From positions 32,001 through 96,000 of IMG/VR virus record IMGVR_UViG_3300023202_000142: DNA of 64,000 nucleotides; one strand, given 5' to 3'. Positions within the stretch are counted from its first letter, which is position 1; every line of letters begins with the position of its first letter. The position numbers and the translations under genes are program-made. The stretch is from a virus. Of this stretch, positions 1 to 64,000 are shown in pieces. The notes beneath the pieces are model-generated. The model was not told the origin of the DNA and made no database searches. It was given only the letters and a program-made list of their open reading frames with translations.

Positions 1-9
1 CTCACGGCG

Positions 10-354
10 ATGGTGGGGTCCGTGGAGGCCCTGAACGCCGAGACGGGCCATGAGTGGTTCTGTCTTGGCCCGGGAGTCTTCGCGATGCCCCTGAACTACA
101 GGGGCCCCGTTGTCACGGCGATGGCAGGGGACGGAGATGTCCGCGCCGAGGACGTCGTGCAGATCGAGCCTGAGTTCTCGGTGGTGATTCGGGAGGACGA
201 TGACGGCACCGGGTGGCACTCCCTGTTGATCATCGGTGGGTCCGACTATGGCGTCGGGTGCTCCGAAAGCATCATCGAGGCTGCGGAGGTCGGTCTGGCG
301 CTGCTGTCCGAGGTGGCTTCGAGTGCCGCGGCTGCGTTGGGCGGAGCTGAGTAA
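10..354 (+). CDS. hypothetical phage protein
   Basis: 114 aa ORF; stop overlaps next start (TAATG). Confidence 0.65.
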   Translation: MVGSVEALNAETGHEWFCLGPGVFAMPLNYRGPVVTAMAGDGDVRAEDVVQIEPEFSVVIREDDDGTGWHSLLIIGGSDYGVGCSESIIEAAEVGLALLSEVASSAAAALGGAE

Positions 355-935
355 TGGCCTGGCGAAGGAAAGTGGAGTTGGTGCTGCCAGACCAGAGTAC
401 CGTGAGACTCCCTGACGGCATCGAGACGCCGCGTAGGGGGGAAGAGTTGGTGCTGGACGGGGATGAGTTCAAGATTGGCTCAACCAGGCGTGTGCTTTGT
501 TCTACGGGCACCGTGGTCGAGGAGACCATCCACATCAACGCAGAGGTCATCCAGCCTGGTCGGCGCTGCCACTACTGTGACGAATTCGTCCCTCCGGGTG
601 AGGGCTACATGCGGGTCGAGATGTACTGCTCCATGCGGTGCGCGAAAGCCTGTAGAGAGGAATCCCGCGGTTCTGCTGCCTGGGGTCCTGACAGGATGGA
701 GCGCGCCAGGCACATCGCCGACCACGGCTGGGACTACTCAATGGGGCCGTCGCTGCACGAGGCGTTGGACGAAATCGAGCGTCTCAACGGCGTCCTGGAG
801 TCGGTTGCCGGTCCCCGGGGTCCGCGCTGCGAGAGCTGCAAGAACTTCGTCAGGGGCTTCGAGGTCCGTCGTCACGGGCACCTGTACTGCAGTCGATACT
901 GCGCCGATGTTGGCGTGAGGCAGGAGGAAGAATGA
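354..935 (+). CDS. hypothetical protein with two Cys-rich (CxxC...CSxxC) zinc-finger-like motifs
   Basis: CHYC..YCSMRC and CESC..YCSRYC; coupled to neighbours. Confidence 0.7.
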   Translation: MAWRRKVELVLPDQSTVRLPDGIETPRRGEELVLDGDEFKIGSTRRVLCSTGTVVEETIHINAEVIQPGRRCHYCDEFVPPGEGYMRVEMYCSMRCAKACREESRGSAAWGPDRMERARHIADHGWDYSMGPSLHEALDEIERLNGVLESVAGPRGPRCESCKNFVRGFEVRRHGHLYCSRYCADVGVRQEEE

Positions 936-1480
936 CGGACTGGAACCCCACACTCTCTCCACTGAAGGATGTGGACCGCAGCGGAACGCTCACTGAACAG
1001 TTCGAGCGCTTCCATGCCGCGAACCCCCACGTCTTCGAGTCCATCTATCAGATGACCACACAGCTTCACGGCAGGGGGCTCAGTCGGGGGTCAATGAAGA
1101 TGATATTTGAGCGGTTGCGGTGGCTCTACGCCATCCAGACGATGGGTGAGACGTTCAGATTGAACAACAACTACACCAGCTACTACGCACGAGTTGTCCA
1201 TGCCTACGACCCGTCACTGGAGGGTTTCTTCGAGGTCCGGTCCCAGCGGGACGAGTACGAGCCAGACCTCGAAGAGCTTGGCCTTGATCCCGAGAACAGA
1301 TCGGAGATGCGCCAACAGACTCCGTCACTGCCTCCGCAAGAGGTTGTCAGTTCCGCCCTGAGAGCAATGAGGCAGATGCACAGGGATTACAACGACTACT
1401 ACGGGGAGCCGCCGCCACAAGACTACATCACCGTGGCGAAATGGCTCTCAGCGATGAACAAGGCTAGGAAACGTGACTGA
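932..1480 (+). CDS. conserved-type phage hypothetical protein
   Basis: ATGA overlap, SD GGAGG; FERFHAANPHVF...LNNNYTSYYAR pattern typical of a phage family. Confidence 0.75.
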   Translation: MTDWNPTLSPLKDVDRSGTLTEQFERFHAANPHVFESIYQMTTQLHGRGLSRGSMKMIFERLRWLYAIQTMGETFRLNNNYTSYYARVVHAYDPSLEGFFEVRSQRDEYEPDLEELGLDPENRSEMRQQTPSLPPQEVVSSALRAMRQMHRDYNDYYGEPPPQDYITVAKWLSAMNKARKRD

Positions 1481-1679
1481 CTGGGGTATCAAACAGGGAC
1501 CAGACGACCGCGTCTTCGTTCACACCGATGAAGACGCGGTCGAGGTGGAGAACCTCTTGACGCACCTCTATGGCAACCAGGACTGGACTGCGTGGTTCCA
1601 GGTCGGTGATCGCTGGGTCCGCCAGCTCTCCGACGGAACCTCTGAGTGGCGTGACAACAAACCGGAGAACTGGCCATGA
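1473..1679 (+). CDS. hypothetical protein
   Basis: tiled ORF, overlapping start/stop. Confidence 0.65.
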   Translation: MTDWGIKQGPDDRVFVHTDEDAVEVENLLTHLYGNQDWTAWFQVGDRWVRQLSDGTSEWRDNKPENWP

Positions 1680-1867
1680 GTGTCTGGATACCGAAGCTGA
1701 AACGACTGGGGGCCACGGAGTCCGACATCGAGGACTTCGAGGAGCGCGCCGCGATCATGGAGTACATGGGTCTACAGGACCGCAGGACGGCCGAGAAGAA
1801 CGCGTACGGCATCGTGTCCAAGCGCGTCTACGCCCTGAAGAGGAAGCGACGTGACGCTGATAGCTGA
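1676..1867 (+). CDS. hypothetical protein (FEERAAIMEY motif)
   Basis: ATGA overlap; motif seen in small phage proteins. Confidence 0.7.
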   Translation: MSVWIPKLKRLGATESDIEDFEERAAIMEYMGLQDRRTAEKNAYGIVSKRVYALKRKRRDADS

Positions 1868-2156
1868 CAGGCCAGAGCCGACCATCGAGCCCAGTGGGTT
1901 CAGAGGTGACCGCTTCGTGGTGGTGAATCAGACGTCCTCCTACGCCTTCAGGTCAGGCCGCTGGGTCCGATTGCATCCACCCGTTCGGGTCCAGCGACCC
2001 GAGCCGGTTCCTCGGGAGGGGTTCAAGCCTGGCATCCTCTACTCCCTTTTCGCGGCGGCGAGGCTGTACGCTGGTCAACTCGCGCGCCGTGAAGCTGATA
2101 TGCAGATGCCCATGATGGTGGGAGATCTCTTCTGCATGGAGCAAGACGATGACTGA
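1851..2156 (+). CDS. hypothetical protein
   Basis: tiled ORF. Confidence 0.6.
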   Translation: MTLIADRPEPTIEPSGFRGDRFVVVNQTSSYAFRSGRWVRLHPPVRVQRPEPVPREGFKPGILYSLFAAARLYAGQLARREADMQMPMMVGDLFCMEQDDD

Positions 2157-2409
2157 CCTCGAAATCGACCCGGAGCGTTACGAATCATTGGGTGACGACG
2201 GCGCCCATACCGGAATCTACGTGCGTGCCAAGCACGTACACAACACCGAGAACGCCGTCGCAGGCAAACACGCCTCCGTCGACATCGCTGTCCTGACGAA
2301 GGACAGCGTGCTTACCTGGCTGCGCTCGCGTGGCGGAGAGAACGCCTGGGCCGAGGATGTCGTCGGGCATCTCCTGGGTTACGGGGCGTTCACCGACGAG
2401 GATTCATGA
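2149..2409 (+). CDS. hypothetical protein
   Basis: tiled ORF. Confidence 0.65.
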   Translation: MTDLEIDPERYESLGDDGAHTGIYVRAKHVHNTENAVAGKHASVDIAVLTKDSVLTWLRSRGGENAWAEDVVGHLLGYGAFTDEDS

Positions 2410-2774
2410 GCCACCGCGGCAAATTGCTGGAAGAGGCCAACGAGTCGGAGTGGATCAGGCTCGCTGGACTGCTCGCCAACCACTTCGTCTACGCGGAGCT
2501 GTACGGCCATCTCTCCGACGACCCTGCCCTCAGAGCTGCCGCGCAACGTCGCGTCGATCTGATGCGGGAGTACGGAGACCTCATGTTCTTCGGCCTGAAG
2601 CACGACCAGAACATCGAGGTGGTGTCTGTGGTCTTCGGCTCAGGCGACATCGAGACTCTTGGTGAGGACTGGCAAATCTGTGACGAACATCGCGGCCTCG
2701 TCAGGGGCTGCCACGTCATGGGCGTCCACCCCGCGTACTTCCCTCAGATCCCGGTACTGGAGAAAAGAACATGA
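2406..2774 (+). CDS. hypothetical protein
   Basis: ATGA overlap at both ends. Confidence 0.65.
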   Translation: MSHRGKLLEEANESEWIRLAGLLANHFVYAELYGHLSDDPALRAAAQRRVDLMREYGDLMFFGLKHDQNIEVVSVVFGSGDIETLGEDWQICDEHRGLVRGCHVMGVHPAYFPQIPVLEKRT

Positions 2775-2896
2775 ACGCCTGGGAGTTCCTGCACAACGCC
2801 GTAGCACACCCCCTGCTGGCGCTCAGCTTCAATGCCACATGGGCCGTCAGGTTCCATGACTGGACCGCTGAGCGCGCCTGGAGGTCCGATGACTGA
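2771..2896 (+). CDS. small hypothetical protein, 41 aa (MNAWEFLHNAVAHPLLAL...), not in ORF track
   Basis: fills the gap exactly with ATGA overlap; HN..AHP pattern of a small phage family. Confidence 0.6.
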   Translation: MNAWEFLHNAVAHPLLALSFNATWAVRFHDWTAERAWRSDD

Positions 2897-3434
2897 CTAT
2901 CCAAACATCGTCCAAGAAGCTCACAGGCTGCTCTGGGAGGCGACATCGACGTCCTCTGAGAACCGCTTCGATCGTGAGTTGATCCAGGAGCAGATCCGCG
3001 AGGGCATCGCCGAGAAGTTCGGTATCGAATCCAACCCCAGGGTCTTCATGCGTGCCGGTCGCCCCGCCGTCGAACTCAATCTTGAGGCCGAGATCGAATA
3101 CATCGATCAGCTCCGCGAGAAGTGGGGGCCCCTCCTCACCAACAACGCAGCGCTGGAGGGCTATCACCTCTTCAAGGTCCGCGAGCCCGGCGAGGACCGC
3201 ATCGCGCCGATCCGCTTCATCCACACCGAAGAGCACGGACAGGGCTACATCAGCCTCGCGTTTCCAGAACTCACGCTCGATGAGGCCATGGCCACCCTGA
3301 TGACGGCCGCACAGTACCTCGTCACGCACTACGACGCCGATCTCGAAGCCCTCGCCGACACCATCATCAATACCCCTGAGAACCGTCGCGCCGGGCTTCA
3401 GCTCGTTCAGGGCGGCGCCTCCGAGGAGGAATGA
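2889..3434 (+). CDS. hypothetical protein
   Basis: start reassigned to ATG 2889 behind GGAGG. Confidence 0.7.
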   Translation: MTDYPNIVQEAHRLLWEATSTSSENRFDRELIQEQIREGIAEKFGIESNPRVFMRAGRPAVELNLEAEIEYIDQLREKWGPLLTNNAALEGYHLFKVREPGEDRIAPIRFIHTEEHGQGYISLAFPELTLDEAMATLMTAAQYLVTHYDADLEALADTIINTPENRRAGLQLVQGGASEEE

Positions 3435-3554
3435 TGGTGTTTCAACTCGGTAACTGGATCCGTGTGCGTGACGTCGAGATGACGACGGAGAGCGCTACGA
3501 CGGCTCGATCGAGTGGGCTGACGTCAAGCGTTTTGCAGACATACTGGAGGTCGA

Positions 3555-3923
3555 ATGAAGAATCTGAAGCTCTACATCAACGCGGTATCGGCGAAGCATG
3601 CCACGGGTCGTGACCTCATGAAGGCTACGGAGCCCTACGAGATCGGACACCTGTTGGTCAAGATGGAGAAGCAGGACAACCACGCCAAAGACCTCGCTGC
3701 ACGCCTCACAGACGACGAGAGGGCGGTCTACAAGCACTTCGAGGACATCAACTACAAGTTCGGTGAACTGCTCTCAGCCGTGAACTTTCTGAAGGCGAAG
3801 CTGAAGGGCCGGGGCTATCTGGGTCCCGACGACTACGAGGCCGCCTGGGTGCGGGTTGATGATGCCCTGGGGCGTCACCCCGAGCCCTTCGACGTCGAGG
3901 AGGATGGTAATGGCGGATGGTAA
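3555..3923 (+). CDS. hypothetical protein
   Basis: GGAGG SD, 122 aa. Confidence 0.7.
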   Translation: MKNLKLYINAVSAKHATGRDLMKATEPYEIGHLLVKMEKQDNHAKDLAARLTDDERAVYKHFEDINYKFGELLSAVNFLKAKLKGRGYLGPDDYEAAWVRVDDALGRHPEPFDVEEDGNGGW

Positions 3924-4323
3924 AGACCTCGAAGTCCTGCACGGACACGTGACGTCAGATGAGATCGCCGAATTCGCCCGGGGGGTCGGTGTCGACGTCG
4001 ACCTTCCCGTCCAGTTTACCCCCGAGGACTGGAAGACCTTCCAGCCCTTCGAGGAGCCTGGGATCCAGGACTTGATCCGCGATGTCATGGGTTGGGCTGT
4101 GCCTGATAGTTCCATGCACATCTGCCATTGGCCCAAGGGCAATGTACTGACGGTCGATTTCACGGGGTCGATGTCCTCCGGGCAGCTCTTCGACATTCAA
4201 AGACGACTCGGTGCCGCGAGGTTCGAGATCTATGCGGATTACAGACACCCAAGAAGCTCCGTTCTGTCGATAGCATTTCACCCCAGTGAAGAGCCTGTGG
4301 AAAACGAGGAGTCATCGGCATGA
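3910..4323 (+). CDS. hypothetical protein
   Basis: start ATG 3910 behind GAGGA. Confidence 0.65.
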   Translation: MADGKDLEVLHGHVTSDEIAEFARGVGVDVDLPVQFTPEDWKTFQPFEEPGIQDLIRDVMGWAVPDSSMHICHWPKGNVLTVDFTGSMSSGQLFDIQRRLGAARFEIYADYRHPRSSVLSIAFHPSEEPVENEESSA

Positions 4324-4369
4324 ATGCTGACGCTTCGCATGTGGAAAACCCTGTTGGAAGGAGCATGTC

Positions 4370-4579
4370 GTGAACCACACCCAGCCTCAGTACTACGACG
4401 TCGAAATCTACGGCGGCATCTTCAGGATCGAGGCCGAGGGGGTCGAGGCAGCCATCGGCATCGCCGTCAAACGCGCCCAGCTCGAAGCAGGGCGTCACAG
4501 CGCCCGTGTCGACGGGCAGTTCTACACCTTCAAGGTCGAACGCATCTCGCGTGCCGCGAACATCAGGAAGACATCATGA
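4370..4579 (+). CDS. hypothetical protein
   Basis: GTG start behind GGAG; stop overlaps next ATG. Confidence 0.6.
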   Translation: MNHTQPQYYDVEIYGGIFRIEAEGVEAAIGIAVKRAQLEAGRHSARVDGQFYTFKVERISRAANIRKTS

Positions 4580-5781
4580 CAGGTACTTCGATCAGCAAAC
4601 TCGTTGAGGTTCAGGCTGTCTGGGAGGTCGTAGAGACCCACCTCGGCCGCCTGGCGCCAGCGATGGTCGATCTCGACTGGGTCTACCATGCCGACCGGCG
4701 CCGGTTCCCGGTGTTCAAAGCCAGTTTCGATGGTTTCGATCTCTCGCTGAACCGTATGGCGGGGGTTGATAGCGATCTCTGGACCGCTCGCGTCGAGGGC
4801 GAATCGATGGGCCCGCGTGGTGTCTCACTGGAGAAAGCCGTCGAGAATCTCGTCAGTGGCTTCCGGAAGTGTCTTGAACTGTCGATCGAACATGCCAGCG
4901 AACTGCTTCACAAGATGGGTGGTGAGTACACCCGCGCGGTCTGTGAGATCTGCCACGAGCCGGCGACATCTGCAGTGCAAGATCACCCCCGATGTGATCG
5001 CCACACCTATCCCAACGCTACTGAGGACGGCCTGCACGCCGTCGACGAGCAAAATACCTCTGACGCACCACCCCCTTACCCCCTCCTGCACGACGCTGAC
5101 GGCCTGATCAAGGTCGGCTACTGGCGTGGACGAACTGATCCCAACCTGCCCGAGCCGGTGTCGACCGAGTACCTGCCGGCCATTAAGGCTGAGATTCTGT
5201 CCTGGCTGCGCAATCACACCGAGGTTCTGCAGCGCTACAAGGGTTTCTCGCGGTGTCGGTTCTGCGACACAGCTAACGGGTCGGTCTGCTACACCGATGG
5301 CACCTATCGCTGGCCTGAAGGTCTGTATCACTACGTCGCCGAACACGACGTCGAACTGCCCGAGTCGTTTGTGTTGCACATGGGTGTCCGGCCGCGGATG
5401 CGCAACTTCCTGGAGGATGGTTTCGTCTTCGCGCCCTACGTCCCCCTGGACTCCGTGGCGCGACGCCAGGACATCCTCGCCCGAACCCTGGGCCCCAAGA
5501 CGGAGCCCGCGGGGCATCTGTTCTACCAGGAATGGAAGGAAGGCGTGATCACCTGGACTGTTCGCAACCTTCTCGACAGGCTCAGGACTGAGCGTGTCGA
5601 GGCCGCGGACCTCGGCCCTGGCGATATCATCGCCACCGACCGCGGGCCGTTTGGGGTCGCCTCCGTCGAGTTCGACGACGGCCTCATCACGGTGTATGAC
5701 GACGATAACATCTCGATCAGCTACCCCATCGCCCACCGCGTGAAGATCGTGAAGCGTTCCTCCACCACCAAGGCCCCGTGA
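4576..5781 (+). CDS. multi-domain hypothetical protein (YKG.S.CRFC...WPEGLYHYVAEH module)
   Basis: about 400 aa; start reassigned to ATG 4576. Confidence 0.7.
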   Translation: MTGTSISKLVEVQAVWEVVETHLGRLAPAMVDLDWVYHADRRRFPVFKASFDGFDLSLNRMAGVDSDLWTARVEGESMGPRGVSLEKAVENLVSGFRKCLELSIEHASELLHKMGGEYTRAVCEICHEPATSAVQDHPRCDRHTYPNATEDGLHAVDEQNTSDAPPPYPLLHDADGLIKVGYWRGRTDPNLPEPVSTEYLPAIKAEILSWLRNHTEVLQRYKGFSRCRFCDTANGSVCYTDGTYRWPEGLYHYVAEHDVELPESFVLHMGVRPRMRNFLEDGFVFAPYVPLDSVARRQDILARTLGPKTEPAGHLFYQEWKEGVITWTVRNLLDRLRTERVEAADLGPGDIIATDRGPFGVASVEFDDGLITVYDDDNISISYPIAHRVKIVKRSSTTKAP

Positions 5782-6008
5782 TGCCCGAAGAAACTGCCGA
5801 AGAATTCCGTGCTGGAGTCGACAAGCACGTCAAGAAGATCCGTGAGACCGTCGAGATGCTGAAGGTCGCCAACGGGTTTCCCGAAGAACTCGCACAGCGC
5901 GCCGCCTGGGAAATGGCGGTGGCGGAAGCCCATCACCGCATCGATCGACTCATCGATGCCGTTAACGACATTGCAGCCCACATCGGGCTCGAAGAGACGA
6001 GGCACTAA
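5778..6008 (+). CDS. hypothetical protein
   Basis: tiled ORF. Confidence 0.65.
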   Translation: MMPEETAEEFRAGVDKHVKKIRETVEMLKVANGFPEELAQRAAWEMAVAEAHHRIDRLIDAVNDIAAHIGLEETRH

Positions 6009-6586
6009 TGGAACCTGACGAAACGAAATGCCCGCAGTGCGGTTCTGGTCTCCGGGCCGAGCGCGCCGAAATCCAGCAGGGCTACGACTACAGGACCGCC
6101 TGCGTCGACCCCTGGCATGAGGCCCCGCCATCGCAGGGGGAGGTCGAAGAGGCTCTCGGGGACGCCCAGGAGGGCTTCTACGCCGACGCGACGTATCGGC
6201 GCTGCCTGGATTGCTCGAAGTGGGTCCGCGGCGGTCCTACGCGATGCCAGGACTGCGTCCACAAGGTCGACTACCAGTTCCCCGAAGAACTGTTCGGCGG
6301 GTCGCGCAACAAGGGCCTGGAGCAGATGGTGCGTGCCGGGTTGCAGTGGTTTGACGAGAACCCCGCACTGAAGGCCCGGGTCGCGCTGAACCTGGAACTG
6401 TCCAGGGACGACCTCAAAGCGCTGCATGATGTCATGCTCAAGGATGCCAGGTGGCCCAGGGGAACCAAGGTCCGCTCAGCAACCCTGCACGTCATCCGCG
6501 GTGTCGCGATCGGGTGGGACGAGTACCTTGACATCGTGAAGGTATTGACACGACCCGACAAGCTCGTGATGGAGCTACTGGGATGA
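6008..6586 (+). CDS. Cys-rich hypothetical protein
   Basis: three CxxC pairs; TAATG coupling. Confidence 0.65.
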   Translation: MEPDETKCPQCGSGLRAERAEIQQGYDYRTACVDPWHEAPPSQGEVEEALGDAQEGFYADATYRRCLDCSKWVRGGPTRCQDCVHKVDYQFPEELFGGSRNKGLEQMVRAGLQWFDENPALKARVALNLELSRDDLKALHDVMLKDARWPRGTKVRSATLHVIRGVAIGWDEYLDIVKVLTRPDKLVMELLG

Positions 6587-6804
6587 GAGCACTACGCTAC
6601 CCCGCAGCTTTGATCTGGTGGCTGATGTGGCTCTTCAGGGGCCGCAAAACCGTCCGGGGCGTCCAGACCTGGGTTTGTATGACATCGGACGCTTTCGACA
6701 CCCAGTGGCCACACGACTACAAGCTACATCGTGGTGGCGACGGCTACCCCGACCACTTTCACACCTTCACGTGCCCGCGGTGCGGCCGGGAGTTCACGAT
6801 ATGA
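6583..6804 (+). CDS. small Zn-ribbon protein
   Basis: C-terminal HxF.CPRCG; ATGA overlaps. Confidence 0.6.
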   Translation: MRALRYPAALIWWLMWLFRGRKTVRGVQTWVCMTSDAFDTQWPHDYKLHRGGDGYPDHFHTFTCPRCGREFTI

Positions 6805-6953
6805 ACCAACTCGGAATCGCTGTGTGGCTCGAAGCCAGGTACTGCCTGAGTCGTAGCAGGGGCGATCACGTCATGACTCGCGCCCAGTTCCTGGATTGGG
6901 CCCGTCGAGCCGCCATGAACGTGATGTTCGACCGCCTGATGAGGTCGTCGTGA
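6801..6953 (+). CDS. small hypothetical protein
   Basis: ATG 6801 overlaps previous stop. Confidence 0.5.
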   Translation: MNQLGIAVWLEARYCLSRSRGDHVMTRAQFLDWARRAAMNVMFDRLMRSS

Positions 6954-7180
6954 CGCACTCACTATGCGAGACCGGACTGTACCCCGTCGCTGTCTACCAC
7001 ATCCGGGTCCTGAGTGACGCCGGCCCCAGGTATGGCGACGGAGCTGATACCCCGTCGCTATGCGGGACCGATGTTCGCTGGGACATCCACGATCTAGAAT
7101 TCACCCCTGAGATTCTGGAGCAGGTCCATGACAGGATCTGCTCCAGACGCCTCAACGCTTACGAGGGCAGAAATGACTGA
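6950..7180 (+). CDS. hypothetical protein
   Basis: GTG 6950 overlaps previous stop. Confidence 0.55.
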   Translation: MTHSLCETGLYPVAVYHIRVLSDAGPRYGDGADTPSLCGTDVRWDIHDLEFTPEILEQVHDRICSRRLNAYEGRND

Positions 7181-7592
7181 CCGCGACACCCTAGATCTCA
7201 AAGAGCAGGTCTCCGACCTCCGTGATCTCGTTGAACTCCAGCAGAGAACGATTCGCGATCTCAAGGAACTACTGGACTGCCGCGCCGGCGAACTGTTGCG
7301 CTCCGACCGAACGTTCGTTGTTGTCGCCGCAGACGAACCCTACTTTGTCGAGGTCTACAACATGATCCGCAACCACGAGATCAAGAAGGACACCTGGACG
7401 AACGCCTGTGAAGCCGCCTACCGCGAAGCCATTGGAGTCTGTCCCGAATGTGCCGGCAACTCGCCGAGCCCCGAGGAGGTCGCCATCAATGGCAACGGCC
7501 CTCTTTGTGGTACATGCGGCGGCGACCCCTGGTACATGTTCGAAGCGCTGAGGGTTCGGGTGCTGGAGTTGCAAAATGAATCTGACAACTGA
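7173..7592 (+). CDS. coiled-coil plus Zn-ribbon hypothetical protein
   Basis: heptad-like N-terminus; CPEC..CGTC. Confidence 0.65.
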   Translation: MTDRDTLDLKEQVSDLRDLVELQQRTIRDLKELLDCRAGELLRSDRTFVVVAADEPYFVEVYNMIRNHEIKKDTWTNACEAAYREAIGVCPECAGNSPSPEEVAINGNGPLCGTCGGDPWYMFEALRVRVLELQNESDN

Positions 7593-8007
7593 GGAGTTCC
7601 TGGAACTGGCCGAGGAGGCCGCACCCTTCGAGCCCTGTGTCGGTTCAGGGTACTGCTGCAAGAAGGTGCCGTGTCACGTCGCCTTCGAGGTCCTCGGTGA
7701 CGTCGAGGCGCCCTGTCCTGCCCTGGTATGGTCCGATGACGACGATCGTTACTACTGTGGCGTCGTTCTCGATTCCGAGCGCTATGGCGTCGACTCCGAG
7801 TTCGTGCGCCGCAGTCTAGGCATCGGAGCTGGCTGCTGTTCCTCGATGAACGATGACCACCGCAAAGCCATCTCGCCGTACCTTTCCGACCCCAGAGTCC
7901 AAGACCTCATCGGTCTCGACAAACGTAGAGCCTACATGCGGGGACTGTCGACCTGGGCAGACGAGGTCCGTGAAGAGACCAGTTGCAGCACTGACCAAAC
8001 TGTGTAA
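7576..8007 (+). CDS. Cys-cluster protein (YkgJ-like CxxxxxCC...PC)
   Basis: PCVGSGYCCKKVPC...CPAL...YYCG...GAGCC. Confidence 0.6.
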   Translation: MNLTTEEFLELAEEAAPFEPCVGSGYCCKKVPCHVAFEVLGDVEAPCPALVWSDDDDRYYCGVVLDSERYGVDSEFVRRSLGIGAGCCSSMNDDHRKAISPYLSDPRVQDLIGLDKRRAYMRGLSTWADEVREETSCSTDQTV

Positions 8008-8017
8008 TCTGTGCACA
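8001..8017 (+). promoter_or_regulatory. 17-bp operator TGTGTAATCTGTGCACA overlapping -10 (TAATCT); predicted leaderless start at ATG 8017
   Basis: TTGCAG-N16-TAATCT; predicted +1 is the A of ATG. Confidence 0.65.
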
Positions 8018-8727
8018 TGGAAAACTACACGCTGATTTGCCCGAAATGTCATCACGACGAGGTCGAACTCGTTGACGTCCAGCTCTCCGAACCCAACGCT
8101 TTCATCGGCATGATGAAGTGCCGGGACTGTGGGCACATCGCTGCCGAGTCGGTCTTCGAGGAGGCGCACAGGTCAAGTCGTGCTGCGGCGATACTGGACC
8201 AGTACAACATTCCACCATGGGCTTCCTCTGAGGTTCGTAAGCTGCGCATGTTCTTCATCGCCAACATGTTGTCGGAGGCCGAGTTCGAGCGCGAGGTGCA
8301 GAAGCATCGTCGTGAAGAGCCGTCGGTCCTGGACCCCCGGCCCGGGCTCGTGATGAGTCCCAGGATCTACGATGAGATAGCGGACAAGAACCGCTACACC
8401 GATGTCAGCAAAGAGGAACTGGAGCGCATCAAGGCGGAAGCCGAGAGGGTCGTAGAGGCCGAGACGGGTCGAAAGCCGGACCGCATCGATGCCGTCGCAA
8501 GGGGGCACTGCGTCAAGATCAACGTCCAGTACCAGGACCCTACTCCGGTCGATCAAATCAAACTGACGCACGTCCAGGTCAAGCCAATCGAGATATCGAG
8601 GGCCGAGGTGGAGAAGATGCTGGGGATGTTCGAGGAGGTTCGTGAGTGCCTCGATGAGATACAGCAGAAGATGGGTGAATATGAGGGCCTGATGCGCAAG
8701 GCGTTGGGCTACGGAGGGGATGGCTGA
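8017..8727 (+). CDS. hypothetical protein with N-terminal Zn ribbon
   Basis: CPKC..CRDC; probable leaderless start. Confidence 0.7.
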   Translation: MENYTLICPKCHHDEVELVDVQLSEPNAFIGMMKCRDCGHIAAESVFEEAHRSSRAAAILDQYNIPPWASSEVRKLRMFFIANMLSEAEFEREVQKHRREEPSVLDPRPGLVMSPRIYDEIADKNRYTDVSKEELERIKAEAERVVEAETGRKPDRIDAVARGHCVKINVQYQDPTPVDQIKLTHVQVKPIEISRAEVEKMLGMFEEVRECLDEIQQKMGEYEGLMRKALGYGGDG

Positions 8728-9311
8728 TGGAAGACGTAAGACGCAAACCCATGGAGTGCGACAAGCATGGCGTCACACTGCACTACTTCGTCGACTACCG
8801 CACCGTCGGGGGCGAAGAGTTGGAGTGGTGGTCCTGTGAGACCTGCCGAAGCCTTGGTCGTCTGCGAAACACGGCATCCAAGACCCTCTCCGCGCCAGTG
8901 AGAAGAATCGGGCAGTACTTTGGCGACCTCAACGAGCGGATGTACTTGCGCCTCGTTGAGGAGCTTTCTGTTGGTACTGCGATGGTTTCCCCCCAGGAGG
9001 AACTGGATGGCGAGACCTTCTGGGCCAAGACGATGAAGTGCGGAGCCGTGAACATCGGCAAAGCAATGGTCGCAGTGTTCGCCAGAGACGCCCGTCCGTC
9101 TTTCGAGGAGCACATCTGGGGCCTTCTGAGGCCCGTGTATGCCAAGTATGCCGAACAGGGGTGCACCATCCATCCCTACATCGTTGTTAACCCTGGCGGC
9201 CTCCTGGCGGCCCACAGGCCCGATCTGTGGACCGACACGGTGATCCCCTTTGGTCACGGTGACGCTGACGAGTTCTTGCTGACAACCCGGTTCGCTGCGA
9301 CAAAACCATGA
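8727..9311 (+). CDS. hypothetical protein
   Basis: TGATG coupling. Confidence 0.65.
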   Translation: MEDVRRKPMECDKHGVTLHYFVDYRTVGGEELEWWSCETCRSLGRLRNTASKTLSAPVRRIGQYFGDLNERMYLRLVEELSVGTAMVSPQEELDGETFWAKTMKCGAVNIGKAMVAVFARDARPSFEEHIWGLLRPVYAKYAEQGCTIHPYIVVNPGGLLAAHRPDLWTDTVIPFGHGDADEFLLTTRFAATKP

Positions 9312-9490
9312 CTGAATCTGTGATGAAGCCCTTTCACGTTCCGCCCAAGAAGTCGTCGATCACGCTTCCGCATCTCTGCAACGGGGTTCGGAGGGATCTC
9401 GAAGCCCAGAAACCGCAGACGGTGGTGAGATGTCGGCGCTGCGGGGTCACTGCTCGATTGATCTGGCACAACCCCGAGGAGGAAGAGTGA
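9308..9490 (+). CDS. small hypothetical protein
   Basis: tiled ORF. Confidence 0.55.
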   Translation: MTESVMKPFHVPPKKSSITLPHLCNGVRRDLEAQKPQTVVRCRRCGVTARLIWHNPEEEE

Positions 9491-9780
9491 GCGAGACCAA
9501 AGCAAAATCGACATCCGTTATCCATCTGGTCGTCGAGGTCGACAGCGAAAGTGTCTGGGGTGACGACTGCACCATGGCACAGGTCGCCAAACAAGCCCGT
9601 GAAGCCGCAGCGGAGCACTCCAGGCGGCTCGTCAGGCGCATCCTCGACAATGCTGAGGGTGAGTATGGTTATCTGCGTATTCGCCAGGTTACCGTGGAGC
9701 AAGAGATCAAGGTCAAGCTGATCTCAGGCCGCTCCGAGACCTATTCGGTCCGACAGGGGGATCTGTGTACGTCGGACTGA
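9487..9780 (+). CDS. hypothetical protein
   Basis: GTG 9487 overlaps previous stop. Confidence 0.6.
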   Translation: MSETKAKSTSVIHLVVEVDSESVWGDDCTMAQVAKQAREAAAEHSRRLVRRILDNAEGEYGYLRIRQVTVEQEIKVKLISGRSETYSVRQGDLCTSD

Positions 9781-9880
9781 TGATCGTCGCACTACTTACC
9801 GGCTGGTGGTTCATTGTTCCGACCTGGACCGCTCACGCCTTTCTTCAAGCACTTCACCGAGCACTGGACAGGGTCATCGC

Positions 9881-10264
9881 ATGGGCGAGTTCACCGTTAA
9901 GAAGTTCGCTGAGGCCCTTCTGGGCAAAGAGGAAGGCCAGAAGGTCATCCAAGAGGCCCGTGACAACCATCAGCGCCTCCTTCACTGTGCCGTACCCCAC
10001 GACTTCGAGCTGGTAGACACCCGTCCATCGAAGGCCAGGTGCAAGAAATGCGGTGGGATCATCAGCGGTTCCGCGATGACCTGGTACAACCGGGGCCTAC
10101 GACACGCCGGGATCCAGAAGAATCCATACCACTGCGAGGACTGCGGTAAGCTCATCGATGCCGACAACCCCGAGGAAGCCGCCTGGAGCGGGCCTGACGG
10201 TGCTACCGTAGTATGTCTGGAGTGCGAACCGGACTGGCGAAAACCGTCCGACGATCCCCCTTGA
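9881..10264 (+). CDS. Cys-rich hypothetical protein
   Basis: CKKC, CEDC, CLEC. Confidence 0.65.
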   Translation: MGEFTVKKFAEALLGKEEGQKVIQEARDNHQRLLHCAVPHDFELVDTRPSKARCKKCGGIISGSAMTWYNRGLRHAGIQKNPYHCEDCGKLIDADNPEEAAWSGPDGATVVCLECEPDWRKPSDDPP

Positions 10265-10289
10265 CATGTGAACAGCGTGCACATAGCGT
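10261..10289 (+). promoter_or_regulatory. sigma70-type promoter TTGACA-N17-TAGCGT; operator TGTGAACAGCGTGCACA fills the spacer (10267-10283)
   Basis: direct motif reading. Confidence 0.8.
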
Positions 10290-10313
10290 GGAAAATCTGA
10301 ACAGGGAGAGATC

Positions 10314-11240
10314 ATGAAACACCTGATCAAGGCTGTGAGCTACCGGGTGCGCAACGATGCTGACATCGTTTGGCAGTCCGACATCAAGAACGATGAGGTT
10401 CTGGTGCGCTTCGACGCTCCCAGGGATGCCGAGTTCGCCCAGGAGGTCATAACCACTGCCCTGAGCAACTTCGGCAACATGCCGATCATGATGTCTCCCA
10501 AGGACCTCAGTCGGCTTGAAGACACGATTCGGGGACTGATGAGCACGCCGCTGCGCGGCATTCACTTCAAGCTGTACGAAGACGGTACGGTTCGCGCTGA
10601 CTCCTGGGTGTTCGCTCAGGGCAGGGTGCCCCCGGAGATGCTTCACCGGGAACGAAACATCATCGAATCGATCGCCAACACCATTGGGGCCGAGGTGCCC
10701 AAGGACAACTACGAGGAGAAGGTCATGGAACCAGAAGACGAAAACACCCCCACGCGCCTACAGAAGGCGCGCAGCGCCGCAAAAGAGACCGGCGGCGACG
10801 CCAAGGATGCCATCATGGAGGGCCTTGAAGAGGCGGCTGTGATGGCGGGCTCCGAGGGCTTCGTGAATATCGTGAAGGAAGCGTTCAGCGACAGTTCGAT
10901 CTTCAGGGCCTTCCTCGAAACCGAGAAGGGTGAGCAGACCGCGTTGCTGATGAGCGGCCTGGTCATGCACTGGGCAGCCACGGCCGGCCTGGTGCCGGAG
11001 TCCGGGGCGAACCAGGTCAAGCGTGTCACGAAGGTCATGATGCGCAACTCGACGCGCACCTTTGCGCTGCCTCAATTCCGGTGGGCCAAGGACATGGCGT
11101 TCAAGATGGTGAAACACGCCATCAGCCTGAAGGTTCCGTCGACCCCCGAAGAGATGATGTCGTTGGCTTACGAAGAGCCCGCCGATGCCTCGGAGTTCGA
11201 GGTCGAGGAACGCGAGACCGAAAAGGTCCCCGCCAAGTAG
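10314..11240 (+). CDS. hypothetical protein
   Basis: 308 aa, SD GGGAG, own promoter. Confidence 0.75.
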   Translation: MKHLIKAVSYRVRNDADIVWQSDIKNDEVLVRFDAPRDAEFAQEVITTALSNFGNMPIMMSPKDLSRLEDTIRGLMSTPLRGIHFKLYEDGTVRADSWVFAQGRVPPEMLHRERNIIESIANTIGAEVPKDNYEEKVMEPEDENTPTRLQKARSAAKETGGDAKDAIMEGLEEAAVMAGSEGFVNIVKEAFSDSSIFRAFLETEKGEQTALLMSGLVMHWAATAGLVPESGANQVKRVTKVMMRNSTRTFALPQFRWAKDMAFKMVKHAISLKVPSTPEEMMSLAYEEPADASEFEVEERETEKVPAK

Positions 11241-11246
11241 GGCACC

Positions 11247-11585
11247 ATGAAGGTTCGCAACAAACAGTGCAAAGCGTGTCCCTGGAGGGTCTCAACGGAT
11301 CCCGATCGAGACATCCCGGGCGGTTATGACCGAGAACTTCATCGCGGTCTCAGCGAGACAATCGCGGAGCCCGCGACCCTCAACACCTCGTCAGGCGGGA
11401 TGATGGCATGTCACGAGTCGAACCCCGATGGCGGTGAGTACCCCTGTGTTGGATGGCTCTGGCACCAACTCGGGCGAGGCAATAACCTGCCCCTTAGACT
11501 TCTGGCACTGCAGGGCCACTTCGACGACATCGAGGTCGACGGTCCCCAGCACACCTGTTTCGAGGACACGCTACCCGATGACTGA
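11247..11585 (+). CDS. Cys/His-rich hypothetical protein (DUF6283-like)
   Basis: CKACPWR...MACHES...PCVGWL...GNNLPLRL. Confidence 0.6.
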   Translation: MKVRNKQCKACPWRVSTDPDRDIPGGYDRELHRGLSETIAEPATLNTSSGGMMACHESNPDGGEYPCVGWLWHQLGRGNNLPLRLLALQGHFDDIEVDGPQHTCFEDTLPDD

Positions 11586-11925
11586 CTCCGTATTCAGTAG
11601 CAGAACACCGTTCAACATCGGCGGACAGCATTATGCGCTCGACGAGATGGAGAACGCTCCCCTGGCATCCGTCGGAGCAACCCGGCAGGGCGAGATCCCC
11701 GAAGAACTCACCGTCCCCGACTACATCTCAGAAGATGTCGCCGAGGAGTGGTTGAGGGGCTACGTTGCCGCTGCTGCAAGCGATGGCCGCTGCCCCCGAT
11801 GCCTGAGCTGGAACGTTAAAGAGAGCCGCTTCAGAATGCTCAGGGGCGCCGAGGAATGGAAACGAAACTGTCAGGACTGCAGCCTCCTCTCAACCTTCAC
11901 CAAAAGAACCAAGGGCAGGCGATGA
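11578..11925 (+). CDS. hypothetical protein with C-terminal Zn ribbon
   Basis: CPRC..CQDC. Confidence 0.6.
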   Translation: MTDSVFSSRTPFNIGGQHYALDEMENAPLASVGATRQGEIPEELTVPDYISEDVAEEWLRGYVAAAASDGRCPRCLSWNVKESRFRMLRGAEEWKRNCQDCSLLSTFTKRTKGRR

Positions 11926-12185
11926 ACTATCTTGATCTGGTGCCAGAGTCGTTGCGCGGTAAGACGTGGAGCGCTGCAGGCATGACACTTACTGACACCC
12001 ACCTCGCCAAAGTGGTCGAGAATCTTCATGTCGGAGATCCGCCTTACCGTGGCGTCGATATGCAGCGCAGCGGCCGCCGCTTCGATCGAGCTGCCCAACT
12101 GCTGAGGAAGGCCGGCGTCATCGAGTATGACCGCCACAAGACTCGCTGGGTCCTCAGTGAAGCCACGCTGGAGCGGATCGAGTAA
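11922..12185 (+). CDS. small winged-helix-like hypothetical protein
   Basis: DRAAQLLRKAGVIEYDR..W pattern. Confidence 0.55.
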   Translation: MNYLDLVPESLRGKTWSAAGMTLTDTHLAKVVENLHVGDPPYRGVDMQRSGRRFDRAAQLLRKAGVIEYDRHKTRWVLSEATLERIE

Positions 12186-12406
12186 TGAGGAAGGGTGAGG
12201 TCTACAGGTGGGCCCAGAAGAACGACCTGGATTGGTCCAGCGAGTTCTGTGACGGCCTTCAACGCGCTCTGGCCCACACCGGCGAATTGCGATCTGTACA
12301 GCTAACCATTCTGCGGTCGGCCTTCCAGGTGTTCGGTGGCGACACCTTCAGGGACGCCCAGAAGAAAATGCTGCAGCTCCGCAAGTTACGAGAAGAGCCG
12401 GAGTGA
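12185..12406 (+). CDS. hypothetical protein
   Basis: TAATG coupling. Confidence 0.6.
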   Translation: MRKGEVYRWAQKNDLDWSSEFCDGLQRALAHTGELRSVQLTILRSAFQVFGGDTFRDAQKKMLQLRKLREEPE

Positions 12407-12520
12407 ACTGCCATCGCACCCGGGTGCAGAATCTGTCGCGCCGGACCAGCTCTGCACTTGGTTCGACGTCTGACATCATGCATGATGGGGCGGCCTACAG
12501 TGACCCCGTGAGGAGTAGAG

Positions 12521-12916
12521 ATGTCAGACGTGACCACAATGATCGAGAGCTTCCTCGGAGACGGCGGCCTCGCCCTGAACGAGGCGGCAAAGGCCAGCCC
12601 GGTGAGGACTAAGGTCAAAATGGCAAAAGACCTGGAGACTCGCCTCCTGAAGCCCCTCAAGAAAGAACTGAACTGCCTTGGGTGGACGGTGCCTGGAGCC
12701 GAAATCGGATTCATCAACAAGGGCGGGTTCACGCTCGACCTCAAGGTCAGCTACCCTTTTCATCCCGAGTTCCCGAAGGACCCCAAAAAGGTCGCCGGAG
12801 AACTGGAAGCGGCTGTCAAGAAGGCGCTTTCTACGCGGGGCCAGATGAAGATGGATGTGCTCAGCCGGTATGAGAAGGATCGCACCGCAAGTATCGACAT
12901 CGCGTTCTGGAAGTGA
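12521..12916 (+). CDS. hypothetical protein with N-terminal tag variant (MSDVTTMIESFLG...LNEA)
   Basis: SD AGGAG; tag-like N-terminus. Confidence 0.7.
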   Translation: MSDVTTMIESFLGDGGLALNEAAKASPVRTKVKMAKDLETRLLKPLKKELNCLGWTVPGAEIGFINKGGFTLDLKVSYPFHPEFPKDPKKVAGELEAAVKKALSTRGQMKMDVLSRYEKDRTASIDIAFWK

Positions 12917-12919
12917 TCC

Positions 12920-13162
12920 ATGAACTTGATCGACCGAATCGATGCCCTCCTGGAGATGCGGCCACGCAAGGTACGCAAACGCCTGCGTAAGGCCGGCTGC
13001 AAGGAGCTGCGCCAGAAGGGCTCCCATCTCAGGGTGAGCTGCCCGCCGGACGACCGGAAATCCACGATCCCTGTCCACAAGGGCAAGGACATCAAGAAGG
13101 GCACCCTGAAATCGATCGAGAAGGACCTCGACATCGACATCGATGGTGACGGCAGACCCTGA
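12920..13162 (+). CDS. hicA: HicA-family mRNA interferase domain with N-terminal tag MNLIDRIDALLE
   Basis: LRKAGCKELRQKGSHLRV...TIPVHKGKDIKKGTLKSI matches the HicA/YcfA signature. Confidence 0.85.
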   Translation: MNLIDRIDALLEMRPRKVRKRLRKAGCKELRQKGSHLRVSCPPDDRKSTIPVHKGKDIKKGTLKSIEKDLDIDIDGDGRP

Positions 13163-13175
13163 CGCACCTCCCGGG

Positions 13176-13211
13176 TAGACGACCCGCCTTGTCGTGTGTA
13201 GTCTGTGCACA
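13176..13211 (+). promoter_or_regulatory. promoter TAGACG-N17-TAGTCT; operator 13195-13211; leaderless ATG 13211
   Basis: operator TGTGTAGTCTGTGCACA ends on the A of ATG. Confidence 0.75.
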
Positions 13212-13990
13212 TGGCACGACCTGACATCGAAACCGTTCGAACAGTCTGTTCAGACCCTGGCTGTGAAGCCGAGTACACCGACGTCGTTCAGTACGTCTCA
13301 CCCCTGAACCATCTATGGGAGTGCTCGAAATGCCGACGCATCGGGCACACCGTCGACACCTCTGGGATCGAGATCGTCAGTGGCCCTGATGCGGTCTGGA
13401 AGCGACCGCTGTTATACCTGGACCGGCCTGAAGCCCTCCTCGCATCCGTGAGACACTTCAACAGAGCCAATGAGCCCCGCAAGGCGGACATCCTCGCGGA
13501 CCTGCTTCCCGACACCTGGCTGATCGAAAGCAACCACGCCAAACCACCCGAGGAAAGGTATCGGTGTGATTTTCCCAGACACGTCAAGGACGCCCTGGTA
13601 ATGCCGGTGCGGACAAAGTCCGGCGACACCTGGTCACTAGTCGTCTGGAGACCCAATGATGTTCTCCGTGGCGCCTATCTCGTCGACAAGGCTCCGACAC
13701 CTGAGCGCAACGAGGTCGTCGAGGCAGTTCCGCCACTGAAGAAACCATGGACGCTCACGTTCAAGCGTCCGTCGAGGAGCCCGTCACCCTACATTGAAGA
13801 ATGGCTCAACAAATACCCTAACCAGCGCGGCTGGGGCGATCATCTGGCACTAGAAAAGCACCGTGAGGCCGTCAAAGACATTCTGGAGTCCGGCGTTGAG
13901 CCCGACGGGGTTACCGGGGTCTTGCTCAGAAAATACGGAGGTGCACCGAGCCCCACAGCGATTGAGGCGTTTATCAGGGAGCTGACGTGA
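13211..13990 (+). CDS. hypothetical protein with N-terminal Cys motifs
   Basis: CSDPGC..CSKC. Confidence 0.7.
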   Translation: MARPDIETVRTVCSDPGCEAEYTDVVQYVSPLNHLWECSKCRRIGHTVDTSGIEIVSGPDAVWKRPLLYLDRPEALLASVRHFNRANEPRKADILADLLPDTWLIESNHAKPPEERYRCDFPRHVKDALVMPVRTKSGDTWSLVVWRPNDVLRGAYLVDKAPTPERNEVVEAVPPLKKPWTLTFKRPSRSPSPYIEEWLNKYPNQRGWGDHLALEKHREAVKDILESGVEPDGVTGVLLRKYGGAPSPTAIEAFIRELT

Positions 13991-14250
13991 GGGACGAGAG
14001 CAAGTTCAGAAGCCCATTTGGGCCGATTAAGTTGCCTGACCAGGCAATGAAGCCTTGGGGAACGGTCTTCTATCCCGACGGCTCGAAACGGCGCGTCTGG
14101 ATGATTTACGCTGCCTCCGGGGTGCCACTGGGATTCGCCTACCAGGTCTTTTGCAATCTGATCCCCCACGAACTCACCGAGATCAAGCCAATGGAGCAAC
14201 CCGTTGGTACTGTGTTTTTCGAGAACTACACGAGGAACCATGATCTCTGA
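13987..14250 (+). CDS. hypothetical protein
   Basis: GTGA overlap. Confidence 0.6.
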   Translation: MRDESKFRSPFGPIKLPDQAMKPWGTVFYPDGSKRRVWMIYAASGVPLGFAYQVFCNLIPHELTEIKPMEQPVGTVFFENYTRNHDL

Positions 14251-14401
14251 CTGGTGGCATACCCTCACTGAACCCCCGGTCCTGTACGATATCGGGACAT
14301 TGAGTCACCCCCTGCTGGTATGGGCATGGACGTCTCAGGAGAAGATGCGCTGGGCGCTATTCATCGAAAAACGCTACCCCTCGAAACGGAGGTTTGATTG
14401 A
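14240..14401 (+). CDS. small hypothetical protein
   Basis: ATG behind GAGGA. Confidence 0.5.
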   Translation: MISDWWHTLTEPPVLYDIGTLSHPLLVWAWTSQEKMRWALFIEKRYPSKRRFD

Positions 14402-14829
14402 AGCTCGTGATCGCAGGGTCCAGAGGTATCGTTTCACACGACCACTGGTCGAAGCTGATACAGCTCATCGAAGAACTCGCCGAACTGGCCGACTCCTACC
14501 CTACCGAGGTCTTGCACGGCGGCAACATGCAAAGCCCGGATCGATTCGGGAACGAGTTGGCCGCGTCGTATGACTGCCTGGAAGTCGTCATCGCACCGGA
14601 CTACGATGCCGCGCGACGTAAGGGCATCCCCACCAAAGCAGCACCACAGATTCGCAACAACCAGCTCGCCGACCGCGGCGACGCCCTGGTTGGTCTCTGG
14701 GATGGCCAGTCACCGGGCACCGAGTCGATGATGAAGCGGTTTAAGAAAGCGAGGAAGCCGTACCGGGTCTGGCGCGTCGACAACCACGAGATTCTCCGGT
14801 TCACTGATGCCCAGGTGAGTTTGTTTTGA
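14398..14829 (+). CDS. SLOG superfamily (YspA/DUF2493-like) protein
   Basis: KLVIAGSR...VLHGG...RN...DALVGLWDGQSPGT. Confidence 0.8.
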   Translation: MKLVIAGSRGIVSHDHWSKLIQLIEELAELADSYPTEVLHGGNMQSPDRFGNELAASYDCLEVVIAPDYDAARRKGIPTKAAPQIRNNQLADRGDALVGLWDGQSPGTESMMKRFKKARKPYRVWRVDNHEILRFTDAQVSLF

Positions 14830-15027
14830 GCGATGACGGAGACATTCTGGTCCACGGCCTCGGCTTGACGCGCGACGAACTACGCGCCGGGATGCTCCGA
14901 CTGAAGATGTCGGGATGGCCGATTCATGACATCAGGGCCAGGATGGCATGCGACGGCAACCTCAGCCCTTGTCTCGGCTCAAGGGTCGCGGCAGAATGGG
15001 CCAACTGCAACGGAAAAGCGGATGATC

Positions 15028-15410
15028 ATGAAGAGCAACGAGTTGACCGAGCGAATCGATCAGTTCCTGAGTGAAGCCGGGATGCCCGTCTACTCGGACA
15101 CCCTCTGTCCGCAGAGGAGTTCGCTGAGAGGCTTTACGCGATCGAGGACTGGCTCACCAGCGCGGCGAGCGATGTGAAGGCGATCCGAAAGACGATTGAA
15201 GGGAGCCGACGGTCCGCGAAGCGAAATATCAAGCCGAATGATCCTCCGTTCAAGAAGTTCTGGGCAGGCGTCCCCGTCAAGAAAGTGTTCCAGCGGTTTG
15301 CGTTGATCGGGGCCAAAAACACCCGCGGTGACCTCAAGAAGGCCCGCGAGGCATACGATGAGCTGCTTAAGGACTTCCAGGCCACCATGAAGCACTTCAA
15401 CATCCGATGA
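15028..15410 (+). pseudogene. tagged protein (MKSNELTERIDQFLSEA...) split by a -1 frameshift near 15078-15081
   Basis: the -1 frame reads DARLLGHPLSAEEFAERLY... open to 15410 and has an upstream TGA; first frame degenerates after GCC GGG. Confidence 0.55.
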
Positions 15411-15949
15411 GCCTCATCGAAACCATAGATGTCCTCCTGGAGCGCGACGATTACTTCGACGACCCCAGTTTCGTCTGGGCCACCTTGCTCGACAACGCGT
15501 TCGACACCCCAATGCGATCGATCCGGCAATCGGTAAAGCACCACCCCTTCGCACACCGTCACGCCTTCGCCATGATGGTGCGCAGCGACGAGCACTGGGA
15601 GCGCTTCAACTACGAAGAGGATCTCATCCTTGGCGCCCTGCTTCATCTGGCAAAGAAGCACAGACCGCTCAAGAAGTCCGTCAAGGCCATCAAGAAAGAC
15701 CTGCGACTGGGGAGCAAGAGAGCTTCGAAAAGCGATGTCGAGGAGCGCACCGGCATGTCGCCCCGTGAATGGGAGCGTGAGTACGAAAAATACATCGATA
15801 AGTGGATGGACCGCGAAGACGACGGCGTGCTCCGCGAGCTATCTATCTCCCCTGACAACATTGATTCGATCGGTGACCTGGAGCCCGACCAGGCGCGCAA
15901 GGCCAGAAAGTGGATCACCGACTACCAGAAGAAACAGGGCTGGAGATGA
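15407..15949 (+). CDS. tagged hypothetical protein (MSLIETIDVLLE)
   Basis: N-terminal tag; ATGA overlap. Confidence 0.75.
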   Translation: MSLIETIDVLLERDDYFDDPSFVWATLLDNAFDTPMRSIRQSVKHHPFAHRHAFAMMVRSDEHWERFNYEEDLILGALLHLAKKHRPLKKSVKAIKKDLRLGSKRASKSDVEERTGMSPREWEREYEKYIDKWMDREDDGVLRELSISPDNIDSIGDLEPDQARKARKWITDYQKKQGWR

Positions 15950-16317
15950 ACGTTGTAGGCGAGGCTGAACGCCTTCTCAGCGAAGCAGAAGACGATCTGC
16001 CGAGTCTTGAAGACTGGATCAACCGTGACCCCTTCTCGCGGGGAAAGAAGCGCCTGCAGCGCGAGAGAAAGGCCCTGAAAAAGAAGTGGGAGCGTGAGGT
16101 ATCCCGTGATCGCGCGCGCCTTCGAGGCGCAAGAAACGTCGTCGACAAGATCGCCGGCGATATGGGGCCGGAATGGAAGGACGAGGGCTACACTGACGCC
16201 GAGGTCGAATCGACAGCGTTCGGCACTGCGCACGACATGAGACCCGACCTTCGCTGGTGGTTGATCTGGAACCAGCACCGTGAAATCCCGCTGAAGTCGA
16301 TCCCGCTTCGCTGGTGA
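15946..16317 (+). CDS. tagged hypothetical protein (MNVVGEAERLLSEA)
   Basis: ATG 15946 behind GGAG. Confidence 0.7.
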   Translation: MNVVGEAERLLSEAEDDLPSLEDWINRDPFSRGKKRLQRERKALKKKWEREVSRDRARLRGARNVVDKIAGDMGPEWKDEGYTDAEVESTAFGTAHDMRPDLRWWLIWNQHREIPLKSIPLRW

Positions 16318-16902
16318 CTACAGCGGTCGCATCCCCATCGACACCCTGAACTGCGAGATGAACTGCTTCACTGTGGGGATTTTCGCTCCGGTCTGATTGC
16401 GCAGCACCATCGCCGCCTTCATGAGGTCGTCAGCCTTGATGTGCTTCCTGGCCTTCTTGACGACCGTCTGCGGCCACAGTCGATTGGACTGGTCACTGGG
16501 GTGCCACGGGACGCCGCTGACGGTCTCCCACAGCAGGCTGGAGTTCTGGACGATGTTGCGGCCGGTCAGCAGGCGCTTGGCCTTCGATACCTGGACAACC
16601 TTCGCTGACGACAGCTTGATCGAGTCAGCGTGCCAGATCACTTCCTCGGGGTAGACGACCTGGGGATCCTGCTTCGTGGTGAAGATGACCGCGAAATTCC
16701 GGCTCGTCGCACGGCCGAGCTTGGTGGTTGCTACGCCGCCTACGAACTTGCCGCCCTCAGCCACCGCGTAGACCCCGTTCACGATGCTCGATTTATCTAG
16801 TCGTCGGGAGGACGCGATGGCCTCAGCTCCGACCTGGTCGGAAAAGTGGACGTAACGGACCTGGCGCGCTTCAAGCAAGATGTCAACGGCCTCAACGAGC
16901 AT
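16318..16902 (-). CDS. tagged putative ADP-ribosyltransferase-fold protein (MLVEAVDILLEA)
   Basis: YVHFS..GAEAI.SS..L...GVYA...EEV resembles H-Y-[DE] ART toxins; start could be TTG 16923. Confidence 0.55.
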   Translation of the reverse strand: MLVEAVDILLEARQVRYVHFSDQVGAEAIASSRRLDKSSIVNGVYAVAEGGKFVGGVATTKLGRATSRNFAVIFTTKQDPQVVYPEEVIWHADSIKLSSAKVVQVSKAKRLLTGRNIVQNSSLLWETVSGVPWHPSDQSNRLWPQTVVKKARKHIKADDLMKAAMVLRNQTGAKIPTVKQFISQFRVSMGMRPL

Positions 16903-16980
16903 GTCGGCGATTCTCTCCGACAAGCCCCGGAGACGCAACAGGTTGCTGTCTGCTGTCCCGTTGGGTACGTTCGGGGGACA

Positions 16981-17013
16981 GAGAAGACCATGCAAGGGAG
17001 AAGACCATGCAAG
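16981..17013. repeat. 17-bp tandem duplication GAGAAGACCATGCAAG(G) x2
   Basis: exact copies at 16981-16996 and 16998-17013, each with an ATG. Confidence 0.9.
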
Positions 17014-17633
17014 TACGCGACAAGACGTCCGTAACGATCGACATCAGCGTCGAAGCTGGTGCTGGAGAAGACCTCGAAGTGGACATCCTGGAGGACAAGA
17101 ACCAGGAGCCGAGGATCGAAGCAGGCAAAGTTGTCGAGACTGGACTGCCTCCGCTCGATACCCTGGGGCGGGTAGCCAAGGTGCTCCGAAATGAGGAGGC
17201 CATGGCATTTCAGCGAGTCAGGCCGGGCACTTCCACCACCTTCGAGGTCGAGCCAGGTGACTCGATCCTGTTGACCCGCAACGGGAACAAACGAGTGCAC
17301 GTGCACCAGCTTGGGGAACATCAGTTCCTCGTTACGCGCGATGAACTCAAGCGTGTCATCGGCATGGTTGCCGAACTGAAGCCCGACGCCCTACAGCTAC
17401 TCCTGAAGCTCATCGAGCCCGCGGAGTTCTCGATGGAGCTACTGCGCTTCGCCATCGAGCAGGCGCGCGAAGGTGTCGAGCCCGACGAGCCCGACGAAGA
17501 ACGCTATGCTCGTTTCGCGCGCGAAGCGTTGCAGCGATCAGGTGGAGAGAACAACATTCTCCACAGCATGGCCAAGAGCATCGATGAAGCATCGAAACGC
17601 GATCCGCTGGAGCCGCCTAGCTTCGACGAGTAG
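17007..17633 (+). CDS. hypothetical protein
   Basis: start at second duplicated ATG. Confidence 0.7.
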   Translation: MQVRDKTSVTIDISVEAGAGEDLEVDILEDKNQEPRIEAGKVVETGLPPLDTLGRVAKVLRNEEAMAFQRVRPGTSTTFEVEPGDSILLTRNGNKRVHVHQLGEHQFLVTRDELKRVIGMVAELKPDALQLLLKLIEPAEFSMELLRFAIEQAREGVEPDEPDEERYARFAREALQRSGGENNILHSMAKSIDEASKRDPLEPPSFDE

Positions 17634-17671
17634 GGGTCGATTCGATCGGCCGCTGGGGGTAGGATGCCAGC

Positions 17672-18394
17672 ATGAATATTATCGAACACATCGACGCGCT
17701 GCTTGAAGCCAAAGTTCGCTGGAAGTGGCCGACCAAGAAGCAGCTCGTTGATGAGTTCGAGACCGAGCCCTGGATCCGATCGCTGTTCGGCGGTGACATT
17801 TCCTGGGTTCGAGACGGGACCTACGACGACAGTTCCGCGAAGAGGTTTTTCCTCGATCACCTCAAAAAGGTCTCAAAGACCAAGGTGTTCAAGAAACCAC
17901 CGCGCGGGATCGAGTTCCACAAGGCCGACTCGATCGACAAGCTGGCGCAGAAAACCGAGTACATGGGCAAGGACGTCCAGTCATTAGCTGATGCGATGAA
18001 ACGCGGCGGCAGTCTCCCCATGCCGATCCTCGTCAAGTCCGGTGGCACCTACAAAATGCTCGGTGGTCGCACCAGGTTCGGTGTCGCATCGATTTTAGGA
18101 ACCCCCGTGAAAGCAATTGTCGTTGACCTCAAGAGGCTCGCCGGTGCCCTTCAGGAATGGGCTCGCGATGAGTTCATTCACAACCCGAAAGGGATCATAG
18201 CGAAGGCGCCTGTGACTGCCGAGGAGCGCGAGGAGTGGTACGACTGGGTCTGGGGCGGCCAACGCGGCCCGATGCCCCTGGAGGGGCTAGAGAAGCGCTG
18301 GGACCTCAGTTTCTCCAAGGTCTGGGCGAGCCTGTTCGCACGCCAGTTCGACAAGATGGATCTCAAAGAGACGTTCAAAAGCAAGAGGGGCTGA
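17672..18394 (+). CDS. tagged ParB/Srx-like domain protein (MNIIEHIDALLEA)
   Basis: LPMPILVK..GTYKMLGGRTRFGVASILGTPVKAIVV. Confidence 0.7.
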   Translation: MNIIEHIDALLEAKVRWKWPTKKQLVDEFETEPWIRSLFGGDISWVRDGTYDDSSAKRFFLDHLKKVSKTKVFKKPPRGIEFHKADSIDKLAQKTEYMGKDVQSLADAMKRGGSLPMPILVKSGGTYKMLGGRTRFGVASILGTPVKAIVVDLKRLAGALQEWARDEFIHNPKGIIAKAPVTAEEREEWYDWVWGGQRGPMPLEGLEKRWDLSFSKVWASLFARQFDKMDLKETFKSKRG

Positions 18395-18783
18395 TGCTGG
18401 TTGAAGACGTAGATCGTCTGCTGGAGGCAAGGGAATACGCTTACGGGGCCCAGAACAGACCTGTCGCAACAGCTCAGGTGCCTGATGGCTGGATCGACAC
18501 CCGCAAGGATCGCCGCTTCAGGCATGGTGTGGTTGTCTACAAGAAGCCGCTGAGCGATCGCGAGGTCAGAAACTTCCAGCTCACCCCGTTGATTCCGCGC
18601 CGCGACCTTGCAAAACAGATCGCCCAAGAGATCGACTACCCCGAAGCCTACGTCGAGATCTACGATGACGATCCCCGGGAATTCGCGTCGATGCTACAGA
18701 TGCTCGACCTGCCAGATGCCAGAGCGATCGAAGGGGACAATGACCGGAAATTGCATGCCATGATCATCAAAGAGCTGAAATGA
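18394..18783 (+). CDS. tagged protein with DarA C-terminal-like domain (MLVEDVDRLLEA)
   Basis: YG.QNRP....VPDG...HGVVVYKKPLSDREVRNFQLTP. Confidence 0.55.
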   Translation: MLVEDVDRLLEAREYAYGAQNRPVATAQVPDGWIDTRKDRRFRHGVVVYKKPLSDREVRNFQLTPLIPRRDLAKQIAQEIDYPEAYVEIYDDDPREFASMLQMLDLPDARAIEGDNDRKLHAMIIKELK

Positions 18784-19106
18784 ACCTCAACCCCGGAATT
18801 CGTCGTCTCGTCGCCTGGCTCAACGAGCACAACTTCAAGACCATTGATTCCGGTGACGGTGCAACCCATGACCACGAGTGCGACCGCGATCATCCCTACG
18901 TTGTCATCCAGCTCGAAGCCCCTGCGTTCATCGAGTGGCACGCCAGTCGTCTGAAACAGCTCCTCGAAAACGAGGGGATCGAATTCGATCCGGCGCAACC
19001 CCACGGGCCCTTCCTGCAGGCAAACTACAGTCCCGTGGACGGTTACGCGTTCCTCGAAGTGCTCAACCTGACCGACGACATGATCTGGCCCGCAGAAGAC
19101 GCGTGA
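18780..19106 (+). CDS. hypothetical protein
   Basis: ATGA overlap; F.TIDSGDG motif. Confidence 0.65.
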   Translation: MNLNPGIRRLVAWLNEHNFKTIDSGDGATHDHECDRDHPYVVIQLEAPAFIEWHASRLKQLLENEGIEFDPAQPHGPFLQANYSPVDGYAFLEVLNLTDDMIWPAEDA

Positions 19107-19138
19107 CAGCGTTTCAGCACATGTGTAGTCTGTGCACA
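19103..19138 (+). promoter_or_regulatory. promoter GTGACA-N17-TAGTCT; operator 19122-19138; near-leaderless ATG 19141
   Basis: operator identical to 13195-13211. Confidence 0.75.
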
Positions 19139-19140
19139 TC

Positions 19141-19542
19141 ATGGGTACGGACCTCTACTATCACATCGAACGCCAACTCGAAGACGGCTCATGGGAGACC
19201 GTCGACTGGCGCGATTACGACCTCGATCTGATCCCGCGCGCCTACGTGTTCTACGGTATCCTGGATGGTACCAGACACGATCTACCGGAAGACCTGAACC
19301 CCATCGTGCCTGAGCCGCGCGGATGGCCACCGCATACCAGAAAGGGTCGTGGGCTGACCTGGGATCACATGTACGGTCACTCCTGGGTAACGGCTGACGA
19401 GATCCGTGAATGGCCAGGCTGGGCTCATGGGTGCAGGAACGACAATCAAACATATCGAGAGCGCGCCGGCGGTATTGCTGATGCGGTCATCGAAGTGCTG
19501 GAGAAAAATGCGCCAGCTCGACTCTACTTTTGCTACGACTAA
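19141..19542 (+). CDS. conserved-type phage hypothetical protein (MG.D...E...PRG.P...HSW)
   Basis: family-typical motifs. Confidence 0.75.
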   Translation: MGTDLYYHIERQLEDGSWETVDWRDYDLDLIPRAYVFYGILDGTRHDLPEDLNPIVPEPRGWPPHTRKGRGLTWDHMYGHSWVTADEIREWPGWAHGCRNDNQTYRERAGGIADAVIEVLEKNAPARLYFCYD

Positions 19543-20357
19543 TGAACGAAGCCGAACTTTGCGCACTCTTCGCCGAAGCTGCCCGCCAGGACGGTTGGAC
19601 GGTCTACCCCGAGGTCAACGACTGGGATCTCGTGTTGGTCTGGAACAACCCGGACGGTCGACCCAAGGCCGCACTGCAGAGGTATGGTCGCAGCGATCTC
19701 GGGTTCGCCGTCCGGCAAGGCGACATCATCGCAATCGAAGCAAAGTCTCGCGCGACTACCGCAGCACTGATGCAGGCGCACAAACGTCAAATGCCACCGG
19801 CCACGACGGCGCGAACCAGGAAGGGCCCGGACTTCAAAGCCGTCCTGGTGCCAAAGGCGCCAAAGGGGTTCAAATATGTTGCCGGTGAGATGGAGCTGGG
19901 CGTCTTCACGTCGCACAACTACGAAGAGCAGAAGCCTGGTGGACGCCGCTGGAAGTGGACGGACCCCTGGCGCGTCCCAATAGAGCCGGCCTTTCAGCTC
20001 CGGCTAACGGAGCGCTGGGCAGGCAAGATGTGGCTACCCCCGGTGGTCCCCGAGAACGACGCCGGGGTGCCCTCGCCTACATCGTTGACCCCCTGGCGGG
20101 TCAAGGCGTTGAAGATATGCGCGCTCCTGCGCACGCGTGGTGGCGTGACCTCCGCGGACTTCAACGAGATCGGTATCTCGATCACGAGGTGGCGCAACAA
20201 CGGTCGTTACTCATGGCTTGTCGACTCCGGCGAGCGCGACGGGAATCGCTACATCTACGTTTTGCCAGACGAACTGCCTGATGATTTCCCTGACATCGGC
20301 TGGGAGGCCGAACGCGATCTGATCTGGGAACAGCATCTCGCGCAAGAAGAGGAGTAG
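19542..20357 (+). CDS. PD-(D/E)xK nuclease-like protein
   Basis: VYPE..WDLV...IAIEAK...QA. Confidence 0.55.
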   Translation: MNEAELCALFAEAARQDGWTVYPEVNDWDLVLVWNNPDGRPKAALQRYGRSDLGFAVRQGDIIAIEAKSRATTAALMQAHKRQMPPATTARTRKGPDFKAVLVPKAPKGFKYVAGEMELGVFTSHNYEEQKPGGRRWKWTDPWRVPIEPAFQLRLTERWAGKMWLPPVVPENDAGVPSPTSLTPWRVKALKICALLRTRGGVTSADFNEIGISITRWRNNGRYSWLVDSGERDGNRYIYVLPDELPDDFPDIGWEAERDLIWEQHLAQEEE

Positions 20358-20358
20358 C

Positions 20359-20430
20359 TTGACACTGTGCAATACGTGCACTAATTCTGGGTGCGAGGAG
20401 ATCACCCCACTCCCGCCCCCTGGAGGTAGC
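20359..20430 (+). promoter_or_regulatory. promoter TTGACA, operator 20366-20382, ACCCCA-loop hairpin 20393-20416, RBS GGAGGTAGC 20422-20430
   Basis: direct motif reading. Confidence 0.75.
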
Positions 20431-20431
20431 C

Positions 20432-20668
20432 ATGAGCCGCCGAAAAGCCGAAAACATTGCCCACCGCCTCTACTACGATGATGAGGTCTACGGCACCGAC
20501 TGTGTCTGCGCCAACGCCCACGTCGCATCTCGCGGTCGCGTCGACACCGACGATATCTCCACTACGACACTTCGCCGACTCGATCGCTATGGTCTCGTCA
20601 GCGTTGAAGGTGACGACGTGTTCAGCACTGAACTAGGCTGTCACGTCGATGTCGTCATTCACCACTGA
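20432..20668 (+). CDS. hypothetical protein
   Basis: strong RBS. Confidence 0.7.
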   Translation: MSRRKAENIAHRLYYDDEVYGTDCVCANAHVASRGRVDTDDISTTTLRRLDRYGLVSVEGDDVFSTELGCHVDVVIHH

Positions 20669-20682
20669 GCCGAGAGGATTCA

Positions 20683-20913
20683 ATGGCCTACCACGCCCGA
20701 AACGGAGTCTCTGTTAACGTCACCCCAATGGGAGTTCGGTCCAAAGTTCGCGTACGAGCCCCAGGGATGGATACATTCCATTTCTACTCCAGCAGTGTGC
20801 CCGACGCGCACAAGCGGCTCACCGTCGAAGCTGACGCGCTTGAGGCTGAAGGCTACACAGGATCTGCTGCTGCGCTGCGGCGGATCGCTGAAGATGCATT
20901 TCCCACTGCTTGA
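20683..20913 (+). CDS. hypothetical protein
   Basis: GAGG SD. Confidence 0.6.
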   Translation: MAYHARNGVSVNVTPMGVRSKVRVRAPGMDTFHFYSSSVPDAHKRLTVEADALEAEGYTGSAAALRRIAEDAFPTA

Positions 20914-20989
20914 CGGTGTGCAATCCGTGCACACATTACACTTGCCCGGGACGGGTCACCCCGCCTGTCCCATCACCAGAGGAGGTAGC
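20910..20989 (+). promoter_or_regulatory. promoter TTGACG, operator 20917-20933, ACCCCG-loop hairpin 20948-20971, RBS GGAGGTAGC 20981-20989
   Basis: direct motif reading. Confidence 0.8.
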
Positions 20990-20990
20990 G

Positions 20991-21410
20991 ATGTCAGTCA
21001 GTTTCTGGAGTAACGAAGATGAGACGATCGTGACTGATCGATACGAGTGTTGCAACCACAAGGGTTGCTACCACTGCGACGGCGCAGGCTTCGTCGAATT
21101 CACCGGCAAGCGTCACGAATGCAACATGTCGAACGCATCGGCGCGCCTGGTCCTGGAAGGTCTCGGCCTTTCCGATGTTGACCCGCTTTGCGGCGAGGTC
21201 GTTCCGGCCGAGATGCCGGACCTGATTCGCAAGGGAATGCGATTGTCGGCACTGGAGTCCGAAACCAGCAAGTACACCTACGACGCCTTCGAGGATGGCA
21301 ACGTGGTGGACTGCGGAATGGACGCCGACCGCCTCAAGGGTAACGTCGGGCGCGTCCTGGAGCTTCTCCGGGTCGCCGTCGAGAACAATTGGACCGTCCA
21401 CTACGGATAG
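20991..21410 (+). CDS. hypothetical protein
   Basis: start reassigned to ATG 20991 behind GGAGGTAGC. Confidence 0.75.
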   Translation: MSVSFWSNEDETIVTDRYECCNHKGCYHCDGAGFVEFTGKRHECNMSNASARLVLEGLGLSDVDPLCGEVVPAEMPDLIRKGMRLSALESETSKYTYDAFEDGNVVDCGMDADRLKGNVGRVLELLRVAVENNWTVHYG

Positions 21411-21419
21411 GAGGTAGAG

Positions 21420-21647
21420 ATGTCAGCCCATGAACTACACGAACTACTGGTCAAGGCCGTCGCCTTTGTCCCCGAGGACGAAGGCGGTGACGCCGAAACC
21501 GATGTCACCGTAAGCCTCGAAGATCTCCGAGATCTGATCACGGTCGCCTGGAAGGCCGTTGATGCTGTTGAAAAGGGCGAGCGGGAAACGAGAAAGTACC
21601 GCGAACTCTACCGTGAGTGCGCGCAGCGAGAGCGGTCCAAAGGGTAG
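21420..21647 (+). CDS. hypothetical protein
   Basis: RBS GGAGGTAGA. Confidence 0.7.
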   Translation: MSAHELHELLVKAVAFVPEDEGGDAETDVTVSLEDLRDLITVAWKAVDAVEKGERETRKYRELYRECAQRERSKG

Positions 21648-21673
21648 ACAAGGGAGTGATCATGGTGCACACT
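21645..21673 (+). promoter_or_regulatory. promoter TAGACA-N17-CACACT with degenerate operator 21655-21671
   Basis: AGTGATCATGGTGCACA. Confidence 0.55.
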
Positions 21674-21701
21674 GCGGTCCCTTTCGCACCCGGGTGCAGT
21701 C

Positions 21702-22052
21702 ATGATTCGAGTCTACGTCGCCGGCCCCTACACCGGGGGCAACACCAATGAAAACGTCGCCCACGCCGTGCATTTCGGCTTTGGGCTGCGCGCCATGGAC
21801 GACCGCATCTGCCCTTTCGTTCCGCACCTCTACCACTTCGCGGAACTGCTCGCGGGCGCCCAGGAGTACGACTGGTGGATGCAGATTTGCCTGGAGGAGG
21901 TCCGACGCTCCGACTACCTGATCCGACTGGATGGTGAGTCCAACGGTGCGGACATGGAAATGGAGGAAGCGCTGGTTAACGGCATCCCGGTCCTGGAGGG
22001 CCCGAAATCCCCGCAGGAAGCTCTTCGGTGGCTGATGGAAAAAGCGGGTTGA
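21702..22052 (+). CDS. nucleoside 2-deoxyribosyltransferase-like (DUF4406-type) protein
   Basis: VYVAGPYTG...PFVPH...W..IC...V..SD....GES.GA..E. Confidence 0.75.
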   Translation: MIRVYVAGPYTGGNTNENVAHAVHFGFGLRAMDDRICPFVPHLYHFAELLAGAQEYDWWMQICLEEVRRSDYLIRLDGESNGADMEMEEALVNGIPVLEGPKSPQEALRWLMEKAG

Positions 22053-22123
22053 CGTTGTGCACAGCGTGCACACATTGATAGTGCCGCGGGCGGTGACCCC
22101 TCGCCTCCGGCCCAGGAGGTAGC
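22049..22123 (+). promoter_or_regulatory. promoter TTGACG, operator TGTGCACAGCGTGCACA with perfect arms (22056-22072), ACCCCT-loop hairpin 22084-22110, RBS GGAGGTAGC 22115-22123
   Basis: direct motif reading. Confidence 0.85.
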
Positions 22124-22127
22124 CCTG

Positions 22128-23345
22128 ATGGAAAAGACCTGTCCCAGATGCGGTGCCCACGCCGCCTGTCCCGAGGAGATCGACCTCGTGTTCGGGTGGC
22201 GCTACGAAGGTACCACTCCTCAGTCGTGGTGCCACGACTGTCGGACCCGACGCGGTGAGTTCGCTGCTGAGCGAGTCAGCCTGGACGTCGGTGCCCGACT
22301 CGGCGCCACCTACTTCGCCAGCGGCTCGAATCACCCTGGTGAGATTCTCGGTCTCGCCGAGTGCGGGATCGATGTCGGCGTCGCAATTCAGGATCTGCAC
22401 TCCGATGGCGAGGCGGCCATCGCTGAGGCCGTCACCCGCTTCGGCGTCTCGGTCTTTGTCGACTCTGGCGCCTTCTCCGAGGTCAGCTTCGGTCCTGACG
22501 GCCCCTACGTCTCCGACCGGATCCCTGATGACGAGTGGCGGGCTCGCCTCGCGGCCTACGAACGAATCGCGTCAGACATCGGCTCTGCGCTCTTCGCCGT
22601 CGCCCCTGACATGATCGCTCATCAGATCGAAACCCTGGGCCGCATGGAAAAGTTCCGCAACGAAATCCGAGCGGTCGCCGCCCACGGCGCCAACGTTCTC
22701 GTTCCGGTCCAGAAGGGTGAGCTGGCGATGTCGGAGTTCTGGGAACTGGCCACTGAGACCCTTGGGGTCGACGACCCCGTTGCCGCGGTTCCGATGAAAA
22801 AGGACGCCACGACGACCGACGAATTCGCTGAGTTCCTGGCAGCTTGCCGGCCCGGTCGGGTCCACCTGCTCGGTCTGGGGCCCAAATCCTCCCGGTTCCG
22901 GGAAGTGATGGCGGTCGCCCGCTCGGTGAGCCCGGAGACCGAGGTGTTCTGTGACTCCGTTCTCATCACTTCACTGGTCGGCCGAAGCAACGGCCGCGGC
23001 GGCGGACCCCGGCCGTTAACCGCGGCCCATGACGAAGTCGTCGAGTTCGTTGAAGGCGGCGTCTTTGTCGGTGACGTCTCTCCCGCCCTGGACTGGACGG
23101 AGATGGCGACCCGCCCGAGTTACTGGGTGTCAGCAACCGGCCTGAAACGAGTTGCCCGCTTTGCTGGTCTCACCGGTTCCACCCGAGCCGCCTTTCTCAA
23201 GGATCCCGATGAATGGGTTGAAGAGAACTGGGAGAACCCGCTGGTCGAGGTCGCCCTGGAGGCCGAGTGGGCCAAGTGGGCCAAGGGTTCCGGTTCCACT
23301 CGGTTCCGTAAGCGAGAGTCGCTCAAGGCGCTGTTCATGGTCTGA
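22128..23345 (+). CDS. tRNA-guanine transglycosylase/DpdA-like TIM-barrel protein with N-terminal Zn ribbon
   Basis: FVDSGAFS, APDMI, VPVQKG, RVHLLGLG, CDS motifs in TGT order. Confidence 0.7.
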   Translation: MEKTCPRCGAHAACPEEIDLVFGWRYEGTTPQSWCHDCRTRRGEFAAERVSLDVGARLGATYFASGSNHPGEILGLAECGIDVGVAIQDLHSDGEAAIAEAVTRFGVSVFVDSGAFSEVSFGPDGPYVSDRIPDDEWRARLAAYERIASDIGSALFAVAPDMIAHQIETLGRMEKFRNEIRAVAAHGANVLVPVQKGELAMSEFWELATETLGVDDPVAAVPMKKDATTTDEFAEFLAACRPGRVHLLGLGPKSSRFREVMAVARSVSPETEVFCDSVLITSLVGRSNGRGGGPRPLTAAHDEVVEFVEGGVFVGDVSPALDWTEMATRPSYWVSATGLKRVARFAGLTGSTRAAFLKDPDEWVEENWENPLVEVALEAEWAKWAKGSGSTRFRKRESLKALFMV

Positions 23346-23348
23346 GCG

Positions 23349-23384
23349 TTGACACCCCTACCAAGGATGTGAATCATGTGCACA
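23349..23384 (+). promoter_or_regulatory. promoter TTGACA-N17-AATCAT; operator 23368-23384; near-leaderless ATG 23385
   Basis: TGTGAATCATGTGCACA. Confidence 0.65.
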
Positions 23385-23636
23385 ATGACTGACGATGAAA
23401 TCGCCGAGACGCTCCGAGGCGCCCTCGCTAGACTCAGTGACGGGTCGGGCTCCGAGGGCATGGTCGAAGACCTCGACCCCGCTTCCGTGGAGTTGAACCG
23501 GGCCTCGGTGAGGACCGGAGACATCTATTACCGAGACGCCTCTCGATCGATCGACAAAGCCATGTTGCTCATCGAGAACGAAGACTACGATGGCGCCGTC
23601 GTCGAACTGGATGTCGCGTTGAGTTTCGTTTCATGA
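23385..23636 (+). CDS. hypothetical protein
   Basis: starts directly after operator. Confidence 0.65.
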   Translation: MTDDEIAETLRGALARLSDGSGSEGMVEDLDPASVELNRASVRTGDIYYRDASRSIDKAMLLIENEDYDGAVVELDVALSFVS

Positions 23637-23884
23637 AGATACCTTGTGAAAAGTGCTTCAAGCTGTATCGGGCAGACGAACATGACGTCTGTCCGAACTG
23701 TAAAGGGCATGGCGTGCCGATGACGACCGAGGATGTTGTCAGAGCCCACTGCTACGCCAACCAGGTCAGGCTCGTTTCGCTGGATTTCCTGCTAGAACTG
23801 TTCGGCGAAGCAGGTCTCATCGTATGCGGTGATGATGGGCTGACCGTCACAGTCTGGCGACCGGATACAGGAGAAAAGAAGTGA
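23633..23884 (+). CDS. small Zn-ribbon protein
   Basis: CEKC..CPNC. Confidence 0.6.
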   Translation: MKIPCEKCFKLYRADEHDVCPNCKGHGVPMTTEDVVRAHCYANQVRLVSLDFLLELFGEAGLIVCGDDGLTVTVWRPDTGEKK

Positions 23885-24483
23885 GTTCTACCGCTGACCA
23901 TTTCCGCGAAGGGGCCCCCGATTTTTACCCGACCCCGCTATGGTGCGTCGATCGGCTATTTGACGCCTTCGAACCGCCCGAGGGGAAGTGGCTGGAACCC
24001 GGGGCAGGCAACGGTCAGATTATCCGAGCTGCATCTCACCACGGATTCTTCCCCGACTGGACAGCCATCGAACTACAGCCCGAACTGGAAACGAACCTGT
24101 TGCAGGTCCTGCCCCCTGAGTCCGTGCTGTGTCCGCAGGATTTCTTCGAGATCAATCCGTTGGGTCGATTTGATCTCGCTATCGGCAACCCGCCGTTCAA
24201 CCTGGCAATGCAGTTCATCGAGAAGTGCCTCGACGTCGCTTACACTACCGCATTCTTGCTACGCCTGAACTTCCTCGGCACCGCGAAGCGCGCCCCGTTC
24301 TTCCATGATCGAATGCCAGATGTCTACATCCTGCCGGACCGGCCGAGCTTCAAAGGCGGCCGGCGCGACTCAATCGAGTATGCCTGGTTCGTCTGGAGGT
24401 CGGGCGTCTACCGAACCTGGGGGCGTACCGTCGTGTTACCCACCACACCCCTGAAAGTCCGTAAGGAACGAAACCATGTCTGA
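23881..24483 (+). CDS. amino (N6-A/N4-C) DNA methyltransferase, small phage type
   Basis: FYPTP, LEPGAGNG (SAM-binding), IGNPPF catalytic motif. Confidence 0.8.
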   Translation: MSSTADHFREGAPDFYPTPLWCVDRLFDAFEPPEGKWLEPGAGNGQIIRAASHHGFFPDWTAIELQPELETNLLQVLPPESVLCPQDFFEINPLGRFDLAIGNPPFNLAMQFIEKCLDVAYTTAFLLRLNFLGTAKRAPFFHDRMPDVYILPDRPSFKGGRRDSIEYAWFVWRSGVYRTWGRTVVLPTTPLKVRKERNHV

Positions 24484-25033
24484 CGCCCAGCTCGTTGTAA
24501 TCGTCGGCCCCAGCGGAGTCGGCAAAACCACGTTGACCCAGATCCTCCAGGAGAGGAACGACTGGCCAATCGCAGTCTCTCATACCTCCCGACCGCCCCG
24601 TGACGGCGAGGTCGACGGCGTCGACTACCACTTCGTCCCGAAGCATCACATCCAGGCAGCAATCGAGGATGGCTCCGTAGTGGAATGGGCGGAGTACAAG
24701 GGAAACCTCTACTGTCTCACCGCCGACGAACTGGAGCGCGATGAAATCACCACCGTCGTCGTCGAGAGGGCGGGTCTCGACCATCTCCTGGACCGCTACG
24801 GGCATGAGGGTGTGTTGTCGGTACTGGTGCTGCCTCCGAGCCTGCACGACCTCAGAAAGCGTCTACGCGGCCGTGGGGATGACCCCGAACTGATCGAGAA
24901 GCGCATGAAGACCGCCGTCGAGGAGTGCGCGCTGGATCGCGAGTTCGCCCTCCTCGTCGTCAACGGTGACGAGTATGAGGCGGCCAGCCGGATCGCAGGT
25001 GTCGCGGAGTGGAAGTACGAACCGTGCTTCTGA
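24476..25033 (+). CDS. gmk: guanylate kinase
   Basis: GPSGVGKTT, SHTSRPPRDGEVDGVDYHFV, EWAEYKGNLY, PPSLHDLRKRLRGRG. Confidence 0.92.
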   Translation: MSDAQLVVIVGPSGVGKTTLTQILQERNDWPIAVSHTSRPPRDGEVDGVDYHFVPKHHIQAAIEDGSVVEWAEYKGNLYCLTADELERDEITTVVVERAGLDHLLDRYGHEGVLSVLVLPPSLHDLRKRLRGRGDDPELIEKRMKTAVEECALDREFALLVVNGDEYEAASRIAGVAEWKYEPCF

Positions 25034-25058
25034 CTGCGTCCCGGTGTAGGCTGCGCTC

Positions 25059-25664
25059 ATGGCTATCCGGTACAAAACTCGACGGGTGGAATACGGGCAC
25101 TACGAAATCCGTGCCTACGACGGCCGCAAGCGCATCGGTCGCATCGTGATCATGAACCTGGGGAAGCTGGCAAGCGTTGAGGCCGTCCGGGTCGCTGACG
25201 AATACCAGCGTCAAGGGATCGCCACTGAACTCTACTTGATGGCGGCCAAGGTCTCCTGCAAAGAATTCGGTAAGCCGCTTGCGTCAGCGAACTGGGGATC
25301 TATCCCCGCCGCCAAAGGGGTGTGGCGAAAGCTTGTATCGAAGGGCAAGGCGAAGCGCTACACTCAGAAGAAACACCACAAGGACATACAGGGTTACCTG
25401 ATTCCCTGCAGGGGCGTCGAGATCCCCGACGGTGTCGTCATCGAGTCGCTCGTCGAGTACATCGATCACCTCCTAGAAGCTGAGGGCTCCCTGGTAGACA
25501 TGGCACGTGACCGTGCGCGCGGGGATGCTCCGGCGGGGTCAGGCAAGGCCGACTACTTGCCCGATGAGCCCGAGGAAGAGCCCGAGGAAGAGCCCGAGGA
25601 AGAGCCCGCCCAGCCCGGCACCGATGCGACCACCGCTGGTGTCCCGGGTGTCGGTGTCGACTAA
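25059..25664 (+). CDS. GNAT-fold acetyltransferase with internal tag (LVEYIDHLLEA) and acidic tail
   Basis: VRVADEYQRQGIATELY acetyl-CoA motif A. Confidence 0.75.
   Translation: MAIRYKTRRVEYGHYEIRAYDGRKRIGRIVIMNLGKLASVEAVRVADEYQRQGIATELYLMAAKVSCKEFGKPLASANWGSIPAAKGVWRKLVSKGKAKRYTQKKHHKDIQGYLIPCRGVEIPDGVVIESLVEYIDHLLEAEGSLVDMARDRARGDAPAGSGKADYLPDEPEEEPEEEPEEEPAQPGTDATTAGVPGVGVD
25566..25607 (+). repeat. 12-bp tandem repeat GAGCCCGAGGAA, about 3.5 copies (EPEE repeats)
   Basis: direct reading. Confidence 0.9.
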
Positions 25665-25667
25665 GGG

Positions 25668-25711
25668 TTGACCTCCTGGTCAATCGAGGCTTACTGTGCG
25701 CGGACTTCACA
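25668..25711 (+). promoter_or_regulatory. promoter TTGACC-N18-TACTGT with weak operator-like site 25695-25711
   Basis: TGTGCGCGGACTTCACA. Confidence 0.45.
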
Positions 25712-25730
25712 ATCCAGTACAGGAGTCAAG

Positions 25731-26582
25731 ATGCCAGAAATGAGAATCCAGGTGCTCGACGGCGGGTTCGTCGAACTCATCGACATCATGGGCGACGACC
25801 GCGCGATCGAAGAGGCGGCCCGGGTGTCCTACAAGGGCACCCGCGACGAGGAGCGAGATCCCAAGCAGACCAGGGGGTTGATCCGGTATCTGATGCGCAA
25901 CCGTCACACCTCACCCTTCGAGATGGTGTCGTTCAAGTTCGCCTGCAGGATGCCGATGTTCGTGGCCCGGCAATGGGTCCGCCACCGCACCGCGAGTCTG
26001 AATGAAATCAGCGGAAGGTATGCCGAACTGCCGGCCGACTACTACGTTCCCGCGCCCGAGCGCGTGACGTTCCAGTCCAGGTCCAACAAGCAGGGCTCGT
26101 CGGACGAACAGCTCGAAGAGCCAGCCGAATGGATTGAAGAGTTCGACACCGAAGCCATCAGTGCGTTCGAGTTGTACCAGGAGCGCCTCGAAGCCGGGAT
26201 GGCCAAGGAGTTGGCGCGCATCAATCTACCGTTGTCGACATACACTGAGTGGGTCTGGAAGATGGACCTCCACAACCTGTTCCACTTCCTCAATCTCAGG
26301 CTGCATCCTCACGCCCAGCACGAGATTCGGGTCTACGCCAAGGCTATCGCGGAGTTCGTCAAGCAAGCGGTCCCGGTCTCCTGGGGCGCATTCGAGGACT
26401 ACGTGCTCAACGCCATCCATCTCACCTACCCCGAGCAGGTCGCGATTCGGCAAATGCAGGAACCAGTTGAAGCTAACTTCGAGGATGCCTGCAAGGCCGC
26501 TGAGCTGAGCGGACGTGAGCAGCGCGAGTTGCGCGAAAAGCTCGATGTTCTGGAGATCGGCAGGGTCGAGATCCCTTTCTGA
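25731..26582 (+). CDS. thyX: flavin-dependent thymidylate synthase
   Basis: AARVSY, RHTSPFE, FVARQWVRHRTASLNEISGRY, ELARINLP, LRLHPHAQHEIR. Confidence 0.97.
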   Translation: MPEMRIQVLDGGFVELIDIMGDDRAIEEAARVSYKGTRDEERDPKQTRGLIRYLMRNRHTSPFEMVSFKFACRMPMFVARQWVRHRTASLNEISGRYAELPADYYVPAPERVTFQSRSNKQGSSDEQLEEPAEWIEEFDTEAISAFELYQERLEAGMAKELARINLPLSTYTEWVWKMDLHNLFHFLNLRLHPHAQHEIRVYAKAIAEFVKQAVPVSWGAFEDYVLNAIHLTYPEQVAIRQMQEPVEANFEDACKAAELSGREQRELREKLDVLEIGRVEIPF

Positions 26583-26622
26583 ACTCGATGCATCTAAGCT
26601 CTAGTTCGGCTACGCTGAGGTT

Positions 26623-27078
26623 ATGACAGAAGAAACCGTCAATCTCGCTGACATTGTCCAGTTCGCCTCGCAGCACTGGGTAGAACTGGGCACCGGGGCC
26701 GCAGCGGTGACCGCTACAATCTTCCTGGTCGAACTGGGTAAGGGCTGGTTGAAGCTGTGGGTCGCGGATCGTGGCTACTCCGAGCAGTTCGAGGAGAACG
26801 CCGTCCGAACCCTGGTCTTTGCGCTGTCGGTGCCAGTCGCCTGGCTCCTCGAATTCGGCAAGACCTGGGAGTCGTTCTTCGGTAGACCCATGGGCACCGG
26901 CGCCGAGCTGTTCGTTGGCGGAGCCATCACAGCGATCATTAGCATCGTGGTTTACCTGTTCATCCACCGCATTGAACCGATCGAGGTAGCCAGACTGAAG
27001 CTCTACAAGTGGCTGAAGGTCAGCCCCGGCGAAATCGAGAAGGCCCGAAACAACCGACGCGACCAAAAAGGTTCTTGA
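26623..27078 (+). CDS. membrane protein with about 3 TM segments, possible holin
   Basis: hydrophobic segments and basic C-terminus. Confidence 0.5.
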   Translation: MTEETVNLADIVQFASQHWVELGTGAAAVTATIFLVELGKGWLKLWVADRGYSEQFEENAVRTLVFALSVPVAWLLEFGKTWESFFGRPMGTGAELFVGGAITAIISIVVYLFIHRIEPIEVARLKLYKWLKVSPGEIEKARNNRRDQKGS

Positions 27079-27104
27079 CCGCATCGCGACCCCGTCGCTA
27101 CAGT
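27075..27104 (+). promoter_or_regulatory. promoter of tRNA array 1: TTGACC-N18-TACAGT
   Basis: hexamers directly after the upstream stop codon. Confidence 0.7.
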
Positions 27105-27116
27105 CGTCGTCACGGG

Positions 27117-27224
27117 ATGCGACCGGCCACCTTGGAACGAAAACATGATGCAATCATTGCCCAGTCAGATTTGCTCCTCGCTGCTTCCGAGCAGCCACTG
27201 GAGGCGTCTGCGCTGAGCGACTGA
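27117..27224 (+). CDS. putative leader peptide 1, 35 aa (MRPATLERKHDAIIAQSDLLLAASEQPLEASALSD)
   Basis: ATG about 6 nt after predicted +1; Leu/Ser/Gln/Pro-rich distal half; stop about 21 nt before terminator. Confidence 0.6.
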   Translation: MRPATLERKHDAIIAQSDLLLAASEQPLEASALSD

Positions 27225-27276
27225 ATACATCGTTCAAGCCGAAGAAGCCTCCAGTCACTGACTGGGGGCTTTTTTC
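27197..27276 (+). terminator. attenuator 1: terminator GCCTCCAGT-cactg-ACTGGGGGC plus U-tract; antiterminator ACTGGAGGC at 27197-27205
   Basis: 27197-27205 is a perfect 9-nt complement of terminator 5' arm 27247-27255. Confidence 0.75.
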
Positions 27277-27281
27277 GTTTG

Positions 27282-27303
27282 GGTCTTTGACAACTGAAGA
27301 TGA
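27282..27303 (+). promoter_or_regulatory. boxA-like antitermination element GGTCTTTGACAACTGAAGATGA
   Basis: resembles rrn spacer boxA (TCTTTGAAAACT); near-identical copy at 29184-29205. Confidence 0.6.
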
Positions 27304-27308
27304 TGTAA

Positions 27309-27382
27309 GCCCGGGTAGGCTAACTGGCAACGCCGCGGTCCTAAGAAGGCCGTGAGTGTGGGTTCGACTCCCACCCCGGGTA
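27309..27382 (+). tRNA. tRNA-Leu(AAG), short variable loop
   Basis: cloverleaf; CGGTC-ctAAGaa-GGCCG; A73. Confidence 0.8.
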
Positions 27383-27384
27383 CT

Positions 27385-27456
27385 GCTCCCGTACCCCAAC
27401 GGCAGAGGAGCGGCCTTAAAAGCCGTCGAGTCCGGGTTCGATCCCCGGCGGGAGCA
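27385..27456 (+). tRNA. tRNA-Leu(TAA), short variable loop
   Basis: GCGGC-ctTAAaa-GCCGT; TTCGA T-loop. Confidence 0.85.
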
Positions 27457-27458
27457 TG

Positions 27459-27531
27459 GCGCCCATAGGCCAACAGGAAGAGCCGCGTGGTTCAAACCCC
27501 GTGGGTCCAGGTTCGATCCCTGGTGGGCGCA
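27459..27531 (+). tRNA. tRNA-Leu(CAA), bulged anticodon stem, short variable loop
   Basis: acceptor GCGCCCA/TGGGCGC; loop ttCAAac. Confidence 0.7.
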
Positions 27532-27535
27532 TGAT

Positions 27536-27621
27536 GGAGGGTTGGCAGAGCGGTAATGCATCGGTCTTGAAAACCGACGAGTCCCTGACGGGGCGCGAGG
27601 GTTCGATCCCCTCACCCTCCT
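27536..27621 (+). tRNA. tRNA-Ser(TGA)
   Basis: TCGGT-ctTGAaa-ACCGA; long variable arm. Confidence 0.92.
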
Positions 27622-27625
27622 CTGA

Positions 27626-27697
27626 CTGGGTGTGGGCCAGTGGTTGGCCACTTGCTTTGGGAGCAAGGTTACGGGGGTTCGAATCCCTCCACCCAGA
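27626..27697 (+). tRNA. tRNA-Pro(TGG)
   Basis: CTTGC-ttTGGga-GCAAG. Confidence 0.9.
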
Positions 27698-27770
27698 TGA
27701 CCTGTAGCTCAATTGGCAGAGCACTGCACTTTGACTGCAGTGGTTCGAGGTTCGAATCCTCGCAGGTCAA
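27698..27770 (+). tRNA. tRNA-Gln(TTG)
   Basis: CTGCA-ctTTGac-TGCAG; U1-A72. Confidence 0.92.
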
Positions 27771-27773
27771 TGC

Positions 27774-27844
27774 GGCGACGTGTGCGAGTGGTTAGCGCTC
27801 GGATTGCAAACCCGAGGACGCGGGTTCGAGTCCCGCCGTCGCCT
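27774..27844 (+). tRNA. tRNA-Cys(GCA)
   Basis: loop ttGCAaa; U73. Confidence 0.9.
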
Positions 27845-27845
27845 T

Positions 27846-27930
27846 GGAGCAGTGGCAGAGTGGCAATGCAGCGGGTTGCTAACCCGTAGGTCGTTTCGAC
27901 GGCCCGGGGGTTCGATCCCCTCCTGCTCCG
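27846..27930 (+). tRNA. tRNA-Ser(GCT)
   Basis: loop ttGCTaa; long variable arm; G73. Confidence 0.92.
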
Positions 27931-28000
27931 TATCTCACTGAAATCGAGCTGGAATCAGCTCGGAGCTGGCTGCTAGGGTCGGGTAACCCTGGAGGCTCAG

Positions 28001-28273
28001 ATGACTCTGACAGAACACGTGGACCTTCTCCTCGAAGCGCGCATGTCGTCGCGGGAGCAGAAGCTAGTCGGTAACATGTTGGTGGGCATGGAGATGGAAG
28101 AATACGGTGGCAACACCGAGCGCTTCTACCGCTGGATCGAGCGGAAGACGGATGAATTCCTGGAGGAACTCTACGCAAGGCTCGAAGGTAACGTGCGCGA
28201 AGCCGACCGGAAGAGGCTAACATCGCTAAAGGCCAGGGAGTACATTGCATTGCACAACATGGCGCTAACCTAG
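28001..28273 (+). CDS. tagged hypothetical protein (MTLTEHVDLLLEA)
   Basis: GGAGG SD; tag. Confidence 0.75.
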   Translation: MTLTEHVDLLLEARMSSREQKLVGNMLVGMEMEEYGGNTERFYRWIERKTDEFLEELYARLEGNVREADRKRLTSLKAREYIALHNMALT

Positions 28274-28282
28274 CCCGCCTCG

Positions 28283-28501
28283 CTAACCGAGGTCTCCGGG
28301 CTCAGCCCCGTCGAGAACTCCGAGGACCAGTCGACGGTATTCGTCTCGGGGGATCTCGATGGCGTCGGCGATGGCATCAAGGATGTCTCCGGGGGTGCAG
28401 CCTGCTCGAAGACGACTGACGATGATAGCACCTCCGACCACGAGTCGGTCGGGATTGACGTACATCTCAAGGGTTGGTTCAGAATCTTGTGCATTGGGCA
28501 T
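28283..28501 (-). CDS. hypothetical protein
   Basis: SD AGGAG on the - strand. Confidence 0.6.
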   Translation of the reverse strand: MPNAQDSEPTLEMYVNPDRLVVGGAIIVSRLRAGCTPGDILDAIADAIEIPRDEYRRLVLGVLDGAEPGDLG

Positions 28502-28569
28502 CTCCTATCCCCTCCAACTGCGTTTTGATAGTCTGAGGCTGTCCGTAGCTCGACGCAACAGGAGACGCA

Positions 28570-28980
28570 ATGAGAGACATTCTGAACCGCTTACTGAGTA
28601 GACTGCCCCACCAGTGGGCTCGTGATGCCTCGACCGGCCAACACGCCCTCCTGGAGGCTGTGAGCTTCGAATTGCAGCGCATCTATGATCGAATCGGCGG
28701 TCGGCCCGATCAAATCGTGTTCGAACGCGTCGATCTGATGAACCCCTCACCCGACGATGTCCTGGTGTTGACCATGAAGGTCCCGACATCATTCGGGATC
28801 ACGAACTGGATCGACCAGGCGCAACGGATGAGTGATGACCTCAAGGATGCCCTGGGGGTTCGTGAAATCATCGTACTGCCAGACATCGTACACATCGAAA
28901 ACCTGGGTAATCTCGACGCCAACACCGCAAAAGAGCTTGGGAAGCTCAGGAATGTCATCGCGGCACTGAAGGGTGCTTGA
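28570..28980 (+). CDS. hypothetical protein
   Basis: SD AGGAG. Confidence 0.65.
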   Translation: MRDILNRLLSRLPHQWARDASTGQHALLEAVSFELQRIYDRIGGRPDQIVFERVDLMNPSPDDVLVLTMKVPTSFGITNWIDQAQRMSDDLKDALGVREIIVLPDIVHIENLGNLDANTAKELGKLRNVIAALKGA

Positions 28981-29005
28981 CGACCGAATCCAGGTTCAGT
29001 AGGGT
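28977..29005 (+). promoter_or_regulatory. promoter of tRNA array 2: TTGACG-N17-TAGGGT
   Basis: canonical spacing; overlaps upstream stop as in array 1. Confidence 0.75.
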
Positions 29006-29018
29006 TCGTTTTGAAGCA

Positions 29019-29120
29019 ATGCTCACTGCCCGAGAAGGACAGATGCTTTCAACACGGATGGAAACAGGTACGGATAATCGCTGGACCGGGACGCCCCGGG
29101 CCGGAGGCGATGTCGTGTAA
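29019..29120 (+). CDS. putative leader peptide 2, 33 aa (MLTAREGQMLSTRMETGTDNRWTGTPRAGGDVV), not in ORF track
   Basis: ATG about 7 nt after predicted +1; Thr/Met/Glu/Asp/Asn/Trp-rich centre; stop 23 nt before terminator. Confidence 0.6.
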   Translation: MLTAREGQMLSTRMETGTDNRWTGTPRAGGDVV

Positions 29121-29175
29121 CTGTTGTTCATCGACATGAGTCTAGGCCCGGAGGAAACCCCTCCGGGCCTTTTCT
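29096..29175 (+). terminator. attenuator 2: terminator AGGCCCGGAGG-aaacc-CCTCCGGGCCT plus U-tract; antiterminator CCGGGCC at 29096-29102
   Basis: 29096-29102 is complementary to 29145-29151. Confidence 0.7.
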
Positions 29176-29183
29176 CGTTCTGG

Positions 29184-29205
29184 GGTCTTTGAAAATTGAA
29201 GATGA
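29184..29205 (+). promoter_or_regulatory. boxA-like element GGTCTTTGAAAATTGAAGATGA
   Basis: 20/22 identical to 27282-27303. Confidence 0.6.
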
Positions 29206-29209
29206 AAAG

Positions 29210-29281
29210 TGGTCGGTAGCTCAGCGGTAGAGCGTCGGGTTGTTAACCCGAGGGTCGTGGGTTCGAGCCCCACCCGGCCAG
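29210..29281 (+). tRNA. tRNA-Asn(GTT)
   Basis: TCGGG-ttGTTaa-CCCGA; G73. Confidence 0.93.
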
Positions 29282-29285
29282 TTCA

Positions 29286-29358
29286 GCCCCCTTGGCCCAG
29301 TGGCTAGGGCAACCCGTTGTCTGCGGGAAGATCGTCGGTTCGACTCCGACAGGGGGCG
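29286..29358 (+). tRNA. tRNA-Asp(GTC)
   Basis: loop ttGTCtg; G73. Confidence 0.88.
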
Positions 29359-29376
29359 CTGGGGGCAACCCCATGA

Positions 29377-29450
29377 AGCGGGATAGAGCAGTCTGGTAGC
29401 TCGTCGGCCTCATAAGCCGAAGGCCGGGGGTTCAAATCCCCCTCCCGCTA
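29377..29450 (+). tRNA. tRNA-Met(CAT), initiator-like
   Basis: fMet-type D arm and TTCAAAT loop; A1-U72; anticodon stem TCGGC/GCCGA. Confidence 0.85.
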
Positions 29451-29451
29451 C

Positions 29452-29515
29452 TGAGTGCGCACATCGACCAAGGCGGTCCTAGATCACGGGTACGCGGGTT
29501 GGTGAAGGCGGCTCA
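29452..29515 (+). ncRNA. unassigned hairpin RNA of about 64 nt inside the tRNA array
   Basis: TGAGT/GCTCA and CATCGACC/GGTTGGTG stems; not a cloverleaf. Confidence 0.4.
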
Positions 29516-29517
29516 AT

Positions 29518-29591
29518 GCCAGTGTAGCTCAATCAGGCAGAGCAGCTCCCTTGTAAGGAGAAGGCTGGGGGTTCGATTCCCTTCACTGGCT
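29518..29591 (+). tRNA. tRNA-Thr(TGT)
   Basis: loop ctTGTaa. Confidence 0.9.
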
Positions 29592-29595
29592 TAGC

Positions 29596-29668
29596 GTCGC
29601 CGTCATCTAGTGGCCCAGGATGCCGGGTTTTCAGTCCGGTCACGGGGGTTCGAGTCCCCCCGGCGATA
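29596..29668 (+). tRNA. tRNA-Glu(TTC)
   Basis: CCGGG-ttTTCag-TCCGG. Confidence 0.88.
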
Positions 29669-29672
29669 CTGT

Positions 29673-29746
29673 AGGGAGCGCGCGCTGGGTACGCGGTCTG
29701 GCCTCCAAAGCCGGACGACAGCTCGGATCGTCACCGAGGCTCTCTG
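29673..29746 (+). tRNA. tRNA-Trp(CCA) with atypical T-loop ATCGTCA
   Basis: loop ctCCAaa; CTCGG/CCGAG T stem; G73. Confidence 0.75.
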
Positions 29747-29751
29747 TGTGC

Positions 29752-29843
29752 AGGCGTGGCCCGCCAGAGCTGGAGAGCTGGGCCGGGCTGTAAACCCGGT
29801 GCACCCAAATAAGACTGAGTGGGTTCGACTCCCACCTCCCCTA
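29752..29843 (+). tRNA. tRNA-Tyr(GTA), atypical (two acceptor mismatches); possibly pseudo-tRNA
   Basis: perfect CCGGG-ctGTAaa-CCCGG and T arm; degenerate acceptor and D arm. Confidence 0.55.
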
Positions 29844-29853
29844 TGGAGAATGC

Positions 29854-30069
29854 ATGACACGCAACGATGACATCACCCCCTACGCGCGGCGCATCAGGCG
29901 TATGCTGCATGAGCGCATGAACCCCGAAGCGGTCGAGGTCGAGGTCGAGATCATGCGACGTCTTCGTGAGACCTCCGAGCGCAGTGTCTACCACCGCGCC
30001 ATGCTCACGCCCCTACCTGTTGAGTCTGGAGGTGCCGCGTTTCTGCGGCGCGACAAACCCGAGGAGTGA
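29854..30069 (+). CDS. hypothetical protein
   Basis: GGAG SD, 71 aa between tRNAs. Confidence 0.55.
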   Translation: MTRNDDITPYARRIRRMLHERMNPEAVEVEVEIMRRLRETSERSVYHRAMLTPLPVESGGAAFLRRDKPEE

Positions 30070-30074
30070 GGTTC

Positions 30075-30148
30075 GGGCCGGTAGCTCAGTTTGGCAGAGC
30101 GGCGGATTCTTAATCCGCAGGTCGAGGGTTCGATCCCCTCCCGGCTCA
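30075..30148 (+). tRNA. tRNA-Lys(CTT)
   Basis: GCGGA-ttCTTaa-TCCGC. Confidence 0.93.
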
Positions 30149-30152
30149 CTTC

Positions 30153-30228
30153 GCGCCCGTAGCTCAACTAGGTTCAGAGCATTCGACTTTTAATCGAAGG
30201 GTTCTCGGTTCGATTCCGAGCGGGCGTG
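30153..30228 (+). tRNA. tRNA-Lys(TTT)
   Basis: TTCGA-ctTTTaa-TCGAA. Confidence 0.93.
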
Positions 30229-30244
30229 CTGTACGATCCCTTCC

Positions 30245-30565
30245 ATGTTTCGACTGTTATTCAGGGCCCTCAAGGGCATCGGTGAGATCATCCACCGTGC
30301 ACCTGGCTGGAAGTGTTCAGATTGCGGAAAGGCCATGGCGCCCGGCCATCGGTGCATCAACGTTCACGTTCTTCCGGCGAAGCCACAATCGCGTCGCTAC
30401 CCGGTGGCTAAAACACCATTCAGGATGGTGTTCCATCCTACAGGGGCGGTCCGGCGAACCGTGTTTATCGGGACGACTCTTTCGGCAGAGCGTTCAGGGG
30501 GAGCCAAGGGGTGTCGACCCACTGAGCCCGATCGCCTGGGCGGCCAGCTCCTCAAGACGCTGTAG
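30245..30565 (+). CDS. hypothetical protein
   Basis: CSDC motif; no clear SD. Confidence 0.45.
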   Translation: MFRLLFRALKGIGEIIHRAPGWKCSDCGKAMAPGHRCINVHVLPAKPQSRRYPVAKTPFRMVFHPTGAVRRTVFIGTTLSAERSGGAKGCRPTEPDRLGGQLLKTL

Positions 30566-30662
30566 CGTTGCTTCGGGTCTGAGGTCAGACTATTCTCGGT
30601 CCGAGGAAGGATTCAAGGCCACAAGATGAGCGGTGGTCGTCGATCAGCCGCGGGAGCCTAGC

Positions 30663-30944
30663 ATGGATGTTCAGGACCACATCGACCATTTCTTTGGAGA
30701 AGCTCGTACACGCGGGCGCGCAAGCGTGGGGGATGCCAGAGGACAGGCATCCGAGGTGACTCGAAGGATCGGGGAAGCATTCCTTGAAGCCACCACCCTG
30801 AAGGGCGACTTCGACGCCATGGACGAGATCCCTACATCAGCCCGGAAGATATACGACCGGACCCTGAAGGTCATGGATCTGCTCGGAAAGGCCAAGAAGG
30901 AAGCCTATCAGACCGAAATGGAGCTTCGGAGGGGCAAGTTTTGA
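30663..30944 (+). CDS. tagged hypothetical protein (MDVQDHIDHFFGEA)
   Basis: GGGAG SD; tag variant. Confidence 0.7.
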   Translation: MDVQDHIDHFFGEARTRGRASVGDARGQASEVTRRIGEAFLEATTLKGDFDAMDEIPTSARKIYDRTLKVMDLLGKAKKEAYQTEMELRRGKF

Positions 30945-31186
30945 GCATCCAAGACCACATCAACGCATTCATCGGGGAATCGCCTCAACGCCCTCTCAGT
31001 GAAGCTGAGAGCGAATCTGCGATTCGCGCGCTGATCAATGACAAACTGAAACGAGCTGAGATGCTTCGAGGGATTGCCTCCGGCGACACCTTCGACGACA
31101 CCACTCGCGAGAAGCTGATGAAGTTCATCGACTCGGAGCACAAGGCCCACAAGCAGCTCCAGAAGCTTCTGGGCGGCGAATACTAG
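30941..31186 (+). CDS. tagged hypothetical protein (MSIQDHINAFIGES)
   Basis: TTG start overlaps previous stop; tag variant. Confidence 0.7.
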   Translation: MSIQDHINAFIGESPQRPLSEAESESAIRALINDKLKRAEMLRGIASGDTFDDTTREKLMKFIDSEHKAHKQLQKLLGGEY

Positions 31187-31629
31187 TACGCTGCAGCCTT
31201 CTGTTCGAGCTGCTCGAAGATCTTCTGCTGGACCTCGGCCGACTCGCTGCTCTTCTTTTTCTTCGGCTCAGCCTTCGCTAGTGGCCGATCTGGCTCACCC
31301 TCACTCTCTGCCCCTCCTCCGGTCTCTTCGAGATCCACGGCAATCGCCGGGACAGACTCCCCCATTCCGAGCATCGATGCATGAATTGCAACGGTGACTC
31401 GCAACTCCCGGTTCTCATCTTCAAGGTCTTCGACATCCGTCTTGAGTCCGTTGATCTCCCCCAGCAACGACTCAACAATCAGCTTGTCGGACGCCATCGT
31501 GACCTCTTGAGCCTTCTCCTGGTCTCCCCTGGTGTCGAAGTACTGCACTGTTGCCGTAATGGCCGTTGCCACCGCGAGGATGACCGCAGCCCACGAAGGT
31601 GCATCTCGTTTCGCCTTCTCTTTGTCCAT
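31183..31629 (-). CDS. N-terminal TM plus coiled-coil protein
   Basis: WAAVILAVATAITATVQYF followed by heptads. Confidence 0.65.
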   Translation of the reverse strand: MDKEKAKRDAPSWAAVILAVATAITATVQYFDTRGDQEKAQEVTMASDKLIVESLLGEINGLKTDVEDLEDENRELRVTVAIHASMLGMGESVPAIAVDLEETGGGAESEGEPDRPLAKAEPKKKKSSESAEVQQKIFEQLEQKAAAY

Positions 31630-31703
31630 GATCCGTCCGTTGTTTCAGTCCCGGGTACACAGTATCTTCGGTGAAGTCTGGCTGACACGAAACTGGAGAA
31701 GCA

Positions 31704-32138
31704 ATGGCGAACCTGACCACAACCCTGATGGAGAACTTCCTCACGGAACGTGCTGACGAACCCAGTTGGATCGATGCGCTGTGGGATTTCGAGCGAAAGC
31801 TCGCCGAATACCTCCGCGGCTCGACAGACAGCAAGTACGCCAAGAAGATGAGGCGCAAGCCCAAGATCGGGCGCGCCGGAAGAGGAAAGGGTGCTTCCCT
31901 GGAGTACACTTTCGACGATGGCAAGATCACGTTCACGGCCAGTGTCGTTTCGGACAAGGACAAGATCCGCCTGGCATACTCGGGCAACCATCCCGGCCTG
32001 AAGCGTCGTACCGTGAAGAGTGCCTACAAGGGCCCATTTGAGGTCGACATCACCGAGCCCTGGAAACTGAAAGGGAAGATGAACGGTCTACTGGGCGCCG
32101 CACTCGTCGACGATGAAGGAAAATCTCAACTACGATGA
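31704..32138 (+). CDS. hypothetical protein with tag variant (MANLTTTLMENFLTE)
   Basis: GGAG SD. Confidence 0.7.
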   Translation: MANLTTTLMENFLTERADEPSWIDALWDFERKLAEYLRGSTDSKYAKKMRRKPKIGRAGRGKGASLEYTFDDGKITFTASVVSDKDKIRLAYSGNHPGLKRRTVKSAYKGPFEVDITEPWKLKGKMNGLLGAALVDDEGKSQLR

Positions 32139-32707
32139 CCATCGTTGAGCACGTCTCAGCCCTCCTCATGGAAGCGGCCAAGGGGGTCGACGATCTGGCT
32201 GAGCTTGACCTCACCATCCAGGTCGAGCGCACCGGTGGCGAGGTCTGGGTACGCATCCTCAAGGATGGTGAGGTTCAGACGACCCGTGACCCGGTCTACG
32301 GCTTCCTGGCAATGAAAGATGCGCCGTTCAGTGGCTACGAAGGTAGCTCTGGCGAGTGTCTGGGCGCTTATGTCGTAACGCTCACTTCAGCCACAAAGGG
32401 CTGGGGGCCCCTGATCTACGATGTCGCAATGGAGTATGCGGCTTCGAAGCGAAAGGCCCTGGCACCTGATCGATGGAGCGTCAGTTCGGACGCCAAACGG
32501 GTCTGGAAATACTTCTCCAGTCGACGCTCTGACGTCAAAACCATACAGCTCGACGACCTCAAGAACACGCTGACCCCGACCCCCAAGGACAACTGCCGGC
32601 AAGACTCGGCGCGACGGTTCCCGCGGGATGTTGTCTCCCAGGCATTCTATCGATCTTCGACCCCGAAACTGAAGAAGCTCCGATCGATGGGACTGCTGGA
32701 CACCTGA
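32135..32707 (+). CDS. tagged GNAT-like protein (MTIVEHVSALLMEA)
   Basis: KGWGPLIYDVAM...SDAKRVWKY parallels the 25059 GNAT C-terminal half. Confidence 0.6.
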   Translation: MTIVEHVSALLMEAAKGVDDLAELDLTIQVERTGGEVWVRILKDGEVQTTRDPVYGFLAMKDAPFSGYEGSSGECLGAYVVTLTSATKGWGPLIYDVAMEYAASKRKALAPDRWSVSSDAKRVWKYFSSRRSDVKTIQLDDLKNTLTPTPKDNCRQDSARRFPRDVVSQAFYRSSTPKLKKLRSMGLLDT

Positions 32708-32750
32708 CCTTCCCTGGTGATATTCACGCATTTCACCACAGGAGGTCCCC

Positions 32751-32987
32751 ATGGCCAAGAAGATTAAGCGTCGCCGCCCCCGAGGGTTTGCCTGCGCGTT
32801 CTGTGAAAAGAAACGCGATCAGGTCGAGGTTCTTGTCGTCGGCAACAACGGCGTTCACATCTGTGACGAGTGCATCGTCGCGGGCATCCAGTTCTGCGTC
32901 GGACGCGGCGTCGACGTTGTAAGCAGGGCCATGGATCAACTTCAACAGGCGATGGCTGAACTGGAGCGGGCCCAGGAGCAGGAATGA
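32751..32987 (+). CDS. stand-alone ClpX-type C4 zinc-binding domain protein
   Basis: CAFCEKKRDQVEVLVVGNNGVHICDECI. Confidence 0.85.
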   Translation: MAKKIKRRRPRGFACAFCEKKRDQVEVLVVGNNGVHICDECIVAGIQFCVGRGVDVVSRAMDQLQQAMAELERAQEQE

Positions 32988-33061
32988 ACACCTCGGTTGT
33001 CTGAGATTTTGATCGGGTCCATGATCCTGTCCACAACGACAACACCAACGAGGTTGCACAC

Positions 33062-33541
33062 ATGCTCATCCAACAAACCATCACGAATGCCAGCTCGACG
33101 GACGCGCTGGAGCTGCCGCCGGTCCTCGGTGGTGCCGAGATCGCCGCGTCGGGTTCGGAGTCCAACGTCATCGACACCGACAACGTCACCGAGGAGTACC
33201 TGGAAGCCCTCCAGGACCTCGTCGACGCCGGCGATGCCACCGTCACCTTCGCGCAGACCGCCTTCGAGGAGAATGACGTCCTCGGCGCCTTCAACAAGGC
33301 GATGTCACAGCAGGCGCTCCAGGAACGCGCCGGCACGCAGGCTTTCGCCGCCTCGACATCGGAGTCGGTCTCCCTCTCCCAGGACATGCCGGACACTGAC
33401 TACGTCGTGCTGACCGAGATGTCGGCCGACCCGTCCGATGCACAGGGGCCATGGATCACGAACAAGGCTGTCGACGGTTTCGATATCGAGTTCGATGCCG
33501 CCGTCACCATGGATGTGACCTGGGTCGTCAAGGCGATCTAA
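33062..33541 (+). CDS. acidic beta-rich protein, probable virion/fibre component
   Basis: DYVV...WITNKAVDGFDI...VTWVV resembles fibre C-terminal modules. Confidence 0.5.
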   Translation: MLIQQTITNASSTDALELPPVLGGAEIAASGSESNVIDTDNVTEEYLEALQDLVDAGDATVTFAQTAFEENDVLGAFNKAMSQQALQERAGTQAFAASTSESVSLSQDMPDTDYVVLTEMSADPSDAQGPWITNKAVDGFDIEFDAAVTMDVTWVVKAI

Positions 33542-33560
33542 CCCTGACAGGGGGAACGCT

Positions 33561-33595
33561 GGGCCCGTCACGGTTGTGGCGGGCCCGTTCTTTTT
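33561..33595 (+). terminator. intrinsic terminator
   Basis: GGGCCCGTCAC/GTGGCGGGCCC stem plus TTCTTTTT. Confidence 0.75.
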
Positions 33596-33677
33596 GTAGG
33601 GTGAGTTTCACCGGCAAGCTGCGATCCGGGTCAACAGCGCAGCACTCCAAACGAAACCGAACATACAGGAGTGCACC

Positions 33678-34148
33678 ATGCGCAACCCAGTACGAGCCAA
33701 GTTCAGAATTCTCAAGAAAACCGTCGACTGGCGAGGCACCGCGATCTACGAATTCGCGCCCGTCCTCAAGGACTCGGACGACGAATCAGAGAACTCGCTG
33801 TTCTGGTCTGCATCCCCATCCGGCGAGATGCAGCTCACCTTCAAAGAGGACCCCAAGCACGACATCGGGGCTTACTACTACCTCGACTTCACCCCCGTCG
33901 AACTCAGCGGACCCCCCAAGGAAGATCCCAGGCAGATCTGGGGCGTCGACAAAGTGACGCGGCACTTCGGCGGCCAAACCGATGTCCGTATGAGCCCGCG
34001 TGGAGGACCGCTGCTGAGCTGGAGTTCGTATTTCCAGGTCCAGATCGATCACGAGAAAACCGAGGCTCACGATTCATTCGGGGACGGGTCTGAGCCGGAC
34101 AATCACTGGACGCTGGACATCACCTTCGCTGAACCCAGTGACGACTAG
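33678..34148 (+). CDS. conserved-type phage hypothetical protein (AKF...EN..FW.ASPSG...YYLDFTP)
   Basis: family-typical motif; AGGAG SD. Confidence 0.75.
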   Translation: MRNPVRAKFRILKKTVDWRGTAIYEFAPVLKDSDDESENSLFWSASPSGEMQLTFKEDPKHDIGAYYYLDFTPVELSGPPKEDPRQIWGVDKVTRHFGGQTDVRMSPRGGPLLSWSSYFQVQIDHEKTEAHDSFGDGSEPDNHWTLDITFAEPSDD

Positions 34149-35458
34149 GCGGCCTCGGCGCAACCATCGTCTTGCTCCGCCTCTCGTTTCGCCTTGCGGC
34201 GCTCACGCGCCGCCTTGTTGCGGCAGGGGCGGCAGTAGGACTGGGGTTTCGTCCGGTTGTACCGCAGACCAAAGCGCTCATCGACGTTGGCGATTCCGGT
34301 CGCGGTCTCACCGCAGCAGGGGCACTCGGCCTCCATCGGGTCTTCGAGCATCTCCATCACTTCGATCCACGCGGCATCAAATCCGCGACCGGATTTCTCG
34401 GTGACTACTGCCGGGGCGGCGACGAGAAACTCTTCAACAGCCGGGTATCCTTCTCGTCGAGTCCTCAGTTTGACGACGTGGTCTTCAACCTCGCCTCGAC
34501 ATGCAAGTTCCTCGACAACCTCAGCCCGGGAGCCGTCGAAGATCTTCTCGATCTTCCTGCCGGTGTAACCGCGTCGCGTCGCGTCTTTCTTCGAGGGCTT
34601 AAAGACCCGTCGCATCCGATAGACGGCCCAGGGCCGGGCTTCGTCGGTCGACAGTTCTTTGAAGCGCCGCAGCGCCTCGATGTTGCCGGATCGCTCGACC
34701 AGTTCGCGCATCGAACGCGTTTTGAAGAGCTTCATCCGGGGATTGAATCGCAGCGCGATTTCCTCCATCTCCAGGGCCCGGGCAACCTCTTCGGGCTCTT
34801 CCTTCCATCGCGACTGAACTCCACAGTCTGGCCGAGCGAAGGGGCAGAACACGCAGGCCGACTTCCGCCACCGCACTCCGGTAACGCTCTCGATGTAGTC
34901 GACACAGGCAGCACGATCCCAGCCCCAGTCGATCAAGGGGTAGCTGGGCTCACGACCTGGCACGGTTCCGAAGGTCTGGTCCTTCTCGACACGTCGTTCC
35001 TCACCCTTAGCGAAGCCGATGACATGGGTGTAAGGCGCACCATCCAGGAAGCCCTCGATCCATTCATCGAGGACGTACCCCTTGAACTTCAGGCTGCACT
35101 TCCGGGTTCCGCCGGTGGTTGGAATTGTTGCGGCCTCAACCATTTCGTCAGACAGCTTGTAGGCGCCGTCGAGGTGAAGTTCGGTAGGCTCCGTGGAGTC
35201 GTCGAGAACAACGATGCCGTCCGACGTGAATCGGCCGCCCTTGGCGACCTGGACATAACGGATCCCGTGGGCGCGCATGCGCGGGAGTACGTGCTCGCGC
35301 ACGAGCGCGCCCGAGCTGGTGAATTCGTTTCCAGTCATCGACGTAATGACAACCAGTTCGTCGAGCGGACAGGGCCGGGTTTCGGGTTCCTCGATCCAGC
35401 GCAACAGGATGGCTGTGGAGTCGACACCCATGCCGTAGCTGAGTATCACTTGAGTCAT
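34145..35458 (-). CDS. PP-loop/PAPS-reductase-like enzyme with C-terminal Zn ribbon
   Basis: SYGMGVDS PP-loop, CSLKFK, YPL, KSACVFCPF; start reassigned behind GGAGGTAGC. Confidence 0.75.
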   Translation of the reverse strand: MTQVILSYGMGVDSTAILLRWIEEPETRPCPLDELVVITSMTGNEFTSSGALVREHVLPRMRAHGIRYVQVAKGGRFTSDGIVVLDDSTEPTELHLDGAYKLSDEMVEAATIPTTGGTRKCSLKFKGYVLDEWIEGFLDGAPYTHVIGFAKGEERRVEKDQTFGTVPGREPSYPLIDWGWDRAACVDYIESVTGVRWRKSACVFCPFARPDCGVQSRWKEEPEEVARALEMEEIALRFNPRMKLFKTRSMRELVERSGNIEALRRFKELSTDEARPWAVYRMRRVFKPSKKDATRRGYTGRKIEKIFDGSRAEVVEELACRGEVEDHVVKLRTRREGYPAVEEFLVAAPAVVTEKSGRGFDAAWIEVMEMLEDPMEAECPCCGETATGIANVDERFGLRYNRTKPQSYCRPCRNKAARERRKAKREAEQDDGCAEAA

Positions 35459-35459
35459 C

Positions 35460-35515
35460 GCTACCTCCTTTTGTGGGGTCAGTGAGATTGTGTGCACAGA
35501 GTGAACTTCAGTCAA
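35460..35515 (-). promoter_or_regulatory. promoter TTGACT, operator 35491-35507, ACCCCA, RBS GGAGGTAGC
   Basis: direct motif reading on - strand. Confidence 0.75.
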
Positions 35516-35524
35516 GGAGCAAGC

Positions 35525-35773
35525 ATGTGGGTCCGAAGTGACGCTGAAGGGGTTTTCGAGCTGAGCGAAGTTGACGGGATCTGGATTGACCACGAGGGGT
35601 CTCTGCCGACTCTCTACATCACCAGGCGCAACAGTGGCCGCCCTGTCGCGATGATGAGCCACCGGGACCCAACGGCCCTCTCCGAGGTCAAGAAAGGACT
35701 GGAGAAGGCCCTGGGCGTCCATGAGGGCGCCCACGACATCGCGTCATTCAAGAGCTACGATTATCGCTATTGA
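35525..35773 (+). CDS. hypothetical protein
   Basis: AGGAG SD. Confidence 0.6.
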   Translation: MWVRSDAEGVFELSEVDGIWIDHEGSLPTLYITRRNSGRPVAMMSHRDPTALSEVKKGLEKALGVHEGAHDIASFKSYDYRY

Positions 35774-36239
35774 GACAGTCTTCCGGGGTTACTTCGAGAT
35801 CCCGGAACAGCATGCGGAGAACAGCTTCCGCGGTCGAAGCCCGATTAGCGGCATCACTGATGATTTCCTCGCCCAACTCGGGATTGTCTGAGAAGTGATC
35901 TCGAACCTTCGCCTTGACCTCTTCGGTCATCACGTTGCCAGCCTTCTCGACCAACTCGCCGAGACGTTCTCGGCCGACATCTGCCCAGTTCATCGCGTTC
36001 TTCGAGCCCCTGCCGCTCAATGAGCCGTCCGCGTTAACGGTCAGCCAGCGTTTCGACTTCTGCCATTCTGAGAAGCCACGGCGACCGCAGGTTCGATACT
36101 TCGAGTTGGGGTAGATTCGCACGACATCGTCACCAGCCCAGACGTTCGCATCGAGCCAGCGCGAGTTGTTGCTCGCCCGGTTGAGTGCGACGAGAACTTC
36201 GCCGTGTCGCTTTCGCTCTGCAACGGTCATGTCGGTCAT
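35748..36239 (-). CDS. hypothetical protein
   Basis: start reassigned behind GGAGGTAGC. Confidence 0.7.
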   Translation of the reverse strand: MTDMTVAERKRHGEVLVALNRASNNSRWLDANVWAGDDVVRIYPNSKYRTCGRRGFSEWQKSKRWLTVNADGSLSGRGSKNAMNWADVGRERLGELVEKAGNVMTEEVKAKVRDHFSDNPELGEEIISDAANRASTAEAVLRMLFRDLEVTPEDCLNSDNRSS

Positions 36240-36240
36240 C

Positions 36241-36314
36241 GCTACCTCCTGTCGCGGGAGCGGGGTTGGCTCCCTGGTGCATCTTGATGATGTGCACGCA
36301 TTGCACGATGTCAA
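36241..36314 (-). promoter_or_regulatory. promoter TTGACA, operator 36291-36307, ACCCC-loop hairpin 36256-36274, RBS GGAGGTAGC
   Basis: direct motif reading. Confidence 0.8.
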
Positions 36315-36318
36315 CGGT

Positions 36319-36708
36319 CTATCTGTTTCGTGCTCGGTTGTTGATGTCTTCCCAGTTGAGACCGTTGAGCAACTCTCTTGCGACCTCACTATCCCTCAAG
36401 GTGTCGCCGAGGGCATCTGTGAGGGCCATCATGGCGTCCTTGCGGGATTCTTCGGTGTAGAGACCACCTGCCATTGCAATTCGGTTGAAGTCGCCTGAGA
36501 GGCGAATGAGGGTGCCCTCAAGGCCATCCGCGCCGACTGCCCTGGCGGCCTTGCTGGCCATGTCCAGCATGTTCCATGCGGACATGGCATCAGCGTTGAG
36601 ATCCGGTCCATCTGGGCCAGCCATTTTGAGGCGCCGCAGTAACCCTGAGCTACCGTATCCCCAGCGATTGAGGATCTCGTCGATTTCGGCTCTGAATGAT
36701 TTCGGCAT
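36319..36708 (-). CDS. hypothetical protein
   Basis: AGGAG SD. Confidence 0.65.
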   Translation of the reverse strand: MPKSFRAEIDEILNRWGYGSSGLLRRLKMAGPDGPDLNADAMSAWNMLDMASKAARAVGADGLEGTLIRLSGDFNRIAMAGGLYTEESRKDAMMALTDALGDTLRDSEVARELLNGLNWEDINNRARNR

Positions 36709-36716
36709 CAGGTCTC

Positions 36717-37046
36717 CTATCGGTCGTATCGAGCCAGTTCGTCAGCCAGCGCTGCCGTTGCCGTTTCGACGGCAACGTGAGCGTCATGCATTCGATCCTC
36801 GAACCCTTCAGCGAGCTTGACGCCTCGCTCGTAGAGATCGGTGTAGGCAGCGGCGTTCTTCACGGCCTCATGGAGGGCGCGACAGGCATCGAACAAGCCG
36901 GGGTTCTCTTCCAGGACCCAGCGGGCAAGAACCCAAACGTTTCGCCAGCCCCACTCCCAGTGGGGCATGGCGCTGAACGCCGCCTCCGAGACGTAGGCGA
37001 CCGCGTTGGTATCCGCAGCCACGGTCATGTTGGTCACTTCGGTCAT
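36717..37046 (-). CDS. hypothetical protein
   Basis: start reassigned behind GGAGGTAGT. Confidence 0.7.
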   Translation of the reverse strand: MTEVTNMTVAADTNAVAYVSEAAFSAMPHWEWGWRNVWVLARWVLEENPGLFDACRALHEAVKNAAAYTDLYERGVKLAEGFEDRMHDAHVAVETATAALADELARYDR

Positions 37047-37047
37047 G

Positions 37048-37125
37048 ACTACCTCCTCTGAAAACGGGGAGGCGGGGTACCCTCCCCGGGCAAGGACAAT
37101 GTGAACACAGTGCACACACCGTCAA
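37048..37125 (-). promoter_or_regulatory. promoter TTGACG, operator 37100-37116, ACCCCG-loop hairpin 37065-37088, RBS GGAGGTAGT
   Basis: direct motif reading. Confidence 0.8.
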
Positions 37126-37571
37126 GGGACATGCTTCCAGGTTTTTCGTTTAACCAGGTGACTGATCGCCGTGTGGGTCACGCCATATTCCCTACCCAGG
37201 GCCCGGAACGACTCACCCTGGGCAGACCTCTTCCGAATTTCCAGGACATCGTCGGGCGTGAGTTTCGCTGTGTTAACCCTTACACCCTTTGCTGTTCGGC
37301 CCTTCCTGACCGCGTCAAGGCGATTCTCTTTCTGCGTTCCCAACTTCAGGTGAGACGGACGAACGCAAGATGGATTGTCGCAAGTATGCATGATGATCTT
37401 GCCGTCCGGGATGGGCCCGTTCTCCAATTCAAACGACACTCTATGAACGTACTCATTTTTGCCGTTACAGCCGATGTACCCGTAACCAGCAGCATTGCTG
37501 GCACCTTCAAACACCCAGCATTCACCAGATTCATTGACCTTCTCGTAGAGCCTCTCACGTACGTTTGGCAT
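37122..37571 (-). CDS. free-standing HNH homing endonuclease with C-terminal HTH
   Basis: CWVF...GYG...VHRVS...MHTCDNPSCVRPSHL..GT..EN..D. Confidence 0.9.
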   Translation of the reverse strand: MPNVRERLYEKVNESGECWVFEGASNAAGYGYIGCNGKNEYVHRVSFELENGPIPDGKIIMHTCDNPSCVRPSHLKLGTQKENRLDAVRKGRTAKGVRVNTAKLTPDDVLEIRKRSAQGESFRALGREYGVTHTAISHLVKRKTWKHVP

Positions 37572-37596
37572 AGCGCCTCCTCAGCGGGTTACATTG

Positions 37597-38595
37597 TTAC
37601 ATGTTCCACTCAGGAGTCATTTCGTCAAGGTCGACCTCTTCATCAGCTTTGACGGCTTCGAGAACCTCGGCCAACGAGAGGTTCTGTCGAAACGTGTGGT
37701 CGATGCGGTCTTCGACCGCGACGTACTCTTCGAGCAACTCCCGGTTGTGCTTCCCGGCGAGCACCAGGGCTTCCTTGGGGGCGAAGATGCAGAACGCGCA
37801 ACTCAGTCGCGGCATCCCCAGGTCGTAGGCCGGGTGGTGGGGAACGCCGGAGGCCCGAATCGTGGCCCAGACCTCGTGCTCCAGCCAGTGCTGAATCGGC
37901 AGCCAGGAGTCGACGTGCTGATTCGAGTTCGACTTCCGGTTCTCGAACTGGGTCTTCTTGGCGCGAGCCGGGGATTCCTCGGCTCGCAGACCCATGCAGT
38001 CCAGAATCCGGCAAGGACGACAGTCAGCCTTCTCGGGGTTCACCTTGCGCCACTCGCGGGCAAGCTGAGTGAAGACCTTGAGGATCGGACCGCGCTTGAA
38101 CTCCGAAGTGCACCAACGAGCGGCCGACGACGGCCAGGCCCCGCGACGCTCCGCGTAGTCCAGGATGTCTCCGTAGGTCTCACCCTTGGAGTAGGTCTTG
38201 CCGTTAACCTTGCAGATTCCACCGATCCTGGACGTCACGATGAAGGGGCACCCGTAAGCTTTGGCCTGTTCTTCGGCCAGCTCGCCGGTTCCCTCCCATT
38301 CGACTTTGCCGAGATCGGCATGAATGACGACGACGCGATCAGCGATGCCAGCATCTGACGCCAACCCGTGGACGTAGTCGAGCATGGCCTGGGAGTCCTT
38401 CCCGCCGGACGACGACACCGCGATGACATCGTACTCGGTGAGGTCGGGAACGACCCCGGCCTCGAACGACTCACCTGCGAAGCAGCGTTTGCAGTACGTG
38501 GAGGGCTTCTCGCCGCCGTACCGAAGCCCGAAGACCTCCCGGCATTCGTCCTTGGTCTCAGCGCGGACACCGCACTTGGGACACTCGTGGTTCAT
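37597..38595 (-). CDS. PAPS-reductase-family (PP-loop) enzyme with N-terminal Zn ribbon
   Basis: SSGGKDSQA, WCTSEFK, GLRAEES..R, LPI..W, HPAY..G..RLSCAFCI. Confidence 0.85.
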   Translation of the reverse strand: MNHECPKCGVRAETKDECREVFGLRYGGEKPSTYCKRCFAGESFEAGVVPDLTEYDVIAVSSSGGKDSQAMLDYVHGLASDAGIADRVVVIHADLGKVEWEGTGELAEEQAKAYGCPFIVTSRIGGICKVNGKTYSKGETYGDILDYAERRGAWPSSAARWCTSEFKRGPILKVFTQLAREWRKVNPEKADCRPCRILDCMGLRAEESPARAKKTQFENRKSNSNQHVDSWLPIQHWLEHEVWATIRASGVPHHPAYDLGMPRLSCAFCIFAPKEALVLAGKHNRELLEEYVAVEDRIDHTFRQNLSLAEVLEAVKADEEVDLDEMTPEWNM

Positions 38596-38597
38596 TT

Positions 38598-38676
38598 GCT
38601 ACCTCCGTTGAGAGAGGGGCGGCGGGGTAACCGCCCCGGAACACTTTCAATTTGTGCACGGAGATCACTCTGACAA
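38598..38676 (-). promoter_or_regulatory. promoter TTGTCA, operator 38653-38669, ACCCCG-loop hairpin 38616-38637, RBS GGAGGTAGC
   Basis: direct motif reading. Confidence 0.75.
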
Positions 38677-38699
38677 GGGCTCAAACTCCCCCTGCCAAA

Positions 38700-38722
38700 G
38701 GGCCCCGGGCAACCCGGGGCCC
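38700..38722 (-). terminator. GC-rich hairpin after the 38728-38919 gene, probable terminator
   Basis: GGGCCCCGGG/CCCGGGGCCC perfect stem; short U-tract. Confidence 0.55.
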
Positions 38723-38727
38723 ACTGT

Positions 38728-38919
38728 TCAGCCGTTGACCTCTTCGACCACGGCTTTCGCGAACTCGGTGGGGTGACAGTGTTTGTTGCAGAACCCCATC
38801 TTGTCGAACTTCGACATTTTCATTACGGGGATTTCGTTGGTCGCTACGAAGTGCTCAAGGTCTTTGAAGTCCTCGTCACTCATGGCGTTGGCGGTGCTTA
38901 CGATCTCTTCGACAGTCAT
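38728..38919 (-). CDS. small hypothetical protein
   Basis: RBS GGAGGTAGC. Confidence 0.7.
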   Translation of the reverse strand: MTVEEIVSTANAMSDEDFKDLEHFVATNEIPVMKMSKFDKMGFCNKHCHPTEFAKAVVEEVNG

Positions 38920-38920
38920 G

Positions 38921-38999
38921 GCTACCTCCTGTTGGGATTCCGGGCGGTGGGGTTACCGACCCGGCACCCTGAGTATGTGCACAGATCTCACTCCGTCAA
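38921..38999 (-). promoter_or_regulatory. promoter TTGACG-N16-CATACT, operator 38976-38992, ACCCCA-loop hairpin 38940-38964, RBS GGAGGTAGC
   Basis: direct motif reading. Confidence 0.8.
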
Positions 39000-39194
39000 G
39001 GCTTTTCGTAACACATCAATGTCGATGCCCGGCCACCCCGCAACATCGATTGCGCTTTCGACGTCATCAAGCGCGGCTTCGATGATCTCCCAGGCGACGT
39101 CATGGAGCCCGGCAAGCGGTTCGGGCTCCGGCAAGATTGGGCGGGGGATCAGTTTGTCGTACCGGCGAATGTCGAAAAAGTCAGGCTTTGGCAT
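38988..39194 (-). CDS. hypothetical protein
   Basis: TAATG coupling to GroES. Confidence 0.6.
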   Translation of the reverse strand: MPKPDFFDIRRYDKLIPRPILPEPEPLAGLHDVAWEIIEAALDDVESAIDVAGWPGIDIDVLRKALTE

Positions 39195-39505
39195 TACTCC
39201 ACCAGGGCTTCGATCTCATCGTAGCGGGCGATCACGTGATTGATCCCTTCGATCTCTACCTCGGAGCCGGCCTTCCAGCTCACGACGACTCGATCGCCGA
39301 TCTCAAGGTCGACAGGGTGCCCTTCCTTGCCGGGACCCCTGGCCACCACCACTGCCTCGACGCTGGGGTGTGGCCCCTTGGCCTGGAGTCGCGAGAAATC
39401 CCGCTCATGCTTCTCGTTGAACACGATGAGGCCACTTTCTAGCGTTGTGGTCTCTGCTTTTTCGTCGCGGCGCAAAACGACGCGGTCATACATTGGTTCG
39501 ATCAT
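39194..39505 (-). CDS. groES: GroES-like co-chaperonin
   Basis: IEPMYDRVVL...SGLI...VVARGPG...IGDRVV...GSEVEIEG...EIEALV. Confidence 0.88.
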   Translation of the reverse strand: MIEPMYDRVVLRRDEKAETTTLESGLIVFNEKHERDFSRLQAKGPHPSVEAVVVARGPGKEGHPVDLEIGDRVVVSWKAGSEVEIEGINHVIARYDEIEALVE

Positions 39506-39903
39506 GCGTTCTCCGGGTCAACGAATCGGGTGATGTTGACGACGTAGCCGCCTTGGCTGGGGCGATAGCGTTGCGGGTCACCAACGTCGCGAGCGCGAAC
39601 CTTCCAGCCATCTCCAAGATCTTCCTCAGCCCTGGCGATGGCGGCTTCCTTTGATTCGGATGGCCCCAGGACAAGCAAGATCGTCTTGGTCTGCTGGATC
39701 TTGCCGATTTTGCCGATATCCCGCAGGATGACCTCGCAGTCTTTTCCCTTGCGGTCCAGGTAGTCTTCGGGGAAGTCTTCCATGTCGACCAAGACGTCGA
39801 GGACCGATAGGCCCGAGACCTCATCGACTACTGTCAGTTGGAGCTGGGGCACGCCTGAGCGATCCGCCTCATTCAGCTTGAGCTTACCCTTGAATGTTTC
39901 CAC
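39502..39903 (-). CDS. hypothetical protein
   Basis: GTG start; promoter TTGACA-N17-TAACGT upstream with operator-like 39931-39947. Confidence 0.65.
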   Translation of the reverse strand: METFKGKLKLNEADRSGVPQLQLTVVDEVSGLSVLDVLVDMEDFPEDYLDRKGKDCEVILRDIGKIGKIQQTKTILLVLGPSESKEAAIARAEEDLGDGWKVRARDVGDPQRYRPSQGGYVVNITRFVDPENA

Positions 39904-39966
39904 ATCACTTCCGATCTGGTAGACGCCGTACGTTACGTGCGTGCACTACAGGTGTCAACAGGTACC

Positions 39967-40275
39967 ATGAACGACAAAGACCTTAGATCTCTCCTCGCCG
40001 ACGCCTCTGGCGACCTCTTCGACCTCAAGGCCGAACTCGGTGACGTTATCTACAAGCCCAACCGATGCGCTGTCTACAGGACACCGGGATCCTGGGTTGT
40101 GAAGCTAGTGCTCCGCGGCGCATCCAGACGAGATGAAGTAGACGTCCAGAAGACATTCACGGACGAGTTTCTGTCGGCGTGTATCGAGACGCACGGACCA
40201 GATCTCGCGTTCCAGCTCCTCAAGACGTCGATGCGGAAAATGTTCAGGTCGGAGATCGATCGGGTGATGGCGTAA
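39967..40275 (+). CDS. hypothetical protein
   Basis: ATG 39967. Confidence 0.6.
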   Translation: MNDKDLRSLLADASGDLFDLKAELGDVIYKPNRCAVYRTPGSWVVKLVLRGASRRDEVDVQKTFTDEFLSACIETHGPDLAFQLLKTSMRKMFRSEIDRVMA

Positions 40276-40540
40276 CCATTACCTCAACCAGGGCATCCGA
40301 CAAGGTCGTCGCGACCCTCTCTGCCTCTCGTTTCGCCTGATCCTTGTTCAGCGGGGGCATCAAGACCGTTGGTGCGATCTCCAGAGCGTCAGCGATCGCG
40401 TAGAGCGTGGACACCTTGGGGTCACCACCCTCCTCGATGTGGGCGATCGTTGAGTGAGAGACGCCAGCGAGCTTGCCTACAGCGTGCTGGGTCATCCCGC
40501 GATCCATTCTGAGGCCGACCATGGTGTGCGCGAGCTTCAT
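40244..40540 (-). CDS. XRE-family HTH transcriptional regulator
   Basis: LRMDRGMTQHAVGKLAGVSHSTIAHIEEG.DPKVSTLYAIADAL. Confidence 0.9.
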   Translation of the reverse strand: MKLAHTMVGLRMDRGMTQHAVGKLAGVSHSTIAHIEEGGDPKVSTLYAIADALEIAPTVLMPPLNKDQAKREAERVATTLSDALVEVMVTPSPDRSPT

Positions 40541-41028
40541 TTCCCCTCCATCGCAATAAACTCGGCTCGAAGCGACAGGCTCTCTTCATCAAGCTCGATG
40601 CCTCGGTACATATGGCGAAGCTGCTTCTCAGCAGCGTCTGCCCACACCCTGTTGGGCTTGCCGCTCGGTGATTTTCCGCTGCGCCTGTATGAGATCATGG
40701 CCGATTCGATCTTGGTCCTGTAACGCTTATTGAATGTGATAGCCAGCGCCTCATCTTCGCCCAGTTCAAGGATCTGACAGACCCCCTGGAACTTAGCCAG
40801 GACGCAGGGCTCGCCCTTCCTGATGTCGTCGAAACCTATGAATTTCCAGATAAAGAACTTCGTCAGGCTGTTCAGGTCATCGATGCGGTAGCGAACCAGA
40901 CCGCCGCTCGTTTTTGGTGTCCCAGTCTTGTTGCGCAGGGGTTCGAATTTCTCGGCGAGCCAGGCGTTGAAATCCTCGGCGACGCGCTCTCGATGAAGCC
41001 GGCGCTTTCTAGCGTGTTGGTTTTCCAT
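40537..41028 (-). CDS. hypothetical protein, near-leaderless
   Basis: TTGACG-N16-TACACT promoter; operator 41028-41044 abuts ATG. Confidence 0.7.
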   Translation of the reverse strand: MENQHARKRRLHRERVAEDFNAWLAEKFEPLRNKTGTPKTSGGLVRYRIDDLNSLTKFFIWKFIGFDDIRKGEPCVLAKFQGVCQILELGEDEALAITFNKRYRTKIESAMISYRRSGKSPSGKPNRVWADAAEKQLRHMYRGIELDEESLSLRAEFIAMEGK

Positions 41029-41104
41029 GTGCACGCAGTGTACATCGGCCACCCCTTCCGTCAATCCCTGGAGTGTCCTACGATTCCCGGAACCGGAGGT
41101 TCGC

Positions 41105-41788
41105 ATGCCCTACAAGACGACGTCAGACATTCCCCAGCCCGTCCAGGACGCACTTCCAGCGAAGGCCCAGGACATGTGGATGAAGGTCTACAACTCGGCG
41201 AGCAAGCAATACGATGGCGACAAGAGCCGATCTGCGGCAACAGCCTGGGCCGCAGTGAAGCGCAAGTACAAGAAAGGGGAGAACGGAGATTGGGCTCTCA
41301 AGGAAGGACTCATTGAGGCCGTGGACCGCCTCCTGGGCGTAACCAGCGCGCTGCTGCTGCTCTTGCTGCTGTCGGGGTGTGCCTCGGCGCCAGAGCAGAC
41401 TGAATGCCCTGGGGTGCCCCCTGAAGCCGCTTACAGCTTCGAGCTTGTTCGGGTTGTCGACGGTGACACCATTGAGGTCCTCGTGGACATTGGTTTCAAC
41501 ACCTACCGCAAAGTAAGCGCCCGCCTGGACGGAGTCGATACACCTGAGATCTATGGCGTCAAGAAGTGGATGGACGACGCCAAGACGGCCTACACCGAGG
41601 AGTACGCCAGGGGTGCCGCCGCCTCGGAGTTCACGAAGTCGTGGCTTCGGTCTGAATGCCCCTGCACCATTGAGGTCGACGGTGCCGGCAAGTACGGGCG
41701 GTGGATTATCGTGGTTTACTCAGCGAACGGCGCATCGCTTAACGATGCTCTGGTTGAAAGCGGCAACGCTGTCATCGCGGAATACTGA
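41105..41788 (+). CDS. ChaB domain, tag, lipoprotein signal (LSGC) and thermonuclease (SNase) domain in one ORF
   Basis: MPYKTTSDIP...LP..AQ..W..VYNSA...AW.AVKRKY (ChaB); RVVDGDTI...RLDGVDTPE...GKYGRWI (SNase). Confidence 0.85.
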   Translation: MPYKTTSDIPQPVQDALPAKAQDMWMKVYNSASKQYDGDKSRSAATAWAAVKRKYKKGENGDWALKEGLIEAVDRLLGVTSALLLLLLLSGCASAPEQTECPGVPPEAAYSFELVRVVDGDTIEVLVDIGFNTYRKVSARLDGVDTPEIYGVKKWMDDAKTAYTEEYARGAAASEFTKSWLRSECPCTIEVDGAGKYGRWIIVVYSANGASLNDALVESGNAVIAEY

Positions 41789-42026
41789 GGTCAACAAACA
41801 CGGGCGTACATGCACCCATGAACGCTCCAACGACATTGTACTCCATCCAGTCAATCGCATCCTCACGATCCCAGTCTTCCCGCTCCATTAAGACCTCGAC
41901 GCATTTGTCGTAGTCGTAAGCGACGACCTCCATCCCGACACGGCGCGCCATGCCGATGATCGCCTTGTCGAGGCCGTCAATGAGGATCGCTTCAGGGTTC
42001 CTTTCCGCGATTTCTTCCTGAGTCAT
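41772..42026 (-). CDS. conserved-type phage hypothetical protein (DG.D.AIIG...YD..K...GA.MG..TP)
   Basis: family-typical motif. Confidence 0.7.
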   Translation of the reverse strand: MTQEEIAERNPEAILIDGLDKAIIGMARRVGMEVVAYDYDKCVEVLMEREDWDREDAIDWMEYNVVGAFMGACTPVFVDLSIPR

Positions 42027-42297
42027 AGTCGTTCGCGTCCGCAAAGAAGTGTACAACGCCGCCTTCGTAGTCGTATCCAAGACCGTATATCACTTTCACG
42101 AGAGTCTTGAATCCGGTGTTACCGCCGGCCTCGATGCGGTCCAGGGTGTGGACGTGTACGCCGGCGTCGCTTGCTAGGTCCACGCGTGTCTTGCTGGTCA
42201 GGTCTCGCTCGTGCCGAATGAAATCACCGACCTGGACAAGGACGTCATCGCTGGATAACTTGTGCACTCTGTTCACCCGTTCGTCAAGGTGCTCCAT
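41992..42297 (-). CDS. XRE-family HTH protein, true start uncertain
   Basis: FIRHER....TRVDLASDAGVHVHTLDRIEAG. Confidence 0.7.
   Translation of the reverse strand: MEHLDERVNRVHKLSSDDVLVQVGDFIRHERDLTSKTRVDLASDAGVHVHTLDRIEAGGNTGFKTLVKVIYGLGYDYEGGVVHFFADANDYDSGRNRGKEP
42261..42277. promoter_or_regulatory. operator TGTGCACTCTGTTCACC between divergent HTH genes
   Basis: TTGACG on - strand at 42282-42287. Confidence 0.55.
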
Positions 42298-42625
42298 GGA
42301 AATTATCGACCTAATGTCTCGTGAGGAACTGGCAGACCGAGTCGGCCTTTCGCCTGGCTATGTCGCGAGATGCGCGCGGGAGGAACGGTTTCCTGGCCAC
42401 CGGTTCTTTATCTATCGGACCCGAGCCAAAGACAAGTGGTTCCACCACTACGCTGCCGTTGATTTCGGCGAGCAGGGGCTGTGGGGGTGGCTGAAGGTCC
42501 AGGGTGTGGACGAAGCTGCTCGCACGCTGAAGATAGAGCGGTTTGCTTTCACCCGGGCGCTGAGGGAGGGAGATCCGGCCTTACTCAGGCAGATCCGGGG
42601 GCACCTGAATCCGCTGAACCGCTGA
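42296..42625 (+). CDS. HTH (excisionase/MerR-like) protein
   Basis: LMSREELADRVGLSPGYVARCAREERFP. Confidence 0.6.
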   Translation: MEIIDLMSREELADRVGLSPGYVARCAREERFPGHRFFIYRTRAKDKWFHHYAAVDFGEQGLWGWLKVQGVDEAARTLKIERFAFTRALREGDPALLRQIRGHLNPLNR

Positions 42626-42860
42626 ATTGGTCTCGGACACGAGCTTCCGCAAAGTCCTCAGCGATGTGCTCATGCATGCCAGCCGTAATGAAGGCCGCGG
42701 TGAGCATATGAAAGGTCATTTTGGCCCGGAAGCTGTTGTCGGTCCGCACATCCTCGACAGGGGTCGCACCCGGGTGCAGTTGTACCTGCAGCGTTTGAGT
42801 TGGGGCCTTTCGTCGTAGTTCACGACCCTGTCTTCGTAGTTCTTGGTAGTCGATGTTCAT
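42585..42860 (-). CDS. hypothetical protein
   Basis: ATGA overlap with recombinase stop. Confidence 0.55.
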   Translation of the reverse strand: MNIDYQELRRQGRELRRKAPTQTLQVQLHPGATPVEDVRTDNSFRAKMTFHMLTAAFITAGMHEHIAEDFAEARVRDQFSGSADSGAPGSA

Positions 42861-43531
42861 TCTTCGATGAGACGTTTGACCTGTGTGGGGTGAAACGGCT
42901 TCCCTTTGCGATTTTTCAAGCCGAAGTGAGCCATGGCGCGCGAGATCGATCGGAGCGAGCCCCCTTCTTTTCTGAGCTGCCGCGCAGTTCGGATGGCCTT
43001 CTGTTCGGCCGGATCTTCTATGAGATTGACCCCGTCATCGTCAAGGGCGTACCCGTAGGGGGTTCCGCCACCCGTATACTCTCCACGTGCGCGCTTGCGC
43101 TCCAGCGCTTTGGCGGTCCGCTCCCCAATCACTTTTCGCTCCCACTGCGAGATCGCGATGAGAACGTTGAGTACCAGTTCGCCGGTGGCCGTGCTGGTGT
43201 CGATTTGCTCAGAGATCGAAACGAGCCTGAACTGAGACTCGAAGTAATTCTCCAAAAGGATCGCGAAGTCCTTGACCGAGCGTGTCAGCCGATCGAGTTT
43301 GGCGACGATAACACCGTCGACGTCGCCTGATTTTTTGAGCCGCGTGAGCATTGCTTCCAGCCCCTCCCGGTTCAGGGTCGAGCCGGACACGCCCGCGTCC
43401 ACTTCAACACCGATCAGGTCGTGCTCGAATAGTTTACAGTAGGACCTGATTCGTTCCTCTTGGGCCTCGATGCCTAGCCCAGACTCAGCCTGGGCTTCGG
43501 TCGACACCCGAATGTATCCGATGAGTCTCAT
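42857..43531 (-). CDS. serine recombinase (resolvase/invertase catalytic domain plus short recombinase domain)
   Basis: GYIRVST, DAGVSG, KLDRLTRS, G...PYGY. Confidence 0.93.
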   Translation of the reverse strand: MRLIGYIRVSTEAQAESGLGIEAQEERIRSYCKLFEHDLIGVEVDAGVSGSTLNREGLEAMLTRLKKSGDVDGVIVAKLDRLTRSVKDFAILLENYFESQFRLVSISEQIDTSTATGELVLNVLIAISQWERKVIGERTAKALERKRARGEYTGGGTPYGYALDDDGVNLIEDPAEQKAIRTARQLRKEGGSLRSISRAMAHFGLKNRKGKPFHPTQVKRLIEE

Positions 43532-43540
43532 CGTGACCTC

Positions 43541-43849
43541 CTATCCAGAACACTTGAGTGCCAGACGGACATCCGATCCGGTGTCTTCGAGGACCACGGC
43601 GAAGGAGTTCCGCGAGGCGAAGCGCCGCCCGGTGTCGGGCGAGACGTTAACAACTCGGAACGAGTAGAGGACCTTGTGAGTGCCGACGCTGTAGAAGAGT
43701 CGACCGCGATCAGCATCTATCTCACTGGCGCAAGCGTCAGAGCCGACGACGAGAGTATCGCCTGCGGAGCGAACGCCGTGAACCCGGTGGGCGAGCCCGA
43801 GCGCTTCGAGCGCTTCGGAAAGAGGGACTGCTTCATCGAACCGTGCCAT
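43541..43849 (-). CDS. hypothetical protein
   Basis: RBS GGAGGTAGC. Confidence 0.7.
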   Translation of the reverse strand: MARFDEAVPLSEALEALGLAHRVHGVRSAGDTLVVGSDACASEIDADRGRLFYSVGTHKVLYSFRVVNVSPDTGRRFASRNSFAVVLEDTGSDVRLALKCSG

Positions 43850-43851
43850 TT

Positions 43852-43929
43852 GCTACCTCCTGGTGAGTGGGAAGGCGGGGTGCCCTTCCCGGTGCATCGA
43901 CAATATGTGCACGCCGTGCACAGTGTCAA
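43852..43929 (-). promoter_or_regulatory. promoter TTGACA-N16-CATATT, operator TGTGCACGCCGTGCACA with perfect arms (43906-43922), ACCCCG-loop hairpin 43869-43890, RBS GGAGGTAGC
   Basis: direct motif reading. Confidence 0.85.
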
Positions 43930-43990
43930 GCGAGTTGCTTTGTAGGTTCGCTGGGCTGACAATGCAGCTCGACCAGCACAGGAGAGTAAA

Positions 43991-44242
43991 ATGGCAGACA
44001 AGGCCAAAACAGCGATCAAAGAACTGATGGACACCGACTACAAAAAGCCGGACGCGCACTTCAAGATGGTGCAACTGCTCAAGGGTCTGGCCGCGGCGTC
44101 GAAAAAAGACCAGCAGGCCAAGCTGTTCCTCGACGGTGTCAGCGATGCGCTGACGACGGTAGGTAAGACGGTGCTGAAGGCGTCCGAGAAGGAAGAGTCT
44201 GCCGGTCTTACCGGCGACCTCATCGAGAACTACGTCGGTTGA
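43991..44242 (+). CDS. hypothetical protein with weak C-terminal tag (LIENYVG)
   Basis: AGGAG SD. Confidence 0.7.
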   Translation: MADKAKTAIKELMDTDYKKPDAHFKMVQLLKGLAAASKKDQQAKLFLDGVSDALTTVGKTVLKASEKEESAGLTGDLIENYVG

Positions 44243-44637
44243 GCGATCTCGTGCTCAGTGGTGCGTCGAACGCTTTCGCGTGCTGCGCGGTGCGCGACAC
44301 CGGAATCACCGGAAGACTCCATTACGGCCCGAAAGGTCCTTAGCCACAACAGCTTCATCTCCTGGGGTAGAGTTTCCAGATCTTCTGGTAGATCTGCCTG
44401 GAGCTGTCGCTCTTCGAAATGCTCTACTCTATTGTAGAGGACCTTCAGGCGCGCGTCCGATCGAGCGCGTTTGACCTCGCACACATCGTCCATCATGGAG
44501 CCCTTTCGGCCGGCCTTGATGACGTAGATGCGATCCTCCAGGAACGCAACAATGCGCTCCATGAGACGTTCATTGTTCTTCTCATCGCTCCAGTCGGCCA
44601 GTTCGACCAAATCGTCTACGGTTTCTCTTCGGATCAT
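44230..44637 (-). CDS. hypothetical protein
   Basis: AGGAG SD; promoter TTGACA-N16-CATAAT with operator 44664-44680. Confidence 0.7.
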   Translation of the reverse strand: MIRRETVDDLVELADWSDEKNNERLMERIVAFLEDRIYVIKAGRKGSMMDDVCEVKRARSDARLKVLYNRVEHFEERQLQADLPEDLETLPQEMKLLWLRTFRAVMESSGDSGVAHRAARESVRRTTEHEIAQPT

Positions 44638-44750
44638 GCTGTCTCCTGTGAAGGGCACCATTATGTGCACTCACGTCACACTGTCAACCTGGGGTGCATC
44701 TGAGGTTGGCCGGTGATATACAAGATCATCAAGCCAAGCGGAGAATTGCG

Positions 44751-44957
44751 ATGAAATACATCACGCTGTTGGTATTCGCCCTGTTGCTGCTGCTCGTTGG
44801 ATGCGAGGAGAAGCCGAAACCGGACGCTCCCGAAGAGGACGCCGGAGTTGCAAGGGTCGATGCCGGAACCGAAGAGCCTGCCGCCGCAGATGTTGGTGAG
44901 CAGGCTGATGTCGACAACTCCGACGCGAAAGCGGACGCAGAAGGGAGCAAGGAATGA
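44751..44957 (+). CDS. small acidic lipoprotein with DAG repeats
   Basis: MKY + hydrophobic core + LVGC lipobox. Confidence 0.75.
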   Translation: MKYITLLVFALLLLLVGCEEKPKPDAPEEDAGVARVDAGTEEPAAADVGEQADVDNSDAKADAEGSKE

Positions 44958-45727
44958 CCACGCAGATCGTCGTCACAAACGAAACCGAAGACGTAGCCGA
45001 GGTCCGAACGGTGACCATCGGGTCAGCCGAGGAGGGAGACCTTCACAGCGTCGTGTTCGAGGGAGCCGCGTTCGAGTACGAGGTCGGCGCCGCAGAGACG
45101 CCAACCGACGTAGCCTCGGCGCTCCAGGCTCTGATTGCCGCAAGCGCAATCCCGTTCACTGCTTCGGCGTCGCTCGCTGAAATCGAAGTGACCGCGGACC
45201 GAGCTGGCCGACCGTTCGCGCTCTCAGTCTCGCACCCCAATGACAGTGTTGCGCTGACGACGGCTGCCGAGCAGGCTGTCGATGTACCGCTCCCGGGCGG
45301 CTTCAGTCGTACGGTGCCGGAGGCCGGTCAGGTCAGCCTCCAGGTGAACCTCACTCGACTCCCTCCGGGCGGCCTCCAGGCTCTCAAGGATCTGGAGACT
45401 GCCGGGTTGGTTTCAGTCCTTCCACCCATCGAAGCCCTTCAGGGCGGAGAGGTGGAGAACCTCACGGTCCCCGACGGAGTCACGCTGACGATGTCCAATA
45501 TCGTGGTGAACGGTGACCTCAGTGTTGCCGGAGACCTCACCATGGAAGGGTGCCGCGTTGAAGGTGACGCAGCCATGGCTGCAGGCACGTTGACGGGCGA
45601 GGACTGCTACTTCGGTGGCGATCTCGACAACAACTCTGACCCCGGAACGGTCACTCTCAATGGCGGCCGCGTCATCGGAGCAAAGTCTGGCACGATCACT
45701 CACACGCAGGGTGACTCTGGGTCCTGA
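44954..45727 (+). CDS. Thr/Val/Gly-rich beta protein, probable virion structural protein
   Basis: composition; C-terminal beta-helix-like repeats. Confidence 0.5.
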   Translation: MTTQIVVTNETEDVAEVRTVTIGSAEEGDLHSVVFEGAAFEYEVGAAETPTDVASALQALIAASAIPFTASASLAEIEVTADRAGRPFALSVSHPNDSVALTTAAEQAVDVPLPGGFSRTVPEAGQVSLQVNLTRLPPGGLQALKDLETAGLVSVLPPIEALQGGEVENLTVPDGVTLTMSNIVVNGDLSVAGDLTMEGCRVEGDAAMAAGTLTGEDCYFGGDLDNNSDPGTVTLNGGRVIGAKSGTITHTQGDSGS

Positions 45728-45784
45728 TTCGGTAGGCGAGCAATCGTCTACTGGAACGCGCGCCCCCTCGCGCGTGTAGCCGCA

Positions 45785-45828
45785 CGGGAGCAGACGGGTC
45801 CTCCACCCTGTCTGCTCCCGTTTTATTT
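45785..45828. terminator. hairpin terminator between convergent genes
   Basis: CGGGAGCAGAC/GTCTGCTCCCG stem plus TTTTATTT. Confidence 0.75.
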
Positions 45829-46056
45829 GCCGTGTCCCCTTCGAATGATTACCGGAGGCTCGAAGGGCTCTTCCGGCTCGGAGTCTTCGTCACCGCCTGA
45901 GCGTGTCGACCCCAACAACTCCTCGCGGTTAATTGGAATTTCCTTGGGCGCAACGATGCCGATTCGGACCTGACTTCGACGAATCTCGCGCACTTCGATG
46001 GTGATGTCGTCGCCAACCTGGATTCGTTCGCCGACTTTGCGGGTGAGGGTAAGCAT
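45823..46056 (-). CDS. csrA: CsrA/RsmA-family RNA-binding regulator
   Basis: MLTLTRKVGERIQVGDDITIEV......VRIGIVAPKEIPINREEL; operator 46093-46109 upstream. Confidence 0.92.
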   Translation of the reverse strand: MLTLTRKVGERIQVGDDITIEVREIRRSQVRIGIVAPKEIPINREELLGSTRSGGDEDSEPEEPFEPPVIIRRGHGK

Positions 46057-46107
46057 AGTGTCCTCCGTGACGTTGTGGACGTTCCATGTCGATGTGCACT
46101 CTGTGTA

Positions 46108-46533
46108 CTACCTGGAGCGCAGGGGGTCAAGAAAGTCACGGATCAGAATTGCAGGGCTGCCGCTGCAGGGGTACCTGCCCTGCTCCCAGTTGACGACGGT
46201 CTGTTCGGTAACTCCGCAAGCCAAGGCGAAGCTCTTGAGTGTATCGTCGCGCTGAATGCGCACCCATCGAACCGCGATCGGCGCCAGTGGATTTTCCTTC
46301 AGCATCGGTGAGAGGTCGAGGTCCATGTCGATGTGCTCGATGTACTCACGTACGCCCCAGGGCTTCAGAGCACTGTGGTGCCATCTTGTGCACTGATTAC
46401 TCAGGATTTCACCCCTGCTGTAAACATCCGCCCAGACGCGACCTACTGCTGACACGTAGAACGGGCCATAGTATGTGGTTTCGCCATCGAAAATGTACGC
46501 TTGACCGTCTCGCTCAGCGATTCTGAAACGCAT
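46108..46533 (-). CDS. protein with C-terminal XRE-type HTH
   Basis: TLKSFALACGVTEQTVVNWEQGR. Confidence 0.75.
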   Translation of the reverse strand: MRFRIAERDGQAYIFDGETTYYGPFYVSAVGRVWADVYSRGEILSNQCTRWHHSALKPWGVREYIEHIDMDLDLSPMLKENPLAPIAVRWVRIQRDDTLKSFALACGVTEQTVVNWEQGRYPCSGSPAILIRDFLDPLRSR

Positions 46534-46594
46534 GGCACCTGAACCTGAAATGACCTAACCTGACCGCAGTTCAGAGGTTAACGGAGAGATCGGC

Positions 46595-46888
46595 GTGGAC
46601 ACAGACAAAAATTCGGCGCGTAAGGAAGCTCTGGGGTTTGAGAGGGGATTCGGCCGCACCATTGGACCAAGCCCCCTCGTGGAGAGGGTTGACGCCCTCC
46701 TGGAGAACTTCACGGTCGTCTCGAAGGTTGCGGTGAACATTCCCAAGGCGGTGCGAACAGGTCAGACGCTTGACCCTGTCGATGACGTCCGGGCTGACTA
46801 CACCAAGTACCGCAAGCTGCACTTCTCGAAACGGAAGTGCCCGCCAGAGTGCCCCTTCTGCAAGAGAGCCAAGAAGAATGCTCGTTGA
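46595..46888 (+). CDS. hypothetical protein with internal tag (LVERVDALLEN)
   Basis: GTG start behind GGAG. Confidence 0.6.
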   Translation: MDTDKNSARKEALGFERGFGRTIGPSPLVERVDALLENFTVVSKVAVNIPKAVRTGQTLDPVDDVRADYTKYRKLHFSKRKCPPECPFCKRAKKNAR

Positions 46889-47966
46889 AGACTTCCCTGT
46901 GGAGATCGGGGATGACGAGTTCGACCTCGAATTGAACCCCGGTTCCGACATTCAGCGCGATCACCCCCTGGTCGGTCGGGGGGTCCAGGTGTCGCCAGGC
47001 GCCAACGAAATCCTGGCCAATCGTCGTGGCGATTTGGGTCAAATCCGGGGCGTCGTGGTCAAGCACGGCCAGGTCGCGGGGTTTCTGGTCGATCTCGATG
47101 GCGATATCCTCATGGGCCCCAAGAAGGCGTTCTACTACGACAAGCTGTTCGTCGAGGACGTTCACCTCAACTCGCCCAGGGCGCAACATATCCGTCGCCT
47201 GATGGCTCACTGGTCAGTCCAACGACACTATTTTGGGCCGAACTGGGACGGCATTGAGTACTTTCACTACCAGCTCGCCAAGGCTGTCGACTGGCTCGCT
47301 GTCGAGAGTGCGGGTTGGTACGACTACCCATCCACGCCCAATGACAAGCTCGGCGGCAAGGACTGGCGTCTCATCATTCCCGACGATCGTTCCTACGTCT
47401 CGGTGAACTGCCATAGTCTCGTGCATGACGGAACCTGGTCGTTGTCGACCACGATATTTTCAACACGCGACATCGATGAGACTGCCCTTTCCATGGTCGG
47501 CGGGCGGGACCACTGGGATCGTGTCTTGCGGTGGACGATTGAAACAGCCAGGGCCCTTCAGGAGCCCGGCATTAACTACTCAGACGTCATCGCTGATCTT
47601 ACTCGGAGAATTGACATGCAGCAGAGCCTGCAGCAGCTCTCTGAAGAACTCAGGCCCGCGCTCGCGCGGGCGCACGAACAAGTCTTTGATGAGGAGATGC
47701 GGTGGCCACGATTCAGTATCGGGGCGTCCAAGATCCCCATCGGGGTTGGAAAGATTGGAGTCAGCATCGCGCCTACTGATGAGCACGACTACACCATCAT
47801 CACGGTACACCCCAAGGCGTTCCAGAAACCTGATTACCTCCGCGAAGTAGTTCGGCACGAGTTGATTCACACTGTCATTGACCAGGACATTCAGACGTCA
47901 GCACATGACGACGTGTTCCAGGCATTCGCAGCGGCCGCCGGCCTCCCGGAGAAGTATCGTGACTGA
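46878..47966 (+). CDS. protein with C-terminal SprT-like zinc metalloprotease motif
   Basis: VVRHELIH...AHDDVF. Confidence 0.65.
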   Translation: MLVEDFPVEIGDDEFDLELNPGSDIQRDHPLVGRGVQVSPGANEILANRRGDLGQIRGVVVKHGQVAGFLVDLDGDILMGPKKAFYYDKLFVEDVHLNSPRAQHIRRLMAHWSVQRHYFGPNWDGIEYFHYQLAKAVDWLAVESAGWYDYPSTPNDKLGGKDWRLIIPDDRSYVSVNCHSLVHDGTWSLSTTIFSTRDIDETALSMVGGRDHWDRVLRWTIETARALQEPGINYSDVIADLTRRIDMQQSLQQLSEELRPALARAHEQVFDEEMRWPRFSIGASKIPIGVGKIGVSIAPTDEHDYTIITVHPKAFQKPDYLREVVRHELIHTVIDQDIQTSAHDDVFQAFAAAAGLPEKYRD

Positions 47967-48642
47967 AGGCTATAGCTACATGAAGCCAGGGCAGTACAGG
48001 GTTCCGGCATCGCTGCGAATCACCGAAGCCTGGCGCGCCACGTGGGCCGCTGCACCGTTCCTGGCGATCGTTCTTTTCGGTACGATTTGGGTTGGGTTCC
48101 ACAACGGCTGGGGCACCGGAGGCGCCGCCGCGATGTACCTCCTGCTCGCTATCACGCTGGGTGTTATCGGCTGGGGTGTTTTTCACACCTGGGTTATCTC
48201 CGGCGCAGTGCGCTACGAGGTCGAAGGGATCACGGTAGTTTTCGGTGACGAAGACTACTACGTCCCGCCCGAGGTGTTCGTGGACTTCCTGGAGCGGCAC
48301 GTCTGGGGTAAATTCCAGTTGCTCTTCGACCGAACGCCTGCTGATGTCATGCCGCTCGACAAGATGGGGGTCAACCCCAGGGATCTTACTGACGGCGTTT
48401 TGGTTATCTGTGAAGGTGACGAACCACTAGCGCGCGTGCGTGAGGGAGATGGCTCAGTGCGGATCAAGAATGTGCTGGGTGCAACTCAGCCGTGGAGACG
48501 GTATTCTCGAATTGCAGCACGGGGGTTGCTTGACCCGGGGGTCGGGGGATACGAACTCAAGCTACACTGTTGCCACAAATTGTTTCCCGGGCGCCAAGAG
48601 GCTGACGACATCGCCTGGATGCAGGAGCATGACATCGCATGA
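47959..48642 (+). CDS. membrane protein with 2 TM segments
   Basis: two hydrophobic segments; GTG start overlaps previous stop. Confidence 0.65.
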   Translation: MTEGYSYMKPGQYRVPASLRITEAWRATWAAAPFLAIVLFGTIWVGFHNGWGTGGAAAMYLLLAITLGVIGWGVFHTWVISGAVRYEVEGITVVFGDEDYYVPPEVFVDFLERHVWGKFQLLFDRTPADVMPLDKMGVNPRDLTDGVLVICEGDEPLARVREGDGSVRIKNVLGATQPWRRYSRIAARGLLDPGVGGYELKLHCCHKLFPGRQEADDIAWMQEHDIA

Positions 48643-48983
48643 AGGACCTCGCTGAACAGATCTGGTCGACCATCAAGAAGTGGTGGTGGGTTATCGCTGG
48701 CGCGCTCGTGGCAATTCTCGGTTGGCTCCTGTTGGCGCCTCGCGGCAAAAAGCCACAGTCGAAACAGGATCTGCTCAAAGTTCCGCCAGAGACGGCCGTG
48801 GATTCGTTGCGCCAAGTTGCGGTACTGGAGGCCGAGAAGGCTACGGCCGACGCGTTGATTGCGAAAGCGAAACGGGATACAAAAGTCGAAGTCAAACGGA
48901 AGGAACTGGACCGCATCAAGTCGGAACCGGACCCCGTCGTCCGGCGAAAACGTCTTGCGGCATGGGCCACCAAGAACCTGTAG
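48639..48983 (+). CDS. N-terminal TM plus coiled-coil protein, i-spanin-like
   Basis: WWWVIAGALVAILGWLLL followed by helical domain. Confidence 0.55.
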   Translation: MKDLAEQIWSTIKKWWWVIAGALVAILGWLLLAPRGKKPQSKQDLLKVPPETAVDSLRQVAVLEAEKATADALIAKAKRDTKVEVKRKELDRIKSEPDPVVRRKRLAAWATKNL

Positions 48984-48994
48984 GAGACCATCAG

Positions 48995-50107
48995 ATGAGC
49001 GACATCCTGAACCGAATCGACAACGTGCTCGATGAGGCTTCGTATCGGCAGAACGTGTCTCACGGCTCTCCGCTCGACACCTCGACCAACGAGGGGCCTC
49101 AGCTCCCCGCGCATCTCGCCAACACCCTGTCAGTCATGACTGGCATTGACGTCCAGACCGTTGACGCCTTTGTCGAACTGGTTGGCCAGGGCCAGAGCAT
49201 TGCGTCCGCCGCCGCAGAGGTTGGTCTTTCGATCGGCCAGGCACACGACCTCAAGACGGCAATGGTCGACGTTGGGATGAATACCAGTGGCGGTATCATC
49301 GAATCGCACCCGGGTGCAGTCGAAGCACGTCGAACCGCCGATTTCCTCTATCGACTCGCCGAAGCTGCAGATCTCGGAGAGGATGATGCTGCGGGGGTCT
49401 GCGAGGGGCTCGCTCAGGCCGTGAAAGAGGCTGTGTCGGTGTCGGACCTCTTGGGTGGCGGCGGCAGCAAAACCTACGAAGGGCCGAGCCCCGAAGGTGC
49501 CGCAGCAGTCCTGACGTTGGCCCAGGCTATCTTGCTCGACCTTGGCATGGAGGCTGAGTCCGAGAAACTGGAACGCATCAAGAAGAAAATGCGACCCAAC
49601 CGTGCTGCCGTTATGAAGATGGCCGTGAAGCTGTCGAAAAAGGCCAAGCAGCTCGGCCTCATGGAGCACCTCCTCGAAGCCGACGACCCCGGAAACGTGC
49701 CTGATGTCCCCAAGGAAACCGAGCTGAGCCCAAGCGGTTTCCAGAAGTACTCCGGCCTCGATCTTCCCGAAGACGCACGCCAGATCGCACAGACCTACGC
49801 GATGGCGATCTGCGACAACCTGCCGTCATCGCACCCGGGGCGCCTCACATGCACCTTCGGCTCCGCGACCGGCGACGCGAAGAACGCGATGGTCCAGGGC
49901 CGTGATGAGGACGGTAACGAGATGACCGTCACAGTGTCACTGGGCGGCAGTCCGCCGTACGTGATGCTGCAGATCGGCGGAGACCTCGACTCCAGTATCA
50001 CCATGAAGCTGCTCAGCTCGAACTGGATGGCCGCGCTGTCGCTGATGATGCAGCACGTCGTCAGGGGCTTCATGCAGGCGGGCTACACCTACGACGAGGC
50101 GATCTGA
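48995..50107 (+). CDS. tagged acidic protein (MSDILNRIDNVLDEA; internal LMEHLLEA), probable head-associated
   Basis: start reassigned to ATG 48995 behind AGGAG. Confidence 0.7.
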   Translation: MSDILNRIDNVLDEASYRQNVSHGSPLDTSTNEGPQLPAHLANTLSVMTGIDVQTVDAFVELVGQGQSIASAAAEVGLSIGQAHDLKTAMVDVGMNTSGGIIESHPGAVEARRTADFLYRLAEAADLGEDDAAGVCEGLAQAVKEAVSVSDLLGGGGSKTYEGPSPEGAAAVLTLAQAILLDLGMEAESEKLERIKKKMRPNRAAVMKMAVKLSKKAKQLGLMEHLLEADDPGNVPDVPKETELSPSGFQKYSGLDLPEDARQIAQTYAMAICDNLPSSHPGRLTCTFGSATGDAKNAMVQGRDEDGNEMTVTVSLGGSPPYVMLQIGGDLDSSITMKLLSSNWMAALSLMMQHVVRGFMQAGYTYDEAI

Positions 50108-50110
50108 TCC

Positions 50111-50968
50111 GTGTTCCTCGCTGAGAGTTACGCCCTCGACCAGTTACCTTCGCTCGGCTCGCGCATGCGCTTGTCGAGCGAGGGTGTTTCTGGGGAGTTC
50201 GTGTACGCGGGTTTCACTGAGTCCGGGGACATCGTTGCTGTACCACTGGTGCCGTTAGTCAGGATGTCTTCCTGCCAGCCTGTGGCCTGCCCTGGCGCCA
50301 AGGTTCACTACGTCGAGGATGAGGGTAGCCATTTCGACGCCAGGCGTCTCCTGAGCCTTCTGGAGGCGACTGAGTATGAGTCCATTTGGCCCAACAGAGA
50401 TGGTTCTGGCGGCTTCCTTCTGGGTCGTCTCGCCGTAAAGCCCCGAACAGGAGATCTCCTGGAGATTGCTGGCAAACCGATGGTGTTCTGTGGCAATTAT
50501 CGGTCGAAGTGGGTGCTCGCGACACAAGGGGCTCACACCTTTCAGCCCCTTGGGACCGTGACCGCCGAGGGAACCTCCTGGAATATCGCTGTCTTGCCTG
50601 AGCGAGACCACGGATTGCTTTGTGGCCTCATTGAGTCAGACACGGCATCCCGGATTTTTCGAAAAACCACCGATCGTCCTTTCCCTGGATCTCGCGTGCG
50701 CATGCGGGGCGTCGATGGCATGTACTTGCGTTGGGACGGCCGGTTCGGCTTGCACCATCAGGTTGCTTTCCCGATTGAAGAGTCGGCTCGATCGACCATT
50801 GCGACCTTCGATGTGGATCGAATCGTCGAGGTTGACGACACGTCGTATGCGGTTTGCTGGGTGTCGATCAATCAGAACATGAACCTCTTCGAACTACCGG
50901 ATCCTGTGCAGACCCGGCTTGCGCTGCAGATCGCTGACACCCCGTCTTCCTATCGGAGGCATTTGTGA
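50111..50968 (+). CDS. hypothetical protein
   Basis: 285 aa ORF. Confidence 0.65.
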   Translation: MFLAESYALDQLPSLGSRMRLSSEGVSGEFVYAGFTESGDIVAVPLVPLVRMSSCQPVACPGAKVHYVEDEGSHFDARRLLSLLEATEYESIWPNRDGSGGFLLGRLAVKPRTGDLLEIAGKPMVFCGNYRSKWVLATQGAHTFQPLGTVTAEGTSWNIAVLPERDHGLLCGLIESDTASRIFRKTTDRPFPGSRVRMRGVDGMYLRWDGRFGLHHQVAFPIEESARSTIATFDVDRIVEVDDTSYAVCWVSINQNMNLFELPDPVQTRLALQIADTPSSYRRHL

Positions 50969-51456
50969 GACTCCTTGTTCTGTTGTCGGCTCTGCTGCTT
51001 GTCAGTTGCGCTACCACCAAGAAATCGGACCCCCTGGACAAGCCCCAGGTGCAGCTCACCGAACTCAAGGCGCCCCCGGCACCCCTGGAGGACGAAGTTG
51101 TCCCCGTAGACCCCGGCGGTCTCACGGCCGAACAGGCAGCGTGCGTACGGAGCCTGGGCCTTGACCCCGGCGGCTTCGTGATGTCAGAGCAGAAACTCGT
51201 GTCGCTTTCCGAGTTGCGCCTATACGCCGAACAGACCTACTCTGACGGCCTCGCCAACGGTGCGATCTGCACGGCACATCTCGATGCCACCTGGAACCAG
51301 CTCAAGAAGGCCGACAAACTTCTCGATGACATTCACGAGCGCGAGAACTCCTGGTGGAATCGAAACAAGGGGACGATTACCTTCGCCGCAGGGTTCATTG
51401 TGGGCGCCGGCTCGTCGATCCTCATCGTGTACGGCGTCAGCCAGGCAACGGAGTAA
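50965..51456 (+). CDS. lipoprotein with C-terminal TM segment, u-spanin-like architecture
   Basis: LLVSC lipobox; C-terminal FAAGFIVGAGSSILIVYGV. Confidence 0.6.
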   Translation: MRLLVLLSALLLVSCATTKKSDPLDKPQVQLTELKAPPAPLEDEVVPVDPGGLTAEQAACVRSLGLDPGGFVMSEQKLVSLSELRLYAEQTYSDGLANGAICTAHLDATWNQLKKADKLLDDIHERENSWWNRNKGTITFAAGFIVGAGSSILIVYGVSQATE

Positions 51457-51458
51457 TC

Positions 51459-51707
51459 ATGAGTGAGCAGATGTCCGAAGATGTGAGTCGTGCCGCAGGT
51501 CACCTCGAAAAGGTGAAGTACGCGACAAAGAACCTGGAGAACGAACTCCGAAACATCGATCGCGGTCGTAACGTGCAGCGGCACAAGCGTAATGCGATGA
51601 GCTTCGCCAGGGAGATCATTCAGAACGCCGAAAAAACGCTGACTGAAGTGGGTGGCATCCAGGAGGAGTCCACGGCGATCTCTCGCATCGATGATTTCCT
51701 TGGCTAG
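51459..51707 (+). CDS. coiled-coil protein with C-terminal tag (ISRIDDFLG)
   Basis: ATG 51459 behind GGAG. Confidence 0.65.
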   Translation: MSEQMSEDVSRAAGHLEKVKYATKNLENELRNIDRGRNVQRHKRNAMSFAREIIQNAEKTLTEVGGIQEESTAISRIDDFLG

Positions 51708-51761
51708 AAAGCCCCGATCTGGGGTGCTACGATAGGGCAATGACGACCTGAGCGGGGCCCT

Positions 51762-52166
51762 ATGTACGCATTTCAAAGAAAGATTGTACACCTCTCCTCG
51801 TCACCACCCAGTCGCGCGATGCGCAAAATGGGGGTGTACGAATTACCGACAGTTCAGCTCCTCGACCTCCAGGAGTGCATGAAGTTCATCTCAGCGCCCT
51901 CCCGCGATGAGATCGAAAGGCGTGCGAAGCATATCGCAGCTATCGCTGAGGAGTCCGGCGCCCACAAGGCGGTGATCGATGTCCCGGCCTTCATGGTTTC
52001 AGCCGTTGAAGAGGCGCTGGCCCGACGAAACATTGCTGTCGTCTACCCCTGGGGCAAGGTCTGCAGGTATCTTGTCGAGACCCCCGTTGAAGACGTCTAC
52101 GAAGCAAAATGTCGATTCGATGTCACTGACCTCATCGAGACTGGCGTGAAAATCGTTGCTGGCTGA
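51762..52166 (+). CDS. hypothetical protein
   Basis: 134 aa ORF. Confidence 0.6.
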   Translation: MYAFQRKIVHLSSSPPSRAMRKMGVYELPTVQLLDLQECMKFISAPSRDEIERRAKHIAAIAEESGAHKAVIDVPAFMVSAVEEALARRNIAVVYPWGKVCRYLVETPVEDVYEAKCRFDVTDLIETGVKIVAG

Positions 52167-52169
52167 TAC

Positions 52170-53072
52170 TTGATTCGACTGGAGTCGATCATGCACGAGC
52201 GCAACGAACTCATCATCTCTCTATTTCGAAAGCACCTCGGAGGCTTCGAGGTCTACGAGAAGCAGGACGTCTGGCACCAGCGCCTCCTCGGCGTTGTGAT
52301 GTTCTGGATGTGGGGCTACGAGAAAGACGAAAGCATCAGTCTCGGTCGTGCCGTTGTGAACGTCCTTTTGCCGCTGCTTGCGGTTGGCTCGATCGCCGGC
52401 TCCATCATTGGGGGCTACGAAGGGTTTCTCTTCGGCCACACCCTGACAGGATTAGCAATTGGAGCGTCATTGGGCGCGATCGCCTCACTGTCGTTTGCAG
52501 TCTTTCAGATAGCGAAGGGCGCCCGGCGCATCGAGCGTCGATACATGACCGATTTCATCAGCTTCGTCGGCAAGGCGTTGTTTGTTCCCGACATGGACAG
52601 ACTTGAAGCGTATTCGTTTTGGCGCGTGCTGGCGCACGAGTTCGTGCACGGCTGGGATGCCAAAGAGAAACCATTAATGTCATTCCAGTTGGGCTACGTT
52701 GTGCCACAGGTTCTGGCATTCCTGGCCCTTTTGGCTATCGGAAAGATCTGGGTGCCGTGGATGGCGTGGTTCGGCATCTGTCAGGTGTTCTTGCTGCCAC
52801 TACCCGCGCCTGTGCGCGCGTGGGCTGAAAAACGTGGGTACACCATGACGCTTGCCGCTTCGATCTGGGACGGCTGGAGCGACGAGAATGTTGAACGCCG
52901 CATCGAGGGCATCACACAAAACTTCACCAGCGGTGACTATTACTGGATGTGGCCATTTCGGTCTCGGGTCACAGGGTGGTTCACTGAGGCAGTGGAAGAC
53001 ATCAAAAGTGGGGCGATTCTCGATGATGAACCGTTCCGTATCGTTCACGACGCCATAGAGGTTCAGGGATGA
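52170..53072 (+). CDS. membrane protein with HExxH motif
   Basis: about 4 hydrophobic segments; AHEFVH. Confidence 0.65.
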   Translation: MIRLESIMHERNELIISLFRKHLGGFEVYEKQDVWHQRLLGVVMFWMWGYEKDESISLGRAVVNVLLPLLAVGSIAGSIIGGYEGFLFGHTLTGLAIGASLGAIASLSFAVFQIAKGARRIERRYMTDFISFVGKALFVPDMDRLEAYSFWRVLAHEFVHGWDAKEKPLMSFQLGYVVPQVLAFLALLAIGKIWVPWMAWFGICQVFLLPLPAPVRAWAEKRGYTMTLAASIWDGWSDENVERRIEGITQNFTSGDYYWMWPFRSRVTGWFTEAVEDIKSGAILDDEPFRIVHDAIEVQG

Positions 53073-53485
53073 AGGACTGGTTCAAAGGGGTTTTCGGGAT
53101 GTCAGCGGTTGCTGACGACAGCCAACGACCGACACGCGAACGACAGTCGACTCGGGAACTCAATGCTCAGAGTTTCGCGCGCCAAGAGCGCGCCAAGACC
53201 AGAGTCGAAAAGGTCGACAGGTTGATCGGTGAGCTGGCTGATGAGCCGTCGGAACCCCTTCAGGCAGACCCCAAGATCCTGTTTCCTGAGTCACCCCCCG
53301 ACCTCAATGTTGCGGTAATGCCGCAGAGATCACTTCGAGCCCGGCGAATGGAGACTGACTTCGTCGTTCGAACGAAAGCGAGAGCTGTCGTCCAGGGAGA
53401 GGCTGGAGACTGGCTCGTCGAGTACCCCGGGGGTGATCTGTCCGTCTACACCAACGAAGAGTTCAGAGCGGCGTTCAGGCCGTGA
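53069..53485 (+). CDS. hypothetical protein
   Basis: C-terminal G..GDWLV.YP.G....Y..EEF...F motif. Confidence 0.65.
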   Translation: MKDWFKGVFGMSAVADDSQRPTRERQSTRELNAQSFARQERAKTRVEKVDRLIGELADEPSEPLQADPKILFPESPPDLNVAVMPQRSLRARRMETDFVVRTKARAVVQGEAGDWLVEYPGGDLSVYTNEEFRAAFRP

Positions 53486-53596
53486 GAACCGATCCCTTGA
53501 CATCCTGATGACCGAGTCTCACTCTGCTTCGCACTTCTGAGATTTGGTCCTGCTGGATGATCCCAAGAAAAAGAACAACCCGAAAGCGACTCAGTT

Positions 53597-54904
53597 GTGG
53601 GACCAGATCGCTTCCGGGTCATTCAAGGAGACACCCGTATGTATCTCTCGGTGGAGGAATATGATGCCTGGGCTCTGCAAAAGCAAGGGCTTTCTTCGGT
53701 ATCACACATCCGATTCTTGCACATCGTAACTCGCGTGATGTTCGGTCACGGCGTCTGCACCCTTGGCGCCAGCGAGATCGAACGGCGCGCAAAGATCTCG
53801 TCGAGGACCCGTCTGAGGGTCATGAAGCAACTCGAAGAGGCCGGGGTGATCACGGTCAACACCGTGGTAACCAGCACCAATTCAGTTCGTCACGAGATTC
53901 GTCGCACGCCAATCACGACCGATGACCTCCAGGAGTTCGCTCAGGAGCGTTTCGCGCCTGGACTGGATAATTCGCTCCAGTTCCGCCTCAAGACCGGTGA
54001 GGTCCTCCCCGCGTTGCACGAATCGTTCTTTACCGACGACGTCGGTAGCCAGCTCGTGTTCGTGGAGGGTGAACCCAGGTTCGTCGCCAATGTTGGCGAC
54101 TCGCCAGATCTGTCGACTGAACCGCCCGCCAGATCTGGCGGCCATAATAGAATACAAGAACAACAAACCAACCAACCCACCGCGCGGCCGCGGGCCTCGG
54201 CTTCGCAAAGCTCAGCCTCGGACCCGCGTCTCGTCGCGAAATCCCCTGCCGGGGGCTCTGGGTCAGAGGCCAGGGTCAAGGACCCCGTCGCCTACGGCTC
54301 CGGGCGCCAGAGACTCGGCGAGGCCGAGTCTCTGCCCGTTGGTCGTTTGGTCGACGTGGTTCTTGCTGCCCTGACTCCGCGGTTTGAGTCTCTGGAGCGG
54401 GCGTTGGGTCTGAGGTCTACGACCAACTCCGATCCCGACTCTCCCAGGCCCCCCAAGCCCCCCACTGAGCCGATTGACGACGTCAGTGAGGAGGATGCGG
54501 ACACGCTGTTGCGGTTACAGCAGTTGGTGATGTCTCTGGCTGTCGCCGAGGGTGTTGAGGACGAGGTCAAGCCGATCTCGAAGCGTGCGGCGCCGAAGAT
54601 CCTGAAGGCGGTGAGGAAGGTCGGCGGGGTTAACCATGCCGAGGACTATCTGAGGTACGTCTTCAGCAAGGATCTCGGGTGGTTCGCCAACTTCTGCTGG
54701 AAGGACAGGGACGTCTACGCGTTGTTGTGCAACGGAGCGATCAAGGAATGGCGCATCGAGTCCGGCAGGACCCGGGAGACCGAACTGAAAACCGAGAAGA
54801 AACACCGTCGCAAGCGCGGTCGTCAGACCGGGCGTGATCGGCTTCGGGACCGCGAGTGGCAAAAGGACGATCCGACCCAGATGGGGGAGGTCGGTGAATG
54901 GTGA
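53597..54904 (+). CDS. N-terminal winged-helix protein, replication-initiator-like
   Basis: ASEIERRAKISSRTRLRVMKQLEEAGVI; low-complexity linker; promoter TTGACA at 53498. Confidence 0.6.
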   Translation: MGPDRFRVIQGDTRMYLSVEEYDAWALQKQGLSSVSHIRFLHIVTRVMFGHGVCTLGASEIERRAKISSRTRLRVMKQLEEAGVITVNTVVTSTNSVRHEIRRTPITTDDLQEFAQERFAPGLDNSLQFRLKTGEVLPALHESFFTDDVGSQLVFVEGEPRFVANVGDSPDLSTEPPARSGGHNRIQEQQTNQPTARPRASASQSSASDPRLVAKSPAGGSGSEARVKDPVAYGSGRQRLGEAESLPVGRLVDVVLAALTPRFESLERALGLRSTTNSDPDSPRPPKPPTEPIDDVSEEDADTLLRLQQLVMSLAVAEGVEDEVKPISKRAAPKILKAVRKVGGVNHAEDYLRYVFSKDLGWFANFCWKDRDVYALLCNGAIKEWRIESGRTRETELKTEKKHRRKRGRQTGRDRLRDREWQKDDPTQMGEVGEW

Positions 54905-55620
54905 GGGCGACTTTCAAGCGGGTTGAGAGGTTTGACCCGAACCCGAACCGAAACTGGAAGTGGACGCCGACGATGCTTGGTCTGATCCTTGGAGCTGGTG
55001 CCAGCGCTAGGGCGAAACTGCCCGACATGTACCGCAGGATGTCGTTTCGTCAGACAGACGATGTCATTGACGCGACGGTGTTTGGCAATACCGGCGAGTA
55101 CCAGGTCTGGATTAACCTCAACACGGCTCAGCAGCACTGTGACTGCCCCAGCTTTCAGCATCGCGATGGACCGTGCAAGCACATCGCTGCGGTCGCCGCG
55201 GTGCTTATCGGGGAGCGCGAGAGCGGCGGTCCGAACTGGTGGGTCAGGTTGGCTGTTCTCGATGATCGCAACAGCGGTCGCCAGTTCAAGCGCTGGGAGT
55301 TCCGACCGGAGCCTTCCGAGGAGGTTGCGAGGCGCTACGATGCGAAGGTGTGGAGTCGTCATGCCGGCCATGTCGTCGTGAAAGGCTATGTTGTCGAGGA
55401 CAAGGTCTGGACGGGTGAACTACCGCTGCCGGCGATCGATGACCGTGTTGTTGCGTATTTGCCGACCGGAGAGCAGGTCCCTGGGTGTATCGTGCGTCGG
55501 TTCGATCGTGATCCTACGTACCACGCCTACAACGTCACGTTGGACTGGACGCCTGAAGGCTACGACAGTCCTGACGTCGTTTTGTTCGGTTCTGAAATCC
55601 TCCAGAGTGACAACTTGTGA
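54898..55620 (+). CDS. SWIM zinc-finger protein
   Basis: YQV...CDCPSF......CKHIAAV. Confidence 0.8.
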   Translation: MVRATFKRVERFDPNPNRNWKWTPTMLGLILGAGASARAKLPDMYRRMSFRQTDDVIDATVFGNTGEYQVWINLNTAQQHCDCPSFQHRDGPCKHIAAVAAVLIGERESGGPNWWVRLAVLDDRNSGRQFKRWEFRPEPSEEVARRYDAKVWSRHAGHVVVKGYVVEDKVWTGELPLPAIDDRVVAYLPTGEQVPGCIVRRFDRDPTYHAYNVTLDWTPEGYDSPDVVLFGSEILQSDNL

Positions 55621-55643
55621 AACCTGTGCACAGGTGCTAGCTT
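55615..55643 (+). promoter_or_regulatory. promoter TTGTGA-N17-TAGCTT with operator 55616-55632 over the -35
   Basis: TGTGAAACCTGTGCACA. Confidence 0.65.
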
Positions 55644-55662
55644 CGCTGGTCAGGAGGTTGAA

Positions 55663-57132
55663 ATGGAACTGATTAAGGAAACCTTCAAGGGCGTTGAGAT
55701 CGAGGTAGAGCCTGATGGTTCGTTTCGCTGTCTCGGCCCTGATGGCTGGAAGATGGAGGGTGTCGAACCCCTTGGTCCGACCGAGGCACTTCGGGAGGCC
55801 AGGGTGTTGGCTTCACGGAGGGCGGACAAGGTGGAAGCCGCTGGGGCTGGGTTCGCATTTGAGTGGAATGACGAGCAGCTCGCAGCGATCGAAGCGATGA
55901 TCGACTGGTGGAATAACGGCTCGGAGTCGTTCTTTGGCCTCTTCGGTTACGCCGGGACCGGTAAAACATCGGTGGTTCAGGAGGTCTGTTCGAGGTTGGG
56001 CAGGTCGCAGTTCAATACTGCGATGGCGGCGCCGACGCACAAGGCGGTTGGTGTGCTTGCGCACACGTCTGCATCTCATGGCAGCTCCAGGTACCACTAT
56101 GCCACGCTCCATTCGCTTCTGAAGTTGCGCCCTCAGAAGGTTGAGGGTCGACAGGTGTTTCGTCGTGACCGACCAGACACAACTGCGCCGATCCAGAACT
56201 ATACGCTGGTCGTGCTTGACGAGTGCTCCATGGTCGACGAGGACCTCTGGAAGTACTTGAATGACGAGGTCCAGGAATCGATCTCGCAGATGTTTCAGGC
56301 GCCGATTCGTGTTGTCGTGATGGGGGATCCGCTGCAACTCCCGCCAGTCAACGACACTGGCGATGAGTCGCCGACCTTTGGTGTCGAGTCTCAGGTCACA
56401 CTGTCGGAGGTGATGCGATACGCCGGTGCGGTTGGTGAGGCGGTTGACGAAATCCGCGACAACATCAACTCGCCGAAGCCGTTGATTCCTGGCGATGCCT
56501 CGGACAGTTATGGTCAAATCGTGAACTACGATGCCCGTAACCGCTGGATGGACGACCTCATTGAGAACGCGCGTGTCGACCATTCTGTGAAAGCGTTGGC
56601 GTGGACGAACCGCTCAGTGAACAAAATCAACCGTGATGTTCGCCAGGCGATCTGGGGTCAGGATGTAGATGCGTTTGTCGCGGGCGAGCGCCTGGTCGCT
56701 GTTGAGGCATATGTTCAGCACAACAACGTCGTGCTGCAGACCGAGGCGGAGATCGAGGTTATCGATGCCCAGCAGGACCAGTTTGGCGGGATGGACTGCT
56801 GGGTGTTGCGGGTCTCAAATCTTCACACCGGCGAGGAGGTCAAGGTCTGGACGCTGGAGTCCAGGCAGCGACATGCCCTGGATCGCCAGCTCAAGCGTCT
56901 GGCGAGGGCCAAGAAGTGGGGTGAGTTCTGGCCGCTCAAAGAGAAGTTCGCGGTGTTGCGCCCGCCCTATGCGACGACGGTTCACAAGTCTCAGGGCTCC
57001 ACGTATCGCCAGGTGTATGTCTTACAGTCTGACATCGGCCGGGCAGGTCGCAGGGACAGCTTTCTGCGTAACCGTCTGATGTACGTGGCCTATTCGCGCA
57101 CGTCGAATGGGCTCATGATTTGTCACGACTGA
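55663..57132 (+). CDS. Dda/RecD2-like SF1 DNA helicase
   Basis: GYAGTGKT, APTHKA, DECSMV, GDPLQLPPV, YATTVHKSQGSTY, YVAYSR. Confidence 0.93.
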   Translation: MELIKETFKGVEIEVEPDGSFRCLGPDGWKMEGVEPLGPTEALREARVLASRRADKVEAAGAGFAFEWNDEQLAAIEAMIDWWNNGSESFFGLFGYAGTGKTSVVQEVCSRLGRSQFNTAMAAPTHKAVGVLAHTSASHGSSRYHYATLHSLLKLRPQKVEGRQVFRRDRPDTTAPIQNYTLVVLDECSMVDEDLWKYLNDEVQESISQMFQAPIRVVVMGDPLQLPPVNDTGDESPTFGVESQVTLSEVMRYAGAVGEAVDEIRDNINSPKPLIPGDASDSYGQIVNYDARNRWMDDLIENARVDHSVKALAWTNRSVNKINRDVRQAIWGQDVDAFVAGERLVAVEAYVQHNNVVLQTEAEIEVIDAQQDQFGGMDCWVLRVSNLHTGEEVKVWTLESRQRHALDRQLKRLARAKKWGEFWPLKEKFAVLRPPYATTVHKSQGSTYRQVYVLQSDIGRAGRRDSFLRNRLMYVAYSRTSNGLMICHD

Positions 57133-57159
57133 AATGGTGAAGGCTGTGCACTTTTTACC

Positions 57160-57188
57160 TTGACGGTTGTGAAGCTCGTGCATAAGGT
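57160..57188 (+). promoter_or_regulatory. promoter TTGACG-N17-TAAGGT with operator 57168-57184; extra half-site 57145-57152
   Basis: direct motif reading. Confidence 0.75.
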
Positions 57189-57194
57189 CTCAGT

Positions 57195-57496
57195 AACGGA
57201 CAGGGACTCAACGCTTCCCATCCTGTCCGGGTTTTGGCCCTTCGGGGCATCGAGTCAGGAGTTGCGTATCTGCGGGAAGAAATGATGAGAGTCTGTAGAG
57301 GGTTAAATCGCTGCATCTTTTCCTTCCGGCCAGCCTTGGCCTTAAAGGGTGCGATGCTACCTCCCCCTTGAAGATCAGACTGGAGTCTCAGGAGCAGCTC
57401 GCCCCTGGACAGGGCCGGACTAACGGGTAGGGGTATCCGCCGTCCCGCGAGCAAACTAGACCCGTCGCCTGCTGGACAGGCGGCGGGTCTTTGTTT
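57195..57496 (+). ncRNA. structured RNA or regulatory leader of about 300 nt ending in an intrinsic terminator
   Basis: several hairpins including C(UUCG)G; 9 GGA motifs; GCTACCTCC at 57356-57364; 29-codon uORF 57282-57371 ending PPP. Confidence 0.55.
57457..57496 (+). terminator. intrinsic terminator
   Basis: AGACCCGTCGCCTG/CAGGCGGCGGGTCT stem plus TTGTTT. Confidence 0.8.
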
Positions 57497-57507
57497 ACAC
57501 ATTTCAC

Positions 57508-58002
57508 ATGAACGTTATCGAGCCAGGTCCGGCGCGAGCGGGTTACATGACCGTGTTTTGCCCGAAGTCGGGCAAACACATTTCGTCGATCCAGTGCGAA
57601 ACGGTCTGTTTCAGCTTTTCGCACTCGTTTGACGCGGCGTGTCGTCATCGTCAGCAGTGTCCGGTGTGGCGTGGCATGGTTGGGATGCGAAACGGTGTGC
57701 TTGAGATGCCCGTGCAGGAGATTACAATGTCAGAAGAACTCACCGAGGCCCAGGAGTCGGCGTTCGATATGCTCGTCGAACTGGGTGGAGACGCGAATTG
57801 GGTGGCCGCGAAGGCGGTCGGCCATCATTCGGCAATCAGGGCGCTGGAGCGTCGGAACGTGATCCAGACCCGTGACATCGACGGAGAGGTTCAGGTCGCC
57901 CTTGCGGGCGTCCTCCTCAACGAGGAGATCGCAGATGCAGCAAGACAAGCAAGAGCAGAAACAGGAGACGCAGGGGCCGACGCCGAAAGTGAAGAGGAGT
58001 AA
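57508..58002 (+). CDS. hypothetical protein
   Basis: Cys-containing N-terminus; wHTH-like C-terminus. Confidence 0.55.
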   Translation: MNVIEPGPARAGYMTVFCPKSGKHISSIQCETVCFSFSHSFDAACRHRQQCPVWRGMVGMRNGVLEMPVQEITMSEELTEAQESAFDMLVELGGDANWVAAKAVGHHSAIRALERRNVIQTRDIDGEVQVALAGVLLNEEIADAARQARAETGDAGADAESEEE

Positions 58003-58058
58003 CACGCTCCTCACCGAGGAGTTGCCGGCCGGTGGTCTGACCCAGGAGGAGTTCAAGC

Positions 58059-58478
58059 ATGTCGGACACAACCTCGCAGAGGTCGACGACGACGAAGACG
58101 AAGACGGCTCCGCGGATTGATCGTGATGCAGCTCGTCGGAAGGAACAGGAGTGGGCCAGGTTGGCTAGCTCCAGGACCGATAGCGAGTTTATGGTTGTCG
58201 AAGATGTCAAGTCTCCCGAGGTCCCGGATCTCAGTGACTGGTCGTCTTCGGGCCATCCCGAGGTCAACGTGCAGGCTACTCGGTTGGAGATGAGGCTGGG
58301 TCATCTGGCTTCGCAGTTGGCTGTATTCTTTTTGCGGTTCCATTGGGTGCCGTTTTTCACGGCTCTTGGCATGTTCTGGGCTCGACGAGCCTTCTGGTTT
58401 ACTGGCGGGGAGATCCCGGTCGGTGACCCATCCCAGGTCAGGGACCACAACTATCTCACCGGGCGTCACAGAAGGTAG
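58059..58478 (+). CDS. hypothetical protein
   Basis: 139 aa ORF; weak SD. Confidence 0.5.
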   Translation: MSDTTSQRSTTTKTKTAPRIDRDAARRKEQEWARLASSRTDSEFMVVEDVKSPEVPDLSDWSSSGHPEVNVQATRLEMRLGHLASQLAVFFLRFHWVPFFTALGMFWARRAFWFTGGEIPVGDPSQVRDHNYLTGRHRR

Positions 58479-58524
58479 TTGCCGACCGCGGGTGCATCCC
58501 TTACGGTAGTGCACTCTCTTCACG

Positions 58525-58815
58525 TTGTCGGAGGCCGTGATGCTGCGCAAACCTCTTGTTGGGGAGATCGTTACGACGCCGGATGGCGACGGTACGGTTG
58601 TGTCCGTTCAGGAGTACCTCGATCAGTCTGAGGCTGGCTCGCAGGAGTTCGAGGCATTTCTCAGGTCCAGGTTGGGCCGAGATTTTGCGCGGCAATATTT
58701 CACGGCCGAGGTCGAGGTGGATGGCGAGGTAAAGGACTTTGAGTGCTGGGAATTGGACTATGATGCCGAACGAGACCCGGAGGAGGCTCCTTGGCGAGCG
58801 CCTCAAGGGGATTGA
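58525..58815 (+). CDS. hypothetical protein
   Basis: GGAGG SD near GTG/ATG. Confidence 0.55.
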   Translation: MSEAVMLRKPLVGEIVTTPDGDGTVVSVQEYLDQSEAGSQEFEAFLRSRLGRDFARQYFTAEVEVDGEVKDFECWELDYDAERDPEEAPWRAPQGD

Positions 58816-59767
58816 GGAGATCGGGGCGAAGGCGTGGATCGTCTACGAGGTGTTGCGGTCGGTGCAGCCGTATCGGGATCTGGACTGGGAGTATCGACCT
58901 GGTGTGGACGTACCGGATGGCGACGCCGTCGTCGCCGAGGTCCAGTTTGAGAGGTTTGTTGGTATGTCTGGTCCCGACGAGGTCGAGTCTCTTGTGAGGG
59001 CGCTTTGCGCGAAGAACCCGGAAGGGTCTTGGGTCTATGACTACGAGGTCACCGATGACTCGGTTGTTGCGGTGGTTGGTGTCTACCAGGAGCCAACCAT
59101 TCGATTCGCAGCGGAACTGTTGGTGCAGGTGCGGCGTTCCCGGGTTGAGCGCGACCTGGGTCCGCCTATTCGGCCGAAGGTCGGCAGTAGCACCCGGGTG
59201 CAGACGGCCAAAGAAATGCGAGAGAAAGCGAAGGCGGAGACTGACGAGAAGCGTGAGAGGAACCGGAAGCGCCGCGAGAGGCGATCGATCAAGAAGACGT
59301 CCAGTAAGGCGGGCACGCGAGGCTCCCGTGCGCGAGGGAAGAGCTGGGTGGACCCCGAGGGTATCGAGGGGGTTAAAGAGGACAAGGAAGGACTGTGGCG
59401 CCTTTATGAGGACCTGTTTGTCGAGCATTTTGGCTATGACCCCGGCGTGTTCAAGAAGGGCGTCCCGACGACGAAGGGCGCCAACCAGCTCGCCGCGGTT
59501 GCCAATGAGTATGGCGTAGATACCGCAATTAAGGCCGTGGCTTACGCGGTCAGGAATTGGGAGGAGTATCAGAAGATCAAGGGCGATGCCCGGACCCCGA
59601 TGCCGAGTGTTCTGTGGGGCATTCGTCATGAACTGTGCCCGCCGATCAAGCAGGGCCTGGACCCCTGGGCTGAGCTGAGGCGACTGAGGAAACGCAAGAC
59701 CGGCAAGGACAAGTTGAAGGATCGCGAGTGGAAGGAAGGCGACGAGGGAGAGATCGGGGAATGGTGA
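58760..59767 (+). CDS. putative replication initiator/helicase-loader partner
   Basis: directly upstream of and coupled to the DnaC-like ATPase. Confidence 0.55.
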   Translation: MMPNETRRRLLGERLKGIEEIGAKAWIVYEVLRSVQPYRDLDWEYRPGVDVPDGDAVVAEVQFERFVGMSGPDEVESLVRALCAKNPEGSWVYDYEVTDDSVVAVVGVYQEPTIRFAAELLVQVRRSRVERDLGPPIRPKVGSSTRVQTAKEMREKAKAETDEKRERNRKRRERRSIKKTSSKAGTRGSRARGKSWVDPEGIEGVKEDKEGLWRLYEDLFVEHFGYDPGVFKKGVPTTKGANQLAAVANEYGVDTAIKAVAYAVRNWEEYQKIKGDARTPMPSVLWGIRHELCPPIKQGLDPWAELRRLRKRKTGKDKLKDREWKEGDEGEIGEW

Positions 59768-60402
59768 ACTACTGGCTAGACGAGGCGCGGGTCCTAGAGG
59801 AGGCTGATTACGGGCGTATGAACATGCCTGTGCGTTACCGCGATGCGGTGTGGGATCGTGTGCCTGAAGGCTCGGCAAAAAAGTTCGTAGGGGTCTACCT
59901 TGAGAAGTTGCGTATGATGCGTGATGAGGGGACCGGGTTCTACGTCTATGGGCCCAACGGCCACGGAAAGACCGCGTTAGCTTGCATTGTTTTGCGCGCC
60001 TTTCGGTCTCACGGTCAGCCCTGCCTGTTTGTTCGTCACAGCAAGTTGATTCGGTCGGCCTACAAGGACATTCGGTTGTTCGAGGATGCGCCTCCGCTGT
60101 GGGATCTATCCAGGTCTGTCGACGTGCTGCTGATCGACGATTTCGGCAAGGCGCACGAGTCTGAGTCTGGGTTTTCTGATGCCGAACTCGAAGACCTTTT
60201 GCGCGACCGATATGACAACCGTCTTGTGACTATCTTCACCTCCAACCTGTCGGGCACGAAGCTCGCTGAGCGCGGGGTGATTGAGTCGACTATCTCGGTC
60301 TTGCAAGGGATGGCGGTTCCGTTGGGCCTCATTGGTGAGGGTCAGCGAGCGCAGGAATCCAAGGACGTTTTGAGCATGCTTCTAGGAGAAATTGATGAGT
60401 GA
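59761..60402 (+). CDS. DnaC/IstB-like AAA+ helicase loader
   Basis: P.RYR.A, YGPNGHGKT, LLIDDFGK, LLRDRY.....TIFTSNL. Confidence 0.88.
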   Translation: MVNYWLDEARVLEEADYGRMNMPVRYRDAVWDRVPEGSAKKFVGVYLEKLRMMRDEGTGFYVYGPNGHGKTALACIVLRAFRSHGQPCLFVRHSKLIRSAYKDIRLFEDAPPLWDLSRSVDVLLIDDFGKAHESESGFSDAELEDLLRDRYDNRLVTIFTSNLSGTKLAERGVIESTISVLQGMAVPLGLIGEGQRAQESKDVLSMLLGEIDE

Positions 60403-61039
60403 TCTCGTGAACAAGTTGGTGTCCCGGTTCGACTCGGTGGCGCAGAAGATCTTCCAGGCTCCGATTGAGTCGCTGTCATTCGAGGAGCGCGCTGTGGTTA
60501 GCGCCGCCCTCGCGGTGATCGACAAACACATGAAGGACCGCAGGAAGCGAATCTCCGATCTGCTTCAAGAGCAGATTGAGTTTGGCGACACCGAAGGTTG
60601 GGAGACCGAGCCGACTGAGTCAGGAAAGTCGGTGCGCGTCGACATGCCGCACGTCAAGCTCATGCGGACGGAGTCTGGGGGCGGGCGCAGTCCTGATGTC
60701 GAGAAGATGCGCGCACTGTTGGAGTCGAAAGACATCGACCCATCGAAGGTCGTCAAGCCAACAGGGTACCGCGTCAACATGGATGCGATTGAGGAGGCGA
60801 TTGAGGAGTTCGATCTTGATCGCGACGCGCTGCTGACCCCAAAGGGCTGGGAGGTCGATGAGTCGATCCTTGGCGCGCTCATCGAACTTGGGCACCTCAC
60901 GCTCGAAGAGGTCGAGAACACGTCGACGGAGATCCCGAAGCGGGTGTCACTTCGATGCACTTTCGAGAAGGACACGCAGCAGATGTTGCTGGATCAGATG
61001 AAGGCCATGGAGGGCGAGGGTGGGTCGGACGACGATTGA
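60395..61039 (+). CDS. hypothetical protein
   Basis: ATGA overlap. Confidence 0.7.
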   Translation: MSDLVNKLVSRFDSVAQKIFQAPIESLSFEERAVVSAALAVIDKHMKDRRKRISDLLQEQIEFGDTEGWETEPTESGKSVRVDMPHVKLMRTESGGGRSPDVEKMRALLESKDIDPSKVVKPTGYRVNMDAIEEAIEEFDLDRDALLTPKGWEVDESILGALIELGHLTLEEVENTSTEIPKRVSLRCTFEKDTQQMLLDQMKAMEGEGGSDDD

Positions 61040-61046
61040 TCAGGTG

Positions 61047-62306
61047 ATGTTTCGGCGTTCCGTTGAGGAGTTTGGCGCCCCGTGGCACATCGAAGAATTG
61101 GGACTGAAGCGCGAGCACTTGGAGCCTGATGTTCAGGCTGCCTGGGAGTTCGTAGAGTCCTACATGAAAGAGAACCACGGGGAGATCCCGAGTGACGAGT
61201 TGATCGTCTACGAGATGGGCTGGAACGAGGTTCCGCTCGAAGACCTTCCGGCTGGATCGGTGAAGTACTTTGCGACCGAGATCAAGCGCAGGGAGGTCCA
61301 GGGGCAACTCAACGACATTCTCGACGAGGTCGATTTCATCATGAAAGGCGGGGGCGACTCTGTCTTCGAGGCGCAGTCCAGGCTCATTGAGCTGGTGGAC
61401 GATCTTCGGGCGTTTGGTCTGACGCGAATTTCTGCCGTCAACATCTTCGACCTCTACCCCAAGGTCGAAAAGAACTACGAGCAGTACCAGCAGGGTGATG
61501 TTGGTATCGAGACCCCGTGGCCGACGATGACTGAGTCGATCCTTGGCTTTCAGCTCGGCCATGTCGTTTACTTCGTGGCGCGCCCACAGACAGGGAAGAC
61601 CTGGGCGCTGCTGCGGACCGCGATGCACTGCTATGACTCCGGCCATCGGGTTTTGATGGTCACGCCGGAACTGACTGAGGACGAGTGCGCTGAGCGCCTC
61701 GCGTGCATGCAGGCGCACGTGAGCTACTCGGCGTTTACTCGCGGCCGTCTTGATCCGTACGCCGAAGATCGGCTCAAGAAGCACATCGAGGAGTGCAAGG
61801 AACTCAACGGGTTCTGGGTCAGTGACTCAACGATGGAGTTCGACAAGACCGAGGTTGAGGCGCTGGTGAGCCAGTTCGACCCCGACGTCATCGCAGTGGA
61901 CTCGATCTACTGTTTCGGCGATGGCCGGAACAGAAATGAGCGGATTGCGAATGCGAGTCCGTGGCTGATCGAACTGGCCAGGAAGCATGGGCGCAAGCGC
62001 CTGGTTCTTGCGACATCTCAGATGAACCGGAAGGCGATCAACGCGGAGACGACTACAATTGAGAACATCTACGGGTCGGACGCCGTGGGGCAAGACGCAC
62101 ACGTGATTTACGGGCTGTTTGCCTCGGACGAGATGTATCGAGACAAGCGGCTGGGGATGACCCAGCTCAAGGTGCGCCGCGGAGTGCGGCATGACCCGTT
62201 CTACTGTAACTGGGACCTCGACGTGATGGATTTCGGGGAGACCCGTACCAACCAAACTGGCTACGAACGAGAGGAGGATGAGGATGACGACGCCTACAAC
62301 TATTGA
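61047..62306 (+). CDS. dnaB: DnaB-like replicative helicase
   Basis: ARPQTGKT Walker A, PEL, VDSIY, SQMNR, GSDAVGQDA; start may be GTG 61044 or 61020. Confidence 0.88.
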   Translation: MFRRSVEEFGAPWHIEELGLKREHLEPDVQAAWEFVESYMKENHGEIPSDELIVYEMGWNEVPLEDLPAGSVKYFATEIKRREVQGQLNDILDEVDFIMKGGGDSVFEAQSRLIELVDDLRAFGLTRISAVNIFDLYPKVEKNYEQYQQGDVGIETPWPTMTESILGFQLGHVVYFVARPQTGKTWALLRTAMHCYDSGHRVLMVTPELTEDECAERLACMQAHVSYSAFTRGRLDPYAEDRLKKHIEECKELNGFWVSDSTMEFDKTEVEALVSQFDPDVIAVDSIYCFGDGRNRNERIANASPWLIELARKHGRKRLVLATSQMNRKAINAETTTIENIYGSDAVGQDAHVIYGLFASDEMYRDKRLGMTQLKVRRGVRHDPFYCNWDLDVMDFGETRTNQTGYEREEDEDDDAYNY

Positions 62307-62697
62307 TGTTTACGCAGCGCGCGCCCGCGCGGAGCTTTTGAGGCGTAAGTTTTCGGTGAAGCAGGTCAAGGAGGGCGAGTTCGATCTCGGATTGGGGAAC
62401 TACTACCTGATCCGGGTCGGCATCGTTGAGGAGGATCTGGAGATCAAGGTCGATGAGTTCGTTGACCTTCTGGAGACGAGTCTCAAGAAGTATCTCGATG
62501 ATCTTCACGAGAAGGAACAGGAGTTGTCGGAGATCACGATGCAGTTACCTCCTCGGCCTGAGCCGCCCTCTCAGAGGGGTCAGCCCGCCAGAGTAGAGGA
62601 GGACGTCGACATCAAGCCGCGCACGATCCGCGATCAGATTTACCGCGAATTCCTTCACGCTCGCGCAGAGAAGCTCAAGGAAGTGAGGACGTCGTGA
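62284..62697 (+). CDS. hypothetical protein
   Basis: GAGGA SD. Confidence 0.65.
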   Translation: MTTPTTIDVYAARARAELLRRKFSVKQVKEGEFDLGLGNYYLIRVGIVEEDLEIKVDEFVDLLETSLKKYLDDLHEKEQELSEITMQLPPRPEPPSQRGQPARVEEDVDIKPRTIRDQIYREFLHARAEKLKEVRTS

Positions 62698-63347
62698 CGC
62701 TGACTGGTGAAGAGATCAAGAAGAACATCGAGGCTGGTCTCATCGGGGTCACGCCGTTCGATCCGGTGCGTGTTGGTGCAAACAGTATCGACATGACTCT
62801 GGCGGATGAGTTGAAGGTATATGTGGATCGCGAAGGTCGTCCGCTCGACCTTGTTTATGCTGAGGCGCTCCACCTTCATCCACAGGACGGGGGATACCCT
62901 GCCGAGAATGCCATGGTGAGGAGCCTGGAGCGCCGTGGGGCGATCCTGGACGTTCGTGAGCCCCCCAGGACACGTAGGGTAAGGATCCCGGATGACGGCA
63001 TCGTGCTGCTTCCTGGTCGGGGGTACCTGGCGCGCACTGCTGAGCGGGTTTCGACGGACCACTTCGTCGCACACATGCACGGCAGGTCCAGTGTGGGTCG
63101 GTTGTTCGTTTCGGTTCACCAGACAGCAGGATGGGGCGATGTTGGATTCGCAGGAACATGGACGATGGAGATCACGGTCATTCACCCTGTCAGGGTCTAC
63201 GCCGGGATGGCCATCGCGCAACTCGCATTCGACAAGCCGCTCGGAGAGAGGACGCTGTATGGAGAGCGACGAGGGTCGAAGTACCAGGACCAGCGAGAAC
63301 CGGAGGAGTCTCGACTCTACTGGGACTTCAAAGGTCAGGAAGAATGA
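62694..63347 (+). CDS. dcd: dCTP deaminase
   Basis: ANSIDMTL, GRSSVGRL, AGWGDVGFAGTWTMEI, IAQLAF, YQDQ. Confidence 0.93.
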   Translation: MTLTGEEIKKNIEAGLIGVTPFDPVRVGANSIDMTLADELKVYVDREGRPLDLVYAEALHLHPQDGGYPAENAMVRSLERRGAILDVREPPRTRRVRIPDDGIVLLPGRGYLARTAERVSTDHFVAHMHGRSSVGRLFVSVHQTAGWGDVGFAGTWTMEITVIHPVRVYAGMAIAQLAFDKPLGERTLYGERRGSKYQDQREPEESRLYWDFKGQEE

Positions 63348-63369
63348 CATCGTCGATATCGGCGGACCT

Positions 63370-63660
63370 GTGCGCGCCGAGACGGTTGAGGAGGTCGACG
63401 GAGGTTATCGTGTGAATGGTGAATTCTTCACCGAGCACGGTGTGGCCGACGCGTTGTTGTCTCGTGAGGAGGACATGGCGTCGACGATCGTCCGTCAGCT
63501 CCGTTTCCAGGAATCGATGCTGCGTTCGCAGATCGTGTTGATGGGTGACTCAAATCGGCAGGGTCATGCGGAGTGGCATGGTGCGATGCGAGAACTGGAA
63601 AGGATGCTCTACACCGTTCGCCGTATGCTGCGCCACCGCGGCGCCCGGGAGTCGGAGTGA
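63370..63660 (+). CDS. hypothetical protein, start uncertain
   Basis: open frame filling the gap before primase. Confidence 0.45.
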   Translation: MRAETVEEVDGGYRVNGEFFTEHGVADALLSREEDMASTIVRQLRFQESMLRSQIVLMGDSNRQGHAEWHGAMRELERMLYTVRRMLRHRGARESE

Positions 63661-64000
63661 ATGAGTCGTCTGTCATCGAGTTTTTGAAGGCTCTGGGGTG
63701 CCGCAAGATTCAGGCTCAGGACCCCGACAGGGAGGGGAAGGTCAAGGTCAAGGCGACCTGTCCGTTTGAGAGGTGGGGGCATTCTGGTGGTATTGACAGT
63801 GATCCGTCGTTCAGCATCTGGGTGAATGATACGGGGGCGAGCACATACAACTGTTTTGCCTGCGGAGAGGTTCACGGCTGGGTCTGGAGCCTTCCTAAAC
63901 GACTGGCGGGGATGCCGGGAAATGATCGTAGATACCCCGAGGCCAGGAGGATTTTGCGCGAAAATGAGGTGCGAAAGCGTGGTCGAGAGGCTGGCGATTT
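63657..64000 (+). CDS. DNA primase N-terminal CHC2 zinc-binding domain, truncated by window end; not in ORF track
   Basis: GTG start; CPF..WGH..D..PSF.......YNCFACG. Confidence 0.8.
   Translation, partial: MNESSVIEFLKALGCRKIQAQDPDREGKVKVKATCPFERWGHSGGIDSDPSFSIWVNDTGASTYNCFACGEVHGWVWSLPKRLAGMPGNDRRYPEARRILRENEVRKRGREAGD

What the first reader, a model, noticed from the sequence alone, without database searches (positions are those of the whole stretch)
12521..51707. About 19 unrelated proteins share a short L-x-E-x-(I/V)-D-x-L-L-E-A tag: candidate capsid-targeting and cleavage signal for an injected cargo set
Seen at N-termini: MNLIDRIDALLE (12920), LTERIDQFLSEA (15028), MSLIETIDVLLE (15407), VVGEAERLLSEA (15946), MLVEAVDILLEA (16902-), MNIIEHIDALLEA (17672), MLVEDVDRLLEA (18394), MTLTEHVDLLLEA (28001), VQDHIDHFFGEA (30663), IQDHINAFIGES (30941), IVEHVSALLMEA (32135), ILNRIDNVLDEA (48995), with weaker forms at 12521 and 31704. 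Seen internally or C-terminally: LVEYIDHLLEA (25059), LIEAVDRLLG (41105), LVERVDALLEN (46595), ISRIDDFLG (51459), LIENYVG (43991). The rest of these proteins is unrelated and the DNA is not repeated, so the signal is at protein level. Established: T4 internal proteins carry a roughly 10-aa capsid-targeting sequence removed by prohead protease gp21 after Glu. Inference: a different amphipathic-helix tag marks a large effector payload (RNase, ART, GNATs, ParB-like, DarA-like, ChaB) for packaging and injection.
Basis: partly seen in the sequence, partly recalled or inferred. Interest (0 to 1): 0.82.

Follow-up and report, generated by a model that had tools for sequence, protein, structure and literature searches.

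The report
Capsid-loading leader on ~20 phage proteins
An uncultured, very divergent T4-like phage puts the same 12-14-residue leader, ending in the cut site of its head protease, on about 20 unrelated and mostly basic proteins (one a HicA RNase toxin), so they are probably loaded into the capsid and delivered with the DNA as T4 does with its internal proteins; nothing has been measured.

Summary
A position matrix for the leader M-x-[LIV]-[IVT]-[ED]-x-[IV]-D-x-[LF]-L-(x)-E-A gives 20 hits in the called proteins of the 185-kb genome, against 0.3 in shuffled proteins. Seventeen lie within four codons of a start codon. Conservation is in the protein only: third codon positions and upstream DNA are random.

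The phage has a T4 gp20 portal, a gp21-type (S77) prohead protease fused to a coiled-coil scaffold, and a gp23 capsid protein. The predicted capsid maturation site is L-N-E|A, and L-x-E is kept there in 28 relatives. Almost every leader ends in hydrophobic-x-E. One tagged, extremely basic 99-residue protein sits in the gp67/gp68 slot just before the protease. Tagged proteins are basic (14 of 21 with pI above 8, against 33 of 239) and have no membrane segments.

In the tagged HicA toxin the leader is exactly the extension beyond solved HicA structures. Its eight closest homologues carry different leaders with the same ending.

Best reading (about 0.65): a T4-type capsid-targeting propeptide with a new consensus and a large cargo set. 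Packaging, cleavage and injection are untested.

This scan has noted similar leader families in other T4-like phages.

The parts
12920..13162 (+). Tagged HicA toxin (80 aa). Leader is residues 1-12, ending L-L-E. The HicA fold starts at residue 13.
   Evidence: Pfam HicA_toxin 2e-16, residues 16-72. PDB HicAs 9svk and 1whz align from residue 13. AF2 model: leader helix 3-11, then the HicA fold.
15407..15949 (+). Tagged 180-aa protein, no known family
   Evidence: (23.8 bits)
15946..16317 (+). Tagged 123-aa protein; weaker leader ending L-S-E|A
   Evidence: 17.1 bits; leave-one-out 7.3
16318..16902 (-). Tagged 194-aa protein. It is the only tagged gene on the minus strand.
   Evidence: 26.8 bits. 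Chosen by the coding-potential caller.
17672..18394 (+). Tagged 240-aa protein carrying the strongest leader. It is an ORFan with a weak ParB-N-like lead.
   Evidence: 32.9 bits. No homologue in 5.8 billion clusters. Atlas feature hits 0.92-0.94 to viral clusters, some with ParB_N.
18394..18783 (+). Tagged 129-aa protein with a DarA_C domain beginning right after the leader
   Evidence: Pfam DarA_C 3.8e-7, residues 14-66. phrog_1926 'released from the phage upon host infection' 5e-11.
28001..28273 (+). Tagged 90-aa protein beside the tRNA arrays
   Evidence: 28.1 bits
30663..30944 (+). Tagged 93-aa protein; leader variant ending F-G-E|A-R
   Evidence: 23.9 bits
30941..31186 (+). Tagged 81-aa protein with a TTG start; leader variant ending I-G-E|S
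   Evidence: 24.3 bits
32135..32707 (+). Tagged 190-aa protein; leader ends L-M-E|A
   Evidence: 27.3 bits
48995..50107 (+). Tagged 370-aa acidic protein; leader ends L-D-E|A. No family found.
   Evidence: (19.4 bits; leave-one-out 5.1)
12521..12916 (+). Weak leader on a 131-aa basic protein. The usual Glu is Asp; a second L-N-E|A lies at residue 21.
31704..32138 (+). Weak leader on a 144-aa basic protein, ending L-T-E|R at residue 15
15028..15177 (+). Leader on a 49-codon ORF; the gene itself is uncertain
   Evidence: 25.2 bits. Not called by the coding-potential model.
25059..25664 (+). GNAT-like 201-aa protein with a strong internal copy of the leader at residues 130-142 (window 25446-25484), followed by an acidic tail
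   Evidence: 22.6 bits. No start codon nearby. Weak GNAT hits.
46595..46888 (+). 97-aa ORF with the leader at residues 27-39 (window 46673-46711). Parts on the same contig but outside the 64-kb window cannot be entered as rows. In genome coordinates (window + 32000) they are:
- tagged DUF5710 protein, 3194-4507
- portal, 108391-110139
- tagged basic 99-aa head-module protein, 111937-112236
- S77 protease fused to scaffold, 112236-113942
- gp23 capsid protein, 113991-115511
- tagged genes at 155900-156148, 169264-169692 (weak), 170480-170758, 170751-171086, 171088-172272 (J domain), and 185174 to the contig end
   Evidence: (17.6 bits). For the parts outside the window.

Best explanation
The leader is a T4-type capsid-targeting propeptide.

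Shown:
- About 20 unrelated proteins start with an acidic amphipathic stretch, predicted helical in the one model made (the tagged HicA). Hydrophobic residues sit at positions 3, 4, 7, 10 and 11, and acidic residues at 5, 8 and 12. It ends in hydrophobic-x-Glu followed by Ala, Ser, Arg or Met.
- The phage has a gp21-family S77 prohead protease fused to its scaffold.
- The same hydrophobic-x-Glu rule marks the predicted cut in its gp23 capsid protein and many sites in the scaffold.
- One tagged protein is encoded inside the head-core gene block.

Inferred:
- While the prohead core assembles, the leader docks the protein on the scaffold.
- Once the shell closes, the protease cuts after the Glu and the leader peptide leaves.
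- The mostly basic mature proteins stay with the packaged DNA and are ejected into the next host.
- There they act at time zero: a HicA RNase against host mRNA, a DarA_C-domain protein and others against defence or for take-over.
For: Enrichment and position:
- 20 hits against 0.33 in shuffles, and 17 of 20 at starts. The family ranks first in a blind N-terminal search.
- The signal is at protein level only.

Head genes:
- T4 gp20 portal, S77 protease plus scaffold, and gp23.
- Gene order is portal, a 470-aa charged protein, the tagged basic 99-aa protein, protease-scaffold, capsid protein. This parallels T4's 20-67-68-21-22-23.
- The capsid site L-N-E|A aligns with a hydrophobic-x-E column in 28 relatives.
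- The scaffold holds L-L-A-E|A, L-L-E-E|A, L-L-E|A and L-G-E|S.
- T4 leaders read from NC_000866 follow the same plan. IPII and IPIII end I-A-E|A-R/S. gp67, gp68, gp21 and gp22 start with short leaders ending L/I-x-E. gp23 has F-L-T-E|A.
- The T4 literature reports 10-19-residue N-terminal targeting sequences removed by gp21 (PMC9026906, PMC3012670, PMC5694885).

Leader and cargo properties:
- 19 of 21 leaders have hydrophobic-x-E at residues 11-16.
- Tagged proteins are basic: 14 of 21 against 33 of 239 have pI above 8, Fisher p = 3e-7. None has a membrane-like segment.
- Known domains begin right after the leader: HicA at 13-16, DarA_C at 14, DnaJ at 21.
- The DarA_C protein matches a PHROG annotated as released from the phage on infection.

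HicA subfamily:
- Only the 8 closest of 147 HicA representatives have an acidic leader ending hydrophobic-x-E directly before the domain. Their leader sequences differ from one another, and a ninth starts exactly at the predicted mature end.
Against: - There are no virion proteomics, no cleavage data and no transcript timing. The phage is known only from a metagenome.
- No late promoter could be recognised. T4's TATAAATA is absent, and no shared upstream motif was seen by eye in the 13 gaps before structural genes. Co-expression with head genes is therefore untested.
- Most tagged genes lie in the block of small, presumably early genes.
- The leader has no sequence similarity to T4's targeting sequence beyond the general plan.
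- Relatives at 50% capsid identity or less do not carry this leader.
- Two strong copies are internal, which a purely N-terminal signal does not explain.
- Twenty cargo species is far more than documented for T4.
Confidence: 0.65

Rival explanations
1. The leader is a docking helix for some other common partner that has nothing to do with the capsid. Candidates are a phage or host hub protein, a chaperone (one tagged protein has a J domain), or an adaptor for timed degradation. It would mark a regulon of early proteins at the protein level.
For: - Most tagged genes lie among small, presumably early genes.
- None except the gene at genome 3194 sits directly behind a promoter box.
- No late promoter was found.
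- The leader is absent from more distant relatives that keep the same head genes.
Against: - It does not explain why the leader ends in the protease's hydrophobic-x-E|A rule.
- It does not explain why a tagged protein sits in the head-core gene slot and keeps its leader in relatives.
- It does not explain why the tagged set is strongly basic.
- It does not explain why a DarA_C 'released on infection' domain is tagged.
- T4's internal-protein genes also lie among early genes next to the tRNA cluster.
Confidence: 0.15
2. The leader is a recognition sequence for a modifying enzyme.
Against: - No radical-SAM domain is found anywhere in the 185-kb genome at E up to 0.01. The same search found the family in all 14 control genomes.
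- The leader has no Cys, Ser/Thr or Gly-rich core of the kind such enzymes modify.
Confidence: 0.03
3. The leader is only a pro-sequence that is cut off to activate the protein, keeping HicA for example inactive, with no role in addressing the protein to the capsid.
For: - The tagged HicA has no recognisable HicB antitoxin anywhere in the genome.
- The leader is exactly the extension beyond the HicA fold.
Against: - In T4, gp21 is described as acting on prohead core and head proteins (PMC9026906), so cleavage by its homologue would probably imply prior entry. This is an inference.
- Most tagged proteins are not toxins.
- The conserved first ten residues are more than a cleavage site needs.
Confidence: 0.07
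4. The proteins are diverged paralogues, or the motif is a by-product of a DNA or RNA element at the gene starts.
For: Several tagged genes are adjacent: 15407 to 18783, 30663 to 32707, and genome 170480 to 172272.
Against: - Lengths run from 49 to 437 aa, with different Pfam domains: HicA, DarA_C, DnaJ, DUF5710.
- Third codon positions and upstream DNA are random.
- None of the 16 upstream stretches printed shows the GGAGGTAGC ribosome-site tag that earlier notes describe in this genome.
Confidence: 0.02

Closest known systems
Phage T4 capsid targeting sequence (CTS) on internal proteins IPI, IPII, IPIII and Alt, removed by prohead protease gp21 (Mullaney and Black 1996, as reviewed in PMC9026906, PMC3012670, PMC5694885)
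   Same: - An N-terminal leader of 10-19 residues on otherwise unrelated, mostly basic proteins.
- It ends in hydrophobic-x-Glu followed by Ala.
- The phage has a gp21-family protease, a scaffold core and a gp23 capsid protein cut by the same rule.
- The cargo genes lie among early-type genes around the tRNA cluster.
   Different: - There is no sequence similarity to MKTYQEFIAE. The consensus here is longer and has an invariant-looking I/V-D-x-L-L core.
- About 20 carriers here, against a handful in T4.
- The cargo includes a HicA RNase, a DarA_C domain and a J-domain protein.
- The protease and scaffold are one fused gene.
- Packaging and cleavage are experimentally shown in T4 and untested here.
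T4 prohead core proteins gp67, gp68, gp22 and gp21, with their short N-terminal L/I-x-E leaders
   Same: - The tagged basic 99-aa protein occupies the gp67/gp68 position between portal and protease.
- The T4 core proteins also begin with short leaders ending L/I-x-E.
   Different: No detectable homology to gp67 or gp68: Pfam and PHROGs give no hit. The protein is far more basic.
Phage P1 Dar system: DarA, and DarB with a 30-residue N-terminal packaging signal (PMC9024508, PMC12810830)
   Same: - An N-terminal signal addresses anti-defence cargo to the capsid.
- One tagged protein here carries the DarA_C domain.
   Different: - P1's signal is longer and unrelated in sequence.
- In P1, loading is stepwise and depends on DarA and Hdf.
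- P1 is not a T4-type phage, and the signal was not reported to end in a gp21-type site.
Propeptides of giant phages phiKZ, 201phi2-1 and SPN3US, cut by gp21-related proteases at S/A-x-E (PMC5694885, PMC10052503)
   Same: A related protease cuts after Glu and processes ejection proteins.
   Different: Those propeptides are mostly longer than 100 residues and do not form one shared short leader family.

Membership tests
T4-type capsid targeting sequence (CTS) system | A short leader of 10-19 residues at the extreme N-terminus of otherwise unrelated proteins | tested here: met
   17 of 20 matrix hits lie within 4 codons of a start. Leaders are 11-16 residues long.
T4-type capsid targeting sequence (CTS) system | The leader ends in the prohead protease motif, hydrophobic (L/I)-x-Glu, with cleavage after Glu | tested here: met
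   As a sequence pattern, 19 of 21 leaders have [LIVFM]-x-E at residues 11-16. Actual cleavage cannot be tested with these tools.
T4-type capsid targeting sequence (CTS) system | The phage encodes a gp21-family (Peptidase S77) prohead protease and a scaffolding core | tested here: met
   Peptidase_S77 4.5e-14 and phrog_207 5e-44 on a 568-aa protease plus coiled-coil protein.
T4-type capsid targeting sequence (CTS) system | The same cleavage rule operates on the major capsid protein and the scaffold | tested here: met
   The predicted gp23 site L-N-E|A at 77/78 lies in a hydrophobic-x-E column conserved in 28 relatives. It stands at a similar distance before the conserved P-N-L-I-A block as T4's known F-L-T-E|A site. 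The scaffold has many L-L-(x)-E|A sites.
T4-type capsid targeting sequence (CTS) system | Sequence similarity of the leader to the T4 CTS | tested here: not met
   Only the general plan is shared: an amphipathic stretch ending hydrophobic-x-E|A. T4 leaders were read. This argues against common descent of the leaders, not against the same mechanism.
T4-type capsid targeting sequence (CTS) system | Tagged proteins are present, processed, in the virion and are ejected into the host | not testable with these tools
   The phage is uncultured. No proteome is available.
T4-type capsid targeting sequence (CTS) system | The leader is sufficient to carry a foreign protein into the prohead | not testable with these tools
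   This needs a fusion experiment.
HicA mRNA interferase toxin (for the protein at 12920-13162) | HicA fold with the conserved Gly-Ser-His catalytic motif | tested here: met
   Pfam 2e-16. Alignment to 9svk and 1whz. G34 and H36 are invariant in 42 homologues. AF2 mean pLDDT is 85.
HicAB toxin-antitoxin pair | A cognate HicB antitoxin gene | tested here: not met
   No PF15919 or PF05534 match in the whole genome at E up to 0.1. The flanking genes have no Pfam hit.
   No PF04055 match in the genome. The family was found in all 14 control genomes.

The most novel reading that the evidence does not exclude
The phage uses the leader to turn an orphan toxin-antitoxin toxin into an injected weapon.
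- HicA, with no HicB gene in the genome, would be made harmless in the producing cell by being sequestered in proheads through its leader.
- It would then be trimmed to a canonical HicA by the head protease and delivered with the DNA to destroy host mRNA at the moment of infection.
- More generally, the leader would be a plug-in address that lets this lineage load any protein whose gene acquires a leader upstream of its start. In HicA the original start Met appears to be kept right after the cut site.
Probability: 0.2. Interest if true: 0.75.

Novelty: new variant of a known kind. Interest (0 to 1): 0.55.

Why it matters
If the reading holds, three things follow.
- The T4 trick of addressing proteins to the capsid would not be a T-even curiosity. 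It would be a general, evolvable device of the wider T4 superfamily, with lineage-specific leader sequences.
- One phage could devote about 8% of its genes to cargo delivered at time zero. That gives a sequence-only way to predict the injected proteome of uncultured phages.
- It names new candidate first-strike effectors: a HicA RNase without antitoxin, a DarA_C protein and several ORFans. It also offers a second, unrelated targeting peptide for engineering protein delivery by phage capsids.

If it fails, the leader still defines a protein-level regulon of about 20 genes whose common partner is unknown.

Tried and rejected
Relatives and spread
- DNA similarity to 50,697 cultured-phage records found nothing. 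The capsid protein is at most 34% identical to any of them.
The closest relatives, with capsid proteins 58-77% identical (the Logan ones, P0002 and P0005-P0007, among them), could not be fetched.
- Metagenome records cannot be searched whole. For the closest relatives reached, L089 and L090, only the 21.5-kb and 12.6-kb stretches fetched around the head genes were read.
- Two exact degenerate DNA patterns for the leader gave 0 hits in IMG/VR. A leader profile found one weak hit in five long IMG/VR relatives.
- An iterated matrix for the small leader family of relative G001 drifted into noise. Only its four obvious members are kept.

Homologues of tagged proteins
- Homologue searches for the 240-aa and the DarA_C proteins found only themselves.
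- The Atlas search for the 370-aa protein gave nothing usable.

Expression timing
- T4's TATAAATA late promoter is absent, and no shared motif was seen by eye in the 13 gaps upstream of structural genes.
- The sigma-70 scan was at chance level.
- Distances to the promoter boxes noted earlier in this genome are uninformative.

Other ideas
- The idea that the leader copies a conserved scaffold motif (S-x-E-[ED]-V-D-x-L-[LIV]-E) was tested. The motif is conserved across the clade but scores only 8.7 bits in this phage, within the shuffled range, so it is kept as a lead only.
- Rejected as leaders: the copy at 41306, which is a lipoprotein signal peptide, and the two C-terminal items.
It was redone from coordinates.


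Full report
CONTEXT

The window is bases 32001-96000 of a single 185,324-bp contig, 59% G+C. CheckV rates it about 90% complete. In this report, genome coordinate = window coordinate + 32000.

The contig has a T4-type portal (Pfam Portal_T4, 1.7e-52). It also has a gp21-family prohead protease (Peptidase_S77 4.5e-14; phrog_207 5e-44) fused to a long coiled-coil scaffold, and a gp23 capsid protein (3.6e-63). Nothing in 50,697 cultured-phage records matches at the DNA level, and the capsid protein is at most 34% identical to any of them. In metagenomes the capsid protein has thousands of relatives, the closest at 58-77% identity. This is therefore an uncultured, far-diverged member of the T4 superfamily.

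Yes.

- A loose regular expression and then a 13-column matrix built from 15 copies were run over all six frames of the whole genome.
- In the 259 called proteins there are 20 hits of 13 bits or more. Thirty shuffled proteomes give a mean of 0.33 and a maximum of 2. Seventeen of the 20 hits lie within four codons of a candidate start. Leave-one-out scores remain at 12.8 bits or more for 13 of the 15 seeds.
- A blind all-against-all comparison of N-terminal 10-mers ranks this family first, with up to 10 partner genes. The same statistic on internal windows never exceeds 2.
- The conservation is in the protein. Codon positions 1+2 are 58% identical between copies and position 3 is 33%. Identical residues share a codon 40% of the time, in the range codon usage predicts (0.28-0.60 by residue). 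The 30 nt upstream are 28% identical.

The consensus is M-x-[LIV]-[IVT]-[ED]-x-[IV]-D-x-[LF]-L-E-A-[RK]. A one-residue-longer variant ends [FL]-[LFI]-x-E-[AS].

Beyond the window there are further copies at genome 3194, 111937, 155900, 170480, 170751, 171088 and 185174 (the last cut by the contig end). A weak one lies at 169264.

- Two are strong: 25446-25484 in a GNAT-like protein (22.6 bits) and 46673-46711 (17.6 bits).
- The one at 41306 overlaps an in-frame GTG followed by a textbook lipoprotein signal peptide with a lipobox, in front of a staphylococcal-nuclease domain. It is probably chance.
- The two C-terminal ones do not match.

WHAT THE LEADER LOOKS LIKE

- Nineteen of 21 leaders contain hydrophobic-x-Glu at residues 11-16. 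The next residue is usually Ala, and otherwise Ser, Arg, Lys, Met, Glu or Gly.
- Fourteen of 21 tagged proteins have pI above 8, against 33 of 239 other called proteins (odds ratio 12.5, Fisher p = 3e-7).
- After removal of the leader, 16 of the 21 have pI above 8, while the median of all called proteins is 5.3.
- None has a membrane-like hydrophobic stretch.

LINK TO THE HEAD

The gene order is portal (genome 108391-110139), a 470-aa protein with an acidic then a very basic half, a tagged 99-aa protein of pI 10.9 (111937-112236, overlapping the previous stop), protease-scaffold (112236-113942), and capsid protein (113991-115511). T4, read from NC_000866, has 20-67-68-21-22-23, so the tagged protein sits in the gp67/gp68 slot.

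Its orthologues in the two closest relatives I could fetch (L089 and L090, capsid identity 59% and 57%) keep a leader of the same kind followed by a run of basic residues.

The capsid protein has H-L-N-E|A at residues 77/78, 23 residues before the conserved P-N-L-I-A block. In an alignment of 28 relatives this column is always hydrophobic-x-E. In T4 the known cut F-L-T-E|A at residue 65 stands at a similar distance before the same block.

The scaffold half of the protease gene contains L-L-A-E|A, L-L-E-E|A, L-L-E|A, L-G-E|S and others.

T4's own leaders, read by tool, follow the same plan. IPII and IPIII end I-A-E|A-R/S after 10 residues and IPI ends I-T-E|A after 19. gp67, gp68, gp21 and gp22 all begin with short stretches ending L/I-x-E. 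The internal proteins have pI 8.9-9.5.

The literature states that these 10-19-residue propeptides target the proteins to the scaffolding core and are removed by gp21. Residues 4 and 7 matter for targeting and residues 8 and 10 for processing (PMC9026906; also PMC3012670, PMC5694885, PMC10229621). An N-terminal 30-residue packaging signal is also known for P1 DarB (PMC9024508).

THE CARGO

Most tagged proteins have no family, and two that I searched are ORFans. Those with a domain have it starting right after the leader:
- HicA toxin, 12920-13162.
- DarA_C, 18394-18783. This protein also matches phrog_1926, annotated as released from the phage upon host infection.
- A J domain from residue 21 (genome 171088).
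- Three DUF5710 repeats (genome 3194).
- The 240-aa protein with the best leader has only a language-model lead to ParB-N-like viral clusters.

HicA is the clearest case.
- Two solved HicA toxins of 63 and 70 residues align from residue 13 of the phage protein, the residue after L-L-E.
- An AlphaFold model (mean pLDDT 85) shows a lower-confidence helix at residues 3-11 in front of the normal HicA fold.
- In a full HMMER scan of 1.84 billion representatives, 73 of 147 HicA hits start within 6 residues of the domain. Only the 8 closest have an acidic leader of 10-23 residues ending hydrophobic-x-E directly before a conserved M-S-A-R.
- Those leader sequences differ from one another. One of them is nearly this phage's consensus, and a ninth homologue begins exactly at M-S-A-R.
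- The retained Met after the Glu suggests the leader was added upstream of the original start.
- One of these homologues is on record on contigs of up to 181,927 bp, the same longest-contig length as for a capsid relative at 49% identity.
- No HicB antitoxin family is detectable in the genome.

SPREAD

The exact leader is rare.
- Two degenerate DNA patterns have no match in IMG/VR.
- Eighty IMG/VR loci around related capsid genes show almost no hits.
- A leader profile finds one weak hit in five long relatives.
- One complete relative (G001, capsid 48% identical) instead has four small basic proteins sharing a different leader, M-F-x-x-L-[IV]-x-x-[ILC]-R. They are unrelated to each other beyond it.

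This fits lineage-specific leaders, but the sample is small.

RIVALS

- DNA or RNA element: excluded. None of the 16 upstream stretches printed carries the GGAGGTAGC ribosome-site tag that earlier notes describe in this genome.
- Paralogy: excluded by the different domains and the 49-437-aa length range.
- Secretion signal: does not fit an acidic leader with no hydrophobic core.
- Another common partner, or a pure pro-sequence: cannot be excluded. These explain less, namely the protease-type ending, the head-module member, the basic cargo and the DarA_C domain.

Expression timing could not be judged. T4's late promoter is absent and I found no replacement.

COMPARISON AND VERDICT

It works like the T4 capsid targeting sequence. 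The sequence-level defining features are met (N-terminal, short, protease-type ending, S77 protease, same rule in capsid protein and scaffold). Similarity to the T4 leader itself is not met, and the experimental features (virion presence, cleavage, sufficiency) are untestable here.

I file it as a new variant of a known kind: a new consensus, a protease-scaffold fusion, about 20 carriers, and enzyme and toxin cargo. Confidence in the capsid-targeting reading is about 0.65.

Earlier notes of this scan report comparable leader families in several other uncultured T4-like phages. I did not test those.

NOT DONE

- Metagenome records could not be searched whole. The leader repertoires of the closest relatives therefore remain unread.

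Noticed in passing
window 41027-41788: One ORF joins a ChaB domain (residues 36-90) to a staphylococcal-nuclease domain (166-252). Between them an in-frame GTG (about 41321) opens a classic lipoprotein signal peptide ending in a lipobox (L-S-G-C). The nuclease may therefore be made separately as a lipoprotein from a nested start.
   Followed up: partly
L089 7400-7425: The orthologue of the tagged 99-aa head-module protein has no ATG, GTG or TTG near its leader. It overlaps the last codons of the upstream charged-protein gene in another frame. Possible causes are a non-canonical start, a frameshift or an assembly error.
   Followed up: partly
genome 110528-111940 (same contig, beyond the window's end): A 470-aa protein lies between portal and tagged protein. 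It has a poly-Asp/Glu half and a poly-Lys/Arg half and several L-L-E|G and L-F-E|A sites. Counterparts with similar acidic and basic runs, but in the opposite order, stand in the same position in L089 (387 aa) and L090 (233 aa). It has no family and is a candidate head-core or internal protein.
   Followed up: partly
genome 113600-113680 (scaffold, residues about 462-474), and the scaffolds of L010-L099: The motif S-x-E-[ED]-V-D-x-L-[LIV]-[ED] recurs in 22 of 24 scaffolds of the clade, about 60-105 residues from the C-terminus. It resembles the second half of the leader. The matrix score is significant in only a few relatives and is 8.7 bits in this phage.
   Followed up: yes
genome 113991-114020 and alignment A1: Most capsid proteins of the clade begin M-(x)-E-A-R (a few have E-M-R, E-R-R or D-A-R, and three lack it), echoing the E-A-R that follows the cut in many leaders. 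This could be a second processing or docking site at the very N-terminus.
   Followed up: no
window 43991-44242 and 51354-51707: Two unrelated small proteins end in the same C-terminal pentapeptide pattern, [DE]-[DN]-[FY]-[LV]-G-stop. No other ORF in the genome does.
   Followed up: partly
G001 (IMG/VR relative) 41221-41439(-), 46196-46741, 169981-170220, 183366-183572: Four small basic proteins share a different N-terminal leader, M-F-x-x-L-[IV]-x-x-[ILC]-R, and nothing else. This may be that lineage's own targeting leader.
   Followed up: partly
proteins P0129, P0131, P0135: Homologues of the tagged HicA are fused to a domain whose conserved blocks look ParB/Srx-like to me (not checked against Pfam). 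The HicA is N-terminal with its own leader in P0129 and P0135, and C-terminal in P0131.
   Followed up: no
window 27000-32700, compared with T4 NC_000866 65416-73878: In T4 the ipII/ipIII and ipI genes flank the tRNA cluster. Here five tagged genes (28001-32707) lie within and just after the two tRNA arrays.
   Followed up: no
whole genome: Two other recurrent N-terminal patterns appear: M-T-x-E-E-I-A-E-like acidic starts (6-7 genes) and zinc-ribbon C-P-x-C-G starts (5-7 genes).
   Followed up: no

Follow-up and report, generated by a model that had tools for sequence, protein, structure and literature searches.

A C4 zinc finger shared by DpdA/TGT-like and PAPS-reductase-like enzymes of an uncultured T4-like phage, a possible DNA-binding tag

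The 64,000-nucleotide stretch of DNA analysed here (the window) is a part of the 185 kb genome of an uncultured T4-like phage, and three of its genes encode a short cysteine-rich segment joined to different enzyme domains. This raises the question of what such a segment does on these enzymes and whether it unites them in one modification system, as the original prediction proposed. A six-frame regular expression scan of the whole genome found the strict 34-residue motif CPxCG-x2-A-x9-FG[LW]RY-x4-P[QS][ST][WY]-CxxC exactly three times, in the three predicted genes, with 0 matches in 20 codon-shuffled genomes. The scan also revealed a fourth, looser copy with a five-residue insertion, located beyond the window (Table 1). 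The shared element is a C4 zinc finger of about 40 residues, consisting of a CPxC knuckle hairpin, a short acidic helix and an FGxR hairpin, followed by PQS[WY]-CxxC, which opens a helix. The AF2 model of copy 3, obtained with 59 homologs (pLDDT 88.5), has a treble-clef-like topology, and fold searches with the 45-residue model were non-diagnostic (best Z 2.9).

Table 1. Genes carrying the zinc module and associated features (window positions unless stated otherwise)
Feature	Position	Strand	Size or location	Description and evidence
P0001 early promoter	22049..22127	+		TTGACG, GTGCAC operator boxes, leader, GGAGGTAGC RBS tag
P0001	22128..23345	+	405 aa	N-terminal zinc module and DpdA/TGT-like TIM barrel (AF2, VIA-align, hhalign)
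Zinc module copy 1	22140..22241	+	residues 5-38 of P0001	family HMM E 1.9e-17
Possible accessory gene in P0001 cluster	23881..24483	+	200 aa	phrog_799 ('DNA methyltransferase') E 1.4e-38
P0002	34145..35458	-	437 aa	PP-loop domain (SYGMGVDS), middle region, C-terminal zinc module (phrog_424)
Zinc module copy 2	34223..34324	-	C-terminus of P0002, basic tail after	family HMM E 9.3e-16
P0002 early promoter	35459..35515	-		TTGACT, GTGCAC operator, GGAGGTAGC tag
P0003	37597..38595	-	332 aa	N-terminal zinc module and PAPS-reductase-family PP-loop enzyme (PF01507)
Zinc module copy 3	38482..38583	-	residues 5-38 of P0003	translation and regex scan
P0003 early promoter	38596..38676	-		TTGTCA, GTGCAC operator, leader hairpin, GGAGGTAGC tag
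Fourth carrier	L004:484-1656; ribbon at genome 2920-3036 (beyond the window)	- (ribbon)	390 aa	HExxH protein (HEICH)

The ribbon is the sole significant similarity between P0002 and P0003 (47% identity, E 1e-7), being C-terminal in the former and N-terminal in the latter, and the homologs of both proteins stop or start at the ribbon boundary; the closest homolog of P0002 (L037, 55% identity) terminates at the start of the ribbon. The ribbon is absent from all 119 homologs of P0001 and from all 80 homolog neighbourhoods, and the closest large relative (G001) has a DpdA-like gene without it. These comparisons bear out the predicted modularity and indicate that the zinc module is separate from and independent of the enzyme domains. 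As the closest homologs of all three proteins are ribbon-less, the ribbon was grafted separately in this phage lineage.

The profile of the four copies matched at least 502 cluster representatives at E ≤ 1e-3, 21 of them at E ≤ 1e-10. Among the 150 members listed, 64 are no longer than 80 aa and 41 exceed 140 aa, and most are stand-alone proteins of 46-130 aa. The family consensus is CPxCG..A.G..EIE..FG[FWY]R...PQS[WY]CxxC, in which F, G, R, P, Q, S and W/Y, as well as the cysteines, hardly vary over hundreds of clusters. The same 34-residue spacing occurs in 25 of 150 segments of other organisms, and the identical spacing of the window copies is a subfamily trait; these copies are 53-62% identical to outside members and 44-47% to one another. 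Some family proteins contain two or three tandem ribbons, the mean net charge is +3.45 and a basic tail follows the ribbon. The family, which occurs mainly in viruses and conflict-system proteins, falls into PHROGs 19700, 34160 and 7682, each labelled "unknown function", and no curated Pfam model matched it above threshold. It is a sharply conserved family, widespread but uncatalogued, and not a generic ribbon. The best, though weak, Pfam similarity of several members is to another small phage-borne CxxC...CxxC protein, Lar (PF14354), a restriction-alleviation zinc ribbon belonging to anti-restriction biology. The matches of P0123 (E 5.4e-5), P0132 (7.6e-4) and P0001 (0.029) are all under the curated cut-off of 28.6 bits, and the FGxR and PQSWC signature of the ribbon family lies outside the aligned part.

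The profile search suggested in the original prediction for listing fusion partners found methylases (Dam, MT-A70, MTaX1, N6_N4 methylase), DndB with Schlafen, GmrSD, EVE, AspBHI_N, DnaD_N, Amidoligase_2 and a ResIII helicase with HNH repeats. The identifiable partners are almost all DNA-targeting (modification, restriction and other DNA-acting proteins), a bias resting on the annotated minority because most members and many partners have no identifiable function. The assumption that the domain is special to one modification system did not hold, given the size of the family, its mostly stand-alone members and its many other partners. Regarding the opposite case named in the prediction, a promiscuous ribbon with random partners, the ribbon is indeed promiscuous, but the partners that can be identified target DNA and are not random.

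P0001 had been predicted to be TGT/DpdA-like. The top VIA-align match of its AF2 model (pLDDT 91) is DpdA (7ui4_A; Z 15.6, rmsd 3.2, 190 aligned residues, 19% identity), followed by ArcTGT (Z 13.6), TGT (13.3) and generic TIM barrels (≤ 13). DpdA (PDB 7UI4) is the DNA preQ0 insertase. In addition to the TIM-barrel fold, P0001 possesses a DSGAF catalytic motif identical to that of phage 9g DpdA (gp03), and hhalign with the profile of the latter gave 80% probability and E 1.3e-5 at DSGAFS. The invariant Asp161 and Asp276 of P0001 align with the aspartates that bind the substrate and serve as the nucleophile, roles described for DpdA (PMC10164549). However, P0001 has Gln in place of DpdA His181, lacks the structural Zn site, because no cysteine follows residue 275, and has the added N-terminal zinc module; its family often resides inside giant polyvalent proteins, and the phage genome has no preQ0 synthesis genes or DpdB. 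No match to P0001 was found in Pfam, NCBIfam or PADLOC, the TGT, DpdA and NCBIfam models being silent even at E ≤ 10. Thus, the assignment stands in fold and catalytic motif, and not in a curated HMM match or structural Zn site, and P0001 can be regarded as a predicted DpdA/TGT-like member of an unannotated family. The absence of Que/FolE genes, already noted for the window, extends to the whole genome, where no match to the FolE, QueD, QueC and TGT families was found.

The atlas cluster nearest to P0001 was automatically named 'T4 beta protein family'. The TIM-B (Beta_protein) family, PF14350, was founded on the phage P4 beta protein, and PF14350 did not match P0001 at E ≤ 10. A recent preprint (bioRxiv 10.64898/2026.10.19.760177) unites TIM-B with the fold of deazaguanine transglycosylases. 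Like the P0001 family, TIM-B is a TGT-like, divergent TIM barrel of conflict systems for which nucleobase transfer is predicted. It differs in its described role on the host side, where it is a negative regulator in a pair with toxins, whereas the P0001 family is phage-borne, found in polyvalent proteins and associated with PAPS-reductase-like modules.

Of the two enzymes predicted to be PP-loop/PAPS-reductase-like, P0003 was confirmed by PF01507 (E 1.2e-16, 61.7 bits, cut-off 22.5) and matched phrog_424 (E 4.5e-34); it contains SGGKDS and cysteines in WCTSEFK and SCAFC. In PADLOC it matched BrxP (8.5e-20), SspD (1.8e-6) and DndC (2e-3), and by its sequence it is a true PAPS-reductase/BrxP-like PP-loop enzyme. 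P0002, which starts at the ATG at 35458 (MTQV...), directly after GGAGGTAGC, and not at 35734, was supported only by phrog_424 'PAPS reductase' (E 1.1e-19), with no match in Pfam, and is probably a divergent PAPS-reductase-like protein. Besides this divergence, both proteins differ from DndC, SspD and BrxP by the zinc module, which is not part of the PADLOC and Pfam models. What PAPS-reductase/DndC-type enzymes modify in DNA is the backbone and not a base, so the term "base-modifying" in the prediction is inappropriate for them. PMC13551039 counts phage PAPS-reductase homologs among anti-defence proteins and, citing Piel 2022, reports that one helps the phage evade the host Dnd system. Profile and homolog searches detected no relatives of the fourth carrier.

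Elsewhere, members of the DpdA-like and PAPS-reductase-like families occur next to each other or fused. At 13 of 80 loci (a raw count), a PAPS-reductase-like sequence is found no more than 10 kb from the DpdA-like gene, and three loci (L027, L039, L068) encode both in one open frame. At about 38 loci the DpdA-like module is found within frames of 600-5,725 aa, together with ART-PolyVal, InPase and Mom. Homologs of both enzymes are modules of polyvalent proteins (Iyer et al. 2017, PMC5512222); TIM-barrel/TGT, PAPS and ZnR modules are not mentioned in that survey. Such proteins string together independent effectors, and so fusion in them is no proof of cooperation between DpdA-like and PP-loop enzymes. 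An early action against host defences is presumed for both these proteins and the enzymes of this phage, but a polyvalent protein is one giant, possibly injected polypeptide, while this phage has separate two-domain genes under early promoters. It thus appears to hold a disaggregated toolkit.

Each of the four ribbon genes is preceded by early signals comprising a -35 box of the TTGAC type, a -10 box, a GTGCAC operator box and, ahead of the ATG, GGAGGTAGC. This RBS tag occurs genome-wide at 23 genes, i.e. 19 besides the four; with ~284 genes, the probability of finding it at all four is ~3e-5. The predicted co-regulation is shared with 19 other early genes: the tag on the ribbon genes is non-random, yet they constitute no private regulon. 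The neighbours of P0001 include the phrog_799 'DNA methyltransferase' gene, guanylate kinase and ThyX. The protein of the first of these also matches phrog_9133 and phrog_11358 (profiles of 1,259 and 3,431 positions), did not match Pfam, and is possibly related to the ribbon finding by its position only.

We give about an even chance to the explanation that the ribbon is a portable tag, probably one that binds DNA, on the enzymes of an early toolkit for DNA modification and anti-restriction, which this phage has in disaggregated form. It is rather unlikely that the ribbon is instead a protein-protein adaptor docking its carriers on one conserved hub, such as the sliding clamp, SSB, RNA polymerase or, as with Lar, a restriction-modification enzyme. 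The Lar matches, the frequent binding of protein by treble-clef fingers, the weak Foldseek matches of the ribbon model to RING, PHD, FYVE and E6 domains, the net charges of -1 and 0 of two window copies, and the plentiful stand-alone forms, suited to small inhibitors or adaptors, agree with docking. However, CxxC spacing alone could explain the sub-threshold Lar scores, and tandem ribbons with a basic mean charge suit nucleic acid binding better. The ribbon also spans very different phages and hosts, including the host defence enzymes GmrSD, DndB and EVE; such breadth would demand a hub present almost everywhere, and DNA is a simpler candidate for this.

A further alternative is that the enzymes act on tRNA. 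TGT enzymes classically act on tRNA, zinc ribbons often bind RNA, P0003 weakly matches the PP-loop proteins TtcA (E 0.0019) and TilS (E 0.014), and a 16-gene tRNA array with Asn(GTT) and Asp(GTC) lies between the ribbon genes, which keeps tRNA a candidate substrate. Nevertheless, a tRNA-directed system combining TGT-like base exchange, TilS/TtcA- or thiolase-like PP-loops and an RNA-binding ribbon seems very unlikely: the top structural match of P0001 is a DNA enzyme, its family is fused to the DNA enzymes Dcm, Mom and ScoMcrA_N, P0003 is far nearer to BrxP and SspD, and the ribbon partners found here include DNA methylases and restriction modules and no known tRNA-modifying family. It is also quite unlikely that the ribbon is an easily spread structural or stabilising finger whose four carriers act separately on unrelated substrates. 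The promiscuity of the mostly stand-alone family, the partners of no known function, the sharing of the promoter and RBS tag with 19 other genes, and the fact that the window copies are not mutual closest relatives fit this. On the other hand, all four carriers are enzymes, three of them from families fused or adjacent elsewhere; since the homologs in 80 other loci are ribbon-less, selection would be needed to explain four acquisitions in one lineage, and the near-invariant non-cysteine residues suggest that a ligand-binding surface is conserved and not just the fold.

Under the preferred explanation, the ribbon would be an accessory module tethering its carrier to nucleic acid, most likely DNA. 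In the T4-like lineage, four early enzymes would have acquired it independently, namely a DpdA/TGT-like transglycosylase, an HExxH protein and two PP-loop enzymes of the PAPS-reductase/BrxP-like kind that diverge from each other. We infer the DNA binding of the ribbon, the choice of DNA over tRNA as substrate, the cooperation of the enzymes and their chemistry. Each enzyme of the toolkit would have its own gene with a host-type early promoter set and the same tag, and together they may modify or protect incoming phage DNA against host restriction. Three of the four tagged enzymes come from families that also occur within the giant polyvalent anti-defence proteins of other phages.

A strict form of the motif of the zinc module, a C4 zinc finger of about 40 residues, was found in exactly three places by ORF translation and a six-frame scan of the genome, and codon-shuffled genomes gave zero matches. 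The pattern noted in the original prediction, one gapless zinc ribbon on three base-modifying enzymes (P0001, P0002 and P0003), is thus real and non-trivial. The six-frame scan, together with a protein search of the genome, revealed a fourth copy outside the window, which is interrupted in its first half by five extra residues and is N-terminal in a 390-residue protein with an HEICH motif. A fifth regular-expression match in the genome was spurious and contained stop codons.

All four genome copies were recovered by an HMM made solely from outside members (E 1.9e-17 to 1.4e-11), and phrog_34160 and phrog_19700 match them as well. The three window copies share 44-47% identity with one another and 53-62% with outside members, and at least 25 outside segments have spacing identical to theirs. 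This indicates that the identical spacing, although real, is a subfamily trait and not a mark of recent copying. Recent intragenomic duplication of the three window ribbons was rejected, each being closer to outside members than to the others. The copies of P0001 and of the fourth protein may be recent duplicates, as suggested by 73% identity over 22 residues.

The genes of all four ribbon proteins have a common upstream layout: a TTGAC-type -35 element, a GTGCAC box, a -10 element, a leader, GGAGGTAGC and ATG. The start of P0002 was moved to the ATG at 35458 that follows this tag, which gives a shorter protein of 437 residues beginning with MTQV. The tag precedes 23 genes genome-wide, and its presence ahead of four of four ribbon genes (hypergeometric P about 3e-5, about 284 genes being assumed) places them in the early tagged set. 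The co-regulation proposed originally therefore stands insofar as all four genes belong to this set, which is itself far larger than the four.

Coordinates of the features discussed (window numbering unless a locus or the genome is named)
Feature	Position	Strand	Description
P0001	22128-23345	+	405 aa, DpdA/TGT-like
Zinc module of P0001	22140-22241	+	strict motif
phrog_799 homolog	23881-24483	+	'DNA methyltransferase', without a Pfam match; downstream of P0001
Guanylate kinase	24476-25033	+	PF00625, E 5.5e-27; downstream of P0001
GNAT-like ORF	25059-25664	+	weak similarity; downstream of P0001
ThyX	25668-26582	+	downstream of P0001
tRNA array	27309-30229		16 genes
tRNA, first array	27459-27531	+	ARAGORN, four-base anticodon 'caaa', without amino-acid assignment
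P0002	34145-35458	-	437 aa, PP-loop
Zinc module of P0002	34223-34324	-	strict motif
HNH_3 endonuclease	37122-37571	-	PF13392, E 6.8e-16; C-terminal HTH (HTH_38); directly downstream of P0003
P0003	37597-38595	-	332 aa, PAPS-reductase-like
Zinc module of P0003	38482-38583	-	strict motif
Fourth protein	genome 1903-3078; L004:484-1656	-	390 aa, HExxH
Zinc module of the fourth protein	genome 2920-3036	-	five-residue insertion
Ribbon-like ORF of G001	L105:1528-1707	-	59 aa
Shigella phage POCJ13 gp33	L106:3596-4189	+	NC_025434; 197 aa, C-terminal zinc module; between Q and stxA
Giant viral frame	L090:2984-20158	+	DpdA-like module

An exhaustive search of 1.84 billion representatives with a profile of the four genome copies yielded a family of 502 proteins at E <= 1e-3, including 21 at E <= 1e-10. 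Its consensus, CPxCG-x2-A-xG-x2-EIE-x2-FG[FWY]R-x4-9-PQS[WY]C-x2-C, is conserved well beyond the four cysteines. Among the 150 matches listed, 64 are of 80 residues or fewer, 45 of 81-140 residues and 41 longer, and several proteins carry two or three modules. The PHROG equivalents (34160, 19700 and 7682) are all annotated as of unknown function, and phrog_34160 is matched by 55 of 55 stand-alone members. No Pfam model reached its threshold; just sub-threshold similarity to Lar_restr_allev and DUF2321 appeared, with 15 bits for P0001 and 23.8 bits for the best family member against the Lar (PF14354) cut-off of 28.6 bits. The nearest atlas clusters contain none with a Pfam 38.1 family. Identity with NinD, a weak atlas lead (score 0.84) without Pfam support, was rejected. 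The 42-residue ribbon of P0003, used as query in a word-indexed search, matched nothing but itself.

The AlphaFold model of the ribbon, built with 59 homologs (pLDDT 88.5), comprises a knuckle hairpin, a helix and a second hairpin, with the second CxxC at a helix start, and its predicted topology is treble-clef-like. Fold searches with this model were non-diagnostic and gave no family assignment (Z at most 2.9, to the zinc region of Hpy99I and TFIIE ribbons; Foldseek E > 1). The family has a mean net charge of +3.45 and a basic tail, two window copies being non-basic. The predicted complex of two ribbon copies with zinc scored 0.01, a value that counts neither for nor against self-association.

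The distribution of the module shows that it was acquired within this lineage, by each enzyme separately. The ribbon is C-terminal in P0002 and N-terminal in P0003, and it is the only part of the two proteins that BLASTP aligns (47% identity over 38 residues, E 1e-7). All 119 P0001 homologs lack it, and the HMM of outside members detected no ribbon within 10 kb of a DpdA-like gene in 80 other loci. In G001, the complete 186-kb genome that is the nearest large relative, the DpdA-like protein of 472 residues begins at the barrel. The homolog nearest to P0002 (55% identity) stops at the ribbon start, and P0003 homologs align solely from about residue 50 onward. The only ribbon-like sequence of G001 is a shortened, divergent one without the EIE helix; one TGA lies inside the wider ribbon match there.

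P0001 belongs to a family of at least 190 proteins. When its structure model (pLDDT 91) was compared with 48,161 chains, the best match was the DNA preQ0 insertase DpdA (7ui4_A, Z 15.6, 190 residues aligned, rmsd 3.2), followed by ArcTGT (13.6) and TGT (13.3); generic TIM barrels did not exceed 13.0, a margin of about 2.6 Z units for DpdA. Foldseek placed TGT chains first (E 5e-6, TM about 0.35). According to the model, P0001 has a TGT-type TIM-barrel fold. The D-S-G-x-F motif of DpdA supplies the general acid/base Asp and the stacking Phe (Asp95 and Phe99). The segment D112-S-G-A-F116 of P0001 is invariant in 56 family members and aligns to DSGAF of phage 9g DpdA (hhalign 80%, E 1.3e-5), and P0001 has this catalytic motif. 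In DpdA, the substrate-binding Asp130, the His181 position and the nucleophile Asp256 are defined (PMC10164549). The invariant D161, Q195 and D276 of P0001 stand opposite these positions solely in a low-confidence extension of the hhalign alignment, where D161 (APD) and D276 (CDS) face 'LD' and 'CDSS' of 9g DpdA. TGTs and Salmonella DpdA share a conserved structural Zn2+ site that follows the barrel (PMC10164549). P0001 lacks this site, since it has no cysteine beyond residue 275; its sole Cys4 site belongs to the N-terminal zinc module and is unrelated.

Two features speak against membership in the TGT/DpdA families: this missing zinc site and the lack of matches to curated models. The genome has no match to PF01702 (TGT, E <= 1), PF23859 (DpdA, E <= 10) or PF14350 (TIM-B / Beta_protein, E <= 10). 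P0001 gave no Pfam match at E <= 0.1 and none in NCBIfam, PADLOC or PDB sequences; a 56-homolog profile likewise found no PDB sequence at E <= 10, phmmer of P0001 returned nothing useful, and the family, aligned by hhalign with E. coli Tgt alone, reached a probability of just 0.3%. Kinship with TIM-B was hinted at solely by an auto-named atlas cluster. A recent preprint joins another divergent family, TIM-B, to the deazaguanine transglycosylase fold (bioRxiv 10.64898/2026.10.19.760177). The P0001 family is one more branch, carried by phages. Other members of the family are fused to C-5 methylase, Mom, DUF6884 and ScoMcrA_N. The absence of Que and FolE genes predicted for the window holds genome-wide for FolE, QueD and QueC, and the phage has no preQ0 pathway.

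The kinds of enzymes named originally were essentially correct: DpdA is the best fold match of P0001, P0003 is recognised by PF01507 and P0002 by phrog_424. P0003 (61.7 bits against a PF01507 cut-off of 22.5; PP-loop SGGKDS) is, by its sequence, a clear PP-loop enzyme of the PAPS-reductase family nearest to BrxP and SspD. Of the 779 positions of the BrxP model, it covers just 132-339 (E 8.5e-20); the E values for SspD and DndC are 1.8e-6 and 2e-3; a related-locus search found one weak viral locus. P0002 has no Pfam match, PF01507 included; it is recognised by phrog_424 only (E 1.1e-19) and has a degenerate loop, SYGMGVDS. Phage PAPS reductases are regarded as DndC/SspD homologs with anti-defence roles (PMC13551039). 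Beyond its ribbon, the fourth protein matched nothing in Pfam, PADLOC or PHROGs, and jackhmmer found no relatives in the 80 loci. It contains a Pro/Glu-rich linker (PEPKPAPEPPEPEPEPDP) followed by the C-terminal HEICH motif, and its HExxH part may be a new metallopeptidase-like domain.

The source, an IMG/VR virus record, comprises 185,324 bases and is estimated to be about 90% complete; the window covers its bases 32001-96000 and has a G+C content of about 60%. No deposited phage matched the region at the DNA level (megablast), and tblastn found no match for P0001. The genes 3' of P0001 form a nucleotide and DNA-modification cluster. The tRNA with the four-base anticodon may be no more than a tRNA-Leu(CAA) whose loop is unusual, though a frameshift-suppressor-like tRNA is also conceivable. 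The protein encoded next to P0003 has the typical make-up of a homing endonuclease.

Among the matches listed, the recognisable partners of the zinc module include the methylases Dam, MT-A70, MTaX1 and N6_N4, DndB with a Schlafen domain, GmrSD, EVE, AspBHI_N, a ResIII helicase with HNH repeats, DnaD_N and Amidoligase_2. Many further partners have no known domain, including a large group of marine proteins of about 215 residues. The recognisable partners are, by their domains, proteins that act on DNA. The suspicion that the module is a generic ribbon with random partners is therefore borne out by the profile search as regards promiscuity, yet the identifiable partners are non-random. A tight group of ribbon-bearing proteins of about 215 residues (P0277-P0289) occurs in large numbers in marine metagenomes; Nitrosopelagicus or Thaumarchaeota MAGs are given as the source in part of the records, and these proteins may represent archaeal viruses or archaeal genes. 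The only cultured phages that match the module are three lambdoid Shigella Stx phages, the gp33 gene of POCJ13 being present also in 7888 and 75/02 Stx. P0196, a database protein with DnaD_N and a ribbon, has the same length and ribbon position as POCJ13 gp33 and is probably of that type.

A link between the enzymes can be seen in other loci. In 13 of 80 loci, PAPS-reductase-like sequences lie no more than 10 kb from the DpdA-like gene, a count from iterated searches with no matched random-gene control. One open frame contains both modules in L027 (1,982 aa), L039 (1,913 aa) and L068, with InPase, ART-PolyVal or Mom domains alongside in the first two. The DpdA-like module occurs in frames of 600-5,725 residues in about 38 loci, and such proteins are polyvalent as PMC5512222 uses the term. 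The TGT-like, PAPS and zinc-ribbon modules are unmentioned in that survey (PMC5512222), and in the papers searched 'polyvalent protein' and 'DpdA' occur together only as a passing citation. The viral frames of 4,900-5,725 residues in L084, L086, L088, L089 and L090 are giant polyvalent proteins with a DpdA-like module. Several unrelated effectors in one large polypeptide, the mark of polyvalent proteins (Iyer 2017), are found in the homologs of L027, L039, L042, L090 and others, whereas the four ribbon proteins, of 332-437 residues, each have one enzyme domain and a ribbon.

The most economical reading is that of a portable, probably DNA-binding zinc module on a disaggregated early toolkit. 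The module would have been grafted onto four early enzymes, and its four carriers would represent a polyvalent-type set for DNA modification or anti-restriction. We infer that DNA, and not a hub protein or tRNA, is what the module binds; cooperation of the enzymes and their chemistry are likewise inferred. Polyvalent proteins string together independent effectors, a caveat to any argument from fusion to cooperation. A bolder version, which we consider rather improbable, is that the module serves as a non-covalent stand-in for the covalent linkage of polyvalent proteins. As a shared address tag, it would, at an early stage of infection, gather the DpdA-like base-exchanging enzyme, the two PP-loop enzymes and the metallopeptidase-like protein on one target, which would be either the DNA of the incoming phage or a single hub protein. 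An undescribed, preQ0-independent DNA modification would be the work of the DpdA-like and PP-loop pair.

If the proposal is true, it would give a function to a very widespread zinc-finger family without a curated Pfam model, with hundreds of clusters ranging from marine viruses to Shiga-toxin phages, and the module could then help to flag genes for DNA modification and restriction where phage and defence loci lack annotation. The large DpdA-like TIM-barrel family is unseen by the curated TGT, DpdA and TIM-B models, is common in polyvalent proteins and is repeatedly joined to PAPS-reductase-like modules; it would point to DNA-modification or anti-restriction chemistry missed by 7-deazaguanine and phosphorothioate surveys. 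One tag on four enzymes would also offer a simple genetic handle on the targeting of early counter-defence enzymes, and on the question whether polyvalent proteins depend on co-localisation of their domains.

Follow-up and report, generated by a model that had tools for sequence, protein, structure and literature searches.

Predicted leader-peptide attenuators upstream of tRNA arrays in a phage genome

Why phages carry tRNA genes has been an open question for more than 50 years, the ideas on offer being codon compensation, replacement after decay of host RNA and escape from tRNA-cutting defences (PMC10264068). The window, a 64,000-nucleotide stretch corresponding to bases 32001-96000 of a 185-kb virus record (IMG/VR IMGVR_UViG_3300023202_000142), has a GC content of approximately 59% and contains 16 tRNA genes in two arrays (Table 1), with genes for ThyX and guanylate kinase upstream of the tRNA region and phage helicase genes further on. 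A search across viral contigs with ThyX patterns identified no close relative of this phage (the best homologues of its ThyX are 61% identical), no homologue was found for the protein encoded at 26623-27078, and a blastn search against phages returned matches to tRNAs or generic terminators only. With no close relative on record, assessment of the locus relied on its own layout, on comparison with the second array and on analogous loci in other genomes.

A sequence-only reading of the window had proposed that array 1 is preceded by a promoter, a short leader ORF, an intrinsic terminator and a boxA-like element, which together would form an attenuator. Promoter-like hexamers with an 18-nt spacer are present, and promoters occupy the same position in other leaders, but the match is weak when taken alone (six sites of this quality occur against 3.0 expected); transcription would start at approximately 27110-27112. 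The terminator was recovered by folding as a stem followed by a U run, with a free energy of -19.5 kcal/mol for the core and -24.4 kcal/mol with flanks, and the leader as a whole has a structure z-score of -4.45; a simple terminator scan did not list this stem. Comparison with the Rfam leader families (Trp, His, Leu, Thr and Phe leaders and the T-box) gave no leader hit at the gathering score or at E ≤ 5.

Table 1. Features of the two leaders and tRNA arrays (positions in the window)
Feature	Position	Strand	Remarks
Sigma70-type promoter, leader 1	27075-27104	+	-35 at 27075-27080, -10 at 27099-27104; 9/12 match
35-codon ORF of the sequence-only reading	27117-27224	+	Frame overlaps 27145-27216; probably not the sensor
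Leader peptide ORF 1, proposed sensor	27145-27216	+	Two tandem ATG, 23 codons
Control codons, leader 1	27151-27195	+	14/15 Gln/Ser/Leu/Pro/Cys, nearly all different codons
Antiterminator hairpin, leader 1	27197-27255	+	Segment 2 (27197-27205) with 27247-27255; -31.1 kcal/mol
Intrinsic terminator, leader 1	27245-27278	+	12-bp stem 27245-27271, then U run
boxA-like element, leader 1	27281-27303	+	Core 27284-27295; common to leader 2
tRNA array 1	27309-27931	+	Leu-AAG, Leu-TAA, Leu-CAA, Ser-TGA, Pro-TGG, Gln-TTG, Cys-GCA, Ser-GCT
Promoter-like site, leader 2	28977-29005	+	-35 at 28977-28982, 17-nt spacer, weak -10 at 29000-29005; below scanner threshold
Leader peptide ORF 2	29043-29120	+	25 codons; Shine-Dalgarno -4.9 kcal/mol; in-frame ATG also at 29019 and 29058
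Antiterminator segment and terminator, leader 2	29094-29175	+	Segment 29094-29102, terminator 29144-29175
boxA-like element, leader 2	29183-29205	+	
tRNA array 2	29210-30229	+	Asn, Asp, Met, Thr, Glu, Trp, degenerate Tyr-like gene, ORF, two Lys

As judged from codon content, the sensor of array 1 is most likely ORF 1 and not the 35-codon ORF to which the sequence-only reading had assigned this role; ORF 1 lies in the +1 frame relative to the latter and had been missed. It is preceded by a weak Shine-Dalgarno sequence at approximately 27134-27136 and an A-rich spacer (duplex -3.3 kcal/mol). Codons 3-17 form the control region, in which a single Ile is the sole exception, and the amino acids carried by array 1 are exactly the five that the other control codons specify, Cys included. 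Relative to the phage proteome, in which these five amino acids account for 24%, a match of this size has a probability of 2.8e-8; none of 2,000 shuffles reached it, the best giving 12/15 in any frame. ORF 1 ranks first among the 3,442 short ATG/GTG ORFs of the genome for its match to array 1, each of the eight anticodons of the array has an exact or wobble codon within it, and the switch window of leader 1 has 0 of 13 codons for the amino acids of array 2.

The fold geometry suggests how reading of these codons could be coupled to termination. As the earlier reading had noted, 27197-27205 (segment 2) is a perfect 9-nt complement of the 5′ arm of the terminator (27247-27255), whose own 3′ arm includes one G-U pair; a complement of this length arises in 44 of 20,000 shuffles. 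The antiterminator and terminator are mutually exclusive, as both use 27247-27255. A role for 27161-27165 as segment 1, also proposed earlier, was not upheld, since the predicted protector fold pairs part of segment 2 (27200-27203) with 27174-27177; this candidate protector is a long fold over 27145-27232 that contains only 4 nt of segment 2. Folding with ribosome-footprint constraints was performed as a ribosome walk, in which the partial nascent transcript is folded ahead of a moving ribosome (three footprint lengths, 7-13 nt). With the A site at or before 27184-27187, the 5′ arm of the terminator is predicted to be sequestered (P approximately 0.98), and once the A site is at 27193 or beyond, the stop codon included, it is in a free-to-pair state (sequestration approximately 0.05). 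In this model, a stall on the control codons frees segment 2 and a ribosome at the stop codon covers it, in agreement with the attenuation scheme put forward earlier. The switch point falls where the control region ends, and of the 13 codons that precede it 12 are cognate to the array. When no ribosome is included, the favoured fold switches between protector and antiterminator as the transcript lengthens. Equilibrium folding of the full-length leader is noisy and the terminator often wins despite a stalled ribosome, so that the attenuation model needs co-transcriptional kinetics.

Downstream of the terminator, both the boxA-like element and the eight tRNA genes described earlier were confirmed. 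The boxA-like 23-mer has two hits in the 185-kb record, each before a tRNA array, and none in shuffles; it lies directly upstream of stable-RNA genes, as in rRNA operons. The third tRNA gene, Leu-CAA, has an irregular anticodon stem with a bulge, and ARAGORN reads an 8-nt anticodon loop. All three Leu tRNAs (27309-27531), of which Leu-AAG is a rare type in bacteria, are short, at 73-75 nt, lack a long variable arm, and are best matched among phages by the Leu cluster of cluster C mycobacteriophages. Two hairpins followed by a 90-aa ORF are located 3′ of array 1 (region 27932-28273).

Array 2 serves as an internal replicate, with a leader of its own that is rich in Thr, Met, Glu, Asp, Asn and Trp. 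In the switch window of leader 2, 8 of 13 codons specify Asn, Asp, Met, Thr, Glu or Trp (P=0.009; within the top 5 of 3,442 ORFs) and two of 13 an amino acid of array 1, and in the ribosome walk leader 2 behaves like leader 1. It contains no Lys or Tyr codon and has Leu, Ser, Arg and Gly codons for which array 2 provides no tRNA. The Tyr(GTA)-like gene (29753-29841) has a mismatched acceptor stem and falls below the Rfam cut-off; a 65-nt hairpin between tRNA-Met and tRNA-Thr (29452-29516) is not a tRNA (z -2.3); and a 71-codon ORF splits the array (region 29854-30229), with the two Lys tRNAs following it. Two single tRNA genes elsewhere in the genome, inspected by eye, have no such leader.

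Pattern scans of other viruses and metagenomes for a boxA accompanied by a U run or a tRNA T-loop identified 40 terminator-boxA-tRNA loci, of which 36 contain an ORF whose end lies 15-45 nt upstream of the terminator; dereplication reduced these to 28. These ORFs were picked by geometry alone, and the best frame was allowed equally for real and permuted leader-array pairs. The leaders match their own arrays in codon content: the summed match was 52.7 compared with 3.7±6.8 for the null (n=26), which none of 100,000 permutations reached, with the caveats that the loci were chosen by boxA, that certain arrays are truncated where a locus ends and that the scoring window was defined with the data in view, albeit identically for the null. 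When the present window was excluded, the 11 multi-amino-acid arrays gave 31.0 compared with 6.5±4.8, again with 0/100,000 permutations. The position of the stop codon is also constrained, as 20 of 26 fall within an 8-nt band (-33 to -26 from the terminator) of the 31 positions allowed; the stop codon of ORF 1 is at -29, and the range elsewhere is -18 to -38. Of the 28 leaders, 19 have antiterminator pairing that outperforms 90% or more of their shuffles, and in one homologous leader family the control region has indels of 3 and 6 nt that keep the frame. At the level of isoacceptors, the match across loci is suggestive but not significant (46/67 versus 40.9 expected, z=1.4). Some T4-like contigs (L077, L088 and L089) have a second promoter between terminator and boxA, through which the array can bypass the attenuator.

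Similar leaders were found in cultured phages and in a bacterium. In Caulobacter phage RB23 (MZ574433, leader at approximately 84.6-84.8 kb), a promoter, a 32-codon leader, an antiterminator and a terminator precede a Tyr/Val/Ile/Gln/Asn/Arg/Phe array, and the leader has 15 consecutive codons cognate to this array together with the same fold switch. RB23 has at least three codon-matched leaders (L373:3350-3560, L377:2786-2906 and L379); a clear U-tailed terminator is present in the first only, and a boxA of this type was not seen in RB23. Mostly CGT, CGC and CGA codons lie ahead of its array with Arg-ACG, and AGA, AGG and CGG codons ahead of the Arg-TCT/CCG pair, a codon usage that hints at tuning to isoacceptors. 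Mycobacteriophage Colt (MK359359, approximately 28.57-28.72 kb; L374:2097-2250) has short, probably leaderless ORFs that match its own Ser/Leu and Gln/Asn arrays, and matched ORFs of this type, also probably leaderless, occur at L380:600-720 and L381:440-500; the tRNAs that follow these ORFs are Ser/Leu, Pro/Trp/Tyr and Gln/Asn, and an intrinsic terminator is lacking. Since Colt lacks a U-tailed terminator, a different output step is likely. In Colt-type leaders, the region following the stop codon could form a duplex with the 5′ strand of the first tRNA; this pairing suggests control of tRNA folding or of Rho access. In an 813-kb Acidobacteriaceae genome contig (a metagenome-assembled genome; L338:7227-7407), a leader lies inside an array of at least 24 tRNAs with an HNH-like gene, which indicates that the system also occurs outside virus records. 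The leader family of L338 also occurs in L304, L301, L296, L313, L204 and L031, likewise within long tRNA arrays; besides the bacterial contig, it is represented on metagenome contigs and in virus records, and the attenuator would thus move with the tRNA array. No such leader was present in the stretches viewed of Streptomyces phage Sham and Rhizobium phage IC12. Taken together, the codon statistics, the geometry of the folds, the matched leader of array 2 and the numerous independent loci give good support to the proposal that the tRNA array is under attenuation, and the attenuator, as predicted, is real and widespread.

Three other explanations of leader 1 were weighed. That the 35-codon ORF is the sensor after all, with its Leu run as control codons, is very improbable. 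It exists as an open frame in all-frame translation, its stop codon at -21 is inside the range seen elsewhere, six Gln/Ser/Leu codons precede the switch point, and a near-leaderless start is conceivable with an ATG about 5 nt from the likely start site; this ATG, however, is 12 nt past the -10 box, compared with 7 nt in the leaderless leaders of RB23 and Colt, and Shine-Dalgarno pairing is lacking (duplex +0.9 kcal/mol). The switch-competent part matches array 1 at only 8 of 23 codons (P=0.17) and contains no Cys codon, and codons 2-16 score 3/15 against 14/15 in the +1 frame. The earlier count in favour of this ORF, 12/19 of codons 16-34 for Leu, Ser, Gln and Pro versus 3/19 for the amino acids of array 2, is arithmetically correct but does not identify a sensor, because the window was chosen post hoc and six of the 12 matches lie at or after 27192, where they are discounted since a ribosome in this position already destroys the antiterminator. 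Its Leu and Ser codons are what a shifted Ser/Leu/Pro/Cys stretch yields, and the ORF most likely arises as a by-product of the true leader (27145-27216) read in a shifted frame, although it may be translated at a low level.

A leader that monitors the general health of translation, and that would open the array upon any slowing or uncoupling of the ribosome with the codon match of secondary importance, is improbable. In the folding model, any stall upstream of 27187 favours the antiterminator, a sampler of approximately 13 different codons could be triggered by many stresses, and a tRNA array of Anabaena is induced by general translation stress (PMC8421152). Such a sensor would not need array-specific codon sets, whereas the two arrays of this genome have mutually exclusive sets and the match of leaders to their own arrays holds across phages. 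The least probable explanation, and one we consider extremely unlikely, is the absence of regulation, in which case the terminator would be constitutive and leaky, or would close a small RNA or peptide gene, with the array expressed by read-through or from an internal promoter. The highly structured leader and the strong promoter used for tRNA-Tyr by T5-like phages (PMC11555353) would fit this explanation, as would a perfect -35 hexamer at 27287 within the boxA of array 1; no -10 box lies 16-18 nt from this hexamer (0-1 of 6 positions), and an internal promoter in boxA was rejected on this basis. No Rfam family fits the leader, and the codon match and the fixed distance from stop codon to terminator would be left unexplained.

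Ribosome-coupled attenuation of array 1 through the frame that begins at 27145 is very probable in light of the sequence and the folding model, and the tRNA set would probably be made only when ribosomes read its codons slowly. Host sigma70 RNA polymerase would start at approximately 27111, and a ribosome would start at 27145 or 27148 and read a codon sampler for the amino acids of the downstream tRNAs. With fast reading, the ribosome is predicted to reach 27190-27216 and cover segment 2, so that the terminator forms and the array is off. With a stall at 27151-27187, when the cognate aminoacyl-tRNAs are scarce, segment 2 would pair with the 5′ arm of the terminator and allow read-through. The polymerase would then meet the rRNA-type boxA, where host NusB/NusE are probably recruited to shield the untranslated tRNA transcript from Rho. 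The new tRNAs would relieve the stall, giving a negative-feedback loop, and array 2 would be governed by an equivalent switch tuned to the amino acids that it serves. The input is likely to be a loss of functional host tRNA, through decay of host RNA or tRNA-cutting defences, which is favoured because extra tRNA would not cure plain amino-acid starvation. As the matching is significant at the amino-acid level only, we infer rather than read from the codons a role for anticodon nucleases as the trigger, which is plausible.

Among the leaders of amino-acid operons in E. coli, thrL and that of ilvGMEDA are multivalent and trpL, hisL and leuL respond to a single amino acid; in the pheM/pheST attenuator, charged tRNA acts through a leader peptide to adjust how much of a translation component is made. 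The phage leaders resemble pheM/pheST in their predicted dependence on charged tRNA, but the latter controls a synthetase, responds to one amino acid and is located on the host chromosome. Attenuators of amino-acid operons, including the above and Caulobacter ilvBN (PMC4117421), have the same promoter and short ORF with control codons, the same location of segment 2 in the 3′ end of the ORF, mutually exclusive antiterminator and terminator, and read-through upon stalling. The present leaders differ in that they are viral, have tRNA genes rather than biosynthetic enzymes as output, sample at least five amino acids with mostly non-repeated codons instead of tandem runs, have a boxA after the terminator and show no sequence homology (no Rfam leader hit). 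In the trn operon of Anabaena PCC 7120, normally silent extra tRNAs are switched on under translation stress and a DNA repressor has been proposed; this inducible array is alike, and HNH-containing arrays resemble locus L338, but attenuation, a leader or a terminator are not mentioned (PMC8421152). The tRNA-Tyr of T5 and SP15 counters retron-Eco7, its expression being ascribed to a strong promoter (PMC11555353), and evasion of anticodon nucleases has been hypothesized for phage tRNAs (PMC10264068); replacement of host tRNA is the probable purpose here as well, whereas those reports contain no sensing mechanism. Closest to the Colt leaders are the leaderless polycysteine sORF attenuators of mycobacteria, which have codon-matched sensor ORFs but act on mRNA translation by masking of the ribosome-binding site, not on tRNA transcription (10.1101/834739). 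The boxA of rRNA operons, the site of NusB/NusE, is a similar motif before an untranslated stable-RNA block (PMC4807359), whereas the phage element sits after an attenuator terminator, and Nus binding to it is predicted from motif and position. A literature search, in which subscription journals are thinly covered, found no paper on attenuation of tRNA genes; the corrected sensor frame, the permutation test across loci and the cultured models are new here.

If an array is on only while ribosomes are slow on its cognate codons, this favours replacement of tRNAs on demand, and the rival ideas on phage tRNAs become directly testable. Textbook attenuation would be extended beyond the enzyme operons of hosts to tRNA genes and to viruses; RB23 and Colt bring tests within laboratory reach, and the leaders could report damage to the tRNA pool. 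A broader reading, that large phages and some mobile bacterial arrays survey the host tRNA pool and turn on a block only when the tRNAs it replaces are destroyed, for example by anticodon nucleases, has somewhat less than an even chance in our estimation. If true, it would represent an inducible, self-limiting counter-defence made from RNA and the ribosome alone, and leader codons would reveal which tRNAs are attacked by host defences.

A Trp codon often occurs near the switch point even where the array has no tRNA-Trp (L031, L085, L110, L089, L084 and L304), and the window has one at 27199 and another at 29082; this recurrence may reflect G-rich pairing or a second signal.
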